Assembly: GCA_009779295.1 (NCBI GenBank)
Contig: WREN01000001.1
Location: 1 to 50,662 of the forward strand
Source of the DNA: Oscillospiraceae bacterium
GTDB lineage: Bacteria > Bacillota > Clostridia > Oscillospirales > CAG-272
Reading direction: 5' to 3'
DNA: 50,662 nucleotides
Shown: positions 1 to 50,662 of the stretch, piece after piece
Position numbering within the stretch: the first letter of the stretch is position 1
Layout: the number at the start of each line of letters is the position of its first letter
Notes under the pieces: model-generated
Databases searched by the model: none
The model's input: the letters and a program-made list of their open reading frames with translations, nothing else
What the model was told of the DNA's origin: nothing
Position numbers and translations under genes: made by a program

Positions 1-223
1 AAGCCTCGTCAAGAATTTTTCTAACTTCCTCGTCGTCGTTCGTTCCATAGATACCGAACAGCACATCCGCGCTGACCTCGAACACGCTCGCAAGCGGCAC
101 TACCTGCGAAATATCCGCCAAGCCCGTTTCGTTTTCCCATTTCGATACCGCTTTCGAGGTGACGTTGAGTTGTTCGGCGAGTTCTTCCTGCGTGAGATTG
201 TGCTCTTTGCGCAGTTTTTTTAT
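1..223 (-). CDS. XRE-family helix-turn-helix transcriptional regulator (C-terminal end off-window; start codon unresolved)
   Basis: Not in the ORF track because the frame is open to the window edge. The reverse complement of 2..223 reads IKKLRKEHNLTQEELAEQLNVTSKAVSKWENETGLADISQVVPLASVFEVSADVLFGIYGTNDDEEVRKILDEA, a classic HTH_3 pattern. A minus-strand GGGAGGG at 230-236 lies 6 nt upstream of codon 221-223. Confidence 0.6.
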   Translation of the reverse strand, partial: MKKLRKEHNLTQEELAEQLNVTSKAVSKWENETGLADISQVVPLASVFEVSADVLFGIYGTNDDEEVRKILDEA

Positions 224-409
224 CGTTTGCCCTCCCGTATAGTATAATAAAGACAAAGCCGAAAAAGACCATAAAACAAGGGAATTCGGGGATGTAGGTA
301 TCCTTTTCCAGAACGATACCAAACACTATACGGGGCGGTTTGCCAGCTAAAAATATCGAACGAGAAATATTAAGGCTAAAATTTTGCCCCATGATAAGGA
401 GGAAAACAT

Positions 410-1195
410 ATGGGCAAAGTAATAGTCATAGCAAACAGAAAGGGCGGATGCGGAAAGAGCATGACCACCGCAAGCCTCGGCGTCGGGCTTGCCCGCCAGG
501 GCAAAAAAACACTCATCATCGATGCGGACAGCCAGCACTCGTTCACCATCAGCATGGGCATAGCGGAACCGGACAAACTGCCGGTAACACTCGCAACGGT
601 CATGTCGGACGTCATCAGCGAAAAAGCGATAGACCCCAACGCAGGAATAATCCATCACGCAGAGGGCGCAGACATCATGCCCTCGAACAACAGCCTCGCG
701 GGTATGGAACTCGCGCTCGCGCCGCTCATCGGGCGCGAAACGGTACTACGGCAGTATATAGAGAAGGTACACCATTCATACGACTACTGCCTGATCGATA
801 CCGCGCCCACGCTCGACCTGTTGACAGTCAACGCGCTCGCCGCCGCGGACAGCGTGATCATTCCGGTAACGCCGAATTATCTCGACGCGAAAGGGTTAGA
901 GCTATTACTAAAGAGTATAGCACAAATCCGCAGAAATATCAACCCGAAACTTGAAATAAGCGGTATTTTGCTAACGATGGTAAACCGCAGGACGAACTTC
1001 ACTAAGGAGATAATCACACTCGTCGAAAACACCTACGGCGGCAGAATCCGTATATTCGGCGAACATATCCCCCACTCCGTTCGGGCAGCCGAATCGACGG
1101 CGAAGGGTATCAGCATCTTCACCCACGACCCGAACGGAAAGGTAGCGGCTGCGTATGCCGCTCTCGTAAGCGAGGTGATTTCCGATGCCGCGTAA
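410..1195 (+). CDS. parA: ParA/Soj-family partition ATPase
   Basis: Deviant Walker A NRKGGCGKSMT followed by LIIDADSQ. AAGGAGG lies 10 nt upstream of the ATG. Confidence 0.9.
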   Translation: MGKVIVIANRKGGCGKSMTTASLGVGLARQGKKTLIIDADSQHSFTISMGIAEPDKLPVTLATVMSDVISEKAIDPNAGIIHHAEGADIMPSNNSLAGMELALAPLIGRETVLRQYIEKVHHSYDYCLIDTAPTLDLLTVNALAAADSVIIPVTPNYLDAKGLELLLKSIAQIRRNINPKLEISGILLTMVNRRTNFTKEIITLVENTYGGRIRIFGEHIPHSVRAAESTAKGISIFTHDPNGKVAAAYAALVSEVISDAA

Positions 1196-2072
1196 CAAAA
1201 CAAACGGCAATCTCGCGCTCGTCGGCTACGATGATATATTCAAGAACAGTACGACCCCGTTGAACGGTGAAGCGGTTTTTGAAATACCTCTGGACGAACT
1301 AAACCCACCGGAATTTCATCCATTTCAGGTGAACGACGACGAAAGCATGAAACGTCTGACCGAAAACATCAAGCGGTACGGAGTCCGCGAACCGGGTCTG
1401 GCGCGTCCGCGAGAGGACGGTGGGTATGAATTGCTGTGCGGCAACCGGCGCAAACGCGCCTGCGAACTCGCTGGAATACCTACTATGCCGGTCATCATCC
1501 GTGAAATGGACGACGACAGCGCGGCGATAGCGATGGTGGACAGTAACCTCGAACAACGCGAGAAACTGCTATACAGCGAAAAGGCGTGGGCTTACCGCAT
1601 AAAACTGGAAGCGTTGAACCACAACGGCGTCAAGGGCGATATGCTGTCCGTGGATGTGCTGTCTGAGCAGACCGGGGAGAGTAAAAACCAGATATTCCGG
1701 CTCGTGCGGCTTACGGAACTCGTACTCGCCCTACTCGATAAGGTAGACGCGAAACAGCTTGCGTTCAACCCCGCCGTGGAGTTGTCGTACTTATCGCAGG
1801 TCGAGCAAACGGTGGCAGCTTCGGCGATGGATAAGTATGGGATCAAGCCGTCGCTGTCGCAAGCGGTACGGCTAAAAAAGATGAAGAAAGACGGAACGCT
1901 GACTATAGAAACGATTGACGCGATACTCTCCGAAGGCAAAAAACCGACGAAAGGCGAACCTGCCAGCTCGATGCGGTTTCGTAAATACTTCCCTCCTGAA
2001 TACTCACAGAAGCAAATGGATGCGGTTATCGTAGATTTGCTGAAAAACTGGAAAGCGGGGGCGACGGTATGA
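1185..2072 (+). CDS. parB: ParB/Spo0J-like partition or nuclease-domain protein
   Basis: ParB-box-like LLCGNRRKRACELAGIPTMPVIIREMDDDSAAIAMVDSNLEQRE. It overlaps the parA stop, which suggests an operon. Confidence 0.85.
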   Translation: MPRNKTNGNLALVGYDDIFKNSTTPLNGEAVFEIPLDELNPPEFHPFQVNDDESMKRLTENIKRYGVREPGLARPREDGGYELLCGNRRKRACELAGIPTMPVIIREMDDDSAAIAMVDSNLEQREKLLYSEKAWAYRIKLEALNHNGVKGDMLSVDVLSEQTGESKNQIFRLVRLTELVLALLDKVDAKQLAFNPAVELSYLSQVEQTVAASAMDKYGIKPSLSQAVRLKKMKKDGTLTIETIDAILSEGKKPTKGEPASSMRFRKYFPPEYSQKQMDAVIVDLLKNWKAGATV

Positions 2073-2554
2073 ATGAAATAAACGAAATCAAAAAGGCTTG
2101 CGAATCAATGAAAAGCGCGGTAAACACGGCGTTCGACCGGTTGATTCTGCTCCTCGGCAGCAAAGACGCAACAGGACTGCCAATGGAATATGTTTATCTC
2201 TTTACCGCGAATACACATATATTCATCGGTACAAAACCTGCCGCCGTACTGTTCGGTGAGGAACGTGCAGAGGCAGATAACTGGCGGAAGATATTTGCGG
2301 CTATTATGTCCAAATGCAACTCCGACGCCCAATGCCACGAAAATCTGATGTATCTGCTGGATAAAATCTCCGGCAGGGACAGGATATTACTCTCCCGTTC
2401 GCCCGACAGTATGAGGCGTCCCTTAAGAATTGACGAAGATATGTACGCCGAAGTCAGTTACGGGACAGCCACATTGCTCTACATACTGCGGGATAGGATA
2501 TTAGCACCCGCCAACTTCGATTACTCCGGCATTAGTATTGTTTTGAAAATATAG
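2069..2554 (+). CDS. hypothetical protein
   Basis: 161-codon ORF whose ATGA overlaps the parB stop. I recognise no motif. Confidence 0.55.
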   Translation: MNEINEIKKACESMKSAVNTAFDRLILLLGSKDATGLPMEYVYLFTANTHIFIGTKPAAVLFGEERAEADNWRKIFAAIMSKCNSDAQCHENLMYLLDKISGRDRILLSRSPDSMRRPLRIDEDMYAEVSYGTATLLYILRDRILAPANFDYSGISIVLKI

Positions 2555-2566
2555 GTGAGGCACGAT

Positions 2567-3094
2567 ATGATCTATTTCACAGCAGACCAGCACTTCGGAC
2601 ACGCGAACGTAATCCGGCATTGCACCCGTCCCTTCTCGTCGGCAAGCGAAATGGATGAAGCTCTGATTGACAACTGGAACTCCGCCGTCACCCCGAAGGA
2701 CGAAATATACATCCTCGGCGACCTCACAATGCGCCCCGCCTCGGAAGCGCACAGATACCTGAGCCGGCTGAACGGGCGCAAATACTTCATCAAGGGTAAT
2801 CATGACAGGTTTTTGAAAAGGTTTGCGCCGTATGAAAACGATTTTGAATGGGTGAAGGATTATCACATGCTTTATGTTGATAAGCAATGCTTTGTCCTGT
2901 TCCATTATCCGATATTGGAATGGGCGAACTATTACCGGGGCGCGATACATCTGTACGGCCACGTCCACAACGCACAGTCGTCCGCGAAGCTACTGGAAGG
3001 AATGAAAGGCCCGGCGTTCAACGTGGGAGTTGATGTGAACGATTACCGGCCGGTAAGCATTGATGATATAATGAAAAAGGCAAATCAAAAATAA
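2567..3094 (+). CDS. metallophosphoesterase (calcineurin-like phosphoesterase family)
   Basis: Motifs DQHFGH, GDLT, GNHD and GHVHN occur in the canonical order. AGGTGAGG lies upstream of ATG 2567, so I prefer that start over the track start at 2555. Confidence 0.85.
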   Translation: MIYFTADQHFGHANVIRHCTRPFSSASEMDEALIDNWNSAVTPKDEIYILGDLTMRPASEAHRYLSRLNGRKYFIKGNHDRFLKRFAPYENDFEWVKDYHMLYVDKQCFVLFHYPILEWANYYRGAIHLYGHVHNAQSSAKLLEGMKGPAFNVGVDVNDYRPVSIDDIMKKANQK

Positions 3095-3130
3095 ACGGCA
3101 TATTAATAATATCAATATAATACATTAAAC

Positions 3131-3175
3131 GGGGCGTCTGACCGCAATATATACGGTCTGCGCCCCATTTTTTAT
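3131..3175 (+). terminator. rho-independent terminator
   Basis: GGGGCG..GACCG (3131-3144) pairs with CGGTC..CGCCCC (3154-3166), followed by ATTTTTTAT. Confidence 0.7.
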
Positions 3176-3231
3176 GTTAATGCGGAAAAAGTCATAAATT
3201 CATGATATACTATACATCGGAGGGCAGGCAA

Positions 3232-3639
3232 ATGAATAAAAACGATCACGACTTTCAGGTCAAGGTACATACTGCAATGTACCATTTAATAAAAGAAAAA
3301 GGCGTCGCATCGCCCGCCGAGGTCTTAATGGCAGTCGGCGTACTGTCGAAATCCGATTACGAAAGATGGCGGCGCGGTCATATTGATTATCTTGAGCGCG
3401 TATGCAAAATCAACCTGAGAAAACTGTCATTCATCAATCACGAAATCCGTGTATACGCCCGAAAAAACGATCTCAAGCCGTCATGGACAGACTACCGCCG
3501 GTGGGGTAAAAGAGAAACTACCCGCCTGCGGTTTTCCAAAAGCGGCGATGAAAATATCGAAAGGCTGTACGCCACGCATTATGTGAGCCATCAAAAGGTA
3601 GAAGAAGCTAAAAATAAATCCGAAAAACAAAAAGATTAA
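3232..3639 (+). CDS. hypothetical protein
   Basis: GGAGGG lies 7 nt upstream of ATG 3232. The track start at 3202 falls inside an extended -10-like TGATATACT. No family recognised. Confidence 0.6.
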   Translation: MNKNDHDFQVKVHTAMYHLIKEKGVASPAEVLMAVGVLSKSDYERWRRGHIDYLERVCKINLRKLSFINHEIRVYARKNDLKPSWTDYRRWGKRETTRLRFSKSGDENIERLYATHYVSHQKVEEAKNKSEKQKD

Positions 3640-3659
3640 TTTAACCATATAGAAAACAC

Positions 3660-3705
3660 AGCCCCCGGCTATCGATTTTTCGGAAACAGCCGGGGGCTTT
3701 TTTAT
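3660..3705 (+). terminator. rho-independent terminator
   Basis: GCCCCCGGCT (3661-3670) pairs with AGCCGGGGGC (3688-3697), followed by a T-run. Confidence 0.85.
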
Positions 3706-3732
3706 GTTCAAAACACAACGGAGGACAAATCA

Positions 3733-3948
3733 ATGGGAAAGACGATAAGAAAAAACAACGTGAGATCAATCGACAAATGGCGCGGTTATTACCTTGAAGA
3801 TTGCGATTGCTCCCTATGTAAGCATTTTGCCGGCCATAAACGCGGCTGCAGATTGGAAAAATGTATTTGCGAAGATGAAAAATGCGACGCGGTAACGAGC
3901 GGCAGGGTCAAACGGAAAAGGAGGCGGAACAGGGCTTGGGATGGGTAA
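3733..3948 (+). CDS. small cysteine-rich basic protein (conserved ICE protein of unknown function)
   Basis: 71 aa with CDCSLCKH...GCRLEKCICEDEKC and a KRKRRRNR tail. It precedes and overlaps the Toprim gene. Confidence 0.6.
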   Translation: MGKTIRKNNVRSIDKWRGYYLEDCDCSLCKHFAGHKRGCRLEKCICEDEKCDAVTSGRVKRKRRRNRAWDG

Positions 3949-4889
3949 CGAAGGAGCAGATAGAGCGCGCGCGGCAGGTCAGCGTCCTCGATTATGTACT
4001 GCGGTATGAAAGCGGTAATATCAAGCGCGTGGGAAACGAATACCGACTGCGCGACCACGAATCGCTTGCTATTGGTGAAAAAGGTTTTTACTGGCACAGC
4101 CGTGAGATCGGTGGGAAAACGGCGCTCGATTACCTCGTCAACGTGCGCGGGTACGGACTTGCCGATGCGGTCTGCCTGCTCATACACGAACATCCGCATG
4201 ATATAGAACATTCAAGCAAACCGGAAACCCCATATAACCACAGTGTATCGACTCTTGAACGTCTGCTACTCGTTCTGCCGCGCCGAAACACAAACAACAA
4301 CCGTGTGATAGCATATCTACAGAGCCGCGGAATAGACAAAGGGGTAATATTGGATTGCATTGAACGCGGCGACCTGTACGAATCGGCAAATTTCCACGAC
4401 TGCGTGTTCAAGGGCAAGGACGAAATCGGCAAAACCCGCTGCGCCGCCATACGCTCGACGACTGCGGCGTTCAAGCGCGACGCGGACGGAAGTGACAAAA
4501 AGTACAGTTTCATACTTCCGCCCGAAGTGCCTGATAGTAATATCGTAGCCGTATTTGAATCAGGTATAGACTGTCTTTCCCATCAGACGCTATGCAAACA
4601 GGGATATATCCCGCAATTCGGCGGCTGGCGGCTGTCACTCGGCGGCACGAGCGTACTGGGATTGGAATATTTCCTCGAACTCCATCCGCAAATCATCCAT
4701 TGCCTCGCCTGCACAGACAACGACGAGGCGGGCAACCATGCAGCGGATCGGATAATGGAACTGCCCGGTATTACAACCGAACGCATACCGCCTGTCAATG
4801 GCTGCGATTGGAACGATACGCTCATGGCGGCACAAAAAGCGGAACGGACACAAAACAAGGCTCGGCATAGCAACGAGCCATATATATAA
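3936..4889 (+). CDS. DUF3991/Toprim domain protein (primase-like)
   Basis: Toprim-like VAVFESGIDCLS (acidic E) and LACTDNDEAGNHAADRI (DxD). The N-terminal GGKTALDYLVNVRG matches DUF3991-type proteins. The start is uncertain: TTG 3936 is in frame, and the track start is 3882. Confidence 0.75.
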   Translation: MGWVTKEQIERARQVSVLDYVLRYESGNIKRVGNEYRLRDHESLAIGEKGFYWHSREIGGKTALDYLVNVRGYGLADAVCLLIHEHPHDIEHSSKPETPYNHSVSTLERLLLVLPRRNTNNNRVIAYLQSRGIDKGVILDCIERGDLYESANFHDCVFKGKDEIGKTRCAAIRSTTAAFKRDADGSDKKYSFILPPEVPDSNIVAVFESGIDCLSHQTLCKQGYIPQFGGWRLSLGGTSVLGLEYFLELHPQIIHCLACTDNDEAGNHAADRIMELPGITTERIPPVNGCDWNDTLMAAQKAERTQNKARHSNEPYI

Positions 4890-4913
4890 ATATAATAAAG
4901 GAGTGGATATATA

Positions 4914-5384
4914 TTGCAGCACGAACAGGTAAACGAGCGAACCGTGGCGCTCTCGATCAAAGGCGTGAAACTGACGGGGCGTATGCTGGCGAAAGCGATG
5001 CAGGCGTTCATGAAAAAGGCGCGCGAACCTACGCACAAACATGGCAAACAGAGCCTGAGATCATTGACGAAACACGGCGCGAGCCTTGCCGACATAGAAA
5101 TCTCCGGCGACAACATCGGTACATTCAAGCGGACGGCGCGCAAGCACAACATAGACTTCGCGCTCAAACGCGATAATTCATCCGACCCGCCGAAATGGCT
5201 GGTGTTTTTCAAAGCGAAAGACGACAAGGCTCTGCAATCAGCGTTCAACGAATATTCAAAGATAACGCTGAAGCACAAAACGAAAAAGCCGTCCATGCTT
5301 ACTAAGCTGAGAAATTTCAGGGAACTCGCTAAAAACGCGCTGACTCCCGCAAAAAGCCGCAGACGTGGAGGCCATGAACTATGA
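4914..5384 (+). CDS. PcfB-family (DUF3801) conjugation protein
   Basis: It sits immediately upstream of the coupling protein and overlaps it. WLVFFKAKDDKALQSAFNEY is typical of PcfB. Confidence 0.7.
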   Translation: MQHEQVNERTVALSIKGVKLTGRMLAKAMQAFMKKAREPTHKHGKQSLRSLTKHGASLADIEISGDNIGTFKRTARKHNIDFALKRDNSSDPPKWLVFFKAKDDKALQSAFNEYSKITLKHKTKKPSMLTKLRNFRELAKNALTPAKSRRRGGHEL

Positions 5385-7195
5385 ACACGGACAAGATAAA
5401 GAAGTTTGTACTCCCCAACCTGCCCTATGTGATGTTGTTCTGGTTTTTCGGCAAGATGGGCGAATCCTACCGCCTGACGCCGGGCAGCGACGTACTAAAA
5501 AAGATGATGGGCAGCCTTACCGGGCTAAATATCGCTATGGCAAAACCGTTGCCGTCGTTTGACCCGTTCGATATTCTTGTAGGGCTGGCAGGTACGGCAA
5601 TAGTATTTCTCTTTGTATGGTACAAGAAGAAAAACGCAAAAAAATGGCGTAAAGATATAGAGTACGGTTCTGCTCGTTTTGGCAACAAAAAAGACATCGA
5701 ACCTTTTGTTGATCCAAAGCCTGGCAACAACATCATCCTGACCGCAACGGAGAGCCTTACGCTCAACGGCAGGCCGAAAAACCCGAAATTTGCGCGCAAT
5801 AAAAACGTGCTCATCGTGGGTGGTTCCGGTTCAGGCAAGACCCGCTTTTGGCTCAAACCCAATCTCATGCAGCTTCACAGCTCGTATTGTGTTACCGATC
5901 CGAAGGGAAGCATCCTCGTCGAGTGCGGTAAACTGTTACAGGACAACCAGTACGAAATAAAAGTGCTGAATACGATTGATTTTACCAAATCAATGAGATA
6001 TAATCCGTTCGCGTATATCCGTTCGGAAAAAGACATCCTCAAACTCGTGACGGCGCTCATCCAAAACACGAAGGGCGAAGGAAAAGCCGGAGAAGATTTC
6101 TGGGTGAAGGCCGAGACCCTGCTCTACTGCGCCCTAATCGGGTATATCTATTTTGAAACGGGCGAAGAGGAACAAAACATGAACTCACTCGTGGAAATGA
6201 TAAACGCGATGGAAGTGCGCGAAGAAGATGAAATGTACAAAAACGCGGTGGATTATCTGTTTGATGAACTGGCGGCGAAAAGCCCTCAGCACTTCGCCGT
6301 AAGGCAATATGAAAAATATAAGCTGGCGGCGGGCAAAACCGCGAAATCGATCCTAATTTCATGCGGAGCGAGGCTCGCGGTGTTTGATATAAAAGAAGTA
6401 CGCGACCTGATGGCATACGATGAAATGGAACTCGACACCATCGGCGACCGCAAAACCGCTCTGTTCATCATCATAAGCGATACCGACGATACATTCTCGT
6501 TCATCGCCGCCTTGATGTACAGCCAGTTATTTAATTTACTCTGCGATAAGGCGGACAACGAATACGGCGGACGGCTGCCAGTCCACACACGTTTCCTGCT
6601 GGACGAGTTTGCAAATATCGGCAAAATTCCGCGTTTCGAGAAACTGATAGCCACCATCCGAAGCCGCGAGATTTCAGCCTGCGTCATCTTGCAGGCGCAA
6701 TCTCAGCTTAAAAGCATTTATAAGGACGACGCCGAAACGATCATAGGCAATATGGATACGGTGCTATTCCTCGGCGGCAAGGAAAAAACTACTTTGAAAG
6801 ACCTGAGTGAGAGCCTCGGAAAGGAAACCGTATATATGCTGAACAACAGCGTCAGCAAGGGTAATTCCCCGTCGTACAGTCAGAACACGCAGAAGCTCGG
6901 CAAAGAACTCATGTCCATCGACGAAATCGCCGTGATGGACGGGGCAAAGTGTATCTTGCAAGTGCGGGGCGTCAGACCGTTCCTTTCGGATAAATTCGAT
7001 ATAACTAAGCACAAGAATTACTGTTATCTTTCCGATTCAGACCCGAAAAACGCTTTTGATATAGGCAAATACGTACTGCGGAAGTTGAAAATAAAACCGG
7101 ATGAGTGGTACGAATACTTCGAGTACGAGCCAACGGAGGAAGGACTGCCGGACGAAGCGTTTGACGATTTCCCGGTAGACCTCGAACCAATTTAG
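5381..7195 (+). CDS. type IV secretion coupling protein (VirD4/TraG family)
   Basis: N-terminal TM segments, Walker A VGGSGSGKT, Walker B-like LLDEFANIG, 604 aa. Confidence 0.9.
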   Translation: MNTDKIKKFVLPNLPYVMLFWFFGKMGESYRLTPGSDVLKKMMGSLTGLNIAMAKPLPSFDPFDILVGLAGTAIVFLFVWYKKKNAKKWRKDIEYGSARFGNKKDIEPFVDPKPGNNIILTATESLTLNGRPKNPKFARNKNVLIVGGSGSGKTRFWLKPNLMQLHSSYCVTDPKGSILVECGKLLQDNQYEIKVLNTIDFTKSMRYNPFAYIRSEKDILKLVTALIQNTKGEGKAGEDFWVKAETLLYCALIGYIYFETGEEEQNMNSLVEMINAMEVREEDEMYKNAVDYLFDELAAKSPQHFAVRQYEKYKLAAGKTAKSILISCGARLAVFDIKEVRDLMAYDEMELDTIGDRKTALFIIISDTDDTFSFIAALMYSQLFNLLCDKADNEYGGRLPVHTRFLLDEFANIGKIPRFEKLIATIRSREISACVILQAQSQLKSIYKDDAETIIGNMDTVLFLGGKEKTTLKDLSESLGKETVYMLNNSVSKGNSPSYSQNTQKLGKELMSIDEIAVMDGAKCILQVRGVRPFLSDKFDITKHKNYCYLSDSDPKNAFDIGKYVLRKLKIKPDEWYEYFEYEPTEEGLPDEAFDDFPVDLEPI

Positions 7196-7215
7196 CAAAC
7201 CGTAATATCTATTAA

Positions 7216-7251
7216 GCCGCTCTCTCCAAAACGGAGGGGGCGGTTTTTTTC
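7216..7251 (+). terminator. rho-independent terminator
   Basis: GCCGCTCTCTCC (7216-7227) pairs imperfectly with GGAGGGGGCGG (7233-7243), followed by T7. Confidence 0.7.
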
Positions 7252-7300
7252 GTTTCAGTAAAAACAAAAATATATTAAAAATAACGGAGGAAAACACACC

Positions 7301-8119
7301 ATGACAGACCTTACCATCATCAAGCAAAACGGCGGCAGTTACATCGACAGCCGCGAAATCGCCGAACTAATCGGCAAACAGCACGGACATCTGCTGCGCG
7401 ATATGCGCGGGTATATTGAAATCATGACAAAAAACGGACTATCCAAAGATGGATTGTCCGATTTTTTCGTCGGGAACAGTTACATTAACGCGCAAAACAA
7501 AGAAATGCCCTGTTATTTTATCAGCAAAATGGGATGCGAATTAATCGCAAATAAACTAATCGGCGAAAAAGGAATCCTGTTCACTGTTGCATACGTCAGA
7601 AAATTTAATGATATGGAACAGAGAGAGCGCGCCGAACTGGAGGCGCGCGCGGCAATATCCACGCCGCGACTCGGCGAATACAACTCCTGCGCACGGATCG
7701 TTATCCGCGCCTTACGTGAATTGGGTGCAATGCCGGAGGACATCATCCTGTTCCTGCGGGAACTGTATAAGCCGCTGGGCATTGCCATTGCCGCCGATAC
7801 GGTAATTGATAAGGATAAAGAAACCGAGCCGCAAATACCCCGTATGTACACGGCGAAACAAATCGCGGAAAAACTCAGCGTCTACTCTCTCAACGGCAAC
7901 CCGCACCCACAGGCGGTATCCTGCATACTCAACGAAAACCTGTTTATCGGCGACGCGCATAAAATCGCCGTTACATTGGACTGCGGCGACCACATCGGCA
8001 TCAGCGTCAGGTACGACGAATACGCCGTTCAGTCGGCAATGGACTGGATAGTCGAATACGGGTTTCCCGGTGAGATATACGGTTTCGAGCGGACATATAA
8101 GGTGCGCTACGAAAAATAA
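7301..8119 (+). CDS. Rha-family phage-type regulatory protein
   Basis: The N-terminus IIKQNGGSYIDSREIAELIGKQHGHLLRDMRGYI resembles Rha (PF09669-type) regulators. Confidence 0.6.
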   Translation: MTDLTIIKQNGGSYIDSREIAELIGKQHGHLLRDMRGYIEIMTKNGLSKDGLSDFFVGNSYINAQNKEMPCYFISKMGCELIANKLIGEKGILFTVAYVRKFNDMEQRERAELEARAAISTPRLGEYNSCARIVIRALRELGAMPEDIILFLRELYKPLGIAIAADTVIDKDKETEPQIPRMYTAKQIAEKLSVYSLNGNPHPQAVSCILNENLFIGDAHKIAVTLDCGDHIGISVRYDEYAVQSAMDWIVEYGFPGEIYGFERTYKVRYEK

Positions 8120-8132
8120 CTATTGTCCAGCA

Positions 8133-8165
8133 GGGGTTTCGTAAATTACACGAAACCCTTTCATA
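8133..8165 (+). terminator. rho-independent terminator
   Basis: GGGTTTCG (8134-8141) pairs with CGAAACCC (8151-8158), followed by TTT. Confidence 0.6.
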
Positions 8166-8343
8166 TATATAAAGGCAGATAAAAACGTTATCAAAGTGCG
8201 CGGCAAAATAAAAAATAAAATAAAAAGGAGCAGCCGGAAAACTGAATACGCGCACGGACAAAAACCCGCATATCGCGGTTTTTTTGTTTGAAAAGCGTCA
8301 ACAAAGACGCGGATTCGTTCGTTTTTCCGGCAAAACACACACT

Positions 8344-8559
8344 ATGGAATTTTTCAACTCTGCGGTAGACGTACTGCAAACACTGGTCATCGCGCTCGGC
8401 GCGGGTCTCGGAATCTGGGGTGTCATCAATCTACTGGAAGGATATGGCAATGATAACCCCGGCGCGAAATCACAGGGGATGAAACAGCTAATGAGCGGCG
8501 GAGGCGTCGCGCTCATCGGCTTAGTCCTCGTACCGTTGCTTAGCGGTCTTTTCGGCTAA
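8344..8559 (+). CDS. Maff2-family small membrane protein
   Basis: MEFFNSAVDVLQTLVIALGAGLGIWGVINLLEGYGNDNPGAKSQGMKQLMSGGG is a near-canonical Maff2 sequence. ATG 8344 lies in frame within the track ORF 8284..8559. Confidence 0.85.
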   Translation: MEFFNSAVDVLQTLVIALGAGLGIWGVINLLEGYGNDNPGAKSQGMKQLMSGGGVALIGLVLVPLLSGLFG

Positions 8560-9422
8560 TGGCCGGGCTGCTCGATTCGATTGCCGACTGGTTCAGGGGG
8601 CTGTTGATCGACGGCATTACAGGCAATTTTATCGGTATGTTCAACGATATGAACGCGCGTGTCGGTGATATTGCTTCGCAGGTAGGGCAGACGCCCGCGG
8701 GCTGGAACGCGGGCATATTTGCCCTTATTCGCACCCTGTCCGAAACGGTGGTCATACCCATAGCGGGTATGATACTGACTTTCGTGCTGTGTTATGAGTT
8801 GATACACCTCATCATCGAGAAGAACAACATGCACGATTTTGACACTTTTAACTTATTCAAGTGGATATTCAAGACATTCTGTGCGGTATTTATACTGACG
8901 CACACCTTTGACATAGTGATGTTCATATTCGCCCTCGCGCAGAACGCGGTGAACAACAGCGCGGGAATAATCGCCGGCAGCCTTGATATGAACCTCGCCA
9001 TGACAGACCTCGCCGACCAACTGGCGGCGATGGGAACAGGCGAGCTAATCGGGCTGTTCTTTGAGTCGGCGATATTAAGTATCGTAATGAACGCAATCTC
9101 TATTTGTGTATTCCTTATCATATACGGAAGGATGCTGGAAATATACCTGACCATATCGGTCGCACCCATACCGCTGTCAACGATGGCAAACCGCGAATGG
9201 GGCGGTATCGGCACAGGCTACCTGAAATCGCTGTTCGCATTGGCGTTTCAGGGATTTTTGATCATGGTATGCGTTGCCATCTACGCCGTACTCCTGCAAG
9301 GTATAACGGCAGCAGGCAGCGTCCACGCGGCGATATGGGGCTGTATGGGTTATACGGTACTGCTCTGCTTCATTTTGTTCAAAACGGGCAGCATGGCGCG
9401 GTCGATATTCGGCGGACATTAA
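8559..9422 (+). CDS. VirB6/TrbL-like polytopic T4SS membrane protein
   Basis: 287 aa with about 6 hydrophobic segments. Position and N-terminus are typical of the CD1112-type family. Confidence 0.8.
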   Translation: MAGLLDSIADWFRGLLIDGITGNFIGMFNDMNARVGDIASQVGQTPAGWNAGIFALIRTLSETVVIPIAGMILTFVLCYELIHLIIEKNNMHDFDTFNLFKWIFKTFCAVFILTHTFDIVMFIFALAQNAVNNSAGIIAGSLDMNLAMTDLADQLAAMGTGELIGLFFESAILSIVMNAISICVFLIIYGRMLEIYLTISVAPIPLSTMANREWGGIGTGYLKSLFALAFQGFLIMVCVAIYAVLLQGITAAGSVHAAIWGCMGYTVLLCFILFKTGSMARSIFGGH

Positions 9423-9437
9423 AATAAAGGATTGGTG

Positions 9438-10388
9438 ATGAAAATAAATACGGCAAAGACTATTTTCGGCGACGTACAACCTGGCGATTGGGTCATAGCC
9501 GCCGGTAATAACGATTACCGTTACCTAATCGGCATGGTGACGGAGATAGACAAGCCCGGAACGCCGGATCACGATACTGAAAACGAAACCGACGATATTC
9601 ACGTTGATTTTACGGTTTTTGATTATCCGCAGGAACGCATTTCGGAAATAGAAAATCATTTCACCGGCTTGTATGGCGAACCAAAAATATTTGATGAATT
9701 GGCGATAGACAACGTTATTATGGCTCCCGATATGCTGATTCGGATAACGCATTTGGGTCAGGACGAAATTTCATTTATTGGTAACCTCCGTAAAAACTGC
9801 GAATCTTTCTGCAACTGCTTTCCAGGAGGCGTCAATTCACAGAGCGAAAAACACGCGGAACTCATAGAGCGCGTGAACAAAAACCTCGCGGACTACCATG
9901 ATTTTTTGGAGAGTTTCGGTACAAGGGAACTTATCGGCATGGCGGGGAAAATCAACGCCATGTCCGACGCTCATTTATACATAACATCGTGGCATAGATT
10001 TGACGATGGCGAACTGGATGTTCTGTTACAATTTCAAAATCCGTTAGAAATTGTCGCGGACGAGTGGTGTGACCGCTGTTCCGATTTGAGCGATATGAGT
10101 TTTACAGTAGCACTCATCGAACGGCAGAAAGACGATTTTTTCGCGACATACTCTTTAATGAAAGATTTGAAAGCGCCGCAGGACGCAAGCTCAGATATTT
10201 TAGCGCGAAAAATACCGGATAAACCCGCCGAAGTTCGCACCCCCATTGAAAAAGCGGAACAAACCGCCGTGAAGCCAAAACAAAGCCTTGCGGATAAACT
10301 GCAAGCGGCGAACAAAAAAGTAAAAGCGCAGGACACACAAAACAATAATAAACAATTACAATCCCGTAAACGGGAAGAAAGAGGCTAA
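9438..10388 (+). CDS. conserved ICE protein of unknown function
   Basis: AAAGGA lies 6 nt upstream of ATG 9438. The C-terminus carries the KPKQSLADKL tail motif. Confidence 0.6.
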   Translation: MKINTAKTIFGDVQPGDWVIAAGNNDYRYLIGMVTEIDKPGTPDHDTENETDDIHVDFTVFDYPQERISEIENHFTGLYGEPKIFDELAIDNVIMAPDMLIRITHLGQDEISFIGNLRKNCESFCNCFPGGVNSQSEKHAELIERVNKNLADYHDFLESFGTRELIGMAGKINAMSDAHLYITSWHRFDDGELDVLLQFQNPLEIVADEWCDRCSDLSDMSFTVALIERQKDDFFATYSLMKDLKAPQDASSDILARKIPDKPAEVRTPIEKAEQTAVKPKQSLADKLQAANKKVKAQDTQNNNKQLQSRKREERG

Positions 10389-10392
10389 AAAA

Positions 10393-11103
10393 ATGGCAGA
10401 TACAAAATTAGACGTCAGGGTATACCCCATAGACGAACCGAAAGGCAATACAAAAGCGTTCGCCAGCGTAGGAATAGATGATACGATCGCCATACGCGGT
10501 GCCCGCGTCGTGGAGGGTGAAAAGGGTATGTACGTGACTATGCCGCAGTCAAAAGACAAAGAAAATAACTACCACGACATCGCGTACCCACTGAGCGGCG
10601 ACCTGCGTAAGGAAATAAGCGCCGCCGTACTTGCCGAATATGAAAAGATGGCAAACATACCGCCGAATCAACGCGGGTATGAAGCACCGGACATGAGCGC
10701 GGCGAACAACATAAAAGCGCAGGATATACAACTGGACATTCGCGTATACCCGCTCGAAGAACCGAAAGGCAGTACCAAAGCGTTCGCCAGCGTGGGTATA
10801 GATGACATGGCCGCTATACGCGGAATCCGCGTCGTCGAAGGCGAGAAAGGTTTGTTCGTGACCATGCCGCAGTCAAAAGACAGCGAGGGCGAATACCACG
10901 ACATAGCGTTTCCCTTGAACGGCGACCTGCGGAAGGAAATAAGCAAAGCGGTGCTTAAAGAGTACGAAACCGCCGAAAAAACCGTTGACCGCAAGCCTTC
11001 GCTCGCGGAAGGACTGCGCGACGGAGCGGCGAGAGCCGCCGAACAAACCACCGCGCCGAGAGCAGCCGCGGCAAAGTCGCACGGGTCGGGGGTGTTGGAA
11101 TGA
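10393..11103 (+). CDS. tandem-duplicated SpoVG-family nucleic-acid-binding protein
   Basis: Two about 85-aa copies of VRVYP(I/L)(D/E)EPKG(N/S)TKAFASVGIDD..AIRG.RVVEGEKG..VTMPQSKD...YHDIA(Y/F)PL.GDLRKEIS.AVL.EYE. Confidence 0.85.
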   Translation: MADTKLDVRVYPIDEPKGNTKAFASVGIDDTIAIRGARVVEGEKGMYVTMPQSKDKENNYHDIAYPLSGDLRKEISAAVLAEYEKMANIPPNQRGYEAPDMSAANNIKAQDIQLDIRVYPLEEPKGSTKAFASVGIDDMAAIRGIRVVEGEKGLFVTMPQSKDSEGEYHDIAFPLNGDLRKEISKAVLKEYETAEKTVDRKPSLAEGLRDGAARAAEQTTAPRAAAAKSHGSGVLE

Positions 11104-11750
11104 GCGTATCACCGCATAACGAAAGCATAGAGCCGAAAATGAAAGACGTGCGCAGGGACATCATTTTCCGTGATGAGGACTATAAGGAAAAATTCAGGAT
11201 CAAAGACGGCGACAGTATCAAGATCACCGTCGCTTATGACGGCGAGGAACTGATACGCAAATGCCGCTGGCTCGATGAAGCGCACATGAACGTCGGCTCT
11301 ACTTGTTATCATATGGATGAATTCATGGAAAAGCAAATGCGGATCGGTAATAAATATGAATCAATTCCGGATCAGGAACCGAAACTTGACGTTGTAGTCG
11401 CCGAACCGGGTAAACCGCCGCGCGACGCCGTTATACCTATGACATCCGCCGCCCTGCGTGAAATAACCGGAGGCGAGCCGGAAATAATCGGCAAGGATAA
11501 ATATTCGGCTTCTGTTGAAGGAAAAAACGGCAACGGCACGGTTGTTATCTGCGGTATAAGCGAAAACTATCTGACCAGTCTGCATCCTTATGTGGCGCAA
11601 ACTAAAAAACACGAGCTTGCGGCAGCGCAGGAAAATTTCAAACCGACGTTAGCCGACCGGCTTGAATCGGGCAAGGCGAAAGCGGCGGAGCATAATTCGG
11701 CGGCAAATAAACCGCCGCAAAAGCATCGCCATACGGAAGTGGGTGGGTAA
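11100..11750 (+). CDS. conserved ICE protein of unknown function
   Basis: 216-codon ORF that overlaps the upstream stop. The C-terminus carries the KPTLADRL tail motif. Confidence 0.6.
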   Translation: MSVSPHNESIEPKMKDVRRDIIFRDEDYKEKFRIKDGDSIKITVAYDGEELIRKCRWLDEAHMNVGSTCYHMDEFMEKQMRIGNKYESIPDQEPKLDVVVAEPGKPPRDAVIPMTSAALREITGGEPEIIGKDKYSASVEGKNGNGTVVICGISENYLTSLHPYVAQTKKHELAAAQENFKPTLADRLESGKAKAAEHNSAANKPPQKHRHTEVGG

Positions 11751-12158
11751 ATGGCATTCGTAAACGTACCTAAAGACCTCAATAAGATCAAGAACAAGGC
11801 GTTGTTCAACCTAACCGTCAGGCAGCTTGTGTGTTTCGGCGCGGCGGCGGCAATCGGGATACCGGTATATATCCTCACCCGCGTCGCAATCGGCGGCACG
11901 GGCGCTGCTTTATTGATGATCGGGTTGATGCTGCCCTGCTTCTTCTTCGCCATGTTTGAGAAGGACGGCCAACCCGCCGAAAAAGTCCTGCGGAACTATA
12001 TCCGCACCCGTATATACTTTCCGGGCAAGCGCCCGTACAAAACGGAAAACCTATACGAAATACTGGAAAAGGAGGGAAAGAGCCTTGCAGAACAAGAAAC
12101 AGCAGCGACGCCGGACGCCGCAGGCAGTATCGGCAAAAGGAATCAGTCATATAAATAA
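11751..12158 (+). CDS. PrgI-family (VirB3-like) T4SS membrane protein
   Basis: MAFVNVPKDLNKIKNKALFNLTVRQLVCFGAAAAIG plus two TM segments, immediately upstream of VirB4. Confidence 0.8.
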   Translation: MAFVNVPKDLNKIKNKALFNLTVRQLVCFGAAAAIGIPVYILTRVAIGGTGAALLMIGLMLPCFFFAMFEKDGQPAEKVLRNYIRTRIYFPGKRPYKTENLYEILEKEGKSLAEQETAATPDAAGSIGKRNQSYK

Positions 12159-14074
12159 AAAAGTGCAAAATAATAAAGGATATATCAAAACACCGCCCGC
12201 ATCGAAACAGGGCGGTGTTTTTGCGTCATTGGCGGCAAATATATTCGGGTGTACCGGCAAGCCGCAGACGGCGCAGCAGTCCATACCCTACCGTGAAATG
12301 TACAAGGACGGTATCTGCCGCGTCAATCAACGGCTGTACACCAAGACCATAGAGTTCTACGACATCAATTACCACCTCGCGCAGAACGAGGACAAAACGG
12401 CTATCTTTGAGAAATACTGCGACTTCCTCAACTACTTCGATTCGTCCGTAACCGTACAGCTATCGTTTATCAACCAGTACGGCAACCCTGATGAGTTCCA
12501 GAAAGCCATAGACATTCCCTTGCGGGGCGACGGCTACGACGATATACGACGCGAGTACGCGGATATGCTGAAAAACCAAATGGCAAAAGGCAACAACGGG
12601 CTTGTCAGGAAGAAATACATCACTTTCGGCATAGAGGCCGATAACCTCAAGGCAGCGAAATTACGTATAGAACGCGTGGAAACGGACATACTGAACAATT
12701 TCAAAGTGTTGGGCGTGGCGGCGCGCCCTCTGAACGGTGCGGAACGGCTGGAAGTGATGCACGGGCAGTTGCACATCAACGGTTCAGACAAATTCCGGTT
12801 CGATTGGAACGACCTCGTACATTCGGGGCTGTCCACAAAGGATTGTATCGCGTCTACGTCGTTTGACTTCCGGGACGGCAAGACATTCCGTATGGGTACG
12901 CATTACGGCGCGGTAAGCTATTTGCAGATACTTGCGCCGGAACTGACCGACCGTATGCTCGCGGACTTCATAGACCTTGATTCGCCGGTGACGGTGACGC
13001 TACATATACGGTCAATCGACCAATCCGAAGCTATCAAGATGATCAAACGCAAGCTGACGGACCTTGATAAAATGCGTATAGAAGAGCAGAAAAAGGCCGT
13101 GCGGAGCGGATACGATATGGAGGTGCTGCCGCCAGACCTGATAACCTATGGGAGCGAAGCGAAAACGCTGCTTGAGGATTTGCAGTCGCGCAATGAGCGT
13201 ATGTTCCTCGTTACCATGCTGGTGATGAATAAAGCCAACAAGAAACAAAAGCTCGAAAACGACGTATTCGCGGCTTCGGGGGTGGCGCAGAAATACAACT
13301 GCGCGCTGAAACGGCTCGACTGGCAGCAGGAGCAGGGACTGATGAGCAGTCTGCCCATAGGCCTGAACCAGATCGAAATAAAACGCGGGCTAACCACATC
13401 GTCTGTCGCTGTCTTTGTACCGTTCACTACCTGCGAATTGTTCCAGCACAGCGAAGCGATGTATTACGGGTTGAACGCGCTGAGTAACAACCTGATAATG
13501 GCAAGCCGCAAGGAATTAATGAACCCGAACGGCCTGTTCCTCGGAACACCCGGAAGCGGCAAATCATTTTCGGCGAAACGCGAGATCATCAACGTATTCC
13601 TGCTCACCGGCGACGACATCATCATATCAGACCCCGAAGCGGAATATTTCCCGCTTGTAAACCGGCTGGGCGGCCAGGTAGTGAAATTGTCGCCCGTCAG
13701 TACGCAGTACATCAACCCGATGGATATAAACCCCGATTACGCCGACGACGAAGATCCACTCACATTGAAAAGTGATTTCATCCTGTCGCTGTGCGAATTG
13801 ATAATAGGCGGCAAATCAGGTCTTGAACCCGTGGAAAAGACGATCATCGACCGCTGTGTAAGGCTGGTATACCGTGAATACCTCGCCAATCCTGCGCCGG
13901 GATGTATGCCGATACTGGAGGATTTATATAACCTGCTTCGCAAACAGAGTGAACCGGAGGCGCAGCGGATAGCGACTTCGCTCGAAATCTACGTGATTGG
14001 CTCGCTCAACGTGTTCAACCACCGCACAAATGTGGATATTACCAACAGGCTGGTGTGCTATGACATAAAGGAAC
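12085..14074 (+). CDS. VirB4-family T4SS ATPase, exon 1 (contains Walker A)
   Basis: Walker A GTPGSGKSF. GGAGGG lies upstream of the in-frame TTG at 12085; the track start at 11956 would overlap prgI by 200 nt. The ORF leaves VirB4-like sequence after ...VCYDIKE at 14073-14074. Confidence 0.8.
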
Positions 14075-16964
14075 GTGCAGCGACACGTTGTCGCACAAAC
14101 TTCAATCGGGCAAGTGCCTGAAAGGAGGTAAAAACGACGGGGAAAACAGAGTTTTCCCTAACTGATACTTCGAGAGGTGGAATGATGGGGTAACGCCCTG
14201 AAACGCCTCCCCTGAGACTGCGATGGAAGAAACGGATTGCAATATCCGGGACTGACACAGCTCGCCGAAGTCGGCTGAATACACTCGCTATACTTGCCAG
14301 TGGCAACACAGCGGTATGGCAAAAACGAGCCAGAGATGGCCGTGAGTGACAGGCCGGGGGTCTACAAAAATACCTATGGTCAGAATGTCTTAACCGACCG
14401 ACAAAAACCGCGAAAGTACGAGTCTAAATAATGTACGCGTAGAAAATGCGCTTGTCCCGTCAGGGAAGCCGGTGTGGGGGAGTAAAATTGTTCTTTATGA
14501 AACTCCATACAACGTTACAGGCGTTGTCAAGCCGGCAGGCTTAAAGCGGAGGCCTAAGGGTATATATGCACAGATAGAAGTATCGGAACGTGGAAAGTCC
14601 GGGGCGTGGAGCGATTGCACGCTATGAAGCGTTGAGAGGGAAAACCGTGTCGTCGGAAACGAAGGTGCGGTATAACTTCTCTTAATCCCGGAGGAAGGCG
14701 CAGCCGTGGTACCGTTTTCGGTTAGCGATAATCGAAATTAGAAGCCGTGAAAAAAGTAAGCGGTGGAGGGACGGGCTGTAGTCGGTTGCAAGAATACAAA
14801 CAATTACAGTTGCACGTTAGGATTCGAGTACGACCAAAAGGTCAATTTACTCGCGAGAGGAGTTGATGCCTATGGCTATACGGAACCAACGGCAAACAAA
14901 GCAAGAAAAACCCAAAGCTAAAAAAGTGGATGTTCTACGACGCGCAGAATATTATGACATGCAAGAAACTTTTGACAGACTTTATGCGGACAGTATGGAA
15001 GGGAAACCTTTCACACAGTTGATGGATTTGATACTTGACCGGGAAAATATCCTGCTCGCTTACCGTAATATCAAAAGAAACAGCGGAAGCGTCACCCCCG
15101 GCACGGACAACCTGAACATAGAGGACTTGGCAAAAGTTACCTCAGACCACATGGTCGAAAAAGTCAAGAACATCCTACGGAACTATCGACCCCGCCCGGT
15201 TCGGAGAAAAGAAATCCCGAAGGAAGGAAACCCGGAAAAGACCCGACCTTTGGGAATCCCCTGCATGTGGGACAGACTGATACAACAATGCGTCCTGCAA
15301 GTATTAGACCCCATTTGTGAAGCGAAATTCAGTGATAACAGTTATGGCTTCCGCCCTAACCGAAGTTGCGAACACGCAATAGCGCAATCGTACAGGCTCA
15401 TACAGCAATCGGGTTTGCGCTTCGTTGTCGAAGTTGATATACAAGGATTTTTCGACAATGTTAATCACTCAAAACTAATAAAACAGATGTGGGCTATGGG
15501 GATTCAGGATAAAACATTGATATACATTATTCGCCAAATGCTAACGGCTCCTATCTTCATGCCGGATGGAAGCATGGTAACGCCGGACAAAGGAACCCCG
15601 CAAGGTGGTTTATGTTCACCGTTACTTGCGAACATCGTACTGAACGAATTGGACAGATGGGTAGAAAGCCAGTGGCAGGAAAACCCTGTTGTATACAATC
15701 ACTCCACGCATAAAAACGCTAACGGCTCCCTCATCAAAAGTCACGGCTATGCCGCTATGCGAAAAACAGGGCTTAAAGAGATGTATATCGTCAGATACGC
15801 AGATGATTTTCGGATTTTCTGCCGTACCAGAAGCGACGCCGTTAAAACTATGGTCGCCGTAACAAAATGGCAGAAAGAACGGTTAAGGCTTCAGGTATCG
15901 CCGGAGAAAACGAGGGTTGTCAACCTGAAAAGACAATACTCCGAGTTTCTGGGCTTCAAAATCAAGGTGCGAGAAAAAGAACGCAAACAGGTGGTAAAAT
16001 CGCATATTTGTGATAAAGCCGCCAAGAAAATCGCACAAAAATCGGTCGAAGCAATCAAAGAGGTTGTCAGGCCAACGGGCAAGACGACAGAATATGACGC
16101 TATCCGAAAATACAATTCGATGGTCATAGGATGGCACAATTACTATCAGATTGCGACGAACGTAAGCCTTGATTTTGATAAAATCAATTTTCGGATTCAA
16201 AGAGTTTGGAAAAACCGCCTCAAAGAACGGCTGAAAAAGCTGGGCAACAACGTCAATGGAAAAAGCGAAGTGGTTAAGCGATATGGAGAATCGGCGCAGT
16301 TGCGTTTTGTATCGGGACAGCCGGTCGCTCCGCTTGCCTACATCAAGACCAAAACCCCCATACACAAAAAGCGTACAGTAAACAAGTATACCCCAGAGGG
16401 CAGAAACGAAATCCATGACAATCTCGGCATAAATACAGGATTGATGTTGGCGCTAATGCGACAGCAATCATTCGGAAGAAGCGCCGAATACATGGACAAC
16501 CGAATATCCCTCTTTTGCGCTCAGTATGGGAAATGCGCGGTCACAGGAAGCGTACTCAGCAATGTAGACGAGGTTCACTGTCATCATTTGCTACCCCGCG
16601 AAATGGGAGGCAAGGATAATTACAGTAACCTTATGATTGTTCGGGAAGATGTACACATCCTCATCCACGTAAAGAAACAAGAAACCATTGACAAATATCT
16701 CGCATTATTGAGGCTTGACCCCAAGCAACTATCCAAACTGAATAAAATCCGGGAGAAGGCTGGTAAAAATCCCATACCCTAATAATTACCAGTCACAAAG
16801 CTAAGGGTTAATCACGCTTAATAACCATTTAATTCCGAAATAGCAAACTGTAATAATTGAAGTATTCATACAATCGATGGCGGGCCGGATGAGCTGAAAA
16901 GTTCATGTCCGGCCCAGACCGGGGGAAAATCCCGAGATAATATCAGAGGATTACCTATCGGAAC
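14075..16964 (+). mobile_element. group II intron (boundaries +/-4 nt) inserted in virB4
   Basis: The 5' end is GTGCA and the 3' end is AC. A domain V-like 34-nt hairpin GGGCCGGATGAGC-TGAAAA-GTTCATGTCCGGCCC lies at 16882-16915. It contains an internal RT/maturase ORF. Joining 14074 to 16965 restores ...DIKE-L-GKGLKKIAMLVLQDQVW in frame. Confidence 0.8.
14866..16782 (+). CDS. group II intron reverse transcriptase/maturase with C-terminal HNH endonuclease
   Basis: RT motif IVRYADDFRIF, RPLGIP, and a maturase X region. The HNH domain is CHHLLPREMGGKDNYSNLMIVREDVHILIH. Confidence 0.92.
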   Translation: MPMAIRNQRQTKQEKPKAKKVDVLRRAEYYDMQETFDRLYADSMEGKPFTQLMDLILDRENILLAYRNIKRNSGSVTPGTDNLNIEDLAKVTSDHMVEKVKNILRNYRPRPVRRKEIPKEGNPEKTRPLGIPCMWDRLIQQCVLQVLDPICEAKFSDNSYGFRPNRSCEHAIAQSYRLIQQSGLRFVVEVDIQGFFDNVNHSKLIKQMWAMGIQDKTLIYIIRQMLTAPIFMPDGSMVTPDKGTPQGGLCSPLLANIVLNELDRWVESQWQENPVVYNHSTHKNANGSLIKSHGYAAMRKTGLKEMYIVRYADDFRIFCRTRSDAVKTMVAVTKWQKERLRLQVSPEKTRVVNLKRQYSEFLGFKIKVREKERKQVVKSHICDKAAKKIAQKSVEAIKEVVRPTGKTTEYDAIRKYNSMVIGWHNYYQIATNVSLDFDKINFRIQRVWKNRLKERLKKLGNNVNGKSEVVKRYGESAQLRFVSGQPVAPLAYIKTKTPIHKKRTVNKYTPEGRNEIHDNLGINTGLMLALMRQQSFGRSAEYMDNRISLFCAQYGKCAVTGSVLSNVDEVHCHHLLPREMGGKDNYSNLMIVREDVHILIHVKKQETIDKYLALLRLDPKQLSKLNKIREKAGKNPIP

Positions 16965-17458
16965 TTGGCAAAGGGCTGAAAAAGATAGCGATGCTGGTAC
17001 TGCAAGATCAGGTATGGGGACGTGTCACGGCAAACCGCGCGGCGAAACGCACGACATGGTTTTACCAAGATGAATTTCACCTTATGCTGAAAGAGGAACA
17101 GACGGCGGCGTATTCGGTGGAAATCTGGAAGCGTTTCCGCAAATGGGGCGGAATCCCCACAGCTCTTACGCAAAACGTGAAGGACTTGTTGGCGTCAAGG
17201 GAGATCGAAAACATCTTTGAGAACAGCGACTTCATATATATGCTGAACCAAGCGGCGGGCGACCGGCAGATTTTGGCGAAGCAGTTGGGCATTTCCACGC
17301 ACCAGCTATCGTATGTAACGCACAGTAACGCGGGAGAAGGATTGCTTTTCTATGGTAACACGATCATCCCGTTCTCTGATAAATTCCCGAAGGACACAGG
17401 TGAAATCTATGGGCTGCTTACGTCGAAGCCCTCGGAAATGCAGGAGGTGAGCGGTTAG
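16965..17458 (+). CDS. VirB4-family T4SS ATPase, exon 2 (contains Walker B)
   Basis: The in-frame continuation is GKGLKKIAMLVLQDQVWGRVTANRAAKRTTWFYQDEFHLML (Walker B DEFH), ending in TAG at 17456-17458. Confidence 0.8.
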
Positions 17459-17580
17459 TGAGCCTGCATGACAAATTGGAAGCGGCAAAGGAAAAAGCTG
17501 TTTTACGTGATTTTGAAACGAAAAAACCGGAGCGCGGCCAGTCCCGTTCCGGAAAAATAAAGGAGAATATCATATTATGA
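17458..17580 (+). CDS. possible 40-aa micro-ORF, translationally coupled on both sides
   Basis: Its GTG overlaps the virB4 TAG (TAGTG) and its stop overlaps the next ATG (ATGA). AGGAGG lies 10 nt upstream. The product is MSLHDKLEAAKEKAVLRDFETKKPERGQSRSGKIKENIIL. It is below the ORF-track length cut-off. Confidence 0.3.
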   Translation: MSLHDKLEAAKEKAVLRDFETKKPERGQSRSGKIKENIIL

Positions 17581-18428
17581 ATGATAATAATACAAGCGCC
17601 GGCGGAATGGGAGTGGCTTCCGTCCCGCTCGCTGAGAACGCGCACGTCAAAGAACTGCTCGGTATACTCAGCGGCAACGGCAAAGACACCTCCGGGCTTA
17701 ACGCTCTCATAAGCCATGTTAGCGACATGGAAAATTTCGTCAAGATGGCGGAATCCAAAATTTCGGATATGAAATCGCAGCTTGACGCGATGAAGGAAGT
17801 GCAGAACCATCCGATAAAAACGGCGCTTCAAAATACGATAAAAGTTCTTGAAGCGAAAGTCGCGGAAATCAAGATACAGCTTTCGGAATTGAAGCACAAT
17901 ATCGTCGAGGGCTGTAAAAACGCCGTGTTAGCGTTTAAGGAAACAGGCGCGTCTGTACTCGACAAACTGGCGTCGTTTTTTCACATCAAAGATAACTTGC
18001 AGTCAATGAGCAAAGAAATTAACGCGGGCGTCAGGCAGTGCGATAAAGCCGTAGCCAAGATAGAAACCTTCTCAAAAGAATATCATAAAACCGGGCGGAA
18101 TCTCAAAAATATGGGGCGCATATTGATAGGCAAAGAGCCCATAAACGCGGTAAAAGAATTCGGTAAGCTGGCGAAAGTTTTCAGCGCGCCGTATAAGGCG
18201 CATAAAGTAATTCTGGTGAAAATAAAGAAGTCATTGAACAAGATGGCCGCCAAATTGGAAACCTTTGAACAGACAACGGCGGTGAAACGCGAGGAACGGG
18301 CAACGGCGAAAGCGGAAAAAAAACCGTCGCTTGCGGAGAAACTCAAGGCCAATAAGGAGTTGATCAAGCAGAAAGACCTTGAAACGCCGAAGTCGGAACG
18401 TGTTAAAACGCCGGGGATCGAGGTATGA
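17577..18428 (+). CDS. conserved ICE coiled-coil protein of unknown function
   Basis: 283 aa, heptad-rich, with a C-terminal KPSLAEKL tail. Confidence 0.65.
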   Translation: MNDNNTSAGGMGVASVPLAENAHVKELLGILSGNGKDTSGLNALISHVSDMENFVKMAESKISDMKSQLDAMKEVQNHPIKTALQNTIKVLEAKVAEIKIQLSELKHNIVEGCKNAVLAFKETGASVLDKLASFFHIKDNLQSMSKEINAGVRQCDKAVAKIETFSKEYHKTGRNLKNMGRILIGKEPINAVKEFGKLAKVFSAPYKAHKVILVKIKKSLNKMAAKLETFEQTTAVKREERATAKAEKKPSLAEKLKANKELIKQKDLETPKSERVKTPGIEV

Positions 18429-21268
18429 ACCGGAACCGAAAAAAATATACGGCGCGCGGAAGGGTAACGCAGCAAATGACGCGGGATGGGCTCGTTCAGC
18501 GTAACGAAGCCACGGGCGAAAAAACCAAACTCAGTAAACGGGAAGCGGAATTTGATATACACGGTAACCCGCCGGAGTTTGCTATACTCTTAAAATCTGT
18601 AAACAAGCAAAAAAGTAAAATTGATAAACGGAAAATATATAAACAAACGTACCGGCAGTATCAAGAACGACGGGAAGCGAAAGAACCGGCAATTCAACAT
18701 GAACCGCCCAAGCCTGATATGCCGGCTACACAAACAAATGAAACGGCGGGTGGCAAATCATTGGTAAAATCCACGCAACCCGCCGTTTCTCCCGTGCCGG
18801 AGATACGGCAACTGGAGCTGCCTGAAATACCGATGAACTCTCAAAATGACAAAAATAAATTCAAGGTACGGAAAACCACGTCTTACCGCCATAGCAAAAC
18901 TTCTGTTTTACAGGAAAAACCCGTAGTTCTACAGCACGAAACAGAGTCAGAACCAACGTTCAAACATGAACCCGGCGAACCGGTAACGGAACTTCCGGTT
19001 TCAACGAAAACGGCGGACAAACCGCGCATAAAAAAGAAAACACGTAAAAAAAGAGTATATCGGCATAAAAAACTCGGTACATTACATCGTGAAGCGCCGA
19101 CAGCGGAACCCCCGTCCAACGAAATTAAATCATTGCCTGCCGCCTTTATTGTCCCGCCGGAAATACGGAAACAACAACCGGAAACACCTGAAATGTCGCT
19201 GAACCCTCAAAATTATCAGGGACACCCAATAACTGAAGCGGAAACGGAACGCGTATCAAGTACGCAAAACGCAAATAAAAAAAGCGTAAACCGTCATAAT
19301 GAACCGGACAAGTTAAAGCAACGTAATCCTTCAACCACAGAAGACGTTGGTTCAAAACCTGTTGAAACCGTTATTTCGTCAGCACCCGAACGATCCGTGA
19401 AAGCCGATACATCGAAAAAATCAAACGAAAAAGTAAAAACAGACAAACCGCAAACCGATCCGAAAGCCGATGATGCCGAAGAAATCACGAAACCGGAACC
19501 AAACGGCGACGAAACAGAAGTTCCGGCAGAAACAAAACCGCCGCCTGATGAAACCAAACCAATGGCCGGAACCGATATGCCGGAATCCGCGCCGGGCAGC
19601 AAAAAGAACGATAAACTGCGGTTTACCGAAGACGAAACCGCGCCGGAAAATCCTACAAACCGCAAACTCGCCAAAGCCGAAAAGAAATACAAGCGGACAA
19701 ACGGCAAACTGGAAAAGGCGCGGGGCAAACTGCCAGCCAAACGCAAGCTGCGTTCACAGCGCGTCTTTAACGAAGAAACCGGAAAAGCAAAAAATAAGCT
19801 GTACTTTGAAAGAGAAGTCAAAACGCAAAAAGAACATCTTCAAGGCGCGCTGCCGCTCCGCCCCGTCAAAGCCGGAGCAAACGCATTGATTATCCACGGA
19901 CACCGCAAATTGTATGAAGTAGAAAATGAAAACGTCGGTGTCAAAGCAGGACACAGGGGCGAAATGATCGCCGAAAGTGGGCTACGCAAGGCTTACCGTC
20001 TGCACAAGACTGCGCCGTACCGCAAGGTTGCGAAACTGGAGCACAAAACGATGAAGAAGCGGATCAACCTGACGTATCAGCAAACGCTCTATAAAAATCC
20101 CCAATTGAAAAGCAATATGTTTTCGCGTATGCGGCAGAAACATAAAATCAAGAAAGATTACGCGAAAAAAACGCGTGAGGCGCAAAAAGCGGCGAAAAAC
20201 ATAAAAAAAGCAGCCGAAAAAACGGGTAAAGCGGCGGCGGCAGTAGGTAAGTTTGTCGTCAGGCACCCGGTTATTTCAATAATCCTGCTCCTTTTCAACC
20301 TGCTCATACTCGTAATGCTGTCTATGTGCGGTACCATCGGCGGACTCGCCGGGGGCGGGTTAGGCGGCATACTCAACGCTGTATACCTCGCTGATGACGC
20401 GGATATTGAAATTGCCGGGCTTGCTTATTCCGAATGGGAAACGGATTTAAGGCTCGAAATTGTAAACACCGAGGTAAACCGTCCCGGATACGACGAATAC
20501 CGCTACACTATCGGAAATATTGGGCACGATCCCCTCGCTCTGATGGCATATCTTACAGCCGTGTATCAGGATTTCAATTATGACGATATAGAGCCCGTAT
20601 TGTGGGATTTATTCGGCGAACAATACGAACTGGAATTTACAGAGAGCGTTGAACTCCGGCACAGAACGGAAATCCGTTGGGACTACTATATAGACGATGA
20701 CGGTGAAGAAGTATGGTATAGTTACGAAATTGACGTGCTTTACGATTGGTATATCCTCACGGTAACGCTCACATCGCGCCCGTTCGCAAACGTCATATTG
20801 CCGTTGATGGACGATGGGCAGCTACAGCATTACAGCGTCCTCATGGAAACACGCGGCGGCAGGCAATACGCAGGTAATCCGTTTGAGTTTGACATAATGC
20901 CATACATATCAAGTTATTACGGCTACCGCATACACCCTATCACCGGCGCGAAAGACCTGCATAGAGGTATAGACATAGCTGTTCCGGCAGGCACGGAGAT
21001 ACGCTCGGCACAGGACGGACAGGTCACGTTCGCGGAGTATCTCAGCAGTTACGGCAACGTAGTAGTAATAGAGGACGAAACCGGGCTTGTGACGAAATAC
21101 GCCCATTGCGATACCCTGCTTGTCAGCGCCGGACAGACAGTGAATATGGGCGAATTCATAGCCACGGTAGGCAGCACCGGCGATTCAACGGGGCCGCACC
21201 TTCATTTTGAAGTGCTGAAAGACGGGCAATACCTCGACCCGCTCCTATTCGCCTATACCGGCGGATAA
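18425..21268 (+). CDS. membrane-anchored M23-family peptidoglycan hydrolase (T4SS cell-wall hydrolase)
   Basis: The C-terminal HRGIDIAVPAGTEI...YAHCD...GSTGDSTGPHLHFEV matches the M23 HxxxD/HxH motifs. There is a TM segment ISIILLLFNLLILVMLSMCG and a long basic low-complexity N-terminus. Confidence 0.85.
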   Translation: MNRNRKKYTARGRVTQQMTRDGLVQRNEATGEKTKLSKREAEFDIHGNPPEFAILLKSVNKQKSKIDKRKIYKQTYRQYQERREAKEPAIQHEPPKPDMPATQTNETAGGKSLVKSTQPAVSPVPEIRQLELPEIPMNSQNDKNKFKVRKTTSYRHSKTSVLQEKPVVLQHETESEPTFKHEPGEPVTELPVSTKTADKPRIKKKTRKKRVYRHKKLGTLHREAPTAEPPSNEIKSLPAAFIVPPEIRKQQPETPEMSLNPQNYQGHPITEAETERVSSTQNANKKSVNRHNEPDKLKQRNPSTTEDVGSKPVETVISSAPERSVKADTSKKSNEKVKTDKPQTDPKADDAEEITKPEPNGDETEVPAETKPPPDETKPMAGTDMPESAPGSKKNDKLRFTEDETAPENPTNRKLAKAEKKYKRTNGKLEKARGKLPAKRKLRSQRVFNEETGKAKNKLYFEREVKTQKEHLQGALPLRPVKAGANALIIHGHRKLYEVENENVGVKAGHRGEMIAESGLRKAYRLHKTAPYRKVAKLEHKTMKKRINLTYQQTLYKNPQLKSNMFSRMRQKHKIKKDYAKKTREAQKAAKNIKKAAEKTGKAAAAVGKFVVRHPVISIILLLFNLLILVMLSMCGTIGGLAGGGLGGILNAVYLADDADIEIAGLAYSEWETDLRLEIVNTEVNRPGYDEYRYTIGNIGHDPLALMAYLTAVYQDFNYDDIEPVLWDLFGEQYELEFTESVELRHRTEIRWDYYIDDDGEEVWYSYEIDVLYDWYILTVTLTSRPFANVILPLMDDGQLQHYSVLMETRGGRQYAGNPFEFDIMPYISSYYGYRIHPITGAKDLHRGIDIAVPAGTEIRSAQDGQVTFAEYLSSYGNVVVIEDETGLVTKYAHCDTLLVSAGQTVNMGEFIATVGSTGDSTGPHLHFEVLKDGQYLDPLLFAYTGG

Positions 21269-21317
21269 AATATCTATCAAACAATATATCATATATATGG
21301 AAGGAAGAAAACAATAA

Positions 21318-22025
21318 ATGGTTAATCGGAAGTTAATAAAAATCAAGCTGGCCGTGTTTCTGACGCTTATACCGTTGTGTATGGGCTTTTTATGTACCGC
21401 GGTTTTCGCGCAGGACGAAGTGGAAGATTCCGATTTCGTTGAAAGTGAACTCGAAACGTATGAGGAAACGCCTGACGATACACCGTCTGAGTCGGAATCG
21501 GCAATACCGGAGGGGAGCGGATTCCGTCCGTTTACGCCATCCGGCACGGGCACGGTGATTGACAACGCCATAGACGGTGACGGCAAGGAGTTCTACACGG
21601 TCAAGACCGAGGAAGGAAACATATTTTACCTCATAATCGACCGTCAGAAAAACACACAAAACGTATATTTCCTGAACGCCGTTACCGAGGAAGATTTGAT
21701 GGCGTTCGTTGAAAAGACCGATAAAACAACAACAACCGGAACGAGCGCGATACCGCCAACCGGTAAAACGGGTACGAACGGGCAAGACCCTCCAGTGACG
21801 CCTGAACCTGAAACAGAAAAGACGCCGGGCAATAACGCCGTATATATACTACTCGTCATAGCTGTCGCGGCGGCAGGCGGCGCGCTGTACTATTTTAAAA
21901 TAGTCAAAAGCAAAAAGAACAAGACTGATACTGACGAGAATGACGGCAGCGACGAAAACGATGATGAATATGGCTACGAAGGCGAAACAGACGAATACGA
22001 TGATGAAATGGAGGAACTCGAATGA
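21318..22025 (+). CDS. DUF4366-family (CD1107-type) secreted/anchored conjugation protein
   Basis: Signal peptide, FTPSGTGTVIDNAIDGDGKEFYTVKTEEGNIFYLIIDRQKNTQNVYFLNAVTEEDL, C-terminal TM and an acidic tail. Confidence 0.8.
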   Translation: MVNRKLIKIKLAVFLTLIPLCMGFLCTAVFAQDEVEDSDFVESELETYEETPDDTPSESESAIPEGSGFRPFTPSGTGTVIDNAIDGDGKEFYTVKTEEGNIFYLIIDRQKNTQNVYFLNAVTEEDLMAFVEKTDKTTTTGTSAIPPTGKTGTNGQDPPVTPEPETEKTPGNNAVYILLVIAVAAAGGALYYFKIVKSKKNKTDTDENDGSDENDDEYGYEGETDEYDDEMEELE

Positions 22026-22126
22026 ATAAACGCATAATAATAGCGTCTACCGGAACAGTGCTGTTCTTGATGGCTGTCATGATTGTTGTCAAGGCGATAT
22101 GTATAAAACGCGGTAATAGCGGTTGA
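22022..22126 (+). CDS. possible 34-aa single-pass membrane peptide
   Basis: ATGA overlap with the upstream stop. The product MNKRIIIASTGTVLFLMAVMIVVKAICIKRGNSG has one clear TM helix. It is below the track cut-off. Confidence 0.4.
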   Translation: MNKRIIIASTGTVLFLMAVMIVVKAICIKRGNSG

Positions 22127-22176
22127 CAAAATGACGTATGAAGAAATCACAAAGCGCATGGAGGTGACGTAAAAGA

Positions 22177-24612
22177 ATGACAAACACATCGAAAGTCAAA
22201 GAGATAGTAGCAAAACTGGAACAGGGCGTAAAAGACCTGTTCATCAGCGGGCGGTACGCGGAATATTTAAAAACCCTGTCTAATCTCCATAAATACAGCA
22301 CACGGAACATCATGCTCATCCATATGCAGAGAGCGGACGCGACGTTTGTCGCCGGGTATAAGGCGTGGCAGACAAAATACAGACGTCACATAAAAAAAGG
22401 TGAAAAGGCAATGGATATACTCGCCCCCATACCATTTACCAAACGCGAGGAGAAGGAAAAGCTCGACCCTGACACCAAGCTGCCGATAATCGGCGAGGAC
22501 GGTCTGCCCGTTATCGAATATACCGAACGGCAGTTAGCGAAATTCACGGTAGTACAGGTGTATGACGTGTTACAGACGGACGGTAAAGCAATGCCGACGA
22601 TGAAACTTACTCAAGACCTGAAAGGAAATGTGGAACAGTACGCGGCGTTCATGGACGCGCTACGCGCCGTATCACCCCTGCCTATCATGTTCGAGGCGAT
22701 GCCGGAAAACATGGACGGCGAGTGCCGTTTCGGTGACAATATAGCGATCCGGGCAGGAATGAGCGAGATACAGACAGTAAGTGCGCTCATACATGAAATA
22801 ACCCACGCAAAGCTGCACGATTTATCGCTTTTGGTTGACAATGAAGGCAACGCTGTAACCAAAGACCGTCGCACAGAGGAAGTAGAGGCCGAATCCGTTT
22901 CATACGCGGTATGCCAGTATTTCGGAATAGAAACGGGCGCGAACAGTTTCGGATACCTCGCTGAATGGAGCAACAACCGGGAATTGAAAGAACTCAACGC
23001 TTCGCTTGAAACAATACGCAAAACGGCGGCTGACCTGATAGACGCCATTGACGGGAAATTCCGTGAAATCGCCAAAGAACGCGACATAAACTTTGTCATC
23101 GGCGAAGCGCAGGGTGAATTAGAGGAAACGAAATTATCCACTATGGAACAGGCTCCTGTTCCGGTACAGAAATCCGATGACGATAAAAAGCAAACCGAAA
23201 CCACAGTCGAACATAGCAATTATATAAGATTCGCTGAGTTGTTCCCTCAAACGGCAAGCGGCGAATACAGTTACCTGCGGCTTGAAGCGGGGGGCGGTTT
23301 TGAACCGCTGTCTCTTGAATGGATCGGCGAAAATCGAATATCCGTTATGCACACATATACGCTGAACGGCGACCTGTGCTATGACCCGATGGTCGTGTTT
23401 GAGGTAAACAAAGAAGCGGGAACGATGACCGCTGTGGAGTTTGAGCAAAGCATACCGCCGCTGTATCAAGTTGTGGACGAGGACGGAAACGGACGCAGTG
23501 TTGACGGCAACGGGCGGGAAATCAACGTCAGGAGATTGCAGGCGTCGATAAACGAATTTACCGAACAATGGCTTAAAAACATAAGCGGGCAGGGATATTT
23601 ACCGGTGATAGCGACAATGGAAATACATGACGAGGACACGCGGATAAATTTTGACGCGGACGGCAACCCAATAACACCGGAATCCGAAAAAGACGCCGGA
23701 AAAACAGAAATATTTAATGAAACAGAATCGGACGGCAACCCGTCAGAACCGGAATTGACATTACCCGACCCATCCATCAGTTATTCCGAAATGAATCTGT
23801 ACGGCTATGCATGGAAGGGGATACTCCCGCTTACGCAGAGCCGCGCAACGGAACTGTTCGACGCCGACCACACCGTTTATCTGCTCTACCCGGACAATAC
23901 CGAGGCCATGATATTTGACCGCAGCGAAATAGTGAACCACGACGGTATATTCGGTATTGAGCAGTCGGAATGGGTAACGTCGCCGGAATACGCGGCGACG
24001 AAAGCCGAAACAAAGAACCGCGAGGGCAGCCGCGAAGCGGAATTGCTCTACGGAAGCGGCAACAAATTCGGGATTTATCAGATAAAAGACGAAGCCGGTT
24101 TGCGTGATTACCGTTTCGTATCAACAGAAGAACTCCGGGAACAGGGTCTGGAAGTTGTAAGGGAAAACTATGAACTTGTATACGCGGCAGCCTTTGATGA
24201 ACGGATCGAACAGCCAAAAGACGTATATCCTGTTCTTAATAAACTGTATGAAACATTCAATATATCTCACCCCGAAGATTACACAGGGCGTTCTGTTTCG
24301 GTCAGCGACGTTATCGTACTGAAATATGATAACAATATTTCGTCGCACTACGTTGACAACGCTGGATTTACCAGGCTTGCAGGTTTCCTCGGAGATGAAA
24401 AGCAACCGGTATTGATCGTTGATAAAAATTTGCCCGACAAAGTATCGAATCCGCCTGAAGTCTATTTCCAATATGGGAACAAACCGGGCGACGAACGGCC
24501 TGCCGTCCCGAAAGGTAAACCGTCTCTAATGGAGCGGCTTGCTGAAAACAAAATAAAGGCGGAGCGTCAGGGGCAGCCCGACACGCAAAAACCAAATGAA
24601 CGGGAGGTGTAG
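22177..24612 (+). CDS. ArdC-like anti-restriction protein: ssDNA-binding N-domain, HExxH zincin domain and YodL-like domain
   Basis: YSTRNIMLIHMQRADATFVAGYKAWQ...GEKAMDILAP (ArdC-N/DUF1738 type), ALIHEITHAKLHD (HExxH), and the C-terminal FGIYQIKDEAGLRDYRF...VSVSDVIVL (YodL-like). Confidence 0.8.
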   Translation: MTNTSKVKEIVAKLEQGVKDLFISGRYAEYLKTLSNLHKYSTRNIMLIHMQRADATFVAGYKAWQTKYRRHIKKGEKAMDILAPIPFTKREEKEKLDPDTKLPIIGEDGLPVIEYTERQLAKFTVVQVYDVLQTDGKAMPTMKLTQDLKGNVEQYAAFMDALRAVSPLPIMFEAMPENMDGECRFGDNIAIRAGMSEIQTVSALIHEITHAKLHDLSLLVDNEGNAVTKDRRTEEVEAESVSYAVCQYFGIETGANSFGYLAEWSNNRELKELNASLETIRKTAADLIDAIDGKFREIAKERDINFVIGEAQGELEETKLSTMEQAPVPVQKSDDDKKQTETTVEHSNYIRFAELFPQTASGEYSYLRLEAGGGFEPLSLEWIGENRISVMHTYTLNGDLCYDPMVVFEVNKEAGTMTAVEFEQSIPPLYQVVDEDGNGRSVDGNGREINVRRLQASINEFTEQWLKNISGQGYLPVIATMEIHDEDTRINFDADGNPITPESEKDAGKTEIFNETESDGNPSEPELTLPDPSISYSEMNLYGYAWKGILPLTQSRATELFDADHTVYLLYPDNTEAMIFDRSEIVNHDGIFGIEQSEWVTSPEYAATKAETKNREGSREAELLYGSGNKFGIYQIKDEAGLRDYRFVSTEELREQGLEVVRENYELVYAAAFDERIEQPKDVYPVLNKLYETFNISHPEDYTGRSVSVSDVIVLKYDNNISSHYVDNAGFTRLAGFLGDEKQPVLIVDKNLPDKVSNPPEVYFQYGNKPGDERPAVPKGKPSLMERLAENKIKAERQGQPDTQKPNEREV

Positions 24613-24615
24613 TTT

Positions 24616-24846
24616 ATGGATAACGATATTTTTACCGTAGAAGAAGAAAACTTTTTATGTATATTTGACATAAGCGGGCGCGGCGCGCTGATACAAGACA
24701 TTGCCGCCGCTGTGCCCTATTTCGATGACCCGGAAATGCGCGTGATCGCGGAAACCATCCTGCGTAAATTAGACGGTATGACCGACGCGGAATTTTCCGC
24801 ACTTATCTTCTCCCCCATATATTACAATGATGAAACCGAGGTGTAA
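24616..24846 (+). CDS. transposon-transfer assisting (TTRAP) family protein
   Basis: FTVEEENFLCIFDISGRGALIQDIAAAVPYFDDPEMRVIAETILRKLDGMTDAEF is typical of this small family. Confidence 0.75.
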   Translation: MDNDIFTVEEENFLCIFDISGRGALIQDIAAAVPYFDDPEMRVIAETILRKLDGMTDAEFSALIFSPIYYNDETEV

Positions 24847-24852
24847 CACCTG

Positions 24853-27800
24853 ATGGCAACAAAACTGCAATTCTACTCTGTCGTAGCGGAACGCGCGGCA
24901 AAAGAAGTCATAGCCGGAAGTGAAAACTGGCAGAGTTTCCTTACCGTTGCCGCGCGTCTGTATAAATACCCGTTTCCAGATCAGCTATTGATCTACGCGC
25001 AGCGTCCAGACGCCATCGCCTGCGCTCCTATAGAAACATGGAACGAAAGCTTCAATAGGTGGGTGCGGCGAGGCTCGAAAGGCATCGCGCTCATCGACGA
25101 CAGCGGCGACCGCCCGCATCTCAGATACGTTTTTGACGTTTCCGATACCGAGCCGTCACAGTACCGTTCACGCCCCGTGCAATTGTGGGAAATGCGGCAG
25201 GAACACAGGGAGCCGGTACTGGAATACCTGTCCGGCATTTATGACGATTTGGGCGACACACTCGCGGATTCGTTCCGCAGCATTGCCAGGCAGCTTGCCC
25301 GCGAGTATTATATAGATAACGCAAGCGAAATACGCTACCGCGCGGAGGACAGCTTCCTTGAAGATTTCGATGATTTCAACTTCGGAGTCGCTTTTGAGGG
25401 AGCGCTGACCAACAGCGTCGCGTATACCCTTATGTCACGCTGCGGGTTTGATACTTCCGACTATTTCGATGACGACGATTTCCGGTATATTTATGAATTT
25501 AACACCCCTGACATGGTATACGCGCTCGGAACGGCGGCAGGCGAACTCTCGCAGCAAGTCTTGCGCGATATAGAACTCGTAATAAAAAAATATGAGCGGC
25601 AGCAAGCCGCCGAAAGGAGTGTAACAAATGAACGAACCCAAGATGAACGACAATCGCCTGACATACTCCCTGAACGGGGATTATCTTCTTCCCGACCTGA
25701 TACTGGACGAACCGCCGGAATTGGCGGAACCGTTAGGCAGGTACGCGAGGATACGCAAAGCGTATCTGAAGGAAAACCGGACGATGACCTACAATACGAT
25801 GCTGCTGAAGGAAACGTTGTTTCCGCATCTGCGGGAAACGGAGGAACTGGCGACCGCGAGGTTGAAACAGGTAATGAAGATATTGATGTCACGGGACAGC
25901 CTGCCCGACAAAGCGGACGATCCGATGGGCTGGACGGCGGCGATGAACGCCCTGAAGGCACAGGCGGAGGAACTGGTACTGAACGAATTGGTCTACGCTT
26001 AGAAAACCAAACCTATTCCCAAGTTGGGAATAGCGCCATATCAGAAACGTTATCAACCTCGTCCGTTACATTGGACGAGGTTGATTCCATTCTGCGGGAC
26101 GGGGGCAACGAAAAGAACAGTGTACTGCGTATCGCGGCGTATTTCGCAAAGGATATGGCACAGGTGGAAAACGCCGATTTTTTGCGCCGTGAGTATTTAT
26201 TGGGACAATGGGGCCGTAATTTTGAATCCGGCGGTAAGGGCTATCAATTCGGTTCGCGGCAGACCTCCGTATGGTTCAACGAGGACGGCATACGGATAGG
26301 GCGCGGCAAATCAGCGAAACTCGCGACGGATTACGCGCTCATCACATGGGAACAGACCGCCGAGCGCGTCAAGCAGCTATACGACGCGGGTATGTACGTT
26401 TCCCATGATGTTCTCGACGAAGCCCTGTACAACGAAAGTATGGAACGCGCGGATGACGTCAAGGAAATATACAGTAATATTTCGCGCGGACTTAACGACA
26501 TTCAATATGAGTTGAAAAAAGCCATGACCAAAGAGCAACAGGAAACGGTCAAAGACGATTGGAAAATCCGCCGTTACCTGATCCGCGGCCTGACAGAACT
26601 CGGCAATACGGCGGAAAAAGCGTTATTCGGCGAAGCAAAAGTGTCAACTGACGAAATTATGCGGTTATACAACGAAACGTTCCGGTTATCGGAGGAAATA
26701 CCGCAGGAATGGGAGTTCGGCGGCAGCCATACGGAAACAGTAGAAATAATTGCTGAACTGCTGCGCGACAAGGGGACAATTAGCGGAAATGAAATCAGGC
26801 AGGGTATCGGATACAACGAATTGAGCGAATACAATATAATACTGACCCGGCTGCGTGAGGATCTTTCCGCATTTGAAGCCGAGCCTGACGCACCCATACA
26901 TTTTTATCGGAATCCACACCGCGTGTTGAGTGATCTCGAAAAAGCCGGATTACCTGTTTATGGTTTTCCCGCCGCGGAATATACGCCGACGGGCTATACA
27001 CGGTTCATAACCGACGACGAAGTTGACCGGTATCTTACCGGCGGCAGTCACTACAACGAAAGCAAACTACGCATACTGTCGAATTTCCTCCACGACCATA
27101 CGCCCAAAGAACAGCAGGATTTTTTGAAAAACGAATACGGGCACGGAGGCGGCTCATGGGTAGACGGCGGTTGGTACGGAGCGGATCCGGGCAAAGGCAT
27201 AACGCTCAAACGTTCCGGCTGCGATGACGTCAACCTGAACTGGAACCAGGCGGCGCGCAGGATAGAAAACCTTATACGCGGCGGGCGGTATATCTCACGC
27301 GATGAACTTGGCCGTATATTCAATTATGAGCGTCTGATGCTCGCGCGGAGTATAAATAACTTCTATTACAATATGCCCGACGAATATCAGCGCCCGTTCG
27401 CAAAAGAATTAGACTTTTACAATCCAAAAGAGGACGAATGGGCGGCGCTCAACGGGCTGCTATATGATCCGGAAAAGATCGACGCCCTGCTCGGCGAAAT
27501 GCGGCGCATCTATGATAACACGCCGGAAGAGGACAGGTATTACGAAAACCGAAAAACAGGCTATGAACGGCTAACGGCGTTCCGCGACGGGCGGTACACG
27601 CTCTTTCCCGGACTTGAAACCCTGCCAGACCCCGATGCAACCGCAACGCGCCCGCAAACGCAAATACCGTTCGCGCCGTTTGTTCCGCCATCGGCAGTAC
27701 AGAACGAACAACTCACGTTTTTCGATTTTGAACAGCCGCCATTACTGACAAGCGTAGAGGAACAGCAGGCTATATTAGAAAAAGCGGCGGAAACATCAGC

Positions 27801-30800
27801 CGGGGATAACACCACGGTTGTTTCTTTGCTTGTCAATCAAGATGAAATAGACGCGCAGCTGCTGAATATTTCAGACGAAAACAAAACCCGGATTATGGCG
27901 CAATTCGCAATTAATCCGCGTTCGCGCGAAGCCGTACAGCTTGTACGCGAAATATATGGCGGCATTAAGGAAACGCTGGCGCTGTCATGGACTGCCTTGC
28001 ATATACAAATAGCGGAACTCGCGGAGGCAGGACGGTTTTCGATTATTGAAAGCAAGCCGACGCCGTATGAAGATTATCTGGCGATAAAATCCGCAGACCC
28101 CGATAATATCGTATTCTATCAAATCGGCGACTTTTTTGAGGTATATAACGGGGACGCTGAAACAGCGGCCCGTGTGCTTGACATATTACTCACGTCACGA
28201 AGCGCCGCCGGTCAAACGGAACGAATCCCTATGATCGGAATACCGTTTAACAGGCTGCCCGACTATACTAATAAGCTGTATGAAGCGGGTTATGGCATAA
28301 CCATATCTTCACTTAACAATGACGGTATCCGCGAGATAACGAGCCTTCCGCCGAAAACCAGAGAACAGGCAGCTTATATACCGGAACCGGAAATAACTGT
28401 GTCTGTACCGCAATATACAGTTGGCGACAGGTTTGAATACAACGGCAAGCCGCATGAGATAGACCGGGTCGGTGATTTTATCAGGTTACGGAACATCGGT
28501 ACGCCATCAGAATATCCCATTTTCGATTATATGTCCGTATCGCGGCAGGATTTTGAACGCAGGCTGTCTGACGGCGAAATCGTTATTACCACATCGGAGG
28601 ATGTTTCTATAGAACTGGCCGAACTTGATTTTGATACCGCGGCGCAGACTGTTTTGGAACGTGTCATGCAGGACGCTGACTTTGCGGAAACACTTGAAAA
28701 CGCGCAAAGCCGGGGCGCGCTTCGCAACCCGTTGAATACGGCTCTGGACAAGATTATGAATGACCACGGACAGGATGAGACGCATATACTCCGCGCATAT
28801 CATAATGACGACGACTTCAACGACAGGCTGTTTGATTTCGTGTACCGCCGGTCATGGGAGACAAAAACGGCGCGTGATGCGGCTGTACCTGAACCAATAA
28901 CGGTAACGGAACAAACCGGCATTGAAACACCTGTACGGGATATACCCATATCGCCTGACGTTCCGCCTCCCGTGTTCTTCGTGGATTGGGACGCGGCGCA
29001 GTACGACGTCGCAAATCTTGATAATGCCAACAGCGACCTCGTTGATGTGCTGGATAACGGCCTGATAGGGCAATCGGACAAAGAGACCGTTTTATCGATG
29101 CTGGCGAACGGAAGCACAAATGATGAGATAACCGCTTTAATTGCGGATGTGTACAGTAGGCAAATCGACACGATGACTCTGACGAGCGGCGAAACAGCCG
29201 ATTATTCGGTCATGCCCGACGGTATAGTCATAGACATACTCGACCGTTTCAATACGAAACTGTTTTTCACATGGGCTGACATAGCGCCGGTAGTCCGCGC
29301 ATTGGCGGTGGGATGGCAAGCCGGTCAAACCACCGAACTTGAAATTCCCGTTACGGCTGAAGATAAACCTCAAACAAGCTACATCAAAGGACAGCGTATC
29401 GTACTTGACCTGAGTGAGAAACTCCGCGATTCATTCTCATTTGTACACGACGCGCCGTTTATTGCTGGTGAGTTCGTTATCGACGACATCGACGGCGATG
29501 ATATAACTGTCAGCGCCTCGTATATTGACAGCAATGGCGAAAACGCGCGGCTTACCGTGAACCTGACCCGCAGTGAAGCGGAGCGGTATACGGTAAAACC
29601 TGTCGCTGATAAACTGTATGACGAAATATCTCCTTCCGATGAAACCACAACTGCATATTATTTGCTCCGCTATCCGAACGGCATTGGCGCGGGCGCGGTA
29701 TTAAGTTACGCCGATCTCGCGTTAATAAAAGAACAAGCAGACGCTTATGTTATTTGCGCCGAAGCTTGCCATTTGTCAGGTGACGATATGGCGCGGTATA
29801 ACATAGAGTTCCGCAAAATGCCGCGTGACTGGTATCTGCTGCCCGAAGTTGTACGGGAACAAATACACGAGATAAAACCGGAATACGAAAACCAATGGAA
29901 CGATCTATATACCAATCTGGAATTAACGGGTGAATTTGAACCGTTAAGCGAAAAACTGCGCTTAGAAGCAAGCCAAAATTTCCGTATCACCGACGATCAT
30001 CTCGGCGAGGGCGGCGCTAAGACCAAATTCCGGTATAACCTCGACGCGATACATGTACTTAAAGATATTGAGTTTGAAAAACGCGCGGCTACGCCTGACG
30101 AACAGCAGATACTCTCGCGCTACGTCGGCTGGGGCGGACTGCCGCAGGCATTCGACCCTGACAACAAGCAATGGGAAAATGAATACCTCGAACTTAACGC
30201 CGCACTCACCCCGGAGGAATGGGAATCGGCGCGGGCAAGCACCGTCAACGCGCACTACACTACCCCGACCGTTATCAGGGCTGTGTACGAAACCGTAGAG
30301 CGGCTCGGATTCAGGACAGGCAATATCCTCGAACCTTCATGCGGTATAGGTAATTTCTTCGGACTGTTGCCGGAGAGCATGAGCAACTCAAAACTGTACG
30401 GCGTGGAACTGGACAGCGTTACCGCACGGATCGCAAAACAGCTATATCCGAAAGCCAACATCAAAGAAATGGGTTTTGAGAAAACCGATACACCCGACGC
30501 CTTTTTCGACCTCGCCGTCGGTAACGTGCCTTTTGGCGATTATGGCATAGCCGACAAAAGGTATGATAAACACCATTTCAGCATCCATAACTATTTTTTC
30601 GCAAAAACGCTTGACCAGGTGCGTCCGGGCGGCGTCATCGCGTTCCTGACAAGCAAATTCACATTAGATGAAAAAAATCCGAATGTTCGGAAGTATATAG
30701 CGCAGCGCGCGGAACTGCTCGGCGCTGTACGGCTTCCGAACAATGCTTTCCTCAAAAACGCGGGTACGGAAGTAACGAGCGACATAATCTTCCTGCAAAA

Positions 30801-33800
30801 GCGCGCCCGTCCCATCGACGCCGAGCCTGATTGGGTACACCTCGGGCTGACCCACGGCGGCATATCCGTCAACAAGTATTACTCGGACAACCCCGAAATG
30901 ATACTCGGAACAATGGCTCCCGACGAACGTATGAACAGCAAATTCGGTACTGACAGCTTCACTGCTTGTTTACCCATAGAAGGAGCGGATTTAGCCGAAC
31001 AGTTAAAAACCGCATTGCTTAACATACAAGGCCAATACACCATTGAGGAATTGGACGACATTGAAGGCATTGACAACCACGCTATACCCGCCGACCCGCG
31101 CGTCAGAAACTTCAGTTACGCGCTCGTGATCCCGGCTGATAAATCGAATGAAGAAGCTGAAGGGCTGGCATATATTACGAAAATCGGCGATGATACGGTT
31201 ATTGGCGCTGGCCGGGTATATTACCGCGAGAACTCGATGATGTACCCGGTGGAATTGCCGGCGGCGACGCTGGAGCGCATCAAGGGTATGATCGCCCTGC
31301 GCGACTGTGTGCATGAACTCATCGATCTACAGCTTGACGAATGGACAGGCGAAGCGGCGATAAGAGCGAAACAAAATGAATTGAATATCCTGTACGACCG
31401 GTTCAACGCCGAATACGGGCTGATTAACTCACAGGTGAATAACCGGGCGTTCAACGCGGATTCCGCGTATTACCTGCTCTGCTCACTCGAAATACTGGAC
31501 GAGGACGGACAGCTTGAGCGCAAAGCCGATATGTTCACTAAACGCACAATCAAACAACGAACAGTCATCGAACACGTTAATACGGCAAGTGAAGCGCTCG
31601 CGGTTTCACTCTCCGAAAAAGCTAAAGTGGATATTGAGTATATGGCCGGTTTGACCGGATTTACGAACGACAAGCTCATTGGTGACTTAGAGAACGTTAT
31701 CTACTTTGATTTCGGCAACCCAAACAAATCCCTTCCGCCGTTCGACCCTGACAAAATGAAGATGTACGAAAAGTTCCCGCTTGTCACCGCCGAGGAGTAC
31801 CTCTCAGGCAATATCCGTGAAAAACTCTTTAAAGCTGAACGGTTCAATGAAACTTTCGGCGATGAGGTTCATGGCGTAGATACCACTATAAACGTGTACG
31901 CTCTGAAAACTGCCATGCCCAAAGACCTTGACCCGTCCGAAATAGCCGTGCGGCTCGGCTCCACTTGGATAGCGCCGGAGTATGTGCAGCAGTTTATGTA
32001 CGAATTGTTAAGAACAAACTGGCGTATGCGGGAAAGCCATCAGGTCAAGCACCATGAGTACACCGGCGAATGGCAGGTAACGGGCAAAGGCCGTTCGTTG
32101 TACAACGACATACTCGCTAACGTGACCTACGGTACAAACCGCATGAACGCCTATCAGATCATCGACGACACCCTCAACCTCCGCGATGTACGTGTATACG
32201 ATCACGTGAAGGATGCGGACGGCAAAGAGAAGCGCGTACTCAATAAAAAGGAAACGACGCTCGCGCAGCAGAAGCAGGAGCAGATCAAGCAGGCGTTCAA
32301 AGACTGGATATGGCAGGAGCCGCGGCGACGGCAGACGCTCGTTAAATTGTACAACGAACGGTTCAACAGCGTCCGTCCGCGCGAATACGACGGCAGTCAC
32401 ATCACTTTTTCTGGCATATCGCCGGAGATCACCCTGCGTAAACATCAACTGAACGCGATAGCGCACGGACTATACGGCGGTAATCTGCTGCTCGCCCATG
32501 TCGTCGGCGCAGGCAAGACTTTTGAAATGGTCGCTATTGCAATGGAGGGCAAACGCCTCGGGCTGTGCCATAAGTCATTGATGGCCGTGCCTAACCACCT
32601 GACCGAGCAATGGGCGGGCGAGTTCCTGCGGCTTTACCCTACGGCGAATATACTTGTGGCGACTAAAAAAGACTTTGAAATGCGCAACCGAAAAAAATTC
32701 TGCGCCAAGATAGCCACCGGCGACTACGACGCTGTTATCATCGGACATTCGCAGCTTGAAAAGATACCCATGTCAAGTGAGCGTCAGGAACGGCTCATAC
32801 GTGAACAGATATGGGAGATAGAGCAAGGCATAGAGGAATTAAAACGAACGCAGGGTGAACGCTTCTCTATCAAACAGCTTGAAAAGACGAAGAAGTCGCT
32901 TTTGGCGCGGCTGGAAAAACTGCTCAATGCAAAAAAACGCGACGACGTTGTTACTTATGAACAATTAGGAGTAGACAAGCTGTTCATTGACGAAGCGCAC
33001 GGCTTCAAAAATTTGTTCATGTATACGAAAATGCGGAACGTTGCGGGGCTTTCGACTTCAGAGGCGCAGAAATCCAGCGACTTGTTTATGAAATGCCGGT
33101 ACATGGACGAACTGACAGGCAACAAAGGCGTAGTTTTCGCCACGGGTACGCCGATCAGCAACAGTATGACCGAAATGTACACTATGCAGCGGTATCTTCA
33201 ATTTGATACCCTCGCGGAAAAAGGCTTAACGCACTTTGACAGTTGGGCGTCCATCTTCGGAGAAACGCAGACTTCGATAGAACTCGCGCCGGAGGGTACG
33301 GGCTACCGCGCGCGGACGCGATTCGCGCTGTTTCATAATTTGCCCGAACTAATGTATATGTTCAAAGAAGTGGCCGACATACAGACGGCGGATATGCTCA
33401 ACCTGCCCGTACCGGAAGCGAAATATGAGAATGTCATCGTACAGCCGTCCGAACGGCAAAAGGAAATGGTGCAGGAACTGTCAAAGAGAGCCGCGCTTGT
33501 CCATTCAGGGCGTGTAGACGCGAAAATCGACAATATGCTCAAAATAACGACTGACGGGCGCAAGATCGGGCTTGACCAGCGGCTGATCAACCCCCTGCTC
33601 TCCGACTTCGAGGGCAGCAAAGTCAACGCCTGCACCGATAATGTGTACCGCATATGGGACGAAACAAAAGACGGAAAACTTACCCAACTCGTGTTCTGCG
33701 ACTTTTCCACGCCGAACAAGAACGGGCGTTTCAACGTCTACGACGACGTCAAAACCAAATTGTTGGAACGCGGCGTACCTGAACACGAGATAGCTTTTAT

Positions 33801-35085
33801 CCACGACGCGGACACCGAAACGCGAAAAAAAGAACTTTTTGCCAAAGTACGTCAGGGTAGTGTACGTATACTGTTCGGCTCTACATTCAAAATGGGGAGC
33901 GGGACAAACGTGCAGGACAGGCTCATCGCCATACACGACGCCGACTGCCCCTGGCGGCCTGCCGATCTGGAACAGCGCGCCGGCCGTATCGTCAGGCAGG
34001 GCAATAAGAATGAAGAGGTGCAGATTTACAGGTATGCGACAAACGGCACTTTTGATTCGTACCTCTGGCAGACGGTGGAAAAAAAGCAGAAATTCATTGC
34101 GCAGATAATGACTTCTAAATCTCCCGTGAGAAGCTGCGAGGATGTGGACGAAACCGCCCTCAGTTATGCTGAAATAAAAGCGCTCTGCGCGGGCAACCCT
34201 CTTATTGCCGAAAAGATGAACCTCGACGTGGAAGTGGCGAAACTGCGTATGCTGAAATCCGAACATCAGAGCCAGCATTACCGTTTGGAGGACAACCTGA
34301 TGAAATATTACCCGCAGCAGATAACAGCGGTCAGGGAACGTATATCGGGTATAGAAAAAGATATTATTATGTACAACGAACAGAACGAAAAGTTCACGGA
34401 TGCGCGGCCTTCGCTGGACGGAACGGCATCGACCGCTGCGGCGAAATTCGCCGGTATGACAGTCAACGGCGTGGAATATATGGAAAAGGAGCCCGCTGCC
34501 AAAGCCCTGCTCGAAGCCTGCAAGGGCGTTACCGAAAAGAAAGATTTACCTGTCGGTAAATATATGGGATTCGATATGAGCCTGCAATTCGACGGGTTTC
34601 ACAAGACGTTCAGCGTCCTGCTGCGCGGGAATATGAGTTATACGACGGAACTCGGAACGGACGCTTTCGGCAATATCACCCGTATCAACAATACGTTGGC
34701 GGATTTACCTAAAAAACTCTCCGGAGCGAAATCACAGCTTGATGCGTTGTACCAGCAGCAGGAAGCGGCGAAGCAGGAGCTTGAAAAACCTTTTGCGCTG
34801 GCTGACGAACTGGCTGAAAAAGAAGCGCGGCTCGCGCTCTTGAACTCCGACCTGAACATAGACGGCGACGGCGGATTCGACGTGTTGAACGATGACAGCT
34901 GGGATGACGGAGCGGAGGAATACGAATTGCCTGACCCTGACGATGAAGAACCTGATGACGAATACGAACGGCAGACAGCCTCCGCGAAAAGCGCGAAGCC
35001 TTCTTTATTGGAAGGGCTGCGTTCGTTCAACCCTGAACGGCAATCTCCGGTATCAGGTAAAAAATCCCCGGAACTCGACATCTGA
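24853..35085 (+). CDS. polyvalent conjugative-element protein (3410 aa): ArdC-N-like module, repeated polyvalent-associated domains, MutS-domain-I-like module, N6-adenine DNA methyltransferase, SNF2/DEAD-like helicase
   Basis: One frame is open for 10.2 kb. MTase motif I EPSCGIGNFFG (~30.33 kb) and motif IV GNVPFG (~30.52 kb). Helicase motifs GAGKTF (~32.51 kb), FIDEAHGFKN (~32.99 kb) and QRAGRIVRQGN (~33.98 kb). Confidence 0.9.
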   Translation: MATKLQFYSVVAERAAKEVIAGSENWQSFLTVAARLYKYPFPDQLLIYAQRPDAIACAPIETWNESFNRWVRRGSKGIALIDDSGDRPHLRYVFDVSDTEPSQYRSRPVQLWEMRQEHREPVLEYLSGIYDDLGDTLADSFRSIARQLAREYYIDNASEIRYRAEDSFLEDFDDFNFGVAFEGALTNSVAYTLMSRCGFDTSDYFDDDDFRYIYEFNTPDMVYALGTAAGELSQQVLRDIELVIKKYERQQAAERSVTNERTQDERQSPDILPERGLSSSRPDTGRTAGIGGTVRQVREDTQSVSEGKPDDDLQYDAAEGNVVSASAGNGGTGDREVETGNEDIDVTGQPARQSGRSDGLDGGDERPEGTGGGTGTERIGLRLENQTYSQVGNSAISETLSTSSVTLDEVDSILRDGGNEKNSVLRIAAYFAKDMAQVENADFLRREYLLGQWGRNFESGGKGYQFGSRQTSVWFNEDGIRIGRGKSAKLATDYALITWEQTAERVKQLYDAGMYVSHDVLDEALYNESMERADDVKEIYSNISRGLNDIQYELKKAMTKEQQETVKDDWKIRRYLIRGLTELGNTAEKALFGEAKVSTDEIMRLYNETFRLSEEIPQEWEFGGSHTETVEIIAELLRDKGTISGNEIRQGIGYNELSEYNIILTRLREDLSAFEAEPDAPIHFYRNPHRVLSDLEKAGLPVYGFPAAEYTPTGYTRFITDDEVDRYLTGGSHYNESKLRILSNFLHDHTPKEQQDFLKNEYGHGGGSWVDGGWYGADPGKGITLKRSGCDDVNLNWNQAARRIENLIRGGRYISRDELGRIFNYERLMLARSINNFYYNMPDEYQRPFAKELDFYNPKEDEWAALNGLLYDPEKIDALLGEMRRIYDNTPEEDRYYENRKTGYERLTAFRDGRYTLFPGLETLPDPDATATRPQTQIPFAPFVPPSAVQNEQLTFFDFEQPPLLTSVEEQQAILEKAAETSAGDNTTVVSLLVNQDEIDAQLLNISDENKTRIMAQFAINPRSREAVQLVREIYGGIKETLALSWTALHIQIAELAEAGRFSIIESKPTPYEDYLAIKSADPDNIVFYQIGDFFEVYNGDAETAARVLDILLTSRSAAGQTERIPMIGIPFNRLPDYTNKLYEAGYGITISSLNNDGIREITSLPPKTREQAAYIPEPEITVSVPQYTVGDRFEYNGKPHEIDRVGDFIRLRNIGTPSEYPIFDYMSVSRQDFERRLSDGEIVITTSEDVSIELAELDFDTAAQTVLERVMQDADFAETLENAQSRGALRNPLNTALDKIMNDHGQDETHILRAYHNDDDFNDRLFDFVYRRSWETKTARDAAVPEPITVTEQTGIETPVRDIPISPDVPPPVFFVDWDAAQYDVANLDNANSDLVDVLDNGLIGQSDKETVLSMLANGSTNDEITALIADVYSRQIDTMTLTSGETADYSVMPDGIVIDILDRFNTKLFFTWADIAPVVRALAVGWQAGQTTELEIPVTAEDKPQTSYIKGQRIVLDLSEKLRDSFSFVHDAPFIAGEFVIDDIDGDDITVSASYIDSNGENARLTVNLTRSEAERYTVKPVADKLYDEISPSDETTTAYYLLRYPNGIGAGAVLSYADLALIKEQADAYVICAEACHLSGDDMARYNIEFRKMPRDWYLLPEVVREQIHEIKPEYENQWNDLYTNLELTGEFEPLSEKLRLEASQNFRITDDHLGEGGAKTKFRYNLDAIHVLKDIEFEKRAATPDEQQILSRYVGWGGLPQAFDPDNKQWENEYLELNAALTPEEWESARASTVNAHYTTPTVIRAVYETVERLGFRTGNILEPSCGIGNFFGLLPESMSNSKLYGVELDSVTARIAKQLYPKANIKEMGFEKTDTPDAFFDLAVGNVPFGDYGIADKRYDKHHFSIHNYFFAKTLDQVRPGGVIAFLTSKFTLDEKNPNVRKYIAQRAELLGAVRLPNNAFLKNAGTEVTSDIIFLQKRARPIDAEPDWVHLGLTHGGISVNKYYSDNPEMILGTMAPDERMNSKFGTDSFTACLPIEGADLAEQLKTALLNIQGQYTIEELDDIEGIDNHAIPADPRVRNFSYALVIPADKSNEEAEGLAYITKIGDDTVIGAGRVYYRENSMMYPVELPAATLERIKGMIALRDCVHELIDLQLDEWTGEAAIRAKQNELNILYDRFNAEYGLINSQVNNRAFNADSAYYLLCSLEILDEDGQLERKADMFTKRTIKQRTVIEHVNTASEALAVSLSEKAKVDIEYMAGLTGFTNDKLIGDLENVIYFDFGNPNKSLPPFDPDKMKMYEKFPLVTAEEYLSGNIREKLFKAERFNETFGDEVHGVDTTINVYALKTAMPKDLDPSEIAVRLGSTWIAPEYVQQFMYELLRTNWRMRESHQVKHHEYTGEWQVTGKGRSLYNDILANVTYGTNRMNAYQIIDDTLNLRDVRVYDHVKDADGKEKRVLNKKETTLAQQKQEQIKQAFKDWIWQEPRRRQTLVKLYNERFNSVRPREYDGSHITFSGISPEITLRKHQLNAIAHGLYGGNLLLAHVVGAGKTFEMVAIAMEGKRLGLCHKSLMAVPNHLTEQWAGEFLRLYPTANILVATKKDFEMRNRKKFCAKIATGDYDAVIIGHSQLEKIPMSSERQERLIREQIWEIEQGIEELKRTQGERFSIKQLEKTKKSLLARLEKLLNAKKRDDVVTYEQLGVDKLFIDEAHGFKNLFMYTKMRNVAGLSTSEAQKSSDLFMKCRYMDELTGNKGVVFATGTPISNSMTEMYTMQRYLQFDTLAEKGLTHFDSWASIFGETQTSIELAPEGTGYRARTRFALFHNLPELMYMFKEVADIQTADMLNLPVPEAKYENVIVQPSERQKEMVQELSKRAALVHSGRVDAKIDNMLKITTDGRKIGLDQRLINPLLSDFEGSKVNACTDNVYRIWDETKDGKLTQLVFCDFSTPNKNGRFNVYDDVKTKLLERGVPEHEIAFIHDADTETRKKELFAKVRQGSVRILFGSTFKMGSGTNVQDRLIAIHDADCPWRPADLEQRAGRIVRQGNKNEEVQIYRYATNGTFDSYLWQTVEKKQKFIAQIMTSKSPVRSCEDVDETALSYAEIKALCAGNPLIAEKMNLDVEVAKLRMLKSEHQSQHYRLEDNLMKYYPQQITAVRERISGIEKDIIMYNEQNEKFTDARPSLDGTASTAAAKFAGMTVNGVEYMEKEPAAKALLEACKGVTEKKDLPVGKYMGFDMSLQFDGFHKTFSVLLRGNMSYTTELGTDAFGNITRINNTLADLPKKLSGAKSQLDALYQQQEAAKQELEKPFALADELAEKEARLALLNSDLNIDGDGGFDVLNDDSWDDGAEEYELPDPDDEEPDDEYERQTASAKSAKPSLLEGLRSFNPERQSPVSGKKSPELDI
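25628..26002 (+). CDS. tnpV: TnpV-family protein gene nested out of frame inside the polyvalent ORF
   Basis: 124-aa ORF in a different frame from 24853..35085. AAAGGAG at 25613-25619 lies 8 nt upstream of the ATG. The product carries TnpV-like landmarks GDYLLPDL, AYLKENR, LFPHL, DDPMGWTAAMN and AEELVLNELVYA. Confidence 0.65.
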   Translation: MNEPKMNDNRLTYSLNGDYLLPDLILDEPPELAEPLGRYARIRKAYLKENRTMTYNTMLLKETLFPHLRETEELATARLKQVMKILMSRDSLPDKADDPMGWTAAMNALKAQAEELVLNELVYA

Positions 35086-35113
35086 CCGGCAGGCACAAAC
35101 AATACTACACATC

Positions 35114-35156
35114 GCGGCGGCGTGGGGTAAACAACCTCGCCGCCGCCATTTTTTTG
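35114..35156 (+). terminator. rho-independent terminator; it may also be part of oriT
   Basis: GCGGCGGCG (35114-35122) pairs with CGCCGCCGC (35138-35146), followed by CATTTTTTT. It lies directly upstream of mobC. Confidence 0.65.
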
Positions 35157-35531
35157 GAGGTGGTCATTACGGTAAAGCAAAAAAAGAAAGAATCGGAAAA
35201 AAAGCGGACGCGGGATCAGTATATTACCTTCCGCGTCACCGGGCAGGAGCGGGACATGATAGACCGCCGCATGGCGCAGGCCGGCATGAAGAACCGCCGC
35301 GCTTATCTGCTCAAAATGGCGGCGGACGGGCAGATTGTCCGCCTTGAATTAGACAGTGTGAAAGAAATGGTGCGGCTACTCTCCAACGCGACCAACAACA
35401 TCAACCAAATAGCACATCGCGCCAACGCGACCGGCAGTATCTACGCTGCCGACCTCGACGAACTGCGCGGACGGTACGACGAGATTTGGAAACAGACGAA
35501 GGAGATACTGCACAAGTTAGCTCAAATTTGA
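35154..35531 (+). CDS. mobC: MobC-family relaxosome accessory protein
   Basis: RRAYLLKMAADGQIVRLELDSVKEMVRLLSNATNNINQIAHRANATG is the MobC signature region. The exact start is uncertain. Confidence 0.85.
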   Translation: MEVVITVKQKKKESEKKRTRDQYITFRVTGQERDMIDRRMAQAGMKNRRAYLLKMAADGQIVRLELDSVKEMVRLLSNATNNINQIAHRANATGSIYAADLDELRGRYDEIWKQTKEILHKLAQI

Positions 35532-35546
35532 TGGGGGTGGTACTAC

Positions 35547-36998
35547 ATGGCGACGACATGGATAAAACCGCTTCATATCGGAAGCAAACGCGCGCGCTCC
35601 ACGGTTGTTTCCGACATTATCGGGTATATAAAGAACCCGCAGAAAACTGACGGCGGCAGTTTGATTGCCGCCTACGGTTGTGACAGCCGTTCGGCAGACG
35701 ATGAGTTTATGCTCGCCAAACGGGAATATGAGGACATTACGGGGCGAAGTCAAGGCAGGCGCGATGTTCTCGCCTATCACATCAGGCAGAGCTTCAAACC
35801 GGGCGAGGTTGACGCGGAAACCGCGAATAAGATCGGGTATGAATTAACGATGTCATTTACCAAGGGCAATCATGCTTTTGTCGTGGCTACCCACATAGAC
35901 AAGGCGCACATCCATAACCACATCATATTTAATTCGACCGCCTTGTCCTGCGAACGGAAATTCAACAATTTCTACAGGTCGGACAAAACGGTGCGCCGTA
36001 TCAGCGATTTGCTCTGCATAGAGAATGGGCTGTCAATCATAGAAAACCCACAACCGTCCAAAGGCAGGAATTACGCTAAACATATCGGCAGGCCAGCGAC
36101 ATGGCAGGAGAAGCTGTGCCGTCAAATTGACGGGTTGCTGCCCTCTTGTGCTGCGTTCGATGACTTCATTGCGGCGATGAAATCGGCGGGCTATACCGTC
36201 AACGAAAAACGCAAGCACATCACGTTCCTCGCCCCCGGTCAGATTAAGCCTACGCGCCTTGATACGCTGGGCGGTGAGTATACCGAAGCGGCGATAAGGG
36301 AACGGCTCGGCATGACGAGAACCATCGCGGCTTCCGGCGCGGGCGGGGGTCTTGATACGGGAATTCACGCCCGTTATACGGACGAACCGACACGGGTAAG
36401 CCTGCTCATAGACATACAGGCGAAGATACAGGAGGGTAATGGTGCCGGGTACGAACGATGGGCGCGCATATTCAACCTGAAGGAATCGGCCCGCACCCTG
36501 CTGTTTCTGAAAGAGAACGGCATAGACAGCTACGACGACCTCGTACAAAAAACCGCCGCCGCTTCCGCTGATTTCGATGAGCGTATGACGAAGATCAAGT
36601 CTGCTGAAAAACGTATGGCTGAGATTACCGAGCTTCAAAAACACATCGGCGCTTACGGCAAGACCCGCGAGGTATACGCGAAATACAAGGCGTCAGGGTG
36701 GAATTCCGATTTTTATGAGGAACACCGGACAGACATTACCCTGCACAACGCGGCTAAAAAACATTTCGACGACTTAAAAATTAAGAAGCTGCCTACTATC
36801 GCGTCGCTCAAACAGGAATACGCGGTTCATGCCGCTGAAAAGAAAAGTCTGTATCACGGCTACCACGAAGCGAAGGACACTATGCGCCAGCTTCTTGTGG
36901 CGAAAGGCAACGCTTCGCGCATACTCGGCATTGCCAACGATGCGCGGGAGCGCGACGATATGCGCGGACGCGCCCGGAGCATTGCGCCGGACAGATAG
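35547..36998 (+). CDS. relaxase/mobilization nuclease (MobA/VirD2 superfamily)
   Basis: Histidine triad HIDKAHIHNHIIFNS, an N-terminal region with candidate catalytic Tyr, 483 aa, directly downstream of mobC. Confidence 0.9.
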   Translation: MATTWIKPLHIGSKRARSTVVSDIIGYIKNPQKTDGGSLIAAYGCDSRSADDEFMLAKREYEDITGRSQGRRDVLAYHIRQSFKPGEVDAETANKIGYELTMSFTKGNHAFVVATHIDKAHIHNHIIFNSTALSCERKFNNFYRSDKTVRRISDLLCIENGLSIIENPQPSKGRNYAKHIGRPATWQEKLCRQIDGLLPSCAAFDDFIAAMKSAGYTVNEKRKHITFLAPGQIKPTRLDTLGGEYTEAAIRERLGMTRTIAASGAGGGLDTGIHARYTDEPTRVSLLIDIQAKIQEGNGAGYERWARIFNLKESARTLLFLKENGIDSYDDLVQKTAAASADFDERMTKIKSAEKRMAEITELQKHIGAYGKTREVYAKYKASGWNSDFYEEHRTDITLHNAAKKHFDDLKIKKLPTIASLKQEYAVHAAEKKSLYHGYHEAKDTMRQLLVAKGNASRILGIANDARERDDMRGRARSIAPDR

Positions 36999-37337
36999 GC
37001 TGATGGAATCAGTCGCAGCAGACCCGCCGAAGGCGGGGCTTAAACGGGTGCGCAGCTCCCGTGGGGTATTAGGGGCAGAATCCCCTAACAAGCGGTAAGT
37101 AGGTGGAACCCCACTTCCATTGCTTGCAAAACGGTATCGGAACGTTACGATAATAAATTTCGCGTAAACTGACAACGGCAACTACAATAGAACCAAAATA
37201 AACCCTGTGACACGAGAAAATCAATCGATTTTCTGTGCGTACAACAAGCGTTCAATGTACTTCCAATTTTATTATTGTACGCCTTATCTGCGTCCAATGT
37301 AAGTATATAATAAAAAAACTAAAGGAGAAATATTCAT

Positions 37338-38252
37338 ATGATAATAGCTATAGACCACGGAAATAAGCAAATCAAACTGCCGGGAGGACATGTCTTTACT
37401 TCCGGCCTGCGCGAAAGCGACGCCAAACCGCCGTTCGGCGACGACGTTCTGAAATACAAAGACAAATATTATTCGCTCTCGGACAAGCGTATACCGTATA
37501 TGCGCGAAAAATTTATCGACGACCGGTTCTACATCCTCACCCTGTTCGCCATAGCTTTTGAAATCGAGGACACAGGGCGTTACGATCCGGGCGTAATGCG
37601 CGTCCATGTCTTGGCCGGACTACCTCCCGCTCATTTCGGAACGCAGTACGAACGATTTGAAAACTATTTCAAGCGCGGCGTTGATGAATTTGAGTTTCAC
37701 GGCAAGAACTTCAATATTAATATATATGATGCGACGGCTTACCCGCAGGCGCTCGCCGCCGCTGTTCCGGTAATTGGGGAAATTAGCTCCCTGCCCAAAG
37801 CGGTTGTTTTGGATATAGGGGGATTCACGGCTGATTACCTCATATTAAAACATGGCCGTGCTGACTTGTCGGATTGCGATTCCCTTGAACATGGGGTTAT
37901 CATCATGTATAACCAGATCACCGCGAAAGTAAACTCCGACTTGGATTTGCTGCTGGACGAATCCGATATTGACACGATCCTGCAAGAAACGCCGAACGAT
38001 TTTCCTGATAACATTAAGCGTATCGTACATGATACGGCACAAGTATTCGTGTCAGACTTGTTCGGGAAATTACGTGAACGGGCGATTGACCTGCGCTCCG
38101 GTAAAACCGTATTTGTCGGCGGCGGCTCTATTCTGCTCAGGGAGCAGATAGAAGCGTCCGGAAAGGTCGCTTCGCCAATTTTCGTGGATAAAATATCAGC
38201 CAACGCGAAAGGGTACGAGTTGTTGTACAGAGCGTTCAAATCGAGGGGGTGA
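37338..38252 (+). CDS. ParM/StbA-like actin-fold segregation ATPase
   Basis: Actin-fold motifs IIAIDHGNKQIK (phosphate 1), VVLDIGGFTADY (phosphate 2) and VFVGGGSILL (adenosine). Confidence 0.75.
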   Translation: MIIAIDHGNKQIKLPGGHVFTSGLRESDAKPPFGDDVLKYKDKYYSLSDKRIPYMREKFIDDRFYILTLFAIAFEIEDTGRYDPGVMRVHVLAGLPPAHFGTQYERFENYFKRGVDEFEFHGKNFNINIYDATAYPQALAAAVPVIGEISSLPKAVVLDIGGFTADYLILKHGRADLSDCDSLEHGVIIMYNQITAKVNSDLDLLLDESDIDTILQETPNDFPDNIKRIVHDTAQVFVSDLFGKLRERAIDLRSGKTVFVGGGSILLREQIEASGKVASPIFVDKISANAKGYELLYRAFKSRG

Positions 38253-38650
38253 TACGCTTGGACGATAAAAAATCCGCCACACGGTTTACGATACAATTCA
38301 ACCGTACCGACCACGCTCACCTCCGCGCGGCAGACATTCTTAACCAATACGAACGGTTCGGCAAAGCGCGGCATATCGTCAACGCCATACTTCATTATGA
38401 AGATTGTGAACACCGTGATATGCAGCCATCGGCGAAAATTGACGAGAAGTATATCGAAACGGTTGTCAACCGGATATTGCGCGAAAACTGTACAAGCGGC
38501 GATGATGTCCGGCTTGATTCCGATGATGTAAAACGGGAACATAACCAAAAGCCCCTTGACGAGATTGATTTTGACGGCGCGATGGAAATGCTGGGCGAAG
38601 ACGGCTTAAACGCCGTGGCGGACGCGCTGGATATGTTTAGAAAAAAATGA
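38249..38650 (+). CDS. hypothetical protein, possible ParR-like adaptor
   Basis: Overlaps the ParM-like stop (GTGA); an alternative start is TTG 38258. 133 aa. The assignment rests on position only. Confidence 0.45.
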   Translation: MIRLDDKKSATRFTIQFNRTDHAHLRAADILNQYERFGKARHIVNAILHYEDCEHRDMQPSAKIDEKYIETVVNRILRENCTSGDDVRLDSDDVKREHNQKPLDEIDFDGAMEMLGEDGLNAVADALDMFRKK

Positions 38651-38827
38651 TAAAAAAACATGGCGGGTTTGTTTTAATCCAACCCGCTGTGCCTTTGAAT
38701 ACTTTTTTTCAATATTTTATATGCTTATACATAGCGCGAAAATACCGAACAGGGCAACCTTTTGGGAGATATATAAATAAAGAAGAACGGAATCACCCGT
38801 TCTTGATAGTGCTTCCATTAAATTAAC

Positions 38828-38856
38828 TTTCGTAGAGTATTCAATTCTATGAAAAA
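38828..38856. repeat. left 29-bp inverted repeat containing a core-type recombinase site
   Basis: TTTCGTAGAGTATTCAATTCTATGAAAAA matches the reverse complement of 40246-40274 at 28 of 29 positions. Internal architecture is CGTAGAG-TATTCAA-TTCTATG (7-7-7). Confidence 0.85.
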
Positions 38857-39063
38857 TATGGTATTATTATATATCACTATAATTATAAAATATAATTTTA
38901 AATTTGTCAATACTATGTAGAAAATTAATGTTTTTTTAAGAGAAAATGTACGATCAGTTAGCATCTGACGGCGATATACGGGTTATGACGCGCGAAAAAG
39001 GTTTGCGCAACCCATTTATCGCCGTCAAATTTTAAGTCAAAATTTTTGAAAGGAATGATATAT

Positions 39064-40182
39064 ATGGCAAAACACGGAGAAAACATTTATAAGCGCAAAG
39101 ACGGGCGATGGGAAGCGAGGGTAATCAAGGGATATACTGAAAATGGCAAGGCTCTATACGCCTACATATACGGGCGGACTTATAGGGAAGCAAAAGAAAA
39201 AATCTTTAATTCGTTAACCTACACTATCGAAAATGTTGTTTCAGCAAAAACAACAACCGCGCCAAATTTCGAGAGTGTATTGGTTTTGTGGCTTGACAGA
39301 AAAAGGATCGGAATAAAAGAATCCTCATATGTTAAGTATTTCAACCTCATGAATAATCACATCAAGCCTTATTTGGGGAAATATCCAATATCAAGCATAG
39401 ACAGCGCGGTATTAAATTCATTTATCGCAGAAAAACTTAAAATAAACGGTTTATCGGAAAAAACGATGAAAGACATTATGACAGTTATAAAATCTGTTCT
39501 GCGGTTCGCAAAGGAAGAAGGATTAATTACAGAGATTGATTTTAAAATTAATCTCCCACGCGAAAAACAAAAGGATATGAGGGTTCTGACAAAAGATGAA
39601 CAAACCCTGCTCGAAAAATATTTGTGTTCCGAAATCGATGAGAACAAACTCGGAGTTCTTGTTTGTTTGTATACCGGGTTACGGGTCGGAGAAATTTGCG
39701 CGTTGAAATGGAGCGATATTTCATTGGATGAAAACACGCTCACAGTGAGCCGCACAATGCAGAGAATACAAACGTTAAACACTACCTACGATACAAAAAC
39801 CAAAGTGTTTGTTACCGATCCGAAAAGCGACTGTTCCGCGCGCGTTATCCCTCTGCCTGATTTCTTAATTAAAAAATTAAAAATGTTTCGTCCCGCGTAT
39901 GAAAACGCATATCTTCTCACCGGTAAACCAGAACGGTATATCGAACCGAGAACCTATCAAAACCGGTTCAAATCATACATTACGGGTAGCGGAATCAAAC
40001 ATGCAAATTTCCATTGCTGCCGACACACGTTTGCCACGAGATGTGTTGAGGTTGGCTTTGAAATAAAAAGTTTAAGTGAAATCCTCGGTCATGCTAACGT
40101 CAATATTACTTTAAACAGATATGTGCATCCGTCTTTTGATTTAAAACGCAGCAATATGAACAAGCTCGCTTGTTTTTATTGA
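39064..40182 (+). CDS. tyrosine site-specific recombinase/integrase with N-terminal Arm (AP2-like) DNA-binding domain
   Basis: N-terminus MAKHGENIYKRKDGRWEARV. Catalytic region LYTGLRVGEICAL (R), CCRHTFATRC (H-x-x-R), LGHANVNITLNRYVH (H...Y). The track ORF starts at TTG 39046; I prefer ATG 39064. Confidence 0.9.
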   Translation: MAKHGENIYKRKDGRWEARVIKGYTENGKALYAYIYGRTYREAKEKIFNSLTYTIENVVSAKTTTAPNFESVLVLWLDRKRIGIKESSYVKYFNLMNNHIKPYLGKYPISSIDSAVLNSFIAEKLKINGLSEKTMKDIMTVIKSVLRFAKEEGLITEIDFKINLPREKQKDMRVLTKDEQTLLEKYLCSEIDENKLGVLVCLYTGLRVGEICALKWSDISLDENTLTVSRTMQRIQTLNTTYDTKTKVFVTDPKSDCSARVIPLPDFLIKKLKMFRPAYENAYLLTGKPERYIEPRTYQNRFKSYITGSGIKHANFHCCRHTFATRCVEVGFEIKSLSEILGHANVNITLNRYVHPSFDLKRSNMNKLACFY

Positions 40183-40214
40183 TTACGCCGTCAAATTTAG
40201 AACGCCCCCATAAA

Positions 40215-40250
40215 AAAGCATTGATAAATCACGGTTTATCAATGCTTTTT
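40215..40250 (+). terminator. rho-independent terminator downstream of the recombinase gene
   Basis: AAGCATTGATAAA pairs perfectly with TTTATCAATGCTT across loop TCACGG, followed by TTTTT. The T-run is also the first 5 nt of the right inverted repeat. Confidence 0.85.
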
Positions 40251-40274
40251 CATAGAGTTGAATACTCTACGAAA
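40246..40274. repeat. right 29-bp inverted repeat containing a core-type recombinase site
   Basis: TTTTTCATAGAGTTGAATACTCTACGAAA with architecture CATAGAG-TTGAATA-CTCTACG. An extra half-site CTCTACG lies at 40288-40294. Confidence 0.85.
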
Positions 40275-40330
40275 ATATTTTTTTAAGCTCTACGAAAAAA
40301 ACACTTAATTAAATAATGTGAAATCGAAAT

Positions 40331-40406
40331 CGCTTAACCACGTTTCGCGTCAGCAACGAAGCTGAAGAAAGAGAACCTCAACTCCAAAATAAAAGAGGCA
40401 AAAAAA
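40331..40406 (+). promoter_or_regulatory. conserved leader/promoter module, copy A (upstream of the giant surface-protein gene)
   Basis: The 34-nt block at 40371-40404 matches 49112-49145 at 33 of 34 positions. The upstream 28-nt block matches at 21 of 28. Confidence 0.6.
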
Positions 40407-40422
40407 TTTGGGAGAAATGAAA

Positions 40423-43400
40423 ATGAAAAAAAGGATATTACATAAAATAATAACTTTTACTCTTGCGTTCGTGATGATTGCTGGGTTTACTCCAGCATTA
40501 CCAGTACATGCAGCAACTTCTCTTTGGGTAGGTAATGGAGGCTTACCATCTGGTTCAATTGTAGAAGAAGGAATATCTTTTTGGTGGGGTTTGGATATTA
40601 TAAGAGATGATTATGGTAGCATACCGAACCTTGATATAAAGGTTGATGTCATTAATGGCAAATTACCAACTGGCATATACCACGACAGGAATGGCGTATT
40701 TGTAGGTACTCCTGTAGAACCAGGTACATTTACTTTTTCTCTCAGAGTAACTCAAATAAGCACTGGGTTTACGGGTACACTTCTTAACCATACAATCATA
40801 GTCGTACCCCATCGTCCTCTCATTCCAACTGCGGCAATAACCATTGTCGAACCAATAACAGGCAATGCGCCAAATGTATCAGCTAACGGAACCGGTTTAT
40901 TTACTGTTGGCACAGTATCATGGACTCCGAATCATAACCCGTTCCGTGCAGGAACATCTTATACGGCACAAGTTACGTTGACAGCTAACGGAGGTTATAA
41001 GTTTTCAAACTCAACAAATGCTACGATAAATGGGCAAATTGCAAGAAACGTATCATTGGGAGGTCTACTGGGTAACGGAGAAATAACGATATCATATACG
41101 TTCCCTTCCACCCCCCCTATATCCATTGGTGAACAGCAAGGCAGGTTATTCCCCGGTATTCCCGGAACTGTTGTTTTCCCTATAAATGGTATACCAGACG
41201 GCAGTTACAATGATGTAACGGTTAACAATCTTCCGCCCGGCGTAACAGTTGAAAGACCAATTGTTATTTCGAATAACACTGGTATTTTGAAATTAACAGG
41301 AAGCACGGCTACAATCACTGGAATAACTTCAAACTTGAGGTTAACAATTAACGGAAACATTTCAGAGCCGTTCATTTTATATGTGACTGATATTAACGAA
41401 CCAATAGAAATATTTACGGCTGAAGAATTCAACACTGTTGTTCGAGATTACGGTCGCTATCCGTATAGTCATTTCAAAATCATGAATGATATTGACCTCT
41501 CTGAAATTAACAACGGTATTTGGGAACCGATTGGTACGACATCTCAACCATTCAGAGGCACAATTGAAGGTCGTTTTAATATGATTTCGGGCGTTAATGT
41601 TGCGCCGGGTAGTTCCGCTTACGGTCTATTTGGGTATAGCGAAGGAATTATTAAAGATTTAGGAGTGGAATACACATCTCGTTTTGGCGGAGTTGCCGGA
41701 AATAACAGCGGAAGTATTGTAAACAGTATTACCAAATTTGAACTCAGAAACCCAACATCATGGACAGGCAACAACCGAATTGCAGACAAGGTCGTGCTTA
41801 TAGACCTTTCAAGCCCAAATCAATCTAAACTGATCAACAGAACCCTCACAATAGCTGATACTGTTGAAACCGTTGTATTCAGAGGACGAGATACAATATA
41901 TGAAGGGCTTAGTATTGTTATTGAAGGCAATACCACTGTGGTTTTAGATGATTTTAGATTTCAAGCTCGCCCCGGCGAACATGCGATTAATTTTATCGGA
42001 GGCGTTGGCTCTAATCCTGCTATTATTTCGACAGGAAGCCGAAACAACAATTTAATACAAGGCTGGCACACGCATAATGCGGTGCAGAGTAACGGCAATT
42101 TATTTATTGGCGGCAACGCAAACTTAACCGTCGATTATAAAGAACCGAGCGCAGATATTCAAAGGAATGGGCTCGATGCGATTCATTTGAATGGAAATTT
42201 AACCGTTGCATTAGACGCTGCCTTGAAAGCGCAGGGTGGCAATGGCGGCGATGGTGGAACGGTACAAAAAGCCGGATCAGCAGGTGATAACGGTGTTAAA
42301 GGTGGTGACGGCGGCGCAGGGATTCACTCTTTTGGCTTGAATATTCTTAATTATTCAGAAGTAATTGTTATAGGAGGCAACGGCGGAAATGGAGGTCATG
42401 GTGGCAATGGCAGTCATGGTACAAATGGCAATAAAGGGTTAGATGCGATAGATTTTAATCGTGATATAATTCCCACTTTGCTTGGTTCACCTGAAAACGA
42501 CGGAGAGGATGGAGGTACCGGAAATCAAGGTGGTAACGGCGGTGATGGGGGCGACGGCGGAAAAGGCGGAGACGCCATACAACTTAGTACGAATCTTTAT
42601 TATTATTCACAACAAAGCTGTATTCGTATGATTGCTGGTCAAGGTGGAAACGGCGGTCGAGGCGGAAGTGGCGGCAACGGCGGCAACGGTGGCAACGGTG
42701 GCAATGGTGCTAATGCTGGATTGCTCGGTGGTAGGGGTGGCAATGCCGGAAATGGTGGTCGAGGTGGTAACGGAGGAAAAAACGGTGATGGAGGTTGGAA
42801 CGGGTCTTTATTATATGTTAATGGGCAAACTATTTATGGCGAATCACAAAAATATGGCGGAGGAGCTTATACGGACAGAACCTCTTTCGGTTCAGGTGGC
42901 AACCCTGGTTTCCCAGGTAGAGGTGCAGATGCAATGCTTCGTTGGTTTCCTGTTATTTCCGCAGGTATAGACGGAAGTGACGGAAACCAAGGTAATCCGG
43001 GGGTTTCTGGTTCATTGGGTGGCGAAGGTATACCGCGGCCAATGAACGAGGAGGAAATGACCGGCTTTCTTGGGAATCTTATACCATCTGATTTTTGGAA
43101 CACAATGCGTGTTGAATTCCAGCGGCGGCGTGTTGGTGCGGACAGGCTTATTATAGCAAGGATGCCATCAAGAACAACTTTCATTGCTGGTGAGATTTTT
43201 CGTCCTATAAGTAACTGGACTGATATAGAAATTGGACGCATGATAAACGGAGAATATGAACAGATATATAATCTTGGACAAGTGAACTTTTCACTTAATA
43301 ATTCTCCGTTAAACGTTTTTGACCGAGAAATTATAATAACGTCAGGTGCGTTTACTGCAAGAGTTCCGATAACAGTTAATCCTGTTTCTACAACGGAACT

Positions 43401-46191
43401 TATCCCTATTTTGCCGCCTGACCGTGGTCTTGTTTTTGAAGAAGGTAATCAGCTTGTGCCAACGCTACAACCTACTCCAGAATTGCGAACGTTGCATGGC
43501 TTAAGCTTAAGACGTATATTAATTAACGGTAATGAAAATATAATTGAAGGCGAAGATATTTTCTTAGGAATGCCAACGCCCAGACAAGATTATCTTTTTA
43601 GCACACGGGCGCGCATTGTTGATAAGCGTGAAAATGCCATAGATTACTTAAGAAATGCTGGCGGAAGACCACTTGACGAAGAAGATAAAGAAATAATAAT
43701 TGAAGATGGATACTGGTTTAATAATGATTTTATCGTTACCGCCAGTGTTTCAATTCCAATTGTTGTAAAACCAAGACCGGCAGCTGCTGCACCTATTGCG
43801 AGTGTTGATTCTGGCGCAGTTGCTATTGGTACGGAAATAATACTTACAAGCGATATGCCGAATATTGGATTATCAAACGGAAGCCGAAGCGTATTTATTC
43901 GATATACCACAAATGGCTCTGAACCAACGCGAATATTAAGCAGTACAGTATTTGATGGGTCGCAGCCTATTAATATTAACGGTAATACGAACATAAAAGC
44001 GAAAGTTTTTTATACCGAAGAAATTGAAGTCTGCGCAGAAAGAAATTGGGTTGAATATAGAACAACAGAGAGTGGTACAGTCACGTTTAGTTATACGTTA
44101 TTAGATCGTATAGAAATTGAGCATCCAAACGATATATTGGTGCAGGGGTTAGATTTTGGTACGCACCCACAAAATGTTATTATTAACCCGGATACAATTA
44201 CAATAAAAAACACAGGGGGTACACCGACTGGAAATATAAATATAGAGGTATATAACTTAGAGGGTTTACCTCATGAAAACTTTAAACTTTTAAACGAATC
44301 CATTACTGGAATACCGGTCGGAGGATTTGCTACATTCGAAATACAGCCCGGAACTTCAGCTGGATTGTCGGCAGGGCAACACGTTGCAATTGTTGTTTTG
44401 AGCGGAATTAATATGGAACCGATAATGATAGCAACATGGGTTGATATTTTAACGGAAAGCGATAACGCACAGATACCAAACATAATTAACCATCCACAAA
44501 ACGCAACTGTTACGGTCAATGCGGCGTATAATCTGATCGTTTCGGCAAATGTCACGGACGGTGGTAGTTTAAGTTATCAATGGTACAGCAATACAATTGC
44601 GTCCAATACGGGTGGCACGATTATACAGGGAGCGACGAACGAAACATTTACCGTGCCTACAGGTATAGCAGGAACATATTATTATTACGTCGTAGTAACA
44701 AACACAAACAACGATGTAGGCGGAATAAAAACAGCGACAGTGACGAGCGACTTCGCTATAATAACGATTCTTAATATACTTGACCCTTACGAACCACAAA
44801 TCAACATTACAAACGCAACAGGACGGGCAGGCGAAGAGATAACGCTGACAGTTACGATGGAAAACATACCGCAAATTGCGGGATATGGCATTTCGATGAC
44901 TTATGACCCTAATGTGTTTACATACATCTCAGCAGCGCCCGGCGATATTCTGCCGGAGAGATTCATCGATCAAATAAGGCCAAATAATCGGATGTTTTTC
45001 AGTTCGTATGACGACGACGGCAATTTTGAAACAGGTACAACATTATTTACGGTAACTCTTAAAATAGACGACAATATAGGAGAAGGCGTTATCGAGCCCG
45101 CTGCACTATATTTCTCATATTTTAATACAGTGATTGAGGGCTTCGATACTGGCGATACGATATACCCTGAGATAAATCAGCCAGTTATCACGGTCATCAA
45201 CGTTTTCTACGGCGATGTGAACGGCGACGGCAGGCTGAACATTTCCGACAGGACAAGGATGAACCAATTCTTCTCGGACAATCTACCAGAAGGTGCAGTA
45301 TTTATAGAGGCAAACGCAGACGTAAACGGCGACGGACGATTGAACATATCAGACAGAACCGTGATGAACCAGTTTTTCGCGGGTACGAGAGATTATCTCG
45401 GGCCGCAGATAACCCCAGCGTTTTTCAGTTTCATTTTACCCACACTTATACCAGTAAATGAGCCGGAGATACTTGTATCTAACGTTTCCGGTAAGGTCGG
45501 CGATACAGTTAGCTTAACCGTATCGATAAAAGATAATCCAGGACTATCAGGTTACGGCATATCGATGCGTTACGATGAGAACTTGTTAACCTTCATATCA
45601 GCGTCGGCGGAAGATATACTGTATGATAATTTCGTCGTTATTGAGAAGCCAGACGGACGAATCCACTTCAACTCGTATAACGATGACGGCGAGTTCGAAA
45701 CCATTGAAGAGCCGGAAGACGAAGAGGAATTTGTAGATGAAACAATATTATTCACGGTGACGTTCAGAATCAACGAGACAGTTTCTGGAGGCGTTAACTC
45801 TATAGGAGTAGTAGAGTTCTATTACGATAATTTCGTTATCGAAGGATTCGCGATATGCGAGGCCGATGGAATCACGCCGAAAACGATATATCCGGAGATA
45901 CCGTTAGGATTTGTTACAGTAGAGGTTGGTAATGCGGTTACGATTGTGAACGCGGTTGCGCAGTACATCAGCATAGCAGAGACATCGAAAAATTCCGGAG
46001 TATGGGCGTTGACGTTTAGAGTAACGGAAACGTGGTCGAACGGTGAGACGAAAGTAGTGCCGTACACGATCAACATCAAAGCTAACAACGCGAATGTAGA
46101 TGGCAGATACAACCTCGGAGCGTATATTTTAATTTACGATATCAAAGGTAACGGCTCTAACATCAGAGAGTTTAGGGTTATACTGAAGTAA
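40423..46191 (+). CDS. giant secreted surface protein: Ig-like domains, GLUG-type module, Gly-rich GGNGG repeat region, cohesin - dockerin - cohesin, conserved C-terminal module
   Basis: Signal peptide [29 protein letters not shown]. Dockerin [22 protein letters not shown]...[21 protein letters not shown] (45205-45390). Two cohesin-like modules (~44.81-45.20 kb and ~45.47-45.93 kb). ATG 40423 follows GGGAG by 8 nt; the track start is TTG 40408. Confidence 0.85.
42230..42810 (+). repeat. coding low-complexity region of (GGNGG/GGDGG)n tracts alternating with short hydrophobic strands
   Basis: The translation reads GGNGGDGG..., [43 protein letters not shown] and [28 protein letters not shown]... 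Confidence 0.85.
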
Positions 46192-46354
46192 ACGAATTTT
46201 TATTTGAAAATAAATAATTTAAAATAATGAGGATTTTATTATGAAAACAGAAATGTATATTTTACCTTGTACAAGAGCATCTCCGAAATACAAACGACGA
46301 AAAGTTACTCAAAATAAAATTATAAAATTTAGATTTCTATAGGAGGCAATTATA

Positions 46355-48937
46355 ATGCAAATAATAAGAAAAAAAGTTTTTTGTGTGTTTTTAACTTTGG
46401 CATTGGTATTTAATATGTTTATAATATTTCCGATAAATACATTTGCGGCAGAATCGGAAAATGTACCAACTGTCTTTGTATCAAGCGCACAAGGCAAACC
46501 AGGCGATCTCATATCCTTAACCGTTTCTTTTCAAAATAATCCGGGATTATCGGGATACGGTATCACATTGAAATTCAATCCGAGCAAATTAACTTATGTT
46601 ACATCGAATCCGGGTGTAGTATTATCAGATAACTTCACCCGCACAGTAAGAACCCAATTGAACGAAATCTTTTTTGTTTCTTATGATAACGATGGAAATT
46701 ATGTTGACGGAGAAAATTTGTTTTCAGTTTCATTCATTATAGATCCAAATTTAACAGACAGGGTTATTGAAGGCGAAGATATAATGTTCTTCTATAAAAA
46801 CATTATACTTGAAGGGTTCGAAATACCTGATGGCGGGGGCGATACCATATATCCTACAATAATACAACCCAGAATCGAAGTAGAAAATGATGAATGTGAA
46901 CACGAATACGACGATGGTGTAGAAACTACAAAAGCAACTTGTATTGAAGAAGGGTTGATGACTTACACTTGCTCTTATTGCGATGATAGTTATACCGAGC
47001 CTATATCGATAGACCCAAATAACCATGTCGGAGGCACATATGAAGAAGAGATAATAGTTGCAACATGTGTCGTTGAGGGTCTTATGGGTATCTATTGTAA
47101 TAGTTGCAATGAGTTGCTTGATACTCGGATAATACCAATAAAAACTGAACATCCTGGCGATACATATGAACAAATAATCACTGCGGCGACATGTGTCGCT
47201 ACGGGAATAATGGGTATTTACTGCACTGATTGTGATTATTTTCTCACTACAAATATTATACCGATAAACCCTGAAAATCATGTTGGCGGTACATATGAAA
47301 ATATAATTACTAATCCAACTTGTATTACCAAAGGTATCATGGGTATCTATTGTTCCGGGTGCAATGAATTACTTGAAACGGAATCAATATTAGGAGGTCA
47401 TCCTGGAGGTTCTTATCAAAATGAAATTATTGCGGCGACTTGTATTTCTGAAGGAACAATGGGTATATATTGTTCTGAATGTTACGAATTAATCGAGACA
47501 GAGACAATACCGATAAATCCGGACAACCATGTAGAAAGTTCATATACACAGGAATATATTCCGGCGACATGTATTACTGAAGGAACGCTGGGTATTTATT
47601 GTGCTGGTTGTCATGCTTTGATCGAAACAGAATTTGTAGTAATAAATCCAAACAACCACATCGGCGAAACATATAGAAGCGTAATTATTCCGCCGACATA
47701 TGATGCTGAAGGTTTAAGGGGTATTTATTGCTCAGGCTGCCACGAATTGCTTGACACAGAAATAATCTCTCCAATAGATTGCAAACACGAAGATGGTACA
47801 TATGAAGAAGTCATCACGTCCGCTACATGCGTTGCTGAAGGATTAGTAGTTACTCACTGTAATAATTGCCATGATGAACTCGGAACTGTTATTATACCGA
47901 TCAACCCAAACAACCACGTAGGCGGAACATACGAAGATGAAATCACTGCCGCTACATGTGTTGCCGAAGGTTTAATGGGTATTTACTGTAATAGCTGCGA
48001 TGTTCAACTTCATACAGCATCGACTGTAATAAACCCGAATAACCATGTCGGTGGCACATATGAAGAGGTAATCACTACCGCTACATGCGTAACTACAGGA
48101 ACAATGGGTATTTATTGCAATGACTGCGATGAATTGCTTGAAACTGATACGATACCATTAAATCCGATTAATCACGCTGGCGATACATACAGAGACGTTA
48201 TTACTATTGCGACATGCGCTACCGAAGGCGTCATGGGTATTTATTGCTCTGACTGTAATGCATTGATTTATACAGAGCCTATTGCGAAAAACCCTGATAA
48301 TCATGTTGGTGGGACATATGAAGAAATGATAGTTGCTCCGACATGCATAGCCACAGGAATAATGGAAGTTTATTGTAATAGTTGCCATGAATTGCTTGAA
48401 ACTGATACAATACCAATAAACCCGATTAATCATATTGGCAATACATACAATAATGTGATCACTGTTTCGATTTGCGTTACTGAAGGCGTCATGGGAATTT
48501 ATTGCTTTGACTGTAATGCATTGATTTACACAGAACCAATTGCGATAAACCTTGATAATCATGTTGGCGAAACTTATGAAGCCGTTATTACGGAAGCGAC
48601 TTACACGAACGAAGGATTAATGGGTATCTACTGCTCTGGTTGCGGTGCGTTGCTCGAAACGGAAGTTATTCCGATAAAACAAGACGAGCAAAAAGACTGC
48701 GACTTTTTACGTGAAAGAGCAGCTGGAATACTTAAAAACGGTTTAAAAACGGATAATCTACGCCTCGTTGGTAAAGTGTTGACGTTAGTTATTGATGGCA
48801 GAGAATTCATTCTCAGTAAAAATGCTAATAATCGTAATATCGAGGGCGAAATCCCTCTTGGCGATGGTTGCTATCTAAGATTCGACATCAAGGGTAACGG
48901 TTCAAATATTAAAGTTTTTGAAATTATTAAAAAATAA
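46355..48937 (+). CDS. secreted cohesin-domain protein with 14 tandem His/Cys repeats and the shared C-terminal module
   Basis: GGAGG lies 8 nt upstream. Signal peptide, cohesin-like [43 protein letters not shown], then the repeats. Confidence 0.85.
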   Translation: MQIIRKKVFCVFLTLALVFNMFIIFPINTFAAESENVPTVFVSSAQGKPGDLISLTVSFQNNPGLSGYGITLKFNPSKLTYVTSNPGVVLSDNFTRTVRTQLNEIFFVSYDNDGNYVDGENLFSVSFIIDPNLTDRVIEGEDIMFFYKNIILEGFEIPDGGGDTIYPTIIQPRIEVENDECEHEYDDGVETTKATCIEEGLMTYTCSYCDDSYTEPISIDPNNHVGGTYEEEIIVATCVVEGLMGIYCNSCNELLDTRIIPIKTEHPGDTYEQIITAATCVATGIMGIYCTDCDYFLTTNIIPINPENHVGGTYENIITNPTCITKGIMGIYCSGCNELLETESILGGHPGGSYQNEIIAATCISEGTMGIYCSECYELIETETIPINPDNHVESSYTQEYIPATCITEGTLGIYCAGCHALIETEFVVINPNNHIGETYRSVIIPPTYDAEGLRGIYCSGCHELLDTEIISPIDCKHEDGTYEEVITSATCVAEGLVVTHCNNCHDELGTVIIPINPNNHVGGTYEDEITAATCVAEGLMGIYCNSCDVQLHTASTVINPNNHVGGTYEEVITTATCVTTGTMGIYCNDCDELLETDTIPLNPINHAGDTYRDVITIATCATEGVMGIYCSDCNALIYTEPIAKNPDNHVGGTYEEMIVAPTCIATGIMEVYCNSCHELLETDTIPINPINHIGNTYNNVITVSICVTEGVMGIYCFDCNALIYTEPIAINLDNHVGETYEAVITEATYTNEGLMGIYCSGCGALLETEVIPIKQDEQKDCDFLRERAAGILKNGLKTDNLRLVGKVLTLVIDGREFILSKNANNRNIEGEIPLGDGCYLRFDIKGNGSNIKVFEIIKK
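46895..48685 (+). repeat. 14 tandem coding repeats of about 129 bp (about 43 aa each)
   Basis: Unit consensus: H-x-G-G-T-Y-E-x-x-I-x-x-A-T-C-x-x-x-G-x-M-G-I-Y-C-x-x-C-x-x-L-x-x-T-x-x-I-P-I-N-P-x-N. Confidence 0.9.
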
Positions 48938-48981
48938 TTTTAATAATCGAAAATTGTAATAAAATTTTGTAATTATTAAAA

Positions 48982-49025
48982 ACACGGGCGGTTCATTTAA
49001 AATAAACAACTGCCCGTGTTTTTTA
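48982..49025 (+). terminator. rho-independent terminator
   Basis: ACACGGGCGG (48982-48991) pairs with CTGCCCGTGT (49010-49019), followed by TTTTT. Confidence 0.8.
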
Positions 49026-49077
49026 GTAATATTTAAATATGGTACCATACACAAGGTTGCTCGCTCCGAAAAAGATT

Positions 49078-49147
49078 CTCTTAGCCATGTTACGCGATAA
49101 CAACGCGGCAGGAGAACCTCAACTCCATAATAAAAGAGGCAAAATAA
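49078..49147 (+). promoter_or_regulatory. conserved leader/promoter module, copy B (upstream of the MACPF gene)
   Basis: See copy A. GAGAACCTCAACTCCATAATAAAAGAGGCAAAA lies at 49112-49145. Confidence 0.6.
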
Positions 49148-49170
49148 TAATAATTCTGGAGGAACAAAAA

Positions 49171-50662
49171 ATGAAAAAAACATTTCGCAAACTTATGGCA
49201 ACGTTTTTAGTTATGGTTATGATGATGACCATGATACCTACGGTCACATTGCAAGTTCAAGCTCAATCTTCAATACCCGACGGACTTGGCTTAGGACACC
49301 TATTAAAGGGATTCAACTCCTTAGCCAGTAATTCGGCTGACCGCATACTCCTCGTAGAAAACCTTAAAAATCTACCATCAGAACGAATTTTCAAAGAAAA
49401 TTCGTTCGATGTCTTCCAAAATTTCCTGTTTTTGAATACAGTTACCGTTGGTGATGATAAAACAATCATTGCGAGATCAATGACTGAATATGCATTAGAC
49501 ACAATAAAAGGCTGGGGTTTTCAAGCAAACCTTGAACTTGCTGTTGAATTAGGCAAAGCACCTGTAAAAACAATTGTCAAAACAAAAATAGAAGAACGAT
49601 TTAGTAAGATAACCAACGAATTATTAAGAACGTCTACAAATGAACTATATTATGAAAGCCTCACGTGGCTACGTCGAGGGATTTATGAAATAGATTTTAG
49701 TTACATACCGGAGGACTTAATTCGGACACAATTAAATCCTGTTTTCCTACGAGACTTGTTAGATAAAAATGTCACCCCAGAGCAGCTATTCCGTACATAC
49801 GGAACACACTTTCTTACGCAATACTCTATGGGTGGTTGGATAGAAGCCGGTATATATTCTATCGATGAAACAATCAATGAAAAAATATCGAAGGTAAATG
49901 AATGGTCTGGAACAGTAGCAGATGTAAACAACTCAATTGAACAAAATGGAACACATAGTGCGCGCCATAACTCAACGACAAGGATTCATGGCGGGCATGG
50001 CGGGGTTATCAATTCTACCAATCCAAATGATGCTCAAAATGCTAAAAACACTTGGTTACAAAGTTTTAATAGGACTGATTGGTGGGGTGTATGCGAAATA
50101 CTTACTATTCCTGATCCCCGTGTGCCACTTGAATTCACGGGTATATGGGAATTGCTCCCCGAAGAAGAATGGATAAGATACGACGAATTAGTACAGGCGT
50201 ATATTGCGTTAGCTACTGATATGGATAGTAATTTCTTTACGAATTTCATATACAGACAATTACAACCGATAGGCAATTTGCCGCCGCCAAGTATCAATGA
50301 AAATACTATAAGAATTACTAACCAAACCGAGCTTGACGCCGTCCGAAACAATCTGTCAGGTACATACATCCTTATGAACGACATCACTTTATCGGGGAAC
50401 TGGGAACCAATCGGTTCGGCGACTGCTCCGTTCACTGGTACGTTTATAGGTAACGGATATACGGTAAGTAACGTCAGCATTGTTTCCGGTAACACAACTC
50501 CCGGACTTTTCGGAATCAACAGAGGCACAATCGAATCCCTTGCGGTCGTTTATAATAACGTCAACGGTCATCGCCCCAGTAGCGTTGCGAGTAGAACCGA
50601 GGGGGCAGGGGTTGTCAATGCCAGTTATCCGAATTGGAACATAAACCCTACGATTAGCAGGG
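49171..50662 (+). CDS. secreted MACPF (membrane-attack complex/perforin) domain protein with a downstream GLUG-type module; the 3' end runs off the window
   Basis: Absent from the ORF track, which shows no ORFs lacking a stop. I read 497 consecutive sense codons from ATG 49171 to the window end. GGAGG lies 8 nt upstream. Signal peptide MKKTFRKLMATFLVMVMMMTMIPTVTLQVQA. YGTHFLTQYSMGG at 49798-49836 fits the MACPF signature (Y/W)-G-(T/S)-H-(F/Y)-x6-G-G exactly. Confidence 0.8.
   Translation, partial: MKKTFRKLMATFLVMVMMMTMIPTVTLQVQAQSSIPDGLGLGHLLKGFNSLASNSADRILLVENLKNLPSERIFKENSFDVFQNFLFLNTVTVGDDKTIIARSMTEYALDTIKGWGFQANLELAVELGKAPVKTIVKTKIEERFSKITNELLRTSTNELYYESLTWLRRGIYEIDFSYIPEDLIRTQLNPVFLRDLLDKNVTPEQLFRTYGTHFLTQYSMGGWIEAGIYSIDETINEKISKVNEWSGTVADVNNSIEQNGTHSARHNSTTRIHGGHGGVINSTNPNDAQNAKNTWLQSFNRTDWWGVCEILTIPDPRVPLEFTGIWELLPEEEWIRYDELVQAYIALATDMDSNFFTNFIYRQLQPIGNLPPPSINENTIRITNQTELDAVRNNLSGTYILMNDITLSGNWEPIGSATAPFTGTFIGNGYTVSNVSIVSGNTTPGLFGINRGTIESLAVVYNNVNGHRPSSVASRTEGAGVVNASYPNWNINPTISR

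Follow-up and report, generated by a model that had tools for sequence, protein, structure and literature searches.

Why should seven proteins of one conjugative element, dissimilar in the rest of their sequence, end in nearly the same way? The question is raised by a 50,662-nucleotide stretch of DNA from an Oscillospiraceae bacterium (hereafter the window), in which an initial annotation had pointed out a motif of the K-P-S-L-x-E-x-L type close to the C-terminus of seven ICE proteins and proposed it as a T4SS translocation signal. All seven motifs were confirmed on the plus strand, each followed by 21-28 residues and then a stop codon, in the following tails:

5286..5381, plus strand: tail of PcfB (DUF3801; gene 4914-5384), KPSMLTKL plus 24 residues, end GGHEL
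10272..10385, plus strand: tail of a 318-aa protein (9432-10388; weak DUF3848), KPKQSLADKL plus 28 residues
10993..11100, plus strand: tail of a tandem SpoVG (10393-11103), KPSLAEGL plus 28 residues, end GVLE
11640..11747, plus strand: tail of a 216-aa protein (11100-11750; weak DUF3846), KPTLADRL plus 28 residues
18321..18425, plus strand: tail of a DUF6674 protein (17577-18428), KPSLAEKL plus 27 residues, end GIEV
24517..24609, plus strand: tail of an ArdC-N/zincin/DUF6908/YodL protein (22177-24612), KPSLMERL plus 23 residues, end EREV
34996..35082, plus strand: tail of a 3410-aa polyvalent MutS-I/methylase/SNF2 helicase (24853-35085), KPSLLEGL plus 21 residues, end ELDI

The surrounding genes form a conjugation module of the Tn1549/C. 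difficile CTn type (CD1107/1110/1112/1115 families). They run in the order PcfB-VirD4-Maff2-VirB6(TrbL_2)-PrgI-VirB4-hydrolase-CD1107-YodL protein-TTRAP, with a MobC/MOBP-type relaxase in addition; Tn1549 on pMG2200 and Monoglobus share this order, and translational coupling of PcfB to VirD4 is seen in every locus.

Recurrence of the tail by chance is excluded. A regular expression search of the whole window in six frames returned the motif solely in long plus-strand ORFs, with no match in the other frames. The strict form, KP[ST][LM]x[EDT]xL, occurs six times among the 33 window proteins (expected: 0.006 from residue shuffles, 0.008 from composition), and were six matches placed at random, all would lie 21-28 residues before the end with a probability of ~4e-11. 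Since the motif codons differ synonymously between copies, conservation is at the protein level. Leave-one-out HMMs ranked every held-out tail first or second among ~900 ORFs. Matches to the strict expression lie 15-45 residues before the stop in 23 of 23 cases and matches to a broad expression in 74 of 80, as opposed to 1 of 10 for the reversed motif; likewise, the tail HMM scores 55 C-terminal segments, none of 3,969 internal ones and no reversed sequence. The motif is found once per protein, at the end only, with a distance to the stop of 21-32 residues (median 26 in 39 tails).

The tail spans about 35 residues and is bipartite, a helix motif being joined by a basic linker to an acidic-hydrophobic end. 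The helix-start motif reads [KR]-P-S-phi-x-x-[KR]-L. Its Pro-Ser is predicted to cap a short amphipathic helix, S-phi-x-[DE]-x-L-x-x-[AG]-K, with hydrophobic residues at i and i+4 and basic flanks; an AF2 model of PcfB, of low confidence (pLDDT 60), places a helix at 128-142, between coil that reaches Pro-Ser and a disordered terminus. Some 20 basic residues, predicted to be disordered, follow the helix. This K/A/E/Q/P-rich linker usually closes with G-x-E-[LIV] (post-motif composition: K 16%, A 16%, E 12%, R 9%, P 6%; C-terminal logo K-K-x-G-x-E-L), and the net charge of the tail averages +3.8, being positive in 34 of 39 cases and not positive in 5. The acidic-then-hydrophobic ends described in the initial annotation hold for four of the seven tails (HEL, IEV, REV, LDI) but not for the three that end in VLE, EVGG and EERG. 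Among 18 tails compared with known signals, none carries the Arg consensus of the Agrobacterium type (R-x7-R-x-R-x-R), the basic residues being mostly Lys, nor a beta-clamp-binding motif (QL[SD]LF or QLxLx[LF]), and only two have a Legionella Dot/Icm E-block (at least three acidic residues at -10 to -17). The tails do display three features of a generic C-terminal T4SS signal: location in the last ~50 residues, net positive charge and a soluble carrier.

Conservation in orthologues, one of the checks named with the original proposal, was found for all seven carrier families. The PcfB tail is present in 80/80 genome loci, and 120 homologues keep it over its full length; the motif is followed by 24 residues in 83 of 87. 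At least 73 of 120 homologues of the polyvalent helicase carry [KR]PS[ILVF]L[DE]x[LI][RK] followed by 22-26 residues; a Dehalobacter-type subgroup is without the tail. SpoVG orthologues of L012-L015 and L022, as well as fragment P0125, keep it. DUF6674 orthologues of L011-L013 read KPSIL[KR]NL...E[VA]SL, the L010 homologue of the 11100-11750 protein reads KGSLLDELEATQKEV...VAEI, and YodL/ArdA polyvalent homologues in Tn1549 and Monoglobus have KPSIRAQL tails. The KPKQSLADKL of the 9432-10388 protein represents a two-residue insertion in the motif, an orthologue fragment (P0124) having the canonical KKPTLADKLQAANEKVKAQ...KREER (KKPTLADKL). As to the claim that the carriers are unrelated, it stands for the other pairs, which match in the tail only, but not for the ArdC-YodL and polyvalent proteins, which have in common an N-terminal ArdC-N-like domain and a weak YodL-like region.

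In related elements the tail was also found on ArdA, LPD1, DUF3560 and long Toprim primase-like proteins, and Tn1549 itself encodes three proteins with it; at least 12 non-DUF3801 families, without DUF3801 similarity, bear it. It is gained and lost as a unit: the ArdA, LPD1 and DUF3560 proteins of L014 match one another only over the last 40-55 residues, Toprim proteins exist both with and without the tail, and a Gram-negative ArdA lacks it. The enrichment in ICE proteins that the annotation had anticipated is borne out in a related host, whose non-ICE proteins do not carry the tail. The tail HMM gave 0 matches among 1,006 ORFs in 168 kb of clostridial housekeeping DNA (7/33 window genes versus 0/1,006; Fisher p = 3.5e-6), and no tail was found in the non-ICE neighbours at L088.

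Whether the tail corresponds to a catalogued DUF, a point that the annotation had raised, is answered in the negative, there being no stand-alone family. Neither a Pfam or NCBIfam model for it nor a published description was found; at most, the tail has been taken into the terminal part of the models for DUF3801 and DUF6674. The window PcfB is a clear DUF3801 member (PF12687; E = 4e-34), its tail falling at model positions ~105-129. As the last ~25 PF12687 positions cover the tail, the latter is family-wide in PcfB; it is nonetheless wider than DUF3801, against which the other window tails reach a best E of 0.18. DUF4316 was considered as a name for the tail and discarded: it maps internally (898-935) in Tn1549 YodL-1306, the tail of which lies at 1273-1306, and it does not match the window tails.

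All carriers are soluble, without a TM segment (maximal 19-residue hydropathy at most 1.49), whereas VirB6, Maff2, PrgI, M23, CD1107 and VirD4 are above 1.9 and do not bear the tail. In agreement with the initial annotation, it is missing from channel components and from the relaxase; a MobQ relaxase, encoded by a mobilizable element that has inserted into a related ICE, is likewise without it. The VirB4 end, ...SKPSEMQEVSG, was rejected as a look-alike because all VirB4 orthologues end in ...TTKPxEV. Two products of the module are candidate partners of the tail:

5381..7195, plus strand: VirD4-type coupling protein, candidate receptor (Pfam T4SS-DNA_transf, TraG-D_C)
24616..24846, plus strand: TTRAP, 76 aa, net charge -13, candidate alternative adaptor, from adjacency and charge only

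The last 30 residues of VirD4 (7103-7192) are acidic and aromatic, with a net charge of -12, and a net negative C-terminus is found on the coupling protein (T4CP) of 28 of 33 related elements. TTRAP adjoins large tail-bearing proteins in the window, in Tn1549 and in the Monoglobus element. The charge complementarity between the tail and the T4CP tail is a correlation only.

Tails of unrelated proteins are more alike within an element than between elements (p = 0.0002-0.013). The permutation p value is 0.0004; leaving out the window gives 0.0002, and collapsing the L014 trio gives 0.013; the co-varying positions are K/R and phi (KPSL in the window, PSIR in Tn1549 and Monoglobus, RPSV in L014). 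This likeness suggests that the tails co-evolve with one shared receptor, although part of it could reflect exchange of tails by recombination instead.

We know of no better candidate than this tail for a label that would direct anti-restriction and DNA-processing proteins to a Gram-positive T4SS. We put at roughly one in two the probability that it is a modular bipartite C-terminal signal, specific to conjugation machinery of the Tn1549/CD1110-1115 type, read by one receptor and leading to delivery of the carriers. A single element-encoded receptor, most likely VirD4 or a complex built on it, would recognise the tail on many unrelated soluble proteins. We propose that the tail takes its carriers to the secretion channel and that donor-made anti-restriction, methylase-helicase, primase-like and ssDNA-binding proteins would therefore reach the recipient alongside the DNA. 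The module exists, is C-terminal, fixed in spacing, conserved, element-restricted, carried by soluble proteins and co-varying, all of which the analysis shows; the identity of the receptor and the passage from recognition to translocation are what we infer. More tentatively, and at somewhat less than even odds, the tail may be the first case, in a Gram-positive conjugative T4SS, of a portable translocation signal defined by sequence; it would be read by the VirD4 complex, perhaps by way of the acidic and aromatic VirD4 C-terminus or of the acidic TTRAP, and would co-evolve with this receptor in each element lineage.

Literature on other systems is consistent with delivery. Carrier classes found elsewhere, among them ArdA, ArdC-N, methylase-helicase and primase-like proteins, are known or predicted to travel during conjugation (PMC5512222, PMC8406263). 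Net-positive C-termini are generic signals in conjugative T4SSs and drive Cre transfer in the F, pKM101 and RP4 systems (PMC11288057), while T4CP tails are known sites of partner recruitment (PMC12857230). Other findings count against it. The relaxase, the sole certain substrate, has no tail; the Dehalobacter-type subgroup possesses PcfB and T4CP and yet its helicase lacks the helix motif; and the tail is present on PcfB and the DUF6674 protein, conserved members of the transfer operon for which we know of no role in the recipient.

This last point brings in a serious rival, distinctly less probable in our estimate: the tail could tether accessory proteins to a hub (the PcfB core, VirB4, the T4CP, TTRAP or the relaxosome) in a cytoplasmic transfer complex at the channel of the donor, without the carriers being exported. 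The proposal of a translocation signal withstood every in silico test that could be run, but such docking explains the same data. An assembly role fits since the two conserved operon components, PcfB (coupled to VirD4) and DUF6674, are both tailed, and T4CP-centred complexes with docked auxiliaries are known (DotL with DotM/N/Y/Z and IcmSW; PMC12857230). ArdA, ArdC-N and the orphan methylase-helicase, however, have no obvious task at the donor channel, and a recipient role is indicated by the enrichment of anti-restriction and methylase-helicase proteins among carriers; docking and export can also both hold.

That the tail is a processing site or degron, removed as a propeptide by zincin/M78 domains or a host protease or serving timed degradation, seems improbable. 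MPTase-PolyVal/M78-like peptidase domains do occur in large carriers, Iyer et al. proposed proteolytic maturation of polyvalent proteins (PMC5512222), and a fixed C-terminal distance would suit a protease that recognises an exosite plus the terminus. But polyprotein sites are expected between domains rather than once and terminally, the small single-domain PcfB and SpoVG would yield no separate products, and an ssrA-like ClpXP degron (C-terminal [LA]AA) ends none of the 18 tails, LAA included (0/18). Hardly better placed, indeed marginally worse, is a convergent, histone-H1-like K/A/P-rich tail binding or condensing the transferred strand: most carriers with a recognisable domain bind DNA or RNA, and the K/A-rich composition and mean charge would agree with it, yet such a tail needs no invariant S/L cap, 21-32-residue spacing or G-x-E-phi end, nor should it co-vary by position within elements; ArdA, a DNA mimic and not a DNA binder, is tailed, and the 5/39 tails that are not positively charged also speak against it. 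Least credible of all is a membrane-targeting amphipathic helix bringing proteins to the membrane near the channel. The predicted short helix after Pro-Ser, with its i/i+4 hydrophobics and basic flanks, invites the idea, but in the eight window tails (the putative mini-ORF described below included) the hydrophobic moment is 0.27-0.46 and mean hydrophobicity -0.05 to -0.30, well under the values of typical membrane-targeting helices, and the within-element co-variation would be left without a reason.

Read as a translocation signal, the tail resembles those of VirB/VirD4 and conjugative T4SSs (VirE2/VirF/VirD5; the F, pKM101 and RP4 "conjutome") in being C-terminal, unstructured, net positive and portable between unrelated proteins. 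Those signals are read post-translationally by a coupling-protein-dependent machine, as we propose here, and their substrates include primases, SSB-like and anti-SOS/anti-restriction proteins (PMC8406263, PMC11288057). They are, however, compositional and without a common sequence, whereas the tail has a helix-cap motif, fixed spacing and a G-x-E-phi end, and is Lys-rich. Bartonella BID plus charged tail, Xanthomonas XVIPCD and the Legionella E-block with IcmSW/DotM likewise place one module, co-evolving with its receptor, on unrelated substrates; BID and XVIPCD are folded domains of at least 100 residues, compared with ~35 for the tail. Two window carriers and those of Tn1549 and Monoglobus are textbook examples of the polyvalent proteins of Iyer, Burroughs, Anand, de Souza and Aravind (2017), with ArdC-N or ArdA header, MPTase/M78, LPD domains, YodL and methylase-SNF2. 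Such proteins are predicted to be delivered with DNA, and N-terminal ArdC-N was proposed as the "header" coupling them to delivery, no C-terminal motif being described (PMC5512222). Here, unlike in that model, the common element is C-terminal and also found on small, non-polyvalent proteins.

If the translocation reading is correct, sequence could reveal, throughout the Tn1549 family, which proteins are injected (ArdA, ArdC, methylase-helicase, primase-like, SpoVG and a number of unknowns). The action of anti-restriction proteins before expression of the incoming DNA, although they are encoded deep in the transfer operon and not in the leading region, would be accounted for as well. How conjugative T4SSs select the proteins they transfer is not well understood even for Gram-negative models, most signals there being compositional. 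Tn1549, the vanB transposon, disseminates vancomycin resistance, and its relatives abound in gut Clostridia; because the signal-receptor contact would be common to them, it would offer a single target for blocking establishment of many elements. Protein translocation has hardly been studied in Gram-positive conjugative systems and was still an open question in a 2025 review (PMC12857230); a short modular tail would make such export directly testable.

The window contains an eighth tail in addition to the seven noted originally, in a putative mini-ORF that consists of the tail and nothing else:

17458..17580, plus strand: putative tail-only mini-ORF, 40 codons, (M)SLHDKLEAAKEKAVLRDFETKKPERGQSRSGKIKENIIL

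It is preceded by a GGAGG site (17442-17446); its GTG start overlaps the VirB4 stop and its TGA the DUF6674 ATG. The mini-ORF is the top non-training match of the leave-one-out HMMs, at 9-12 bits, and unique among 20,654 small ORFs.

All seven motif positions proposed in the initial annotation were confirmed, as was the spacing of 21-28 residues between motif and stop codon. No copy was found in the other frames or strands of the window. A strict regular expression matches six times in 15,328 residues (0.006-0.008 expected), and the chance of finding all six in one 8-residue band close to the C-terminus is ~4e-11. With leave-one-out HMMs, the held-out tail ranked first or second among approximately 900 ORFs in each case. 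Codons under the motif vary synonymously between copies, which argues for selection on the peptide and not on DNA or RNA. The carriers had also been described as unrelated. This holds in that no similarity is detected once the last 45 residues are cut, and several pairs compared over their full length match best tail-to-tail; it fails for the ArdC-N/YodL and the 3410-aa polyvalent proteins, which resemble each other, having in common an N-terminal ArdC-N-like domain (residues 15-82 vs 13-81, E = 7e-6) and a weak YodL-like region. The VirB4 terminus (KPSEMQEV) and a PrgI segment (GKSLAEQE) were rejected as degenerate tails, their orthologues having no tail.

Nearly all window genes lie on the + strand. 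Pfam assignments give the order ParA, ParB, DUF3991-Toprim, PcfB (DUF3801), VirD4 coupling protein, Rha, Maff2, VirB6/TrbL_2, 318-aa protein, tandem SpoVG, 216-aa protein, PrgI, VirB4 with a group II intron, DUF6674, M23 hydrolase, CD1107-like protein, ArdC-N/zincin/DUF6908/YodL protein, TTRAP, 3410-aa MutS-I/methylase/SNF2 polyvalent protein, NikA-MobC, MobA/VirD2-type relaxase, actin-like ParM, tyrosine integrase and two cohesin/dockerin proteins. The arrangement is that of a Tn1549 / C. difficile CTn-family conjugation module; Tn1549 on pMG2200 and a Monoglobus element have the same gene order in their annotations. The nearest relatives come from Clostridia, Oscillospiraceae among them, and termite-gut MAGs account for many of these; a PLSDB megablast with the region gave 0 matches. 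ParA/ParB, actin-like ParM and an integrase are encoded together in the element. Features discussed here are:

3882-4889 (+), DUF3991-Toprim protein, short form
7103-7192 (+), C-terminal end of VirD4
11956-14121 and 16991-17458, the two pieces of VirB4
14122-16990, group II intron between them
14863-16782, intron ORF for an RT/maturase/HNH protein
17458-17580 (+), mini-ORF of 40 codons
22177-22430 and 24853-25100 (+), ArdC-N-like domains of the ArdC-N/YodL and polyvalent proteins
24616-24846 (+), TTRAP
39046-48937 (+), two cohesin/dockerin (cellulosome-type) proteins, 1927 and 860 aa

VirB4 orthologues in six related loci (L008, L011-L015) are intron-less and contiguous; splicing of the intron would be needed for transfer competence. 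The cohesin/dockerin genes, immediately after the tyrosine integrase, are either element cargo or belong to the chromosome next to it, in which case the host would be a fibre-degrading, Ruminococcus-like bacterium.

The anatomy of the tail was derived from 39 non-redundant examples. The consensus [KR]-P-S-[LIVM]-x-x-[KR]-L-x-x-[AGF]-K-x-x-[AV]-[AK] is followed by a K/A/E/R/Q/P-rich linker and by the end [KR]-K-x-G-x-E-[LI]-COOH, an acidic-then-hydrophobic pair occurring within the final four residues of 23 tails. Between the 8-mer and the stop lie 21-32 residues (median 26). Of the 39 tails, 34 carry a positive net charge, and the mean is +3.8. Judged from its residues, P-S-x-x-E would form a helix N-cap with capping box. 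As modelled by AF2, PcfB has coil until Pro-Ser, then a 15-residue helix (pLDDT ~71) and a disordered end; a fold search would have needed more confidence than the mean pLDDT of 60, so the model served for this helix/disorder pattern only. The predicted helix is weakly amphipathic and overall hydrophilic. No Pfam or NCBIfam model equals the tail, the only overlap being with the DUF3801 and DUF6674 models, whose C-terminal ends take it in. DUF4316, a name used by some Tn1549 annotations, was rejected for it, as that domain maps internally.

An earlier 30-column HMM was overfitted to the window and found nearly PcfB only; a 19-column profile and regular expressions were used instead, C-terminal and internal 60-mers being compared at an 8-bit threshold alongside reversed controls. 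The profile recovered 55 C-terminal 60-mers, none of 3,969 internal ones and no reversed C-terminus. Six-frame ORFs totalling 1.15 million residues contain 23 strict matches, all of them 15-40 residues before the stop; the reversed motif gave two matches in total. Housekeeping DNA of Pusillibacter faecalis (168 kb, 1,006 ORFs, ~150 annotated genes) yielded no regular-expression match and a maximum HMM score of 6.2; PcfB is tailed in the Tn1549-like ICE of the same record, and the MobQ relaxase and neighbours of a mobilizable element inside that ICE have no tail, a result that does not support the signal reading. Against this background of one replicon from one related species, the tail is rarer on non-ICE than on ICE proteins (0/150 vs 7/33 window genes; Fisher's exact test, p = 3.5e-6).

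Database-wide searches with the seven-tail alignment returned little. A word-indexed homologue search gave 37 candidates and one match, and a profile searched exhaustively against 1.84 billion proteins gave only four matches at E <= 0.001; a seven-tail profile holds too little information for a census on this scale. Three of the four are orthologue fragments; the other, P0123, is unrelated, a coiled-coil protein whose internal repeats read EHSLVDKL. Scanning genomes with the M23 hydrolase as sole anchor gave no confirmed locus, the patterns lying in low-complexity stretches. Carrier counts for the related loci L016-L080 are underestimates, since 10-kb flanks miss distal carriers 12-17 kb from PcfB.

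Orthologues keep the tail in PcfB, SpoVG, DUF6674, the 216-aa and 318-aa proteins and the polyvalent helicase. Among 120 PcfB homologues (64-80% identity) it is conserved from end to end, and 83 of 87 have 24 residues following the motif. Every PcfB from 80 genome loci (38-72% identity) carries it, the motif drifting to RPSLRQKL, RTSVRQKL or KPSIRKKL, and a Streptococcus agalactiae PcfB only 26% identical still has KESIHKNIKKFKELAK...EQSL. At least 73 of 120 polyvalent helicase homologues end in [KR]PS[ILVF]L[DE]x[LI][RK] plus 22-26 residues, a count that is too low because variants with F at the hydrophobic position after P-S were missed.

The tail also behaves as a module. In one element (L014) the ArdA, LPD1 and DUF3560 proteins are alike in their last 40-55 residues only (BLAST E ~1e-6). 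Toprim proteins of four loci (L002, L003, L006, L008) have a C-terminal extension with the tail at its end: this long form (~510 aa) has an additional C-terminal domain ending in the tail, and the short form (335 aa), found in the window and in locus L007, is tail-less. A Gram-negative (Moellerella) ArdA stops right after the ArdA domain, whereas clostridial ArdAs bear the tail, and a Dehalobacter-type helicase subgroup ends immediately ahead of the position at which other helicases begin their tail. Tn1549 and the Monoglobus element have exactly three carriers each: PcfB, an ArdA/ArdC-N/YodL polyvalent protein and an adjacent ~315-aa protein; no tail was found on their structural proteins, relaxase or non-ICE neighbours. 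Every channel component of the window is likewise tail-less, as had been noted for the structural T4SS proteins, and none of the seven window carriers has a TM segment. The YodL protein of Tn1549 (22948-26868 of its locus, L081) is a tailed seven-domain polyvalent protein with ArdA, ArdC-N, M78 peptidase, LPD25, YodL and DUF4316, placing two different anti-restriction modules on one tailed polypeptide.

Tails of different families are more similar within an element than between elements (mean 8-mer BLOSUM 21.0 vs 15.8; permutation p = 0.0004). Since the window tails had been found via their mutual similarity, the test was also run with the window left out (p = 0.0002); merging the L014 trio into one entry gave p = 0.013, and all these values rest on few independent elements. 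Identity within and between elements is 0.70 vs 0.30 for the K/R before Pro and 0.62 vs 0.15 for the hydrophobic residue after P-S. The resulting forms are KP[ST]L in the window, [KR]PSIR in Tn1549 and Monoglobus, RPS[VA] in L014 and KPSI in L011-L013. Such co-variation is the pattern that would be expected from a common element-specific receptor, although recombination exchanging tails within an element could contribute to it.

We give a probability of roughly one half to the reading that the tail is a machinery-specific C-terminal recruitment signal whose full chain runs through to translocation, as the initial annotation had proposed for a T4SS. The tail helix would dock on a receptor within the coupling complex, the basic linker and G-x-E-hydrophobic terminus providing a second contact at a fixed distance. 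VirD4 is one candidate receptor: its last 30 residues (net -12) include a conserved acidic-aromatic stretch, EYFEYE...DDFPVDLEPI, and in 28 of 33 related coupling proteins (loci L005-L080) the C-terminus has a net negative charge. This end recalls the C-termini of TraD, TrwB and DotL, and such tails recruit partners (TrwB-TrwA, TraD-TraM, DotL-IcmSW; PMC12857230). TTRAP (76 aa, net -13), resembling secretion chaperones in size and charge, is the other candidate; it adjoins large tail-bearing polyvalent genes in three elements (the window, Tn1549 at L081 27820-28020 and Monoglobus at L088 15966-16172). The carriers, including ArdA, ArdC-N, methylase-helicase, primase-like Toprim, SpoVG and several unknowns, fit a set of proteins useful to the element in the recipient ahead of expression of its own genes. 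Delivery of polyvalent proteins through the conjugation apparatus was predicted by Iyer et al. (2017), in whose proposal the N-terminal ArdC-N domain serves as header and no C-terminal motif is described (PMC5512222); through their common ArdC-N-like domain, the two related window carriers have both this header and a C-terminal tail. Many proteins are transferred by F, pKM101 and RP4 (PMC8406263), and cloned net-positive C-termini are generally enough to carry Cre in these systems (PMC11288057). According to a December 2025 review, the functions known for Gram-positive T4SSs are nearly all DNA transfer, and whether they export proteins is an open question (PMC12857230). None of 18 tails matches the Agrobacterium Arg consensus or has a clamp-binding motif, ssrA-like end, LPxTG, SSB tip or EEVD, and only two have a Legionella-type E-block-like acidic stretch.

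The main rival, which we regard as unlikely, is a docking motif acting in the donor without export. The presence of the tail on PcfB and DUF6674 speaks for such a role. A degron or processing site, a DNA-binding tail and a membrane helix are less likely.

In the related Dehalobacter sp. TBBPA1 element (L087; CP162385.1, 347448-371068), five of 16 proteins (helicase, Toprim, ParB, a 99-aa protein and PcfB) end in ER-COOH and eight of 16 in R, its helicase having no KPS helix motif; tails with GPER or GQER ends are likewise present in L011-L015 and L018-L021. The very end of the protein may by itself act as a signal. The window mini-ORF encodes little beyond a tail (SLHDKLEAAKEKAV..., ending ENIIL); it may act as a competitor or regulator in the form of a free tail, or be what is left of a deleted gene. 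It has its own GGAGG site, its start overlaps the VirB4 stop and its stop the DUF6674 start, and no second case exists among the 20,654 small ORFs of the window and the related loci analysed.

Follow-up and report, generated by a model that had tools for sequence, protein, structure and literature searches.

Long protein-coding overlaps in which one gene is fully nested within another on the same strand are, to our knowledge, very rare in bacteria, and most of the proposed cases that we know of are weakly evidenced. In phage lambda, Rz1 is wholly embedded in the +1 frame of Rz; both genes are short and their products form one complex. In Bacillus subtilis, the 46 codons of comS are located within srfAB, where they overlap an enzymatic domain and are expressed from the host mRNA, and the taxonomic distribution of comS is narrow. 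Overprinting is also found in small viruses, such as in the B gene within A and the E gene within D of phiX174, and in these the nested gene is usually the novel one.

The gene that is nested at the locus described here belongs to the same family (PF14198) as the TnpV proteins of Tn4451 and Tn4453, which are of similar length and are likewise encoded by mobile elements of Firmicutes. In the Tn4451-type context, tnpV is free-standing beside the serine recombinase gene tnpX, as is also the case for the copy on a C. coli plasmid. The gene that encloses it fits the class of polyvalent proteins (Iyer et al. 2017, PMC5512222), with ArdC-like, MutS-I, methylase and SNF2 helicase domains in one polypeptide. 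The concept of polyvalent proteins does not include a second gene hidden in a linker (PMC5512222), whereas the present host gene has one, and the main text of that study does not contain the terms TnpV, 'overlapping' or 'frameshift' (PMC5512222).

The window is a stretch of 50,662 nucleotides from an Oscillospiraceae bacterium (assembly GCA_009779295.1, contig WREN01000001.1), and the coordinates of the relevant features are listed in Table 1. The host gene is open throughout, with codons starting at positions congruent to 1 mod 3, and is part of an element that carries T4SS and relaxase genes. It sits in the conjugation module beside a gene for an ArdcN-YodL protein and is flanked by T4CP, VirB6-like and relaxase genes, and the neighbouring gene at 22177-24612 matches the ArdcN profile (PF08401). 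The encoded protein consists, in this order, of an ArdC-like N-terminal module (N-module), a linker, repeated domains without known function, MutS domain I, an N6-type methyltransferase and an SNF2 helicase, and thus combines several unrelated effector domains in one polypeptide of a conjugative element. Searches of Pfam and NCBIfam gave matches to MutS_I, SNF2 and Helicase_C, while the match for the methyltransferase was weak. The C-terminal 1650 amino acids were 43-60% identical to the products of plasmid-borne genes annotated as 'SNF2-related protein'.

Table 1. Features of the host gene and the gene nested within it, in coordinates of the window.
Feature	Position	Strand	Basis or remark
Host gene, polyvalent protein, 3410 aa	24853..35085	+	Single open frame
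N-module of host protein, aa 1-258; folded, ArdC-like, long helix at end	24853..25627	+	AF2, Foldseek
Putative internal Shine-Dalgarno GAAAGGAG for tnpV	25612..25619	+	8 nt before ATG; conserved
tnpV, 124 codons + TAG, wholly nested in +1 frame relative to host	25628..26002	+	PF14198, orthologues, codon usage
Predicted disordered linker, host aa 267-393	25651..26031	+	-1 frame of tnpV, extending a few codons past its end
Start of next folded host domain (LDEVDSILRDGGN... module)	26035..26400	+	AF2 residues 395-516 confident; host frame again

The N-module was modelled with an AF2 pLDDT of about 90 over residues 1-265. An earlier note on this DNA had described the module as ArdC-N-like, an assignment that should be taken as tentative. 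The top Foldseek matches in PDB were to ArdC of R388 (6i89 and 6sna) with probabilities of 0.98-1.0, but with E-values of 0.008-0.03 and target-normalised TM-scores of 0.39-0.42, and the BLAST alignment with an ArdcN protein was weak, at 29% identity over 58 aa. On the other hand, host residues 1-255 matched no Pfam family at E-values up to 1, including the ArdC-N profile PF08401. No NCBIfam family was matched by the N-module or by the domain that follows the linker, and a sequence search of PDB with the N-terminal profile yielded a chance match only. The post-linker domain was also without a Pfam match; the LDEVDSILRDGGN... module of the host protein recurs about 330 aa downstream.

The codons of the nested ORF start at positions congruent to 2 mod 3. 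Its coordinates, sequence and translation, described previously as 125 codons from an ATG at 25628 and one position off the host frame, all matched in our analysis. The product had been identified as TnpV from sequence landmarks, and the HMM search confirmed this with a strong match to the Pfam family TnpV (PF14198; E = 5.8e-29, 100.8 bits for a gathering score of 27) that covered the full profile (positions 1-111 of 111) and residues 12-122 of the protein. As a 124-aa protein encoded on a mobile element by a gene with its own Shine-Dalgarno sequence (SD), ATG and TAG, it fits the family. The Tn4451-type context beside tnpX is absent, with no recombinase adjoining the nested tnpV in the window and none adjacent to the nested copies in general. 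The AF2 model of TnpV consisted of a beta-hairpin and four helices (pLDDT 84). A Foldseek search with this model against PDB gave no fold match (best E = 1.8), so the idea that TnpV is 'lambda Xis-like', an older proposal quoted in PMC3158075, gets no support here. Consensus matches to an internal promoter were no commoner than in shuffled sequences, and a 9-bp palindrome, the candidate for an RNA or DNA hairpin after the tnpV stop in the window, was not conserved across representatives.

We surveyed 99 nested relatives from Clostridia and Bacilli, which included ICEs and plasmids of C. perfringens, C. botulinum, Virgibacillus and Cohnella. The sample comprised 80 genome loci from many genera of Clostridia, these plasmids, 12 contigs from IMG/VR and 2 MAG contigs from NCBI. 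Because the query used to rank the 80 genome loci contained the linker, this set is biased towards open host frames; the unbiased, TnpV-centred samples were smaller (18 nested and 28 stand-alone genes). N-module loci were confirmed at a minimum of 593 sites in GTDB representatives, from hundreds of species-level genomes. All of the 99 nested relatives contained an ArdC-like N-module upstream, tnpV in the +1 frame and no host-frame stops across tnpV, as was also observed in the window. In each of the 80 genome loci, the orthologous tnpV ORF encoded 114-129 aa in the same phase (N-module in frame 0, TnpV in frame +1), and the tblastn matches to the post-linker domain were in the frame of the N-module in 66 of them. 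The homologous host ORFs were 2100-3400 aa in size. Among the relatives, N-module identity was as low as 22-27%, and the GC content ranged from 23%, as in the C. perfringens plasmids, to 57%.

The third sense frame across tnpV contained 7-22 stops in the nested relatives, with 7-19 in the set of 81 loci, and in those with a GC content of 23-25% the host frame was still open while the third frame had 21-22 stops. All 28 stand-alone tnpV genes contained 1-14 stops in the equivalent frame, and those of the Tn4451 type 4 or more. Unlike the latter, the nested copies always follow an ArdC-like N-module.

Two explanations had been offered in the earlier note: true dual coding, in which a linker has been written over tnpV, or three genes (N-module, tnpV and methylase-helicase) of which the separating stops are missing here, by sequencing or assembly error or by recent mutation. 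Public annotation sometimes splits the region in the latter manner: TnpV is annotated in the two MAG contigs from NCBI, one of which has a downstream gene starting inside tnpV, and only TnpV is annotated by PGAP in the Cohnella plasmid. However, the long ORF was intact in both of the mis-annotated contigs, and an extant three-gene arrangement (N-module, stop, tnpV, stop, downstream gene) was found in none of the genome, plasmid and IMG/VR samples. Neither a start codon nor an SD for the post-linker domain was identified in the window, and no start or SD after tnpV was conserved across the representatives. No relative with an N-module had a stop across tnpV, regardless of GC content and at the lowest N-module identities, and there was a complete lack of T at the third positions in tnpV that would create such a stop (see below). 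Three genes with lost stops was therefore rejected as a description of the present-day sequence, and we consider the probability that it applies to be negligible.

To quantify how often the host frame would be open by chance, we kept the TnpV amino acids fixed and drew synonymous codons according to their usage in the remainder of the host ORF. For the window, 7.1 stops were expected, and none of 300 trials left the host frame open. Over 81 loci, about 5.7 stops were expected and the mean probability of an open frame was about 0.004; the rough estimate of 0.25% given previously for 125 stop-free codons is of the same order as this mean of 0.4%. Chance opening of the host frame is thus excluded. 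The nucleotide T was observed at 0 of 1404 third positions in tnpV where a host-frame stop would result, as compared with 12% at the third positions where it would not and 20% in the N-module. Overall, the third positions of tnpV contained 8% T and 51% G, against 21% and 28%, respectively, for comparison.

The divergence levels pointed in the same direction as dual coding predicts, with synonymous variation suppressed in the overlap: the p-distance was 0.449 at four-fold sites in tnpV versus 0.592 in the adjacent N-module, and 0.442 versus 0.571 at third positions. In the tnpV frame, the p-distances at the three codon positions were.295/.230/.442 and an OLGenie-type count yielded a dN/dS ratio of 0.27 (CI 0.19-0.36), whereas in the host frame the same type of count yielded a dNN/dNS ratio of 1.9 (1.2-3.0) and a dSN/dSS ratio of 0.56 (CI 0.33-1.2). 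The amino-acid identity was 61.5% for TnpV and 41% for the linker frame, with 42% for the third frame as a control. Codon usage in the tnpV frame was correlated with that of the rest of the ORF (r = 0.68; RSCU 0.73), as opposed to 0.24 (RSCU -0.24) for the host frame in the overlap. Judged from these comparisons, the tnpV frame is under purifying selection, while the host frame in the overlap seems to lack constraint on its amino acids and to be constrained in stop avoidance and composition alone. Both frames are thus maintained, probably by selection and with asymmetric constraint, and the SD, ATG and stop of tnpV are conserved.

The full conserved SD is GAAAGGAG, which was present in 71 of the 81 loci, and the spacing to the ATG was 8 nt in 77 of them. 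This agrees with the spacing stated in the earlier note, which had given the motif as AAAGGAG; the start at 25612 is a small correction. Read in the host frame, the SD encodes Glu-Arg-Ser, of which E254 and R255 were invariant in the host alignment. The arginine was encoded by AGG in 36 of the 38 representatives scored, although this codon accounts for 6.6% of the arginine codons elsewhere in these ORFs. The SD, its 8-nt spacing, the ATG, the tnpV stop and the open TnpV frame were all conserved in the homologues.

Such conservation of the SD at the nucleotide level, by means of a rare arginine codon, argues against the view that only the host frame is translated and that the TnpV-like ORF is a functionless fossil of a captured gene. 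This view would agree with the PGAP annotation of three plasmids, in which only the host gene is recorded, but a fossil would decay, and the ATG, the stop and a length of 114-129 aa were kept in all relatives. It is also at odds with the low dN/dS ratio and the third-position periodicity in the tnpV frame, with the confident AF2 model and with a Pfam match that is full length at 100 bits. We regard a fossil as very improbable.

Internal SD-like sequences are known to stimulate frameshifting in prfB and dnaX. By analogy, TnpV could arise fused to the N-module through programmed +1 frameshifting at the SD-like sequence, instead of through internal initiation, and the tnpV frame was open for 40-195 nt upstream of the ATG in many relatives. 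However, an ATG that is fixed 8 nt from GGAG in 77 of 81 loci has the geometry of initiation, and the tnpV frame of the window is closed by a TAA at 25622-25624, two codons upstream of the ATG, so that a shift site could not be accommodated downstream of the SD. In addition, the preceding stop was located at varying distances, from 3 to 414 nt, and no conserved slippery motif was seen. Taken together, there is hardly any likelihood of frameshifting.

The host-frame product of the overlap had been noted to look like an out-of-frame read of a real gene, and as a linker this is how it behaves, in that no constraint was detected at the amino-acid level and the disorder coincides with the overlap. 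Residues 267-393 had an AF2 pLDDT below 50 and no secondary structure, and the tnpV overlap corresponds to host residues 259-384. The linker within the overlap is thus predicted to be disordered. Its composition is dominated by G (15%), E (11%), D (11%), A (10%), R (9%), P (9%) and S (8%). Predicted linker peptides of the window product include TAGIGGTVR and SDGLDGGDERPEGTGGGTGTER.

Since no purifying selection was seen on the amino acids of the host frame, the claim that it is coding rests on stop avoidance, on composition and on the lack of a separate start for the downstream 3000 residues. The same lack of constraint would be expected if tnpV and the two flanking parts were translated separately, with the host frame kept open through composition or RNA structure and the downstream 3000 residues obtained by reinitiation. 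Indeed, G-rich third positions alone lower the stop frequency, and when the codons of tnpV itself were permuted among synonymous sites the frame was open in 9% of the trials on average. However, separate translation is difficult to reconcile with the all-or-none split between 0 stops in 99 nested genes and at least 1 in each of 28 stand-alone genes, with the avoidance of T only where a stop would arise, and with a frame that is open at 23-25% GC. It also has to accommodate a downstream domain that is in phase with the N-module in the 66 loci identified by tblastn and is preceded by no conserved start or SD. We give this explanation a low probability, if slightly higher than that of a fossil.

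We therefore consider it highly probable that the segment codes in two frames, with an older tnpV embedded in a disordered interdomain linker that is read in the other frame. This is the first of the two explanations offered previously, and it is supported by the TnpV match, the conserved TnpV frame and the open host frame. Since the codon usage matches that of the surrounding gene in the tnpV frame but not in the linker frame, the tnpV frame would be ancestral by the usual criterion. A folded and constrained TnpV opposite a disordered and unconstrained linker is likewise what a younger linker frame would lead one to expect. For the reverse polarity, in which tnpV was born de novo inside an existing linker and later escaped as the stand-alone, Tn4451-type gene, it can be argued that stand-alone TnpV clades were placed among the nested ones in a neighbour-joining tree and that no three-gene ancestor was found. 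That tree was inferred from 115 columns and has no support values, which is too little to decide the polarity, and given the codon usage we think that a birth inside the linker is unlikely.

Under dual coding with an older tnpV, the small gene would encode an independently folding protein, with translation starting from a strong internal ribosome-binding site of its own within the giant mRNA. By ribosomes initiating at 24853, the same 375 nt would be read one base earlier, yielding a flexible tether of roughly 125 residues with a high content of Gly, Glu, Asp, Ala, Arg, Pro and Ser, which would connect the ArdC-like N-module with the remainder of the methylase-helicase protein. Selection would act on the amino acids of TnpV, and on the host frame only for being stop-free and hydrophilic, the frame being kept open by synonymous choice in tnpV, where T would be avoided and G favoured at third positions. 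We infer that both products are made. The arrangement may have originated in a fusion of the N-module gene with the downstream gene in which tnpV was read through, and a historical three-gene origin of this kind is plausible, although no three-gene arrangement was found among extant sequences. The nesting may then have become entrenched, since almost any sequence is acceptable in a disordered linker, and it would ensure that TnpV is co-expressed and co-inherited with the polyvalent protein.

Compared with the described overlaps, the locus is similar to Rz/Rz1 in that a complete small gene with its own start occupies the +1 frame of the same strand and that both genes are kept across many relatives of a mobile element. 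It differs in that the host is a multidomain protein of 2000-3400 aa, that the overlap is confined to a disordered linker apparently without amino-acid constraint and that, of the two genes, the nested one seems to be older; the likeness does not extend to a known complex of the products. As with comS in srfAB, a giant multidomain gene of Firmicutes contains, out of frame, a small gene that has a translation start of its own, but tnpV is about 120 codons long, is part of a Pfam family that also has stand-alone members, is distributed across Clostridia and Bacilli and overlaps a linker. The similarities to viral overprinted genes are the long dual coding on the same strand, the asymmetric constraint and the disorder, here predicted, of one product. 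Unlike in phiX174, however, it is the enclosing frame that seems to be novel and disordered, as judged by codon usage, and the overlap is found in a 10-kb gene on a conjugative element rather than in a genome limited by the size of its capsid.

Gene finders forbid such overlaps, and public records consequently show TnpV, the giant gene or invented antisense genes; in both of the MAG contigs from NCBI, spurious antisense genes were annotated over the N-module. Gene calls for the window itself are not on record. As a result of this either-or annotation, both families are systematically mis-annotated. The arrangement was undescribed in the literature that we covered on TnpV, on polyvalent proteins or overprinting in combination with conjugative elements, and on nested or overlapping genes in Firmicutes, a coverage that is incomplete and hence no proof of novelty.

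On the evidence from sequence comparisons, the locus would rank among the better documented examples of true dual coding in bacteria. The comparative support is deep, extending across Clostridia and Bacilli and from 23% to 57% GC, and the stand-alone tnpV genes serve as a built-in natural control. The putative route is opposite to that of classical overprinting: an existing small gene would have been engulfed as its neighbours fused, and the new frame would be a linker for which stop avoidance is all that is needed. TnpV, which has been an orphan family since Tn4451, is hereby tied to the anti-restriction polyvalent proteins of conjugative elements, which provides a concrete place to seek its function. 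A more speculative idea, which we consider rather improbable, is that TnpV is an obligate partner of the polyvalent protein, for example a chaperone for its assembly or export or a regulator in the recipient cell. The nesting would then be an adaptive device for co-expression and co-inheritance, and the embedded form would be ancestral to the stand-alone, Tn4451-type tnpV. If true, this would assign a role to a gene family that has been an orphan for 30 years, and conjugative anti-defence systems would prove to have a hidden component.

The second ORF that the earlier note had placed inside the giant gene was confirmed as complete and open, with GAAAGGAG ending 8 nt 5' of its ATG, and a TAA lies in its frame two codons 5' of this start. 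Its product gave an end-to-end match to the Pfam profile of TnpV (PF14198; E 5.8e-29; 100.8 bits, threshold 27), which bears out the proposed identity. The inner gene is a PF14198 member by profile score, yet its context is not that of Tn4451. The outer gene, whose product has profile matches to MutS domain I, a methyltransferase signal, SNF2 and Helicase_C, fits the polyvalent-protein class (Iyer et al. 2017, PMC5512222), described in a paper whose main text contains neither TnpV nor "overlapping" nor "frameshift". No account of a nested tnpV turned up in a full-text literature search of incomplete coverage. In the protein collection, the window TnpV appears as 119 aa (P0121), begun at the second ATG (25643); the start shared with orthologues is the ATG at 25628, 8 nt 3' of the Shine-Dalgarno sequence, not 25643.

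By its gene content, the window DNA is a conjugative element. The GC content drops from about 50% to 34-44% over 38000-50662, except for 48% in the 1 kb at 42001-43000, and this end, with its cohesin/dockerin protein genes, probably spans the edge of the element and the onset of host or other cargo DNA.

Positions of features in the window and in the loci of relatives (L handles)
Feature	Locus	Position	Remark
T4SS coupling protein	window	5381-7195	first in listed gene order of the element
VirB6-like protein	window	8559-9422	
Reverse transcriptase ORF	window	14863-16782	RVT_1, E 2e-39; mid conjugation module; probably a group II intron
M23 peptidase	window	18425-21268	
ArdcN-DUF6908-YodL polyvalent protein	window	22177-24612	811 aa; separate gene directly 5' of TTRAP; no nested tnpV
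TTRAP protein	window	24616-24846	76 aa; between ArdcN-DUF6908-YodL gene and giant gene
Giant gene	window	24853-35085	single open frame, 3410 codons, phase 1
Antisense ORF	window	25491-25961 (-)	156 codons, also open across the overlap
tnpV	window	25628-26002	ATG to TAG, 124 codons, phase 2; complete inside giant gene
Inverted repeat	window	26013-26033	perfect, 9 bp
Post-linker domain	window	26041-26400	
Post-linker domain, second copy	window	26998-27294	
Relaxase	window	35547-36998	3' of giant gene
Cohesin/dockerin protein genes	window	40408-46191, 46355-48937	low-GC end
Second tnpV	L035	17856-18230	begins 5' of the giant gene's stop codon
Second tnpV	L052	20189-20566	
Second tnpV	L074	15947-16324	
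Second tnpV	L078	18685-19194	
Second tnpV	L111	6001-6342	
Hypothetical protein in place of N-module	L081	9235-9837 (-)	
Hypothetical proteins in place of N-module	L082	9226-9558, 9712-9849 (-)	
Hypothetical protein in place of N-module	L088	5367-5930 (-)	

A protein search with residues 1-516 of the giant ORF matched 1622 proteins, many of which align across the linker without large gaps. When GTDB was scanned with one genome for each species, at least 600 stretches matched and at least 593 encode a relative; we kept 80 loci, from Geosporobacter, Roseburia, Hungatella, Enterocloster, Pseudoflavonifractor, Oscillibacter, Agathobaculum, Flavonifractor and others. All 80 share one phase, with the N-module in frame 0, a TnpV homologue (114-129 codons, 40-55% identical, E 1e-21 to 1e-39) in frame +1 and the next domain, where present, back in frame 0. 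None has an outer-frame stop across tnpV. Complete outer ORFs measure 2100-3400 aa; a few others are truncated at a point further 3', and another has a broken 5' end. Giant ORFs that end early, at about 515-1835 aa (loci L015, L016, L027, L043, L050, L074 and L075; proteins P0026, P0038, P0071 and P0086), have decayed or been split, with the N-module, the tnpV overlap and the first downstream domain left intact. Even the shortest, P0026 and L074, end well 3' of the overlap, and in the four proteins the C-terminal tail looks frameshifted.

Since the 80 loci were ranked by a query containing the linker, which biases them towards open outer frames, we also drew three samples centred on TnpV. On plasmids of C. 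perfringens, C. botulinum and Virgibacillus, TnpV-like ORFs with their own SD-like sequence, start and stop lie at +1 to genes annotated as "helicase-related" or "SNF2-related protein"; the outer frame has zero stops and the third frame 16-22, at 23-33% GC. On a fourth, from Cohnella, PGAP annotates TnpV only and the other frame has no stop for 2086 codons. The plasmid outer proteins are homologous to that of the window in the N-module (22-38%) and the methylase-helicase part (43-60%). Two NCBI MAG contigs, located via TnpV proteins, carry annotated TnpV and spurious antisense genes, and in one the annotated downstream gene begins inside tnpV; the long ORF is intact in both. Among 33 tnpV loci in IMG/VR, 12 had zero stops in the other frame; the N-module was upstream in 10 of these, i.e. 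all with the upstream flank within the locus, and in the remaining 2 tnpV begins <50 nt from the locus end. The other 21 had 1-10 stops and no N-module. Seven further stand-alone copies had 4-14 stops in the equivalent frame: three are the copy in a Campylobacter tnpX-tnpV pair and those on a Pusillibacter plasmid and on a Salmonella IncHI2 plasmid, and four are second paralogues located 3' of the giant gene. In total, 99 nested relatives had no stops and 28 stand-alone copies had at least one each. Both frames are thus open in homologues, and the other arrangement considered in the earlier note, three separate genes whose stops are missing here, fails for today's sequence, as no N-module, stop, tnpV order was found among the relatives sampled.

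With the second, stand-alone paralogues of some relatives, 3' of the giant gene (28-35% identity in four genome loci, 41% in L111), TnpV is tied to these polyvalent genes in two ways. The opposite-strand "hypothetical proteins" in three loci with annotated TnpV have no Pfam match and are probably artefacts of gene callers refusing same-strand nesting. On three plasmids (L083-L085), the giant gene alone is annotated and TnpV is missing.

The ribosome-binding site and its distance from the start recur in homologues: of 81 sequences, 71 have GAAAGGAG and 77 keep the distance of 8 nt to the ATG. In the outer frame the Shine-Dalgarno sequence encodes Glu-Arg-Ser, which accounts for the invariant E254 and R255 of the protein alignment. 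The Arg codon is AGG in 36 of 38 scored representatives, compared with 6.6% of the Arg codons in the rest of these genes, a preference that points to nucleotide-level selection as expected of a ribosome-binding site. Because this SD-ATG geometry is fixed and the TAA lies just upstream in the window, a fusion of N-module and TnpV by frameshift is unlikely.

To estimate how often the outer frame would be open by chance, we fixed the TnpV amino acids and drew new synonymous codons according to usage in the remaining giant ORF. For the window, the frame was open in 0 of 300 redraws, with 7.1 stops expected; over 81 loci, the mean was 5.7 expected stops and the mean P(open) 0.004. Over tnpV, 7-19 stops interrupt the third sense frame in the loci compared. 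An antisense ORF across the overlap is probably a by-product of tnpV's skewed third-position composition.

Selection was analysed in 39 representatives with <90% nucleotide identity in tnpV, or 38 where the N-module was required (L049 is 5'-broken). The p-distances at codon positions 1, 2 and 3 were.324,.252 and.571 in the N-module and.295,.230 and.442 in the tnpV frame, so that the periodicity of the overlap follows tnpV. Amino-acid identity was 61.5% for TnpV, 41% for the outer frame and 42% for the unused third frame. An OLGenie-type site count on 706 pairs (80-99.5% identity) gave a dNN/dSN of 0.27 for tnpV (bootstrap CI 0.19-0.36); this and the periodicity contradict the view of the inner ORF as a fossil tnpV with no present function. 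For the outer frame, dNN/dNS was 1.9 (1.2-3.0) and dSN/dSS 0.56 (0.33-1.2), hence no detectable purifying selection on its residues. That the outer frame is untranslated is nevertheless contradicted by the stops it avoids: T was found at 0 of 1404 tnpV third positions before AA, AG or GA, where it would create an outer-frame stop, compared with 12% in other contexts and 20% in these contexts in the N-module. Synonymous variation is suppressed over the overlap, as anticipated for dual coding, with a four-fold-site divergence of 0.449 versus 0.592. Third positions of tnpV have 8% T versus 21% and 51% G versus 28%, and since this G is position 1 of the outer codon, the linker is filled with Gly, Glu, Asp and Ala (G 15%, E 11%, D 11%, A 10%, R 9%, P 9%, S 8%).

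In an AF2 model of outer residues 1-516, the N-module (1-265) and the next domain (395-516) were confident, and residues 267-393 had pLDDT <50 and no secondary structure; the overlap covers residues 259-384, and the stretch is a predicted linker between folded parts, as had been proposed. TnpV (41-sequence alignment, pLDDT 84) was modelled as a beta-hairpin followed by four helices and had no significant neighbour in the PDB. The description of the N-module as ArdC-N-like was weakly supported: its best PDB neighbours were three chains of R388 ArdC (probability 0.98-1.0, E 0.008-0.03, TM 0.39-0.42) and BLAST found weak similarity to the N-terminal end of an ArdcN protein, but Pfam gave no match. 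The N-module and the adjoining ArdcN domain are putative distant paralogues, and L081 has the same order of ArdcN-YodL, TTRAP and N-module/tnpV genes. The inverted repeat (CTATTCCCAAGTTGGGAATAG), 11 nt 3' of the tnpV stop, is read as YSQVGNS in the host frame; L081 has a near-identical palindrome at the matching position, conservation was absent across the 39 representatives, and several of these have other strong hairpins after the stop (-35 to -37 kcal/mol in L001 and L002). The post-linker domain (LDEVDSILRDGGN...), which has no Pfam family, recurs about 330 residues downstream at 32% identity, as in many relatives.

The best-supported reading of these sequence comparisons is true dual coding. 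TnpV would be produced via internal initiation at the strong SD and ATG, and the giant protein via translation through this DNA in a frame shifted by one base, yielding a disordered tether. Selection is asymmetric, keeping the TnpV sequence while the tether need only stay stop-free and hydrophilic, both of which tnpV synonymous codons supply. The nesting may be adaptive, by coupling expression of TnpV to that of the polyvalent protein, or may be an accident that became frozen. Codon usage relative to the rest of the giant gene was similar for the tnpV frame (r 0.68, RSCU r 0.73) and not for the outer frame in the overlap (0.24, RSCU -0.24), which by the usual criterion makes tnpV ancestral. 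Together with the order of TnpV and the disorder of the linker, this suggests that an N-module gene likely fused with a downstream gene across a pre-existing tnpV, a fusion tolerated because linkers take almost any sequence, and that the arrangement was then locked in. An origin of tnpV inside the linker, with stand-alone copies arising later, would suit a neighbour-joining tree (no support values) that interleaves stand-alone and nested TnpV clades, but given the codon usage and the disordered linker we consider it improbable. In function, the nearest parallels are other embedded genes, among them lambda Rz1 (within Rz), comS (within srfAB) and phiX174 B (within A). What would be new here is a deeply conserved bacterial nested gene whose enclosing frame appears to be the newer, disordered one.

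Follow-up and report, generated by a model that had tools for sequence, protein, structure and literature searches.

A probable self-contained inversion switch, with its own integrase and outward promoter, in an Oscillospiraceae conjugative element

In the fimS switch of Escherichia coli, FimB and FimE invert a 314-bp segment. The recombinase genes lie outside the segment, and the enzymes are about 200 aa long and lack an arm-binding domain. The pneumococcal PsrA/CreX recombinase (ivr/cod locus) is a tyrosine recombinase encoded inside the DNA that it inverts. Homology-dependent tyrosine recombinases that act on identical asymmetric spacers in opposite orientation produce inversion. The invertases of the Hin/Gin/Cin/Pin group are serine recombinases with a Fis-bound enhancer; their genes lie within their own invertible segments, and in Hin an outward promoter drives flanking genes. 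In Clostridia, the RecV switches of C. difficile (cwpV, flgB, cmrRST) and the ‘group 139’ invertons (PMC11892184) are served by a tyrosine recombinase, and their inverted repeats, which are short, precede genes for surface proteins or signalling. Both kinds are about 150–230 bp long and hold a promoter or leader only, the recombinase being encoded elsewhere or merely nearby. PMC7672463 describes Type I R-M ‘epigenetic invertons’ in which the recombinase gene is inside, or bracketed by, inverted DNA. A predicted and uncharacterised fimbrial switch of Providencia stuartii has its recombinase inside an 844-bp segment with 14-bp repeats (PMC5903667).

Here we analysed a 50,662-nt stretch of DNA from an Oscillospiraceae bacterium (contig WREN01000001.1), hereafter the window. 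It contains a 1447-bp segment (38828–40274) that is probably a self-contained site-specific inversion switch with its own integrase and outward promoter. Like fimS and the related ipuS and hyxS, it combines a tyrosine recombinase, inverted repeats, an outward promoter and an adjacent surface-structure operon that may be turned ON or OFF, and its asymmetric flanking sites could likewise bias the direction of switching. Unlike fimS, it encloses a 372-aa Int-type enzyme together with the leader and terminator of that enzyme, all within 1.45 kb. With the RecV and ‘group 139’ switches it shares the host class, the recombinase type and the placement of the repeats, and with cwpV a very large surface protein. 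It is not, however, a small RecV-type inverton (about 150–250 bp, promoter only, recombinase outside), as in this family the recombinase gene was always within the segment. The TTTCGYAGAG arm reported below is not known to resemble the RecV repeats that have been published. Its layout resembles that of Hin, but the enzyme has the catalytic hexad and fold of tyrosine recombinases and the locus is therefore not of the Hin/Gin type. The Type I R-M invertons differ in shuffling hsdS coding segments and not a promoter, and the P. stuartii switch in its gammaproteobacterial host, its length and its 14-bp repeats. Given PsrA/CreX and the predicted P. stuartii switch, a tyrosine recombinase inside its own invertible DNA is not unprecedented.

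The segment is bounded by an inverted repeat matching at 28 of 29 positions. The arms, 38828–38856 (TTTCGTAGAGTATTCAATTCTATGAAAAA) and 40246–40274 (TTTTTCATAGAGTTGAATACTCTACGAAA), are 29 nt each, 97% complementary and 1389 nt apart, and a single ORF (39064–40182), that of the intact tyrosine recombinase, lies between them. In both respects the original prediction, made from the sequence of the window, was borne out. The left recombination site, IRL (38828..38856, plus strand), consists of an outer arm at 38828–38837 (TTTCGTAGAG), which did not vary within the close clade, a spacer at 38838–38844 (TATTCAA) and an inner arm at 38845–38856 (TTCTATGAAAAA). The right site, IRR (40246..40274, plus strand), has its inner arm at 40246–40257, its spacer at 40258–40264 (TTGAATA, the reverse complement of the left spacer) and its outer arm at 40265–40274 (CTCTACGAAA). 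A 7-7-7 core had been proposed for these sites. The 7-nt spacer stands, but the arms are not 7 nt long, since comparison across the family extends them to about 10–11 nt (TTTCGYAGAG plus T). The locus thus has a short segment with inverted core sites, as invertible promoter switches of the fimS type do, in a 10-7-10 architecture.

The 21-nt core occurred at only two places in the window with up to 3 mismatches allowed, and shuffled sequences (n=100) gave an expectation of 0. One related locus (L003) carried a site 100% identical to the 29-nt IRR, adjoining a recombinase gene whose 5′ part was only about 74% identical at the DNA level. Neither the window nor the other loci had a third, oppositely oriented site between promoter and recombinase gene, which is why the recombinase gene is always inside the segment. 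An extra copy of the outer arm (CTCTACGAAA; 40288..40297, plus strand) lies in the fixed flank, 23 nt outside IRR, and includes the additional CTCTACG half-site (40288–40294) noticed earlier. It was conserved in related loci, at about 22–23 nt outside the right repeat in L005, L006, L097, L098/L099 and L105–L107. As a candidate accessory site, it could favour one direction of switching.

The segment also carries a promoter near its left end, on the minus strand (38910..38882). Promoters and terminators were called here as consensus matches, and this one matched the sigma-70 consensus at 12 of 12 positions (TTGACA 38910–38905, a 17-nt spacer and TATAAT 38887–38882). It reads leftward through IRL. 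The original prediction did not mention this promoter, which is newly found here. Its hexamers were unchanged in 8 close relatives while the spacer between them diverged. Across the loci compared, an outward promoter with at least 10 of 12 matches stood at a fixed distance from the left site in 48 of 64, and the best plus-strand match never exceeded 10 (n=64). The segment thus appears to hold a promoter that in one orientation faces outward to a flanking gene, as is expected of an invertible promoter switch. Outside the left repeat, an intrinsic terminator (38783..38804, minus strand) has a 9-pair stem followed by CTTTATTTAT. The outward transcript folds with this hairpin (38804..38783) with a z-score of −2.9, and AGAACG...CGTTCT hairpins were also found outside the left repeat in L003, L004 and L006.

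In the present orientation, promoter and terminator would yield a discrete transcript of about 95–110 nt with a good terminator, a layout shared by L003 and L006. Its predicted start is near 38875 on the minus strand, about 7 nt past 38882. On these grounds, promoter, site and terminator could together encode a small regulatory RNA of some 100 nt as the real product, with the repeats acting at the RNA level. We regard this as highly improbable. Conservation within the transcribed stretch was confined to the core site and the terminator stem, and the stretch had no match in Rfam. A scan of 38000–41000 against Rfam returned nothing meaningful, the sole match being a sub-threshold miRNA model on the terminator. 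A small RNA would also leave unexplained the second site 1.4 kb away, the co-variation of the spacers and the occurrence of operons at either end of the segment, both of which are described below.

The recombinase gene (39064..40182, plus strand) encodes 372 aa with an N-terminal beta-sheet domain, a core-binding domain and a catalytic domain. It matched the Pfam families Phage_integrase (PF00589; 9.7e-26) and Phage_int_SAM_3 (1.9e-11), and no NCBIfam model reached its cut-off. All six catalytic residues are present (R207, K254, H317, R320, H343 and Y353) and they did not vary across 25 homologues; with this R-K-H-R-H/W-Y catalytic domain, the enzyme belongs to the tyrosine recombinase (phage integrase) superfamily. 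The top Foldseek matches (1e-14) of its AlphaFold model (pLDDT 75.7) were Tn1549 Int and full-length lambda Int, and the alignments to full-length lambda Int chains spanned 352–376 columns. At the sequence level it matched Tn1549 Int (6EN0) with an E-value of 1.5e-18. The model places three strands (residues 8–10, 16–24 and 30–37) and a helix (40–49) at the N-terminus, followed by a disordered linker, and the match of this region to Pfam AP2 was faint (E 0.17). Judging by the predicted structure, the recombinase has an arm-binding-like N-terminal domain of the heterobivalent lambda/Tn916/Tn1549 type. These integrases provide its best sequence and structure matches, share the three-strand-plus-helix domain predicted here, and are likewise accompanied by repeated short motifs away from the core, which here resemble arm sites. 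They differ in integrating and excising whole elements at directly oriented att sites that flank the element, whereas the sites found here are inverted, lie 1389 nt apart and predict inversion.

The short motif in question is CCGTCA. In the recombinase leader an inverted pair of it (TGACGG 38966–38971 and CCGTCA 39022–39027) delimits a hairpin (38966..39027, plus strand) with a folding energy of −37.5 kcal/mol and a z-score of −4.2, in a block without variation among close relatives. From its sequence, this pair is a candidate for arm-type binding sites, an attenuator, or both. A further copy (40188..40193, plus strand), 5 nt past the stop codon, is a candidate for an arm-type site at the segment's right side. 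Enrichment of CCGTCA was strong at the two ends of the recombinase ORF, and the motif was invariant in the close clade. Of 64 loci, 32 had it 10–70 nt before the start codon and 30 had it no more than 25 nt past the stop, where it often formed tandem pairs spaced by about 12 nt. Beyond the right-hand copy lies the terminator of the recombinase gene (40210..40253, plus strand), with 19-nt arms at 40210–40228 and 40235–40253 that are 95% complementary and fold with a 17-bp stem (z −4.3). The original prediction had placed a terminator here whose T-run opens the right repeat, and the fold agrees with it. The U-run doubles as the right repeat's inner arm, an arrangement also seen in L004 and L006, and the terminator therefore moves along with the segment.

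To the right of the segment, a 148-nt leader (40275..40422, plus strand) precedes the presumed regulated cargo gene. No sigma-70-like site and no terminator were found on the plus strand of this leader. The cargo gene (40423..46191, plus strand), whose start is that of the gene call, encodes a 1922-aa secreted, scaffoldin-like protein with cohesin, dockerin and Fn3-associated domains (Pfam Cohesin 1e-20, Dockerin_1 1.2e-7), in agreement with the surface protein of about 1920 aa that had been expected there. A second cohesin-domain protein (46355..48937, plus strand; 860 aa; Cohesin 3.1e-7) begins 164 nt past the cargo gene and is probably co-transcribed with it. Giant dockerin proteins also adjoined the switch in L005, on the OFF side, and on the Vescimonas plasmid (L124), on the promoter side. 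The window itself is a conjugative element, encoding ParA/ParB, T4CP, VirB4-like and VirB6-like proteins, a relaxase and ParM.

The architecture recurred in 59 loci, including 54 of the 80 species-representative Clostridia genomes surveyed among the matches listed, from roughly 600 or more GTDB hits. Common to the family are TTTCGYAGAG as outer arm, a spacer of 7 nt, an outward-reading promoter whose distance is fixed, and CCGTCA at both ends of the recombinase ORF. The spacer was the same in both sites of a locus in all 59 loci, and 51 distinct spacers were found across loci; in mismatched site pairs, spacers agreed in only 20 of 3422 cases (0.6%). Exactly two sites were present in 46 of the 59 loci, and the extra copies in the others were tandem and in the same sense. 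Loci with this architecture included L003–L006, L097–L099 and L105, as well as A. rectalis and the isolate plasmid pMM35_02 of Vescimonas fastidiosa. Cultured bacteria with the switch include V. fastidiosa MM35 (pMM35_02, 80.1–81.6 kb), Agathobacter rectalis, Butyricicoccus pullicaecorum DSM 23266 and Clostridium sp. AF27-2AA. Plasmid and phage collections yielded distant relatives only (at most 39% and 49% identity, respectively), annotated as ‘site-specific integrase’, and R. albus pRUMAL02 (L123) had only a weak repeat (24 nt, 88%). The 1.45-kb cassette seems to belong to a widespread family of flip switches, found in Clostridia of the gut and rumen, that would turn adjacent operons, for surface proteins among others, on and off. 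Literature searches, whose reach left out most subscription journals, found no description of this family, which is apparently undescribed so far.

The cargo genes beside the cassette were of very different kinds, and the cassette occurred on chromosomes as well as on plasmids and conjugative elements; it has therefore clearly spread horizontally. On this ground it could be a small mobile element that moves rather than flips, either a transposon with a tyrosine recombinase or an insertion cassette, with the 29-bp repeats as its ends. Many homologues were on contigs of about 1.4–1.6 kb, as for multi-copy elements, and in L004 and L016 long inverted repeats extend beyond the core. In these two loci the terminator-bearing flanks occur in duplicate, one on each side, and a simple ON/OFF promoter model leaves this unexplained. 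The extended repeats of L004 are 93% identical and therefore real, a precedent for L016. We had considered the 99-nt terminal inverted repeat of L016 as an assembly signature of inversion and rejected this, since a true inverted repeat of at least k (k99) fits better.

We nevertheless hold a mobile element to be improbable. The cassette is single-copy in the window, with two core sites only. An exact search with the 21-nt core gave no match in the contigs of species-representative genomes and one in metagenome contigs, with no flipped junction among them; a high-copy element is thus ruled out. No target-site duplication was visible in the flanks (...ATTAAATTAAC and ATATTTTTTTAAG...). Orthologues were at the same chromosomal site across samples, and the conserved terminator, the extra arm and the cargo leader are all outside the repeats. 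The identical asymmetric spacers in opposite orientation, moreover, predict inversion. The repeats therefore do not behave as the ends of a transposable unit with many copies at unrelated sites, the outcome that would have spoken against the original prediction.

Indirect evidence that such segments may invert came from their neighbours. Gene families that occurred on both sides of the segment always faced away from it. A TetR/SipW/TasA-like operon was on the promoter side in five loci (L020, L028, L031, L039 and L043) and on the far side in seven (L017, L018, L021, L034, L042, L051 and L077), and in both configurations the homology of its leader extended to the core or outer arm. The two states were intermixed in three clades of the recombinase tree. 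Homologous operons thus adjoin either end of the segment in different genomes. None of the locus pairs had both flanks swapped, and the swaps were of one flank only, as conservation between species does not extend to the second flank. Contig L101 is the exact repeat-to-repeat segment of a paralogous switch. Since its repeat of 29 nt is shorter than k (31) and the contig nevertheless ends at both repeat edges, alternative junctions at both ends are implied. The short contigs L120–L122 were not counted as inversion evidence, as their ends align inconsistently with the repeats.

Inversion of the window's own locus was not seen in ERZ27257304 and Logan SRR10512951 (contigs L125 and L002), which share one orientation; in these two samples, the assembly graph had no break at the repeats and both junctions were in the same orientation. 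Three well-sampled Lachnospiraceae orthologues had a single orientation in 25 of the 25 places listed. Switching is therefore rare, strongly biased or selected against in assemblies. No flipped long contig was found among contigs with identical recombinases (P0095 in 10 places, P0118 in 5, P0098 in 10, and P0019, P0026 and P0038).

This single orientation would also suit a fixed, non-switching relic, or an enzyme that serves the conjugative element in multimer resolution or integration at one site, the second copy being irrelevant and the promoter giving a short terminated transcript. Conjugative elements need resolution systems, the closest structural relatives of the enzyme are mobile-element integrases, and a decayed one-site copy of the switch exists (L102–L104). 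Several findings make this reading unlikely. Two inverted sites with perfectly co-varying spacers are kept in 59 loci, many of them chromosomal, and resolution at a single site would not conserve these. The position and strength of the promoter are conserved, and both configurations occur relative to the same operon, interleaved on the tree. The sites, furthermore, enclose the recombinase gene only and not the whole element, as attL and attR would. A self-contained inversion switch, as originally predicted, is supported by the structural predictions that held, the spacer co-variation and the operons at either end.

We read the locus as a switch of the fim kind, driven by an integrase of the lambda/Tn1549 type that is encoded within its own segment. 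The integrase would bind the two core sites, with their arms of about 10 bp around identical, oppositely oriented 7-bp spacers, and strand exchange inside the spacers would flip the whole segment. The sequenced orientation would be OFF: the left-end promoter would fire through the left site into the terminator at 38804..38783, and the 1922-aa cohesin/dockerin gene, without a recognisable promoter, would be shielded by the terminator of the recombinase gene. The inverted orientation would be ON, with the promoter reading through the right site and the 148-nt terminator-free leader (40275..40422), which would join the 5′ UTR, into the cargo gene. The CCGTCA motifs and the extra outer arm are probably accessory binding sites that would shape the synaptic complex and bias its direction. 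After a flip, the left junction is predicted to read from the left flank ...TTAAC through TTTCGTAGAGTATTCAA into CTCTATGAAAAAGCATTGATAAACC..., and the right junction ...ATAATACCATATTTTTCATAGAA + TTGAATACTCTACGAAA + ATATTTTT...; the left flank joined to the right end of the segment would be ATTAAATTAAC-TTTCGTAGAGTATTCAA-CTCTATGAAAAAGCATTG. More tentatively, the family may be a horizontally spreading ‘plug-in’ phase-variation cassette, in which a heterobivalent integrase has been repurposed as a direction-biased invertase through internal arm-type sites and the extra core arm in the flank, giving heritable ON/OFF states of neighbouring genes or a toggle between two divergent regulators.

Standard inverton surveys may cap the spacing of repeats below the 1.4-kb length of this segment, and if so the family could have escaped them. 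In one published survey, Clostridia-like genomes are reported to have a median of only 3 invertons (PMC11892184). If the cassettes flip, phase variation would be far commoner among the dominant Firmicutes of gut and rumen, including Agathobacter rectalis, Butyricicoccus, Oscillospiraceae and Lachnospiraceae, than current surveys suggest. If the reading is correct, it would give arm-binding integrases a new regulatory role, that of an invertase, and the compact, single-gene, spacer-programmable switch, with its 51 natural spacers, could serve synthetic biology in anaerobes. The cargo across loci included giant dockerin/cohesin surface proteins on conjugative elements, TasA/SipW fibre operons, FHA-PP2C-kinase signalling operons and XRE regulators. 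The switches precede genes for the cell surface, fibre adhesion, biofilm matrix and signalling, and some are on conjugative elements; populations could as a result become heterogeneous in colonisation, in phage sensitivity and in plasmid-borne adhesion.

Two inverted repeats lie at 38828-38856 and 40246-40274, exactly where the original prediction had placed them; they are 1389 nt apart and agree at 28 of 29 positions. As had also been proposed, they enclose a single gene (39064-40182), which encodes a 372-aa tyrosine recombinase with a complete catalytic set (R207, K254, H317, R320, H343 and Y353). The predicted recombinase terminator was recovered as a strong hairpin at the gene end (40210-40253), with the inner arm of the right repeat as its U-run, and the extra half-site CTCTACG is present at 40288. 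The large surface protein expected next to the segment is a 1922-aa cohesin/dockerin protein (40423-46191). The observation was confirmed, and its interpretation as a self-contained invertible switch is supported. A recombinase gene between inverted repeats might also be a mobile cassette, which we consider improbable; no further copy of the 21-nt core was found in the window with up to three mismatches allowed, where shuffles expect zero.

The recombinase matched the Pfam model Phage_integrase (9.7e-26), while no curated NCBIfam model reached threshold. Its nearest solved structure by sequence was the Tn1549 integrase (1.5e-18). An AlphaFold model made from 25 sequences (mean pLDDT 75.7) had an N-terminal three-stranded sheet and helix (residues 8-49), a disordered linker, and core-binding and catalytic domains. 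In a Foldseek search with this model, Tn1549 Int ranked first and full-length lambda Int chains aligned over 352-376 columns. The model and these matches point to the three-domain, arm-binding architecture of element integrases. As modelled, the enzyme is thus of the element-integrase form and not of the compact FimB/FimE form.

The original prediction had overlooked a perfect sigma-70 promoter (TTGACA, 17 nt, TATAAT) on the minus strand at 38910..38882, in the AT-rich left end of the segment. It points outward, leaving the recombinase gene behind; transcription from it would cross the left repeat and end at an intrinsic terminator just outside that repeat (38804..38783). The 148 nt that separate the right repeat from the cohesin/dockerin gene showed no promoter-like or terminator-like site. 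As sequenced, this gene thus lacks a recognisable promoter of its own, and the recombinase terminator upstream insulates it. A flip of the segment would turn the consensus promoter toward it, and we read the window as the putative OFF state of a promoter-inversion switch, every promoter and terminator assignment being sequence-based. An outward promoter that runs into a nearby terminator could also mark a small-RNA locus, which we regard as very improbable. Across 64 loci the outward promoter scored at least 10/12 in 48 and 12/12 in 15, and in most loci its -35 hexamer starts at a constant 55-66 nt from the left site. The best plus-strand candidate never exceeded 10/12. In L003, a related locus, about four copies of the 8-nt unit GCAGATGA (415-460) lie between the -10 hexamer of the outward promoter and the core site, within the 5' end of the outward transcript; this array is a possible second variable element of the slippage type.

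A 25-sequence alignment was used as a query against species-representative genomes, and 80 Clostridia loci were among the matches listed, with recombinases 40-52% identical. In 60 of these 80 the gene is flanked by an inverted repeat with 18 or more matched bases, one arm lying about 175-320 nt upstream and the other 60-195 nt downstream, and 54 of the 60 could be anchored on the motif TTTCGYAGAG. Together with the window, L004-L006 and A. rectalis, this gave 59 anchored loci. The 7-nt spacer was the same in both copies in all 59, with 51 different spacers overall, and mismatched left/right pairs shared a spacer in 20 of 3422 comparisons. Between-copy identity was 96% in the outer arm and 80% in the inner arm. 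Partner core sites of a homology-dependent tyrosine recombinase would be expected to look like this. With asymmetric spacers in opposite orientation, inversion is the predicted outcome. None of the 59 loci had an oppositely oriented site between promoter and recombinase gene, which places the recombinase within the segment in every case. The finding generalises to a large family. Exactly two sites were present in 46 of the 59, the others having extra tandem, same-sense copies. Nine loci (L018, L028, L039, L042, L043, L048, L067, L070 and L078) carry two or three complete tandem same-sense core sites, spaced by 33-103 nt, at one end of the segment or at both, and the extra copies might permit alternative inversion end-points.

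Recombinases 64-82% identical to that of the window were found in metagenomes (L004, L005, L006, L097, L098/L099 and L105) with the same layout. L003, a partial, diverged copy with about 74% DNA identity over the 5' part of the gene, shares this layout, and its 29-nt site is 100% identical to the right repeat of the window. An alignment of the left ends of eight loci had 58% overall identity; invariant in it were the outer arm TTTCGTAGAGTA, the -10 and -35 hexamers, the ribosome-binding site and the inverted pair TTTGACGGCGATAT...TATCGCCGTCA. In L102 (1-1605; also L103 and L104) the recombinase gene and right site are kept, without the left site and outward promoter, and the L102 copy is convergent with a relaxase gene. 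These are probably decayed, locked derivatives.

The motif CCGTCA occurs 10-70 nt ahead of the start codon in 32/64 loci and, often as pairs about 12 nt apart, at most 25 nt past the stop codon in 30/64; in the window it is at 39022-39027 and 40188-40193. The window, L005, L006, L097, L098/L099 and L105-L107 also have an extra outer arm, about 22-23 nt beyond their right site. Both features are consistent with an arm-binding enzyme, and we infer that they are candidate arm-type or accessory sites organising the inversion complex, which could bias its direction. An inverted CCGTCA copy (38966-38971) forms a very stable hairpin in the recombinase leader (38958-39035; z -4.2), with a short U-run behind it. 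The window, L003, L004, L005 and L006 differ by compensatory changes in the inner stem of this hairpin, which may attenuate recombinase expression, besides or in place of protein binding.

Of 61 loci, 49 have a right-hand neighbour gene directed outward from the segment. When neighbour proteins were clustered, every family found on both sides was directed outward on both. An operon of a TetR-like regulator, a SipW-type signal peptidase and TasA/camelysin-like secreted proteins, so named from our reading of the sequences, is at the promoter end in L020, L028, L031, L039 and L043, and at the recombinase 3' end in L017, L018, L021, L034, L042, L051 and L077. The core-to-TetR leader of L028, L031 and L043 (promoter side) is homologous to that of L018 (far side) right up to the outer arm, which places the breakpoint between the two configurations at the core. 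In a neighbour-joining tree of recombinases the two configurations interleaved in three separate clades, thus orientation has changed repeatedly. Plasmid pMM35_02 of the cultured isolate Vescimonas fastidiosa MM35 has a perfect 29-nt repeat of the window type, and in front of its outward promoter (TTGACT-17-TACAAT) come first a hypothetical gene and then one for a giant dockerin-repeat protein; this is the window's cargo class in the predicted ON configuration.

A paralogous second switch is present in the window's own metagenome sample (L098 6750-8240; ERZ27257304 k141_5144356), with a recombinase 68% identical. It lies on another contig with conjugation genes, and after it come an XRE gene, a 1673-aa multi-domain sensor kinase and a GGDEF regulator. 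Contig L101 (Logan, SRR10512951; taken as k=31) is exactly the repeat-to-repeat segment of this switch. Since a 29-nt repeat alone cannot break a k=31 graph, both ends of L101 probably had alternative flanks in that sample.

The window's own element was found in the sequenced orientation only: the repeats are crossed unbroken in the source contig and in two Logan contigs of a different run, L125 (window 37018-38997) and L002 (window 38969-40403). In three well-sampled Lachnospiraceae orthologues the recombinase was directed toward an FHA-PP2C-kinase operon in 25 of the 25 places returned, which were the longest contigs, a selection favouring unbroken majority states. Even so, switching must be rare, biased or conditionally selected. 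The main rival explanation, a fixed or otherwise-used arrangement, would suit such uniformity and is unlikely beside the repeated changes of orientation in the tree; an inversion switch is probably the correct explanation of the segment.

In A. rectalis and a related Lachnospiraceae species, both abundant in the human gut (L087-L096, L108-L119), the cassette occupies a fixed chromosomal site upstream of the conserved FHA-domain/PP2C phosphatase/Ser-Thr kinase operon. The inverted repeats of L004 (1-181/1592-1771, 93%) and L016 (1-99/1527-1625, 100%) reach 100-180 nt beyond the core, giving the same terminator-like flank on both sides, for which a simple ON/OFF promoter model does not account. 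L019, L023, L024 and L044 have XRE-family regulators on both sides, each directed away and of different families left and right, and the switch there may alternate between the two rather than work as a plain ON/OFF device.

As a conjugative element, the window encodes ParA, ParB, a Toprim-domain protein, a coupling protein, VirB6-like and VirB4-like proteins, a group II intron reverse transcriptase, an M23 peptidase, ArdC, MobC/relaxase and a ParM-like actin. Beyond the relaxase/ParM block come the switch and its cargo. The reverse transcriptase/maturase ORF (14863-16782; RVT_1 2.2e-39, GIIM) comes directly after the VirB4-like ATPase ORF (11956-14121) of the conjugation module; the intron may lie within the transfer operon or at its edge. 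Upstream of MobC/relaxase is a single 3410-aa helicase-like ORF (24853-35085) with MutS_I, SNF2-related and helicase domains.

Small Clostridial invertons have an external recombinase (PMC11892184), whereas that of the window is internal. Hin-type systems are defined by a serine recombinase and integrative elements by direct att sites round the whole element; the segment has neither, nor the defining features of a terminal-repeat transposon. The window switch is functionally like fimS-like and RecV-like promoter inversion and topologically like Hin, with the recombinase inside the segment, and its enzyme is of the lambda/Tn916/Tn1549 integrase class. Tyrosine recombinases are known to lie within their own invertible DNA in Type I R-M shufflons (PMC7672463), and a further case was predicted in Providencia stuartii (PMC5903667). 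We found no description of the Clostridial family in the full-text literature searched, which lacks many subscription papers, so a prior description is possible. Standard inverton finders generally limit the repeat distance to well below 1.4 kb, which would explain this gap. The family is a candidate phase-variation module of major gut and rumen Firmicutes, compact, widespread and open to direct test, and it predicts a flip at the window locus.

Follow-up and report, generated by a model that had tools for sequence, protein, structure and literature searches.

What three large secreted proteins with cellulosome-type modules, one of them headed by a MACPF domain, might do beside a conjugative element of a gut bacterium is the question raised by this locus. 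The window (the whole stretch of DNA analysed, 50,662 nt from Oscillospiraceae bacterium) has ParA/ParB at its start and a conjugative element upstream of the block, which sits at the relaxase end of this Bacillota-type element. The G+C content of the block is 0.34-0.48, or 0.34-0.44 once the Gly-rich part of gene 1 is set aside, against 0.44-0.54 upstream, in agreement with the initial annotation, which had described an AT-rich block next to an ICE. The reading preferred here, to which about an even chance is given, is that the block would encode a non-cellulosomal cohesin-dockerin surface assembly with the MACPF domain held on a stalk, genes 1 and 2 being placed under an invertible cassette. 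Every feature named in the initial annotation was recovered, at its given position or close to it. The features are listed in Table 1; other loci carry L numbers.

Table 1. Features of the block, with positions counted from the first nucleotide of the window.
Feature	Position	Strand	Evidence or remark
Intrinsic-terminator-like hairpin just outside IR-L	38783..38804	-	9-pair stem, T-rich tail
Left inverted repeat IR-L	38828..38856	.	29 nt, 97% complementary to 40246-40274
Outward sigma-70 consensus promoter, TTGACA-17-TATAAT, inside invertible segment	38882..38910	-	sole 12/12 match in region
Dyad GACGGCGATAT...TATCGCCGTCAAA upstream of recombinase start	38958..39035	.	same motifs in L052, L053
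Tyrosine recombinase, 372 aa	39064..40182	+	Phage_integrase 90.9 bits, E=1e-25; SAM-like N-terminal domains
16-bp hairpin and T-run 3' of recombinase stop, overlapping IR-R	40213..40250	+	equivalent hairpin in L053
Right inverted repeat IR-R	40246..40274	.	29 nt, pairs with IR-L
Leader module, copy 1, upstream of gene 1	40333..40407	+	repeat comparison; folding z-score -0.63
Gene 1, 1922 aa	40423..46191	+	Pfam, gene call, HMM
Gene 1 cohesin 1	44797-45201	+	
Gene 1 dockerin	45208-45375	+	Dockerin_1 (PF00404) 32.3 bits, cut-off 22.9
Gene 1 cohesin 2	45457-45927	+	
Gene 1 C-terminal domain (CTD)	45931-46188	+	own HMM
Gene 2, 860 aa	46355..48937	+	Pfam, repeat search, HMM
Gene 2 cohesin	46460-46894	+	Pfam 31.1 bits
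Gene 2 stalk, 14 repeats of 43 aa, H-x13-C-x9-C-x2-C	about 46880-48769	+	
Gene 2 CTD	48674-48934	+	own HMM
Terminator-like hairpin ACACGGGC.../...GCCCGTGT, large loop, T6, between genes 2 and 3	48982..49025	+	
Leader module, copy 2, upstream of gene 3	49080..49148	+	repeat comparison; folding z = -2.68
Partial gene 3; 497 aa fall within the window, 636 aa are present in L001	49171..50661	+	contig end cuts gene
Gene 3 MACPF domain (PF01823)	49267-50289	+	Pfam 32.5 bits, cut-off 21.5
Gene 3 GLUG-like module	50308-50622	+	

All three proteins start with signal-peptide-like N-termini (translations, by eye). The signal peptide of gene 1 is followed by an Ig-like region, a GLUG-like module, a beta-helix-like region, Gly-rich rungs, Fn3_assoc, cohesin 1, the dockerin, cohesin 2 and the CTD. 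Gene 2 has a signal peptide, a cohesin, 14 Cys-rich repeats and the CTD, with no dockerin. The Pfam Cohesin model (PF00963, cut-off 24.1 bits) matched two stretches of gene 1, with 74.8 bits, and also gene 2, as listed; the three cohesins are 36-42% identical to each other. The dockerin is of type I, with two near-identical calcium-loop repeats of 20 aa each and PDB matches to the CelD and CelS dockerins. The adaptor with two cohesins and one dockerin and the second cohesin protein on a repeat stalk, both predicted earlier, were thus recovered as genes 1 and 2, including the C-terminal module that they have in common (BLASTP, own HMM). Gene 2 is a candidate base or anchoring scaffoldin.

The CTD is about 85 aa long (BLASTP between genes 1 and 2, E=5e-6; own HMM, 1e-29 and 7e-41) and belongs to an unannotated family of 377 matching clusters, found on diverse exoenzymes. 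Among the 150 matches listed of these 377 clusters, all but one or two carry it at the extreme C-terminus. It is carried by nucleotidases, phosphatases, peptidases, GH5, GH43 and CBM9 enzymes, cohesins and dockerins, among others. The AlphaFold2 model of the domain is confident (pLDDT 91). The CTD of this bacterial block shares about 75% identity with that of an archaeal chromosome (alignment, by eye), which would be odd for a module that binds one particular cell wall and counts against the preferred reading.

Cellulosome scaffoldins (C. thermocellum CipA, R. flavefaciens ScaA/B/C/E, A. cellulolyticus ScaB) resemble the locus in the type I-like dockerin and the Pfam-matching cohesins, and their logic would likewise apply, with a cohesin-spacer-anchor base (gene 2) and an adaptor bearing cohesins and a dockerin (gene 1). 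The locus differs from them in its heads, which are MACPF and GLUG-like/beta-helix-like, in the compact C-terminal Coh-Doc-Coh of each subunit, and in the unannotated CTD at the C-terminus, no SLH or sortase-type anchoring domain having been matched in the locus proteins by Pfam or NCBIfam. It differs further in its enzymes, a comparison confined to the locus: Pfam found no catalytic carbohydrate-active domain. The earlier statement that carbohydrate-active domains are absent holds for catalytic ones, but the accessory Fn3_assoc and CHB_HEX_C_1 did match. As the 28 relatives matching the Coh-Doc-Coh-CTD cassette also include no glycoside hydrolase or other catalytic CAZyme, the locus as covered here does not qualify as a cellulosome, though such enzymes might be encoded elsewhere in the genome. 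Cohesin-dockerin systems outside the cellulosome include Amy4 of the R. bromii amylosome, which has both modules, the toxin and glycosidase complexes of C. perfringens, and proteins of ANME archaea. The locus resembles these systems in using cohesins and dockerins outside cellulose degradation, in placing both modules on single proteins, and in occurring in archaea; none of them is known to involve a MACPF domain.

Gene 3 is cut before its C-terminus in both contigs that carry it (window, L001). It consists of a signal peptide, the MACPF domain and the GLUG-like module, to which L001 adds a beta-helix-like body as in gene 1. The MACPF signature, in general form (Y/W)-G-(T/S)-H-(F/Y)-x6-G-G, is present as YGTHF-x6-GG; it reads YGTHFLTQYSMGG in gene 3 and is invariant in six relatives. 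Compared with solved MACPF structures in the PDB, the gene 3 profile matched GNIP1Aa (1.4e-9) and Plu-MACPF (2.3e-8), with further matches to Mpf2Ba1, Bth-MACPF, pleurotolysin B, C6-C9 and perforin. The AlphaFold2 model of the domain, made from a six-sequence alignment, has a pLDDT of 34.7, too low to trace the central bent sheet and the two helix clusters that refold into membrane hairpins in such domains. The best PDB profile matches, GNIP1Aa (6FBM), Plu-MACPF (2QP2), Mpf2Ba1 (8B6V) and Bth-MACPF (3KK7), are proteins of about 450-540 aa, none with a cohesin or dockerin. These insecticidal and other bacterial proteins are soluble, with a receptor-binding domain at the C-terminus, and the BSAPs (Bacteroidales secreted antimicrobial proteins) of gut bacteria are roughly 400-550 aa long. 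Gene 3 shares with the latter a weak BSAP5a match (19 bits against a cut-off of 500, over ~100 residues), and membership of the BSAP family (NCBIfam NF053771) was rejected; it is a MACPF head on a stalked protein of more than 636 aa. BSAP-1 to -5 of the Bacteroidales are described as MACPF proteins directed against competitors and as diffusible toxins (PMC4999547, PMC12853789), whereas relatives of gene 3 end in a cohesin-dockerin or membrane tether.

Genes 1 and 3 have a 90-aa module in common (39% identity, E=5e-11). Pfam Glug (PF07581) gave no match at E<=10 in aa 331-481 of gene 1 or aa 374-497 of gene 3, and the label 'GLUG' is therefore borrowed from homologues, in which the model matches at the equivalent position (L009 with 25.6 bits, L035, L041 and L044). 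Of the GLUG module formerly assigned to both proteins, the sharing stands and the Pfam identity does not.

Five other loci contain MACPF-head relatives with a dockerin or cohesin-dockerin-cohesin(-CTD) tail (L009, L010, L011, L035, L038). L009 is MACPF-GLUG-Big_2x3-dockerin. L010 is MACPF...Coh-Doc-Coh, and immediately downstream of it lies a gene for a 356-aa Coh-CTD protein like gene 2. L011 has three consecutive head-Coh-Doc-Coh-CTD genes with different heads, one of them MACPF, and the gene of L038 is split, its MACPF part being directly followed by its cohesin/dockerin-type tail. Residues 1462-1924 of gene 1 align end to end with the tail of the L011 MACPF protein (38% identity, E=1e-74). 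L010 and L011 are genuinely archaeal contigs. L034, the closest complete relative of gene 3, shares its head and body, bears in addition a Cys-repeat stalk and, at the C-terminus, a hydrophobic membrane helix, and lacks cohesins, dockerins and the CTD. Because L034 uses this helix instead, the tail of gene 3 is uncertain; the check proposed in the initial annotation, for a dockerin or the DIKGNGSNI module on the MACPF protein, comes out positive for relatives in the five loci but not for L034. Five long-form relatives (L008, L012, L039, L041, L044) have no recognisable anchor. With the L034 helix and the cohesin/dockerin tails taken together, surface tethering recurs in those long-form relatives that have a recognisable C-terminal module. 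The display of a pore former on a cohesin-dockerin scaffold, as put forward in the initial annotation, is thus partly backed, by tethered MACPF relatives, but L034 speaks against it.

The same relatives bear on a somewhat unlikely alternative, that of a general surface-display system and not a dedicated toxin complex. The cohesins would then accept many dockerins encoded elsewhere, possibly on enzymes, the MACPF protein would be one of many, and the three genes would be adjacent through local duplication or shuffling of modular surface genes. Related dockerins are indeed carried on many heads (Flg_new repeats, LRR, amidase and GLUG proteins), the CTD occurs on GH5, GH43 and CBM9 enzymes, the three paralogous genes of L011 differ in their heads, and roughly half of the MACPF relatives of the long form yielded no cohesin or dockerin. 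A dedicated complex is nevertheless suggested by the recurrence in L010 of a MACPF-Coh-Doc-Coh gene followed by a Coh-CTD gene, by the leader and body common to genes 1 and 3, and by the count of 0 glycoside hydrolases in 28 matches to the Coh-Doc-Coh-CTD cassette. Since each CTD-bearing subunit could anchor alone, a scaffold would be unnecessary, which counts against an assembly.

Proteins for aggregation or adhesion encoded by the element were also considered. Cells would stick together or to gut surfaces, for example in mating-pair stabilisation, and the MACPF domain would bind and not kill. Aggregation adhesins are known from conjugative plasmids of Gram-positive bacteria, and a role in cell-cell adhesion has been proposed for cohesin-dockerin proteins of ANME archaea. 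The block adjoins transfer genes, its cohesin and dockerin content is self-complementary, and in L052 a 2701-aa dockerin protein lies at the same place. This account is quite improbable, as the MACPF signature and profile matches point to pore formers and the same cohesin-dockerin cassettes stand on archaeal chromosomes, where the neighbours examined in L011 include no conjugation genes and a TrwB-like gene and an integrase lie close to the cassette of L010.

Turning to the invertible cassette of the preferred reading, the 1.45-kb segment encodes a recombinase with the motifs R (GLRVGE), H-x-x-R (HCCRH) and Y (NRYVH) (translation, by eye). Every Xer and integron-integrase model scored below its cut-off. 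With Phage_integrase matched and 29-nt inverted repeats flanking the gene, the recombinase cassette with inversion-type sites is confirmed. Each repeat arm is itself an imperfect dyad, like the core sites of tyrosine recombinases. A further copy of CGCCGTCAAA is located at 40186; together with the GACGGCGATAT/TATCGCCGTCAAA dyad it may represent possible operator or accessory sites. The hairpin 3' of the recombinase is predicted to insulate gene 1 from predicted recombinase transcription. The inverted repeats are kept with compensatory changes in L052, L053, L056 and L059 (A. rectalis), as is the geometry of the cassette. The promoter has the same motif, place and strand in these four, and lies within the repeat-flanked segment, as in a switch, in five of five cassettes including the window. 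A minus-strand hairpin with T-run outside the repeat is also present in L053 and L059 (sequences by eye); none is evident in L052, so that three of the four cassettes with that flank have it. With its repeats, consensus outward promoter and predicted insulating terminators, the recombinase unit is self-contained and conserved as a cassette, and it looks like a real inversion switch.

Repeat-flanked promoters beside surface-protein genes are likewise known from Salmonella hin-fljBA, E. coli fimS (FimB/FimE), C. difficile RecV and the Bacteroides Mpi/Tsr invertons. The recombinase gene shares the invertible segment with an outward promoter, as it does in hin, but Hin is a serine recombinase and the one found here a tyrosine recombinase; FimB/E, RecV and Mpi are encoded outside their own switches. 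Unlike those switches, the cassette family is conserved where the backbone of conjugative elements meets the cargo, and it also occurs in the chromosome of Agathobacter rectalis, and the present cassette is known from sequence, in one orientation only. The flipped orientation was not seen in the junction-spanning assemblies (window, L001, L032, L052, L053 and 24 A. rectalis contigs). L056, a 1481-bp metagenome contig, starts and ends inside the repeat arms, and many cassette-carrying contigs are 1.4-1.5 kb long; both would fit heterogeneity of orientation. For phase-variable expression, as suggested earlier, the conserved switch-like cassette with its outward promoter argues in favour and the single assembled orientation against. 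The four gene families, for which the initial annotation had proposed a check of co-occurrence, do not form a co-conserved set: genes downstream of the cassette differ among loci and are elsewhere unrelated to cohesin/MACPF genes, and the cassette is absent from the MACPF/cohesin loci of the two relatives checked (L010, L011).

These observations also fit a reading of the recombinase unit as integrase of the conjugative element or as selfish mobile cassette, incidentally adjacent to the cohesin/MACPF genes and without regulation of them. In L052, L053 and L054 the recombinase homologue comes directly after relaxase or T4SS genes. The L054 homologue (65% identical) has no inverted repeats, adjoins the relaxase and stands opposite ParA/ParB in an integrase-like position, at an element end cut by the contig. 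The family is very large, contigs of 1.4-1.5 kb are also expected of a multi-copy element, and one orientation and locus-dependent downstream genes agree with this view. It is nonetheless rated as unlikely: integration sites of elements are direct repeats at the two ends, whereas here inverted repeats tightly flank a single gene, and a promoter flip best accounts for the retention of the promoter (5/5) and of the outside terminator (3/4). In 24 of 24 A. rectalis contigs read, the cassette occupies one fixed chromosomal place, and the neighbours listed there, up to about 6 kb away, include no conjugation genes; this argues against a hopping element.

Similarity of the two leader modules spans about 70 nt, starting at 40333 and 49080, with a core of 95% identity (40371-40407 and 49112-49148), in line with the leader reported earlier for genes 1 and 3. 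The CAACTCC motif of copy 1 is predicted to be able to pair with the ribosome-binding site; no significant RNA structure was found for the gene 1 leader by folding z-score, and Rfam had no match for the leader. An Rfam match to mir-274 is spurious and explained by the hairpin between genes 2 and 3. Because this terminator-like hairpin precedes gene 3, that gene may lie outside the control of the switch.

MACPF or perforin together with a dockerin was not found, in a relevant sense, in the searchable literature, nor was the combination of cohesin-dockerin, MACPF and probable flip-switch promoter, which agrees with the initial impression that no such system has been described. Under the preferred reading of a switched surface assembly, expression of genes 1 and 2 would probably be set by the cassette with its own recombinase. 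The assembled orientation would be OFF, the consensus promoter pointing away from gene 1 into a terminator, and inversion would turn it ON, with transcription from the promoter crossing IR-R and the leader to reach gene 1. Gene 3 would probably be co-regulated via the repeated leader and not directly by the switch. The CTD, with or without the stalk, would keep the proteins on the cell surface or in the matrix, and the assembly would be rooted in the gene 2 cohesin. Dockerins carried by gene 1, and probably also by gene 3, would plug into the cohesins of gene 2 and of one another, forming a chain or branched lattice in which a long stalk bears the MACPF domain at its tip. There it could attack a membrane on contact, the target being a competing microbe or a host cell.

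The window comprises an entire contig of 50,662 bp. Its positions 1 to 38650 have a G+C content of 0.44-0.54 and, judged by their gene content, represent a conjugative element of the Bacillota kind. They encode ParA, ParB, a TraG/VirD4 coupling protein, TrbL/VirB6, a VirB4-like ATPase, an M23 peptidase, ArdC, MobC, a relaxase and a ParM-like protein, as well as the two element genes listed in the table. From about 38.7 kb the G+C content drops to 0.34-0.44, with the exception of Gly-rich sequence in gene 1 (0.48). The contig was judged not to be a chimera, since a relaxase is likewise followed by the recombinase cassette and then by an AT-rich block in L052 and L053 (two loci with relatives of the recombinase), in both of which the G+C content also falls at the cassette. 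Megablast of positions 33000-41000 against plasmids gave no match, so comparison did not define where the element ends on the right. The gene downstream of the cassette in L052 again encodes a giant dockerin protein; together with the G+C drop recurring in L052 and L053, this suggests that the AT-rich block behaves like a variable cargo region. L001 (ENA ERZ27257304), a second assembly of the locus, differs from the window by 1 base in 14.3 kb and is about 0.4 kb longer. A basic 33-aa ORF between genes 1 and 2, without matches, was called in two independent contigs (L001 and L002) and may be spurious.

Coordinates and domain order of features in the window and at related loci (CTD, C-terminal domain common to genes 1 and 2)
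Locus	Feature	Position	Remarks
Window	Group II intron-type reverse transcriptase	14863-16782	RVT_1, 135.7 bits; amid the transfer genes of the element
Window	Helicase-type element protein	24853-35085	3410 aa; MutS_I, SNF2-related and helicase domains
Window	Inverted repeats	38828-38856 and 40246-40274	29 nt; flank the recombinase
Window	CGCCGTCAAA motifs	38965-38973, 39020-39029, 40186-40195	first two: before the recombinase start, as a dyad; third: just after its stop
Window	Tyrosine recombinase	39064-40182	first of four co-directional genes
Window	Gene 1	40423-46191	1922 aa; co-directional
Window	CTD of gene 1	45931-46188	domain also in P0036, P0053, P0055, P0184-P0326
Window	33-aa ORF	46241-46342	
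Window	Gene 2	46355-48937	860 aa; co-directional
Window	Stalk of gene 2	46880-48769	
Window	CTD of gene 2	48674-48934	
Window	Terminator-like hairpin	48982-49025	upstream of gene 3
Window	Gene 3 (MACPF)	49171 to contig end	co-directional; incomplete
L009	MACPF gene, Oscillospiraceae MAG		MACPF-GLUG-Big_2x3-dockerin
L010	Modules on archaeal contig	9884-15425	MACPF...cohesin-dockerin-cohesin; directly downstream a 356-aa cohesin-CTD gene
L011	Modules on archaeal contig	5145-18585	three consecutive genes with tail cohesin-dockerin-cohesin-CTD; heads GLUG, MACPF, Flg_new
L035	MACPF gene		MACPF-GLUG-Big_3-cohesin-dockerin-cohesin-FIVAR
L038	Split MACPF gene		followed by LRR-Flg_new-cohesin-dockerin-cohesin
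L004	MACPF gene P0005	10001-12096	
L034	MACPF gene and neighbor	3096-9249	
L052	Recombinase cassette	7693-9163	
L053	Recombinase cassette	7763-9238	
L059	Recombinase cassette	5749-7219	Agathobacter rectalis

In gene 1, Pfam recognises two cohesins (74.8 bits) together with a type I dockerin (32.3 bits). The dockerin is made of two almost identical calcium-loop repeats, and its closest relatives of solved structure are the dockerins of C. thermocellum CelD and CelS. With the first 1456 aa of gene 1 as query, phmmer found no match in the PDB. Gene 2 starts with a single N-terminal cohesin (Pfam, 31.1 bits), followed by a stalk of 14 repeats of 43 aa and by the CTD. The repeats follow the pattern H-x13-C-x9-C-x2-C, and their conserved His and three Cys would suit metal binding. 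Cys repeats of this type stand before the CTD in the related proteins P0037, P0052 and P0053, and before a membrane helix in the MACPF protein of L034. The N-termini of genes 1, 2 and 3 have, by eye, the typical look of signal peptides. Pfam detected no catalytic carbohydrate-active domain in the genes of the block, in agreement with the initial annotation. The last 463 residues of gene 1 align over their whole length with the MACPF protein tail in L011 (38% identity, E=1e-74), and on this alignment cohesin-dockerin-cohesin-CTD is a conserved unit at the C-terminus, to which different heads are joined.

Gene 3 matches the Pfam MACPF model above cut-off and has the YGTHF-x6-GG signature. A six-sequence profile matches the solved MACPF proteins GNIP1Aa (1.4e-9) and Plu-MACPF (2.3e-8), and also Mpf2Ba1, Bth-MACPF, pleurotolysin B, complement C6-C9 and perforin; by these similarities the domain is a bona fide member of the MACPF family. 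Membership in the BSAP group was ruled out, as the BSAP model reached 19 bits against a cut-off of 500. An AlphaFold2 model of the MACPF domain had a pLDDT of 34.7, too low for use. The 90-aa module that follows this domain is shared with gene 1 (39% identity). All features that the initial annotation had listed for the block are present in the sequence, but its name GLUG for this module did not hold here: the Pfam Glug model has no match to the copies in genes 1 and 3, although it does match the equivalent module in homologues. A complete gene 3 was sought; the sole other contig, L001, adds 139 residues, which extend into the same beta-helix-like body that gene 1 has, and then also stops. In L007, which holds the closest relative (P0002), the contig breaks at the same point as gene 3, just before Gly-rich repeats. 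The contigs of the window (50662), L001 and L007 all stop at nearly the same place in the MACPF gene, before the GGNGG repeats of gene 1 and L034. The shared break point is probably an assembly failure on low-complexity DNA and not a real gene end.

Relatives of gene 3 were examined because the gene is cut off, so that the window gives no direct answer on its membership in a cohesin-dockerin system. An alignment of the MACPF head was scanned against species-representative genomes and JGI metagenomes, complete or long relatives were recovered, and their domains were mapped with Pfam and custom HMMs. The head is rare (31 matches among 5.8 billion proteins), and by the names of the records most matches come from termite-gut metagenomes. 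Five independent loci (L009, L010, L011, L035 and L038) tie the MACPF head to cohesin-dockerin modules. The cohesin-CTD gene of L010 is the counterpart of gene 2. In the closest complete relative, that of L034, the head is 38% identical and the body likewise consists of GLUG, beta-helix and Gly-rich parts; its C-terminal end is formed by Cys repeats and a hydrophobic helix, and Pfam and the custom HMMs found no cohesin, dockerin or CTD in this protein. Cohesins and dockerins were also looked for, and not found, in L008, L012, L039, L041 and L044. The initial annotation had proposed to look for a dockerin or CTD on the MACPF protein; the five relatives have modules of this system, but L034 lacks them and gene 3 is incomplete. 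We read the members of the subfamily as large proteins in which a stalk carries the head at its far end and, in several cases, a recognisable tether forms the terminus, and cohesin-dockerin as a recurrent tether, one among others. The chances are about even that the missing end of gene 3 has a dockerin, cohesin or CTD. A general display system, in which the MACPF protein would be one passenger among many, is a possible reading of the varied heads, if a doubtful one.

Genes of mobile-element type adjoin this MACPF family in the window, L010 and L034; the neighbor in L034 has, by eye, a serine-recombinase-like N-terminus. In L004 a DDE-transposase gene that converges on the MACPF gene P0005 overlaps its 3' end, and this insertion has probably shortened P0005, which adjoins a 2871-aa LRR-dockerin protein. 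P0059, a relative of the dockerin, carries a dockerin fused to an N-acetylmuramoyl-L-alanine amidase domain, a non-CAZyme passenger that may be antibacterial.

The CTD comprises about 85 aa with the motif ...ETSKNSxVW...NNANxDG... and a DIKGNGSNI motif, and has no match to Pfam or NCBIfam models. A profile search of 1.84 billion representatives gave 377 clusters; with one or two exceptions, the 150 matches listed have the domain at their extreme C-terminus. The proteins among the matches listed have about 60 to 4134 aa, many being fragments. Carriers include 5'-nucleotidases, metallophosphatases, a YhcR-like nuclease, peptidases (M28, S8, M14), GH5, GH43 and CBM9 proteins, and proteins with VWA, Flg_new, cohesins or dockerins. 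The AlphaFold2 model is a confident six-stranded all-beta fold (pLDDT 91), for which Foldseek found nothing in the PDB below E=0.1 and no TM-score above 0.4. From the occurrence of one terminal module on such heterogeneous exoproteins we infer a surface-retention or sorting role. The CTDs of gene 1 and of the L011 protein are about 75% identical (by eye from the alignment); such identity between a bacterial and an archaeal protein is a poor fit to a wall-specific anchor, and binding to a matrix or partner is an alternative to be kept. It is improbable that the proteins of the cohesin/MACPF block are aggregation adhesins encoded by the element.

L010 and L011 are genuinely archaeal contigs, as shown by flanking genes for archaeal diphthine-ammonia ligase (Dph6), archaeal CobT and VhuA/VhuG hydrogenase. 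The presence of the same modules on these contigs, with CTDs so similar, suggests exchange between mobile elements of Bacillota and termite-gut Bathyarchaeia. An integrase and a TrwB-like ATPase are encoded beside the MACPF/cohesin locus of L010; the integrase was rejected as an equivalent of the window recombinase, the two being unrelated.

The inverted repeats around the recombinase, initially annotated as inversion-type sites, were confirmed. Both arms are in themselves imperfect dyads, a property they have in common with the core sites of tyrosine recombinases. The sole perfect TTGACA-17-TATAAT promoter in the 12-kb block lies inside the segment by the left arm, facing outward. A minus-strand terminator is predicted just beyond the left arm, and a 16-bp hairpin with T-run follows the recombinase stop and overlaps the right arm. 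In the assembled orientation these terminators would insulate the promoter leftward and gene 1 from transcription of the recombinase; after a flip the promoter would read via the right arm and a 146-nt leader into gene 1. The CGCCGTCAAA motifs are kept in L052 and L053 and are candidates for operator or accessory sites.

The recombinase family is very large, and four other members examined have the same layout: L052 (73% identity), L053 (70%), L056 and L059 of A. rectalis (51%). In all four the arms are 1.39-1.42 kb apart, the outer arm core TTTCGTA(G/A)AGTA and the outward consensus promoter are kept, and changes in the inner arm part are matched on the two sides. L053 and L059 have the external minus-strand terminator, which is not evident in L052; L056, a contig of 1481 bp, starts and stops inside the arms. 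Many other contigs with the recombinase are 1.4-1.5 kb long, which, like the ends of L056, is what population heterogeneity at the arms would give. The layout resembles that of hin-fljBA, from which it differs in that the recombinase is a tyrosine recombinase. The 15 top-ranked results of a literature search included no description of this cassette.

A switch dedicated to the cohesin and MACPF genes is opposed by several observations. The flipped orientation was sought in other assemblies and not found, a single orientation being present in every junction-spanning assembly, including 24 A. rectalis contigs. Unrelated genes follow the cassette in L053 and in A. rectalis, where perfect 25-nt arms lie upstream of genes for FHA, PP2C, a Ser/Thr kinase and a large surface protein. 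A 65%-identical homologue without inverted repeats adjoins the relaxase at the far end of its own element, in the position expected of an integrase. L010 and L011 have no inverted repeats equivalent to those of the cassette. Co-occurrence of the gene families, suggested initially as a check, thus extends in L010 to a MACPF-cohesin-dockerin-cohesin gene followed by a cohesin-CTD gene, but not to the cassette. The cassette is probably a strongly OFF-biased invertible promoter that belongs to the element family and not to the cohesin and MACPF genes, and would control whatever is downstream; that it is an element part with no connection to these genes is rather unlikely.

The leader reported for genes 1 and 3 stood up to comparison. 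The stretches from 40333 and 49080 to the ribosome-binding sites (about 70 nt) are about 75-80% identical by eye, with a core of 37 nt at 95% identity, and both have a CAACTCC motif able to pair with the ribosome-binding site. Both copies have weak predicted folds: the z-score is not significant upstream of gene 1 (z = -0.63) and moderate upstream of gene 3 (z = -2.68). An Rfam scan of the block gave only two spurious miRNA matches on terminator hairpins, so the leader is not a known RNA family. The terminator-like hairpin before gene 3 indicates that this gene is probably a separate transcript that shares the leader, a putative control element, with gene 1.

The module content, the fusions of the MACPF head to cohesin-dockerin tails in relatives, and the anatomy and conservation of the cassette are observed; all functional steps are inferred. 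In the likeliest mechanism, gene 2, which has a cohesin, stalk and CTD and no dockerin, would be the base on which the assembly is rooted. The product of gene 1, and probably that of gene 3, would plug in via its own dockerin and offer two more cohesins, so that chains or branched lattices could grow. The lattice would hold the MACPF domain away from the surface of the producer, where it could attack a membrane on contact; genes 1 and 2 would be expressed in the flipped subpopulation. Taken as a whole, it is quite unlikely that the locus is a horizontally mobile, self-assembling cohesin-dockerin lattice on a cohesin-stalk-CTD base, with MACPF pore formers at long-stalk tips for contact-dependent attack on neighbours, turned on in part of the population by a self-contained recombinase-in-inverton, and with its kit of head, cohesin-dockerin-cohesin and CTD swapped between conjugative elements of Bacillota and chromosomes of termite-gut Bathyarchaeia.

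The assembly logic is that of the adaptor and anchoring scaffoldins of cellulosomes, from which the block differs in lacking the defining enzyme content and in its new, putative anchor. The combination had been annotated as undescribed, and the literature search agreed: in the library searched, MACPF and dockerin were never mentioned together, the one paper with both perforin and dockerin was unrelated immunology, and searches for cohesin and dockerin with pore-forming, and for Bathyarchaeia with dockerin, found nothing relevant. The characterised bacterial MACPF toxins compared here are soluble proteins of about 450-540 aa; if the proposed reading is true, the MACPF protein would be a tethered, contact-dependent variant. 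Three testable resources result: an unannotated family of C-terminal domains carried by hundreds of exoproteins, a widespread recombinase-in-inverton cassette that also occurs in the cultivable human gut bacterium A. rectalis, and near-identical surface modules that archaeal chromosomes have in common with a bacterial mobile element. What is understood of cohesin-dockerin assembly concerns almost wholly the organisation of plant-fibre enzymes; if the scaffold does bear a pore-forming domain here, the principle would extend to antagonism or host interaction.

Follow-up and report, generated by a model that had tools for sequence, protein, structure and literature searches.

What does the open frame that runs off the end of this clostridial contig encode, and would its product form pores? 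Work on bacterial MACPF (perforin-fold) proteins has dealt almost wholly with soluble Gram-negative proteins of ~500 aa (the BSAPs, Plu-MACPF, insecticidal GNIP, and the Mpf toxins). The window analyzed here, meaning the whole stretch of DNA, is an entire contig of 50662 bp and the longest contig found that carries the MACPF protein described below. A first-pass annotation had read a secreted MACPF/perforin-like protein at its right-hand end, and profile, signature, predicted fold, and an uninterrupted frame all uphold that identity. Features of the locus are collected in Table 1.

The open frame at the contig end is a real gene

Direct translation of positions 49171 to 50662 on the plus strand gives 497 sense codons, zero stops, and one spare base, in agreement with the earlier reading of an ATG at 49171 and a frame open to the window end. 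The GGAGG reported 8 nt before this ATG is also present. The frame is missing from the list of open reading frames (ORFs) because that list leaves out ORFs running off the source; as had been remarked, only a spurious entry appears in this region, a 164-aa minus-strand ORF at 50034 to 50528. Judged by eye, the N terminus (MKKTFRK-LMATFLVMVMMMTMIPTV-TLQVQA/QS) is built like a Sec signal peptide, with a basic, a hydrophobic, and an AxA-like part, consistent with the typical signal peptide annotated there.

A sister contig from an independent assembly (L022) differs from the window by one substitution in 1563 bases and extends it by 139 sense codons, so that the frame stays open to 636 codons with no stop reached. 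An interruption just past the window, which would have pointed to a pseudogene, does not occur in this extension. Neither of the assemblies found (the window contig and L022) contains the complete gene, and a protein search by word index, queried with the C-terminal 197 aa from L022, gave no overlapping fragment beyond it. L022 ends exactly where the paralogous 1927-aa protein encoded upstream goes into a GGNGGN repeat; this coincidence with a low-complexity repeat indicates that the truncation is an assembly break rather than a pseudogene. The open frame is thus confirmed as a real gene, the front part of one for a very large secreted protein.

TABLE 1 Features of the MACPF locus (window coordinates; aa numbering from ATG 49171)
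Feature	Position	Strand	Basis or remark
Left arm of 29-nt inverted repeat, core TTTCGTAGAGTAT	38828..38856	.	Repeat search
Sigma-70 consensus promoter, TTGACA-17-TATAAT	38882..38910	-	Inside segment; 12/12 consensus match
Tyrosine recombinase (Phage_integrase family)	39046..40182	+	Domain match; inside inverted-repeat segment
Right arm of 29-nt inverted repeat	40246..40274	.	Repeat search
1927-aa secreted protein	40408..46191	+	Unknown head, paralogous stalk, Gly/Asn-rich repeat, 2 cohesins, dockerin, DIKGNGSNI tail
860-aa secreted protein	46355..48937	+	N-terminal cohesin, at least 9 Cys-rich ~43-aa repeats, conserved C-terminal DIKGNGSNI tail
Intrinsic terminator (hairpin + U-run) of 860-aa gene	48978..49024	+	Folding: -22.7 kcal/mol, z = -6.1
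5' leader of MACPF gene	49070..49148	+	Related to leader of 1927-aa gene (~40330-40407)
Ribosome-binding site GGAGG	49158..49162	+	8 nt before ATG
MACPF multidomain gene, 5' part (497 codons)	49171..50662	+	Open to contig end; L022 extends to 636 codons
Sec-type signal peptide, aa 1-32	49171..49266	+	Likely cleavage VQA/QS; read by eye; model helix aa 2-19
MACPF domain, aa ~35-365	49273..50265	+	PF01823; model strands; Foldseek
TMH1 helical cluster, aa 102-156, 55 aa	49474..49638	+	AF2 model + sequence
MACPF signature YGTHFLTQYSMGG, aa 210-222	49798..49836	+	Motif match
TMH2 helical cluster, aa 233-264, 32 aa	49867..49962	+	AF2 model + sequence
Family-specific motif GIWELLP, aa 324-330	50140..50160	+	Family alignment
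Beta-helix cap module of the kind preceding GLUG repeats, aa ~379-466	50305..50568	+	Homology; pLDDT ~80-96 over aa 380-460

The N-terminal head is predicted to have a MACPF fold

The profile search proposed in the first-pass annotation gave a match to Pfam MACPF (PF01823) at aa 186 to 298, with 32.5 bits (E = 1.3e-7) against a curated gathering score of 21.5 bits. The signature [YW]G[TS]H[FY]x6GG occurs a single time in the 497-aa frame, as the perfect match that had been pointed out (YGTHFLTQYSMGG), and it lies far beyond chance given the E values of Pfam and Foldseek (3e-9). An AlphaFold (AF2) model of moderate confidence (mean pLDDT, 73.9; pTM, 0.61) places strands at aa 86 to 101, 157 to 174, 213 to 232, and 265 to 273 in a central sheet and flanks it with two helical clusters, in the canonical order b1-TMH1-b2-helices-b3-TMH2-b4. 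Both clusters that a structure prediction had been expected to reveal are therefore present in the model. When the model was compared with the PDB by Foldseek, the best 50 matches were all MACPF proteins (best E = 3e-9), including GNIP1Aa, Bth-MACPF, Plu-MACPF, C9, and perforin. Together, profile and modeled fold confirm that the open frame carries a true MACPF domain as its N-terminal head. A cholesterol-dependent cytolysin or CDC-like identity was also considered and was rejected, since the top structural matches listed are all MACPF, with no cytolysin among them.

TMH1 shows an amphipathic hairpin pattern (WGFQANLELAVELG-KAP-VKTIVKTKIEERF), with strong hydrophobic alternation around its G-K-A-P turn. 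TMH2 is weakly amphipathic, and its 32 aa are uniform in the subfamily, versus 41 to 50 aa in other members. Such a length is low for a MACPF hairpin and brings to mind bacterial MACPFs without demonstrated lytic activity, which speaks against a pore; across the subfamily, the short TMH2 also offers a natural test of the hairpin length that a MACPF needs. Within GIWELLP, W326 and P330 are invariant in the family and the other positions nearly so, and a long helix follows (aa 334 to 361).

The stalk resembles that of a neighboring giant protein

A Pro-rich linker (aa ~362 to 378), modeled at low confidence, joins the head to the stalk. The GLUG-type module that had been proposed for this part is only half retained: a cap-like module homologous to GLUG proteins is present at aa ~382 to 466, but the Pfam Glug profile (PF07581) is undetected, both in the 497-aa ORF (E ≤ 1) and in the 636-aa extension (E ≤ 5). 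The region at aa ~380 to 470 matches many PF07581-bearing proteins at 36 to 61% identity. Similar cap modules belong to GLUG beta-helix proteins, among them M26 metalloproteases of the IgA1 type (in their N-terminal region) and large surface proteins of Firmicutes, and the 636-aa extension has a faint Peptidase_M26_N resemblance; in the window protein, however, the sequence after the cap, which is common to P0002 and the 1927-aa neighbor, is a repeat type other than GLUG. The module is best described as a putative cap, or first turns, of the kind that stands ahead of GLUG repeats in other proteins.

The annotation had also stated that the module recurs in a neighboring giant protein. This is indeed so for the 1927-aa protein, whose aa 356 to 422 are 43% identical to the module (E = 3e-13). 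The similarity continues at 40% identity across 240 aa of the part after the MACPF domain, so that, at the level of sequence, the stalk is shown to be a paralogue of the stalk of this cohesin/dockerin neighbor. A 3410-aa protein was rejected as the GLUG-bearing giant; it has zero similarity to the module and is a MutS_I/SNF2 helicase. PDB sequence searches with the stalk and with the head of the 1927-aa protein gave no matches.

Relatives form a small family of giant MACPF proteins

Among 1.84 billion representative proteins we found ~89 relatives, most of them 1000 to 2700 aa long with MACPF at residues ~1 to 370. Their usual order is N-terminal MACPF, GLUG-type beta-helix, and Ig-like domains, often with a dockerin or cohesin. 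In the 34 relatives scanned, domain counts were MACPF 33 (at E ≤ 0.001), Glug 14, Big_2 13, Dockerin 6, Cohesin 5, Cu_amine_oxidN1 3, and SLH 1. Fusion of MACPF to GLUG had been called unusual; with 14 of 34 members passing Pfam Glug, it is instead common within this family. Fusions to Dockerin or Cohesin are found in P0046, P0047, P0052, L008, L009, L010, and L011. Short members of 377 to 554 aa also exist (P0003, P0050, P0053, and P0078); P0004 was shortened by an insertion sequence (IS), and several other short members sit on short contigs.

Signature residues G211, T212, G221, and G222 are invariant in the 34 relatives, while Y210 and H213 differ in a few, and the GG at 274 to 275 is likewise invariant. 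Invariance of the signature G-T/G-G at 22 to 44% identity points to purifying selection, and all family-invariant residues are intact in the window protein.

Most of the relatives belong to Clostridia MAGs from higher-termite guts; two are from Bathyarchaeia-binned contigs (WQYG01000002.1 and JAISPR010000086.1). The family is small and apparently undescribed in the literature searched, spanning mostly termite-gut Clostridia plus contigs that look archaeal. That literature contained nothing on MACPF+dockerin or MACPF+GLUG proteins and no lytic MACPF of a monoderm bacterium, and what it offered on perforin with dockerin, or on MACPF in termites, Clostridia, or Firmicutes, was unrelated. These proteins form a separate MACPF lineage that occurs in anaerobic Clostridia of the gut and seemingly in Bathyarchaeia of termite guts too; in it, the perforin fold tips a giant modular surface protein that often has cohesin-dockerin docking modules.

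Four solved bacterial MACPFs share the predicted fold (Foldseek E = 3e-9 to 5e-7) and the signature: GNIP1Aa from Chromobacterium (6fbm; the best PDB sequence match, E = 0.015), Bth-MACPF BT_3439 (3kk7), Plu-MACPF (2qp2), and Mpf2Ba1 (8b6u/8b6v). Identity of the window protein to solved bacterial MACPFs is only 13 to 16%. Those proteins, all of Gram-negative origin, are ~500 aa long and have MACPF followed by a single small binding domain at the C terminus, whereas here MACPF heads proteins of a clostridial family (1000 to 2700 aa in relatives) with GLUG, Ig-like, and cohesin/dockerin modules. BSAP1-4/5 are, like the window protein, bacterial MACPFs from gut symbionts, and they are presumed pore formers against competitors (PMC11901371). 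They differ in being small and diffusible, in being made by Bacteroidales rather than by a monoderm, and in being encoded beside targeted receptor or LPS-glycan genes, where the window has cohesin/dockerin proteins and a recombinase. A BSAP-like small toxin was rejected: NCBIfam BSAP5a_fam matches weakly, with 19 bits where the cutoff is 500, and the frame is at least 636 aa and open, with relatives of 1000 to 2700 aa.

The MACPF gene lies downstream of cohesin genes and a likely recombination switch

Domain scores in the neighboring proteins are 74.8 and 31.1 bits for Cohesin and 32.3 bits for Dockerin_1. The cohesin-dockerin-tail cassette of the 1927-aa protein is 37 to 41% identical to the C-terminal part of two MACPF relatives (L008 and L009). 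Cohesin and Dockerin_1 are shared with the cellulosomes of Clostridia, both in these neighbors and as MACPF fusions in relatives; here, in contrast, there are no glycoside hydrolases and no CBM-type scaffoldin, and the cargo would be a pore-forming domain.

A strong terminator stands between the cohesin genes and the MACPF gene, which indicates that the latter is its own transcription unit and counts against co-expression. Having a loop of more than 8 nt, this hairpin escaped a simple terminator scan; folding reveals it. The leaders of the MACPF gene and the 1927-aa gene share a 37-nt core that is 95% identical. An Rfam search over 38.2 to 50.7 kb returned only chance miRNA-like matches on terminator hairpins, which places the shared leader outside known RNA families. 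The surroundings of the MACPF gene show neither an evident immunity gene nor a target gene.

At ~38 kb, GC content falls from ~50% to 37 to 44%; no tRNA gene marking an integration site was found. Relatives of the gene occupy non-conjugative contexts, and its adjacency to a conjugative element may be coincidence rather than cargo.

The two 29-nt inverted repeats upstream are 97% complementary and flank the integrase, and the promoter between them is directed out of the segment, past the left arm and into a terminator on the minus strand (38804 to 38783). In L011, a distant relative, inverted repeats, a recombinase, and an outward promoter occur in an analogous layout, and the integrase directly upstream of its MACPF gene is 45% identical to the window recombinase. 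This recurrence makes the segment a likely phase-variation switch. As in fimS/FimB-FimE and Hin/hix, inverted repeats bound a segment with a promoter upstream of surface-protein genes; unlike the serine recombinase Hin, the recombinase inside the window segment is of the tyrosine type, and unlike in fim, where the recombinases lie outside, it is encoded within. Inversion of the window segment is a prediction from sequence layout. The segment has the same orientation in the two assemblies (window and L022), and because the MACPF gene lies past a terminator, the switch may not control it.

A tethered pore former is the favored reading

We infer both pore formation and surface tethering for this protein, and consider it fairly probable that the gene encodes a tethered giant surface protein with a MACPF pore-forming head. 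Counted from the N terminus, the open frame probably covers between a quarter and a half of a secreted surface protein of >1000 aa. The order of its parts is, with about the same assurance, a Sec signal peptide, the MACPF domain as distal head, the Pro-rich linker, and the paralogous beta-helix stalk. Judging from the 1927-aa paralogue and full-length family members, the C terminus is likely to bear Gly/Asn-rich repeats and Ig-like domains, along with modules for wall anchoring, whether cohesin/dockerin or others. After Sec export, the protein would stay on the producer surface or join the proteins encoded by the two adjacent genes in a cohesin-dockerin assembly; on meeting a target membrane, MACPF heads would oligomerize, and the two helical clusters, above all TMH1, which is amphipathic and 55 aa long, would refold to beta-hairpins and perforate it. 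It would act as a contact-range tethered pore former, not as a freely diffusing toxin. A detectable dockerin in only 6 of the 34 family members counts against tethering by dockerin. If the head forms pores, a perforin-type weapon would be deployed here in a new manner, on a tether and possibly under phase variation; cohesin-dockerin assemblies would have a role outside cellulose breakdown, and the protein would be a candidate mediator of termite hindgut antagonism.

The head might instead never insert into membranes and serve as the adhesive or recognition part of a large adhesin or cellulosome-like assembly. This would fit the short and weakly amphipathic TMH2 seen throughout the subfamily and the adhesin-like character of the remaining architecture (GLUG beta-helix, Big_2/Big_3, cohesin/dockerin, and SLH). 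Two close structural matches, moreover, were deposited only as a "putative cell invasion protein" (3kk7) and a "MACPF/perforin-like protein" (2qp2); to our knowledge, lytic activity has been shown for neither. Yet TMH1 is of full length and has a clear amphipathic hairpin signature, and hairpins of ~30 aa suffice for cholesterol-dependent cytolysins to span membranes. The invariance of the signature G-T/G-G, of GG 274-275, and of the GIWELLP W and P at 22 to 44% identity further argues for selection on the conformational-switch machinery and not on a surface patch alone. We regard a non-lytic head as unlikely, though it carries real weight.

It seems improbable that the head is released, by a cut at the Pro-rich linker, as a soluble toxin with bacteriocin-like action at a distance. 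The model for this would be the BSAPs, MACPF toxins thought to kill close strains via pores (PMC11901371), but the BSAP5a score is far below its cutoff (19 bits versus 500). The low-confidence linker between head and stalk and the short family members would suit release; at least one short member, however, is an artifact (the IS-cut P0004), several others lie on short contigs, and protease and target-replacement genes are absent nearby. Conservation of a long stalk with docking modules argues for the tethered state. Very improbable, finally, is a decaying or truncated gene or an assembly artifact, in which the frame would be a remnant or chimera without a functional protein. Incompleteness in all assemblies, a location rich in mobile elements, and the IS truncation of P0004 might suggest it, but two independent assemblies agree and one stays open to 636 codons, the gene has a good ribosome-binding site and its own leader, every family-invariant residue is intact, and the low-complexity repeat in the paralogue at the break point explains the contig end.

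The tethered pore former can be extended to a rather doubtful but far-reaching proposal, that it is the warhead of an unrecognized contact-range attack assembly. Such an assembly would consist of the products of a conserved gene set, namely the MACPF giant, its giant paralogue with another kind of head, and the Cys-rich cohesin protein, which would all tend to share the DIKGNGSNI end. It would self-assemble on the cell surface through cohesin-dockerin pairs and be turned on and off by an inverton that encodes its own tyrosine recombinase, and the set would have been transferred between Clostridia and Bathyarchaeia in the guts of higher termites. If this were true, it would be the first tethered MACPF weapon of monoderms, and these would be the first MACPF proteins reported in Archaea, in the literature searched.

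The MACPF gene is open to the contig end

Translation of 49171 to 50662 on the plus strand yields 497 sense codons with zero stops and one spare base, bearing out the first-pass annotation, which had read an open frame from ATG 49171 to the window end behind a GGAGG. The ORF list shows a single spurious 164-aa minus-strand ORF in this stretch; the gene escapes the ORF track, as that annotation had noticed, because the list leaves out frames running off the source. The window is a complete contig and, at 50662 bp, the longest one with the window protein. By inspection, the N terminus, also proposed earlier as a signal peptide, consists of a basic n-region (MKKTFRK), an 18-residue hydrophobic core, and VQA/QS and reads as a Sec signal peptide. 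By these features, the gene is real, open, and well signalled.

When the upstream 860-aa product was looked up by exact protein match, a sister contig emerged (ENA ERZ27257304 k141_5330167; 50964 bp; L022), along with a Logan contig from SRR10512951. Compared with the window, L022 shows one difference in 1563 aligned bases (M104I), and it extends the frame to 636 codons. The 139 additional residues share 50% identity with the closest homologue, P0002.

Profile, motif, and predicted fold place the domain in the MACPF family

Three independent lines carry the assignment, in agreement with the perforin-like identity first suggested. Pfam PF01823 matches aa 186-298 (32.5 bits versus a gathering score of 21.5; E = 1.3e-7), and by sequence the best match in the PDB is GNIP1Aa, a MACPF toxin (6fbm; E = 0.015). 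An AlphaFold2 model built from a 34-sequence family alignment (mean pLDDT, 73.9; pTM, 0.61) predicts the canonical order: strand 86-101, helical cluster 102-156, strand 157-174, three short helices, strand 213-232, helical cluster 233-264, and strand 265-273. In a Foldseek search against the PDB, this model gave 43 matches at E ≤ 0.001, with GNIP1Aa the best (3e-9); all of the best 50 matches listed are MACPF proteins, and the matches include Bth-MACPF (3kk7), Plu-MACPF (2qp2), TgPLP1, Mpf2Ba1, C9, C8, perforin, pleurotolysin B, and MPEG-1. The two helical clusters anticipated in the first-pass annotation are thus both present in the model, at low confidence, as expected of refolding regions. 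The MACPF signature lies where it was first seen (nt 49798-49836; aa 210-222) and occurs once; invariant family residues include G211, T212, G221, G222, G274, G275, W295, W326, and P330.

The closest relative is already auto-annotated as a "MACPF domain-containing protein." A BSAP identity was rejected (NCBI BSAP5a model, 19 bits versus a cutoff of 500), and all structurally characterised bacterial MACPFs differ from the window protein in size, architecture, and host. Literature searches for MACPF with dockerin or GLUG returned no paper combining them, and searches for perforin with dockerin, MACPF with termite, and MACPF with Clostridia returned unrelated papers only.

The family comprises giant modular proteins with docking or anchoring modules

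An exhaustive phmmer search of 1.84 billion representative proteins with aa 1-372 found 89 relatives at E ≤ 1e-3, 39 at E ≤ 1e-10, and 13 at E ≤ 1e-30. The majority are proteins of 1000-2700 aa in which the match covers the first ~370 residues. Pfam detects MACPF in 33 of 34 members, Glug in 14, Big_2 in 13, Dockerin_1 in 6, Cohesin in 5, Cu_amine_oxidN1 in 3, and SLH in 1. These domain counts and sizes describe proteins in which a MACPF head at the N terminus is carried by a long adhesin-like stalk, with modules for surface anchoring or docking. An insertion sequence cuts short one relative, P0004 (540 aa), with DDE_Tnp_1 overlapping the 3′ end of the P0004 gene (L002, 11590-12371); P0004 adjoins a 2871-aa LRR_5 and dockerin protein, and the junction is identical in three assemblies (L002, L003, and L004).

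A MACPF-GLUG fusion, considered unusual on first reading, is common within the family. In the window protein itself the GLUG-type module held up in part: aa ~382-466 are the cap module that other proteins carry ahead of their GLUG repeats, but the Pfam Glug motif was not detected. The proposed kinship with the neighbouring giant was borne out, with aa ~398-636 being 40% identical to aa ~356-580 of the 1927-aa protein over 240 aa (E = 8e-39); the two stalks are paralogous. The 3410-aa conjugative-element protein was rejected as a GLUG-type relative. Among the matches to the cap module are several flagellins (Flagellin_N/C; P0008, P0021, P0028, and P0030) that contain Peptidase_M26_N or GLUG modules as insertions, an odd architecture unrelated to the MACPF finding.

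Precisely where L022 stops in equivalent sequence, the 1927-aa paralogue enters a GGNGGNGG-type Gly/Asn-rich repeat of 9-nt periodicity (nt 42226-42800). Most likely, both assemblies break at an equivalent repeat in the MACPF gene, which is probably why it was never assembled whole.

Proposed mode of action

The protein would be exported via Sec and displayed either at the cell surface or within a cohesin-dockerin assembly; its heads would oligomerise on a target membrane, with hairpin insertion led by the first helical cluster (TMH1). TMH1 is 55 aa long, with a strong alternating pattern about a turn (WGFQANLELAVELG-KAP-VKTIVKTKIEERF). The leading alternative, a MACPF protein that is adhesive and does not lyse membranes, is supported by the short second cluster (TMH2), which is weakly amphipathic and only 32 aa, a length uniform in the window's subfamily versus 41-50 aa elsewhere in the family. 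Less likely than either is a soluble toxin released by cleavage. Gene decay is also a less likely explanation; the frame interruption just past the window that the first-pass annotation had named as telling against a functional protein is absent, L022 staying open throughout its 636 codons.

Family loci occur in termite gut bacteria and on contigs binned as archaeal

Sixteen family loci emerged from a scan covering one genome per species. Strong matches are higher-termite-gut MAGs (Oscillospiraceae, Defluviitaleaceae, and Symbiobacteriaceae), with Lab288, Th196, Emb289, and Co191 in the isolate codes denoting termite species (PMC7024585); weaker matches come from Clostridia of ruminant and other guts. 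Archaea-binned contigs (Bathyarchaeia/Nitrososphaerota) hold two of the matches, L008 and L009. L009 is part of the Bathyarchaeia MAG Emb289P3_bin80, which has a GC content of 39% and an estimated contamination of 6.3% (PMC7886697). Because flanking genes match archaeal-type families best (Dph6_archaeal, AglJ-like, and VhuA/VhuG-like; all scores under curated cutoffs), the contigs look truly archaeal, with mis-binning as the alternative. These loci point to a gene set shared between domains, or to mis-binning.

The MACPF gene lies beyond a conjugative element

Features of the window and of the two Archaea-binned loci
Feature	Location	Strand	Note
P-loop_TraG fragments	11956-14121 and 16991-17458		flank intron ORF
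Group II intron ORF	14863-16782		RVT_1 + GIIM
3410-aa protein	24853-35085		MutS_I + SNF2/Helicase_C
Inverted repeats	38828-38856 and 40246-40274		29 nt; 97% complementary; flank recombinase gene
Sigma-70 promoter	38910->38882	minus	perfect TTGACA-17-TATAAT; inside segment, beside left arm
Tyrosine recombinase	39046-40182		
Leader, 1927-aa gene	~40330-40407		
1927-aa secreted protein			two cohesins, one dockerin
C-terminal tails	46066-46191 and 48812-48937		1927-aa and 860-aa proteins
860-aa secreted protein			cohesin, at least 9 Cys-rich repeats
Leader, MACPF gene	~49070-49148		
GGAGG	49158-49162	+	8 nt before MACPF-gene ATG
MACPF-cohesin-dockerin genes, cohesin partners	9983-15524		L008 (JAISPR010000086.1)
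MACPF-cohesin-dockerin genes, cohesin partners	5244-18684		L009 (WQYG01000002.1)

Bases 1 to ~38.6 kb form a Firmicute-type conjugative element (~50% GC) encoding ParA/ParB, a VirD4-type coupling protein, TrbL_2, a VirB4-like ATPase, an M23 peptidase, a CD1107-like protein, ArdC/YodL, the 3410-aa protein, a relaxase, and a ParM-like protein. The VirB4/TraG-like ATPase gene (11956-17458) appears to be split by a group II intron. At ~37000-39000, GC falls sharply to 37-44%, a junction also present in the independent contig L022; the low-GC part may belong to the host chromosome or to a second island. Beyond the junction follow the tyrosine recombinase, the 1927-aa and 860-aa genes, a strong terminator hairpin, and the MACPF gene with its own leader. 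That leader is related to the leader of the 1927-aa gene (core GAGAACCTCAACTCCA(A/T)AATAAAAGAGGCAAAA, 37 nt, 95% identical); an Rfam search with it gave zero family matches.

A conserved ~40-aa tail (NANNxN..G....L upstream, then ...DIKGNGSNI(K/R)xFxxIxK) ends the 1927-aa and 860-aa proteins, and the same tail closes the L009 MACPF protein as well as several proteins encoded nearby in L008 and L009; it may serve in sorting or anchoring. Between the C-terminal cohesin-dockerin-tail cassette of the 1927-aa protein and the C-terminal portion of the L008 and L009 MACPF proteins, identity is 37-41%; together with the shared tail, this means that heads and docking cassettes have recombined within one gene set. 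The repeats of the 860-aa protein (46990-48680) are tandem, ~43 aa long (NPxNHVGGTYExxIxxATCxxxGxMGIYCxxCxxLLxT; DNA period, 129 nt), and contain 45 Cys in total.

A candidate invertible promoter precedes the 1927-aa gene

The repeat-bounded segment at 38828-40274 is likely an invertible promoter in the OFF orientation: its promoter faces outward into a minus-strand terminator, and a hairpin closes the recombinase gene just 5′ of the right arm. A Defluviitaleaceae locus, L011, has 26-nt perfect repeats sharing the core TTTCGTA(G/A)AGTAT, an outward promoter-like site, terminators positioned as in the window, and a recombinase 45% identical to that of the window. In L011, a 2078-aa MACPF-dockerin-cohesin gene follows immediately downstream of the segment; in the window, a terminator stands between the switch-proximal genes and the MACPF gene. 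Segment orientation is identical in both assemblies compared, the window and L022.
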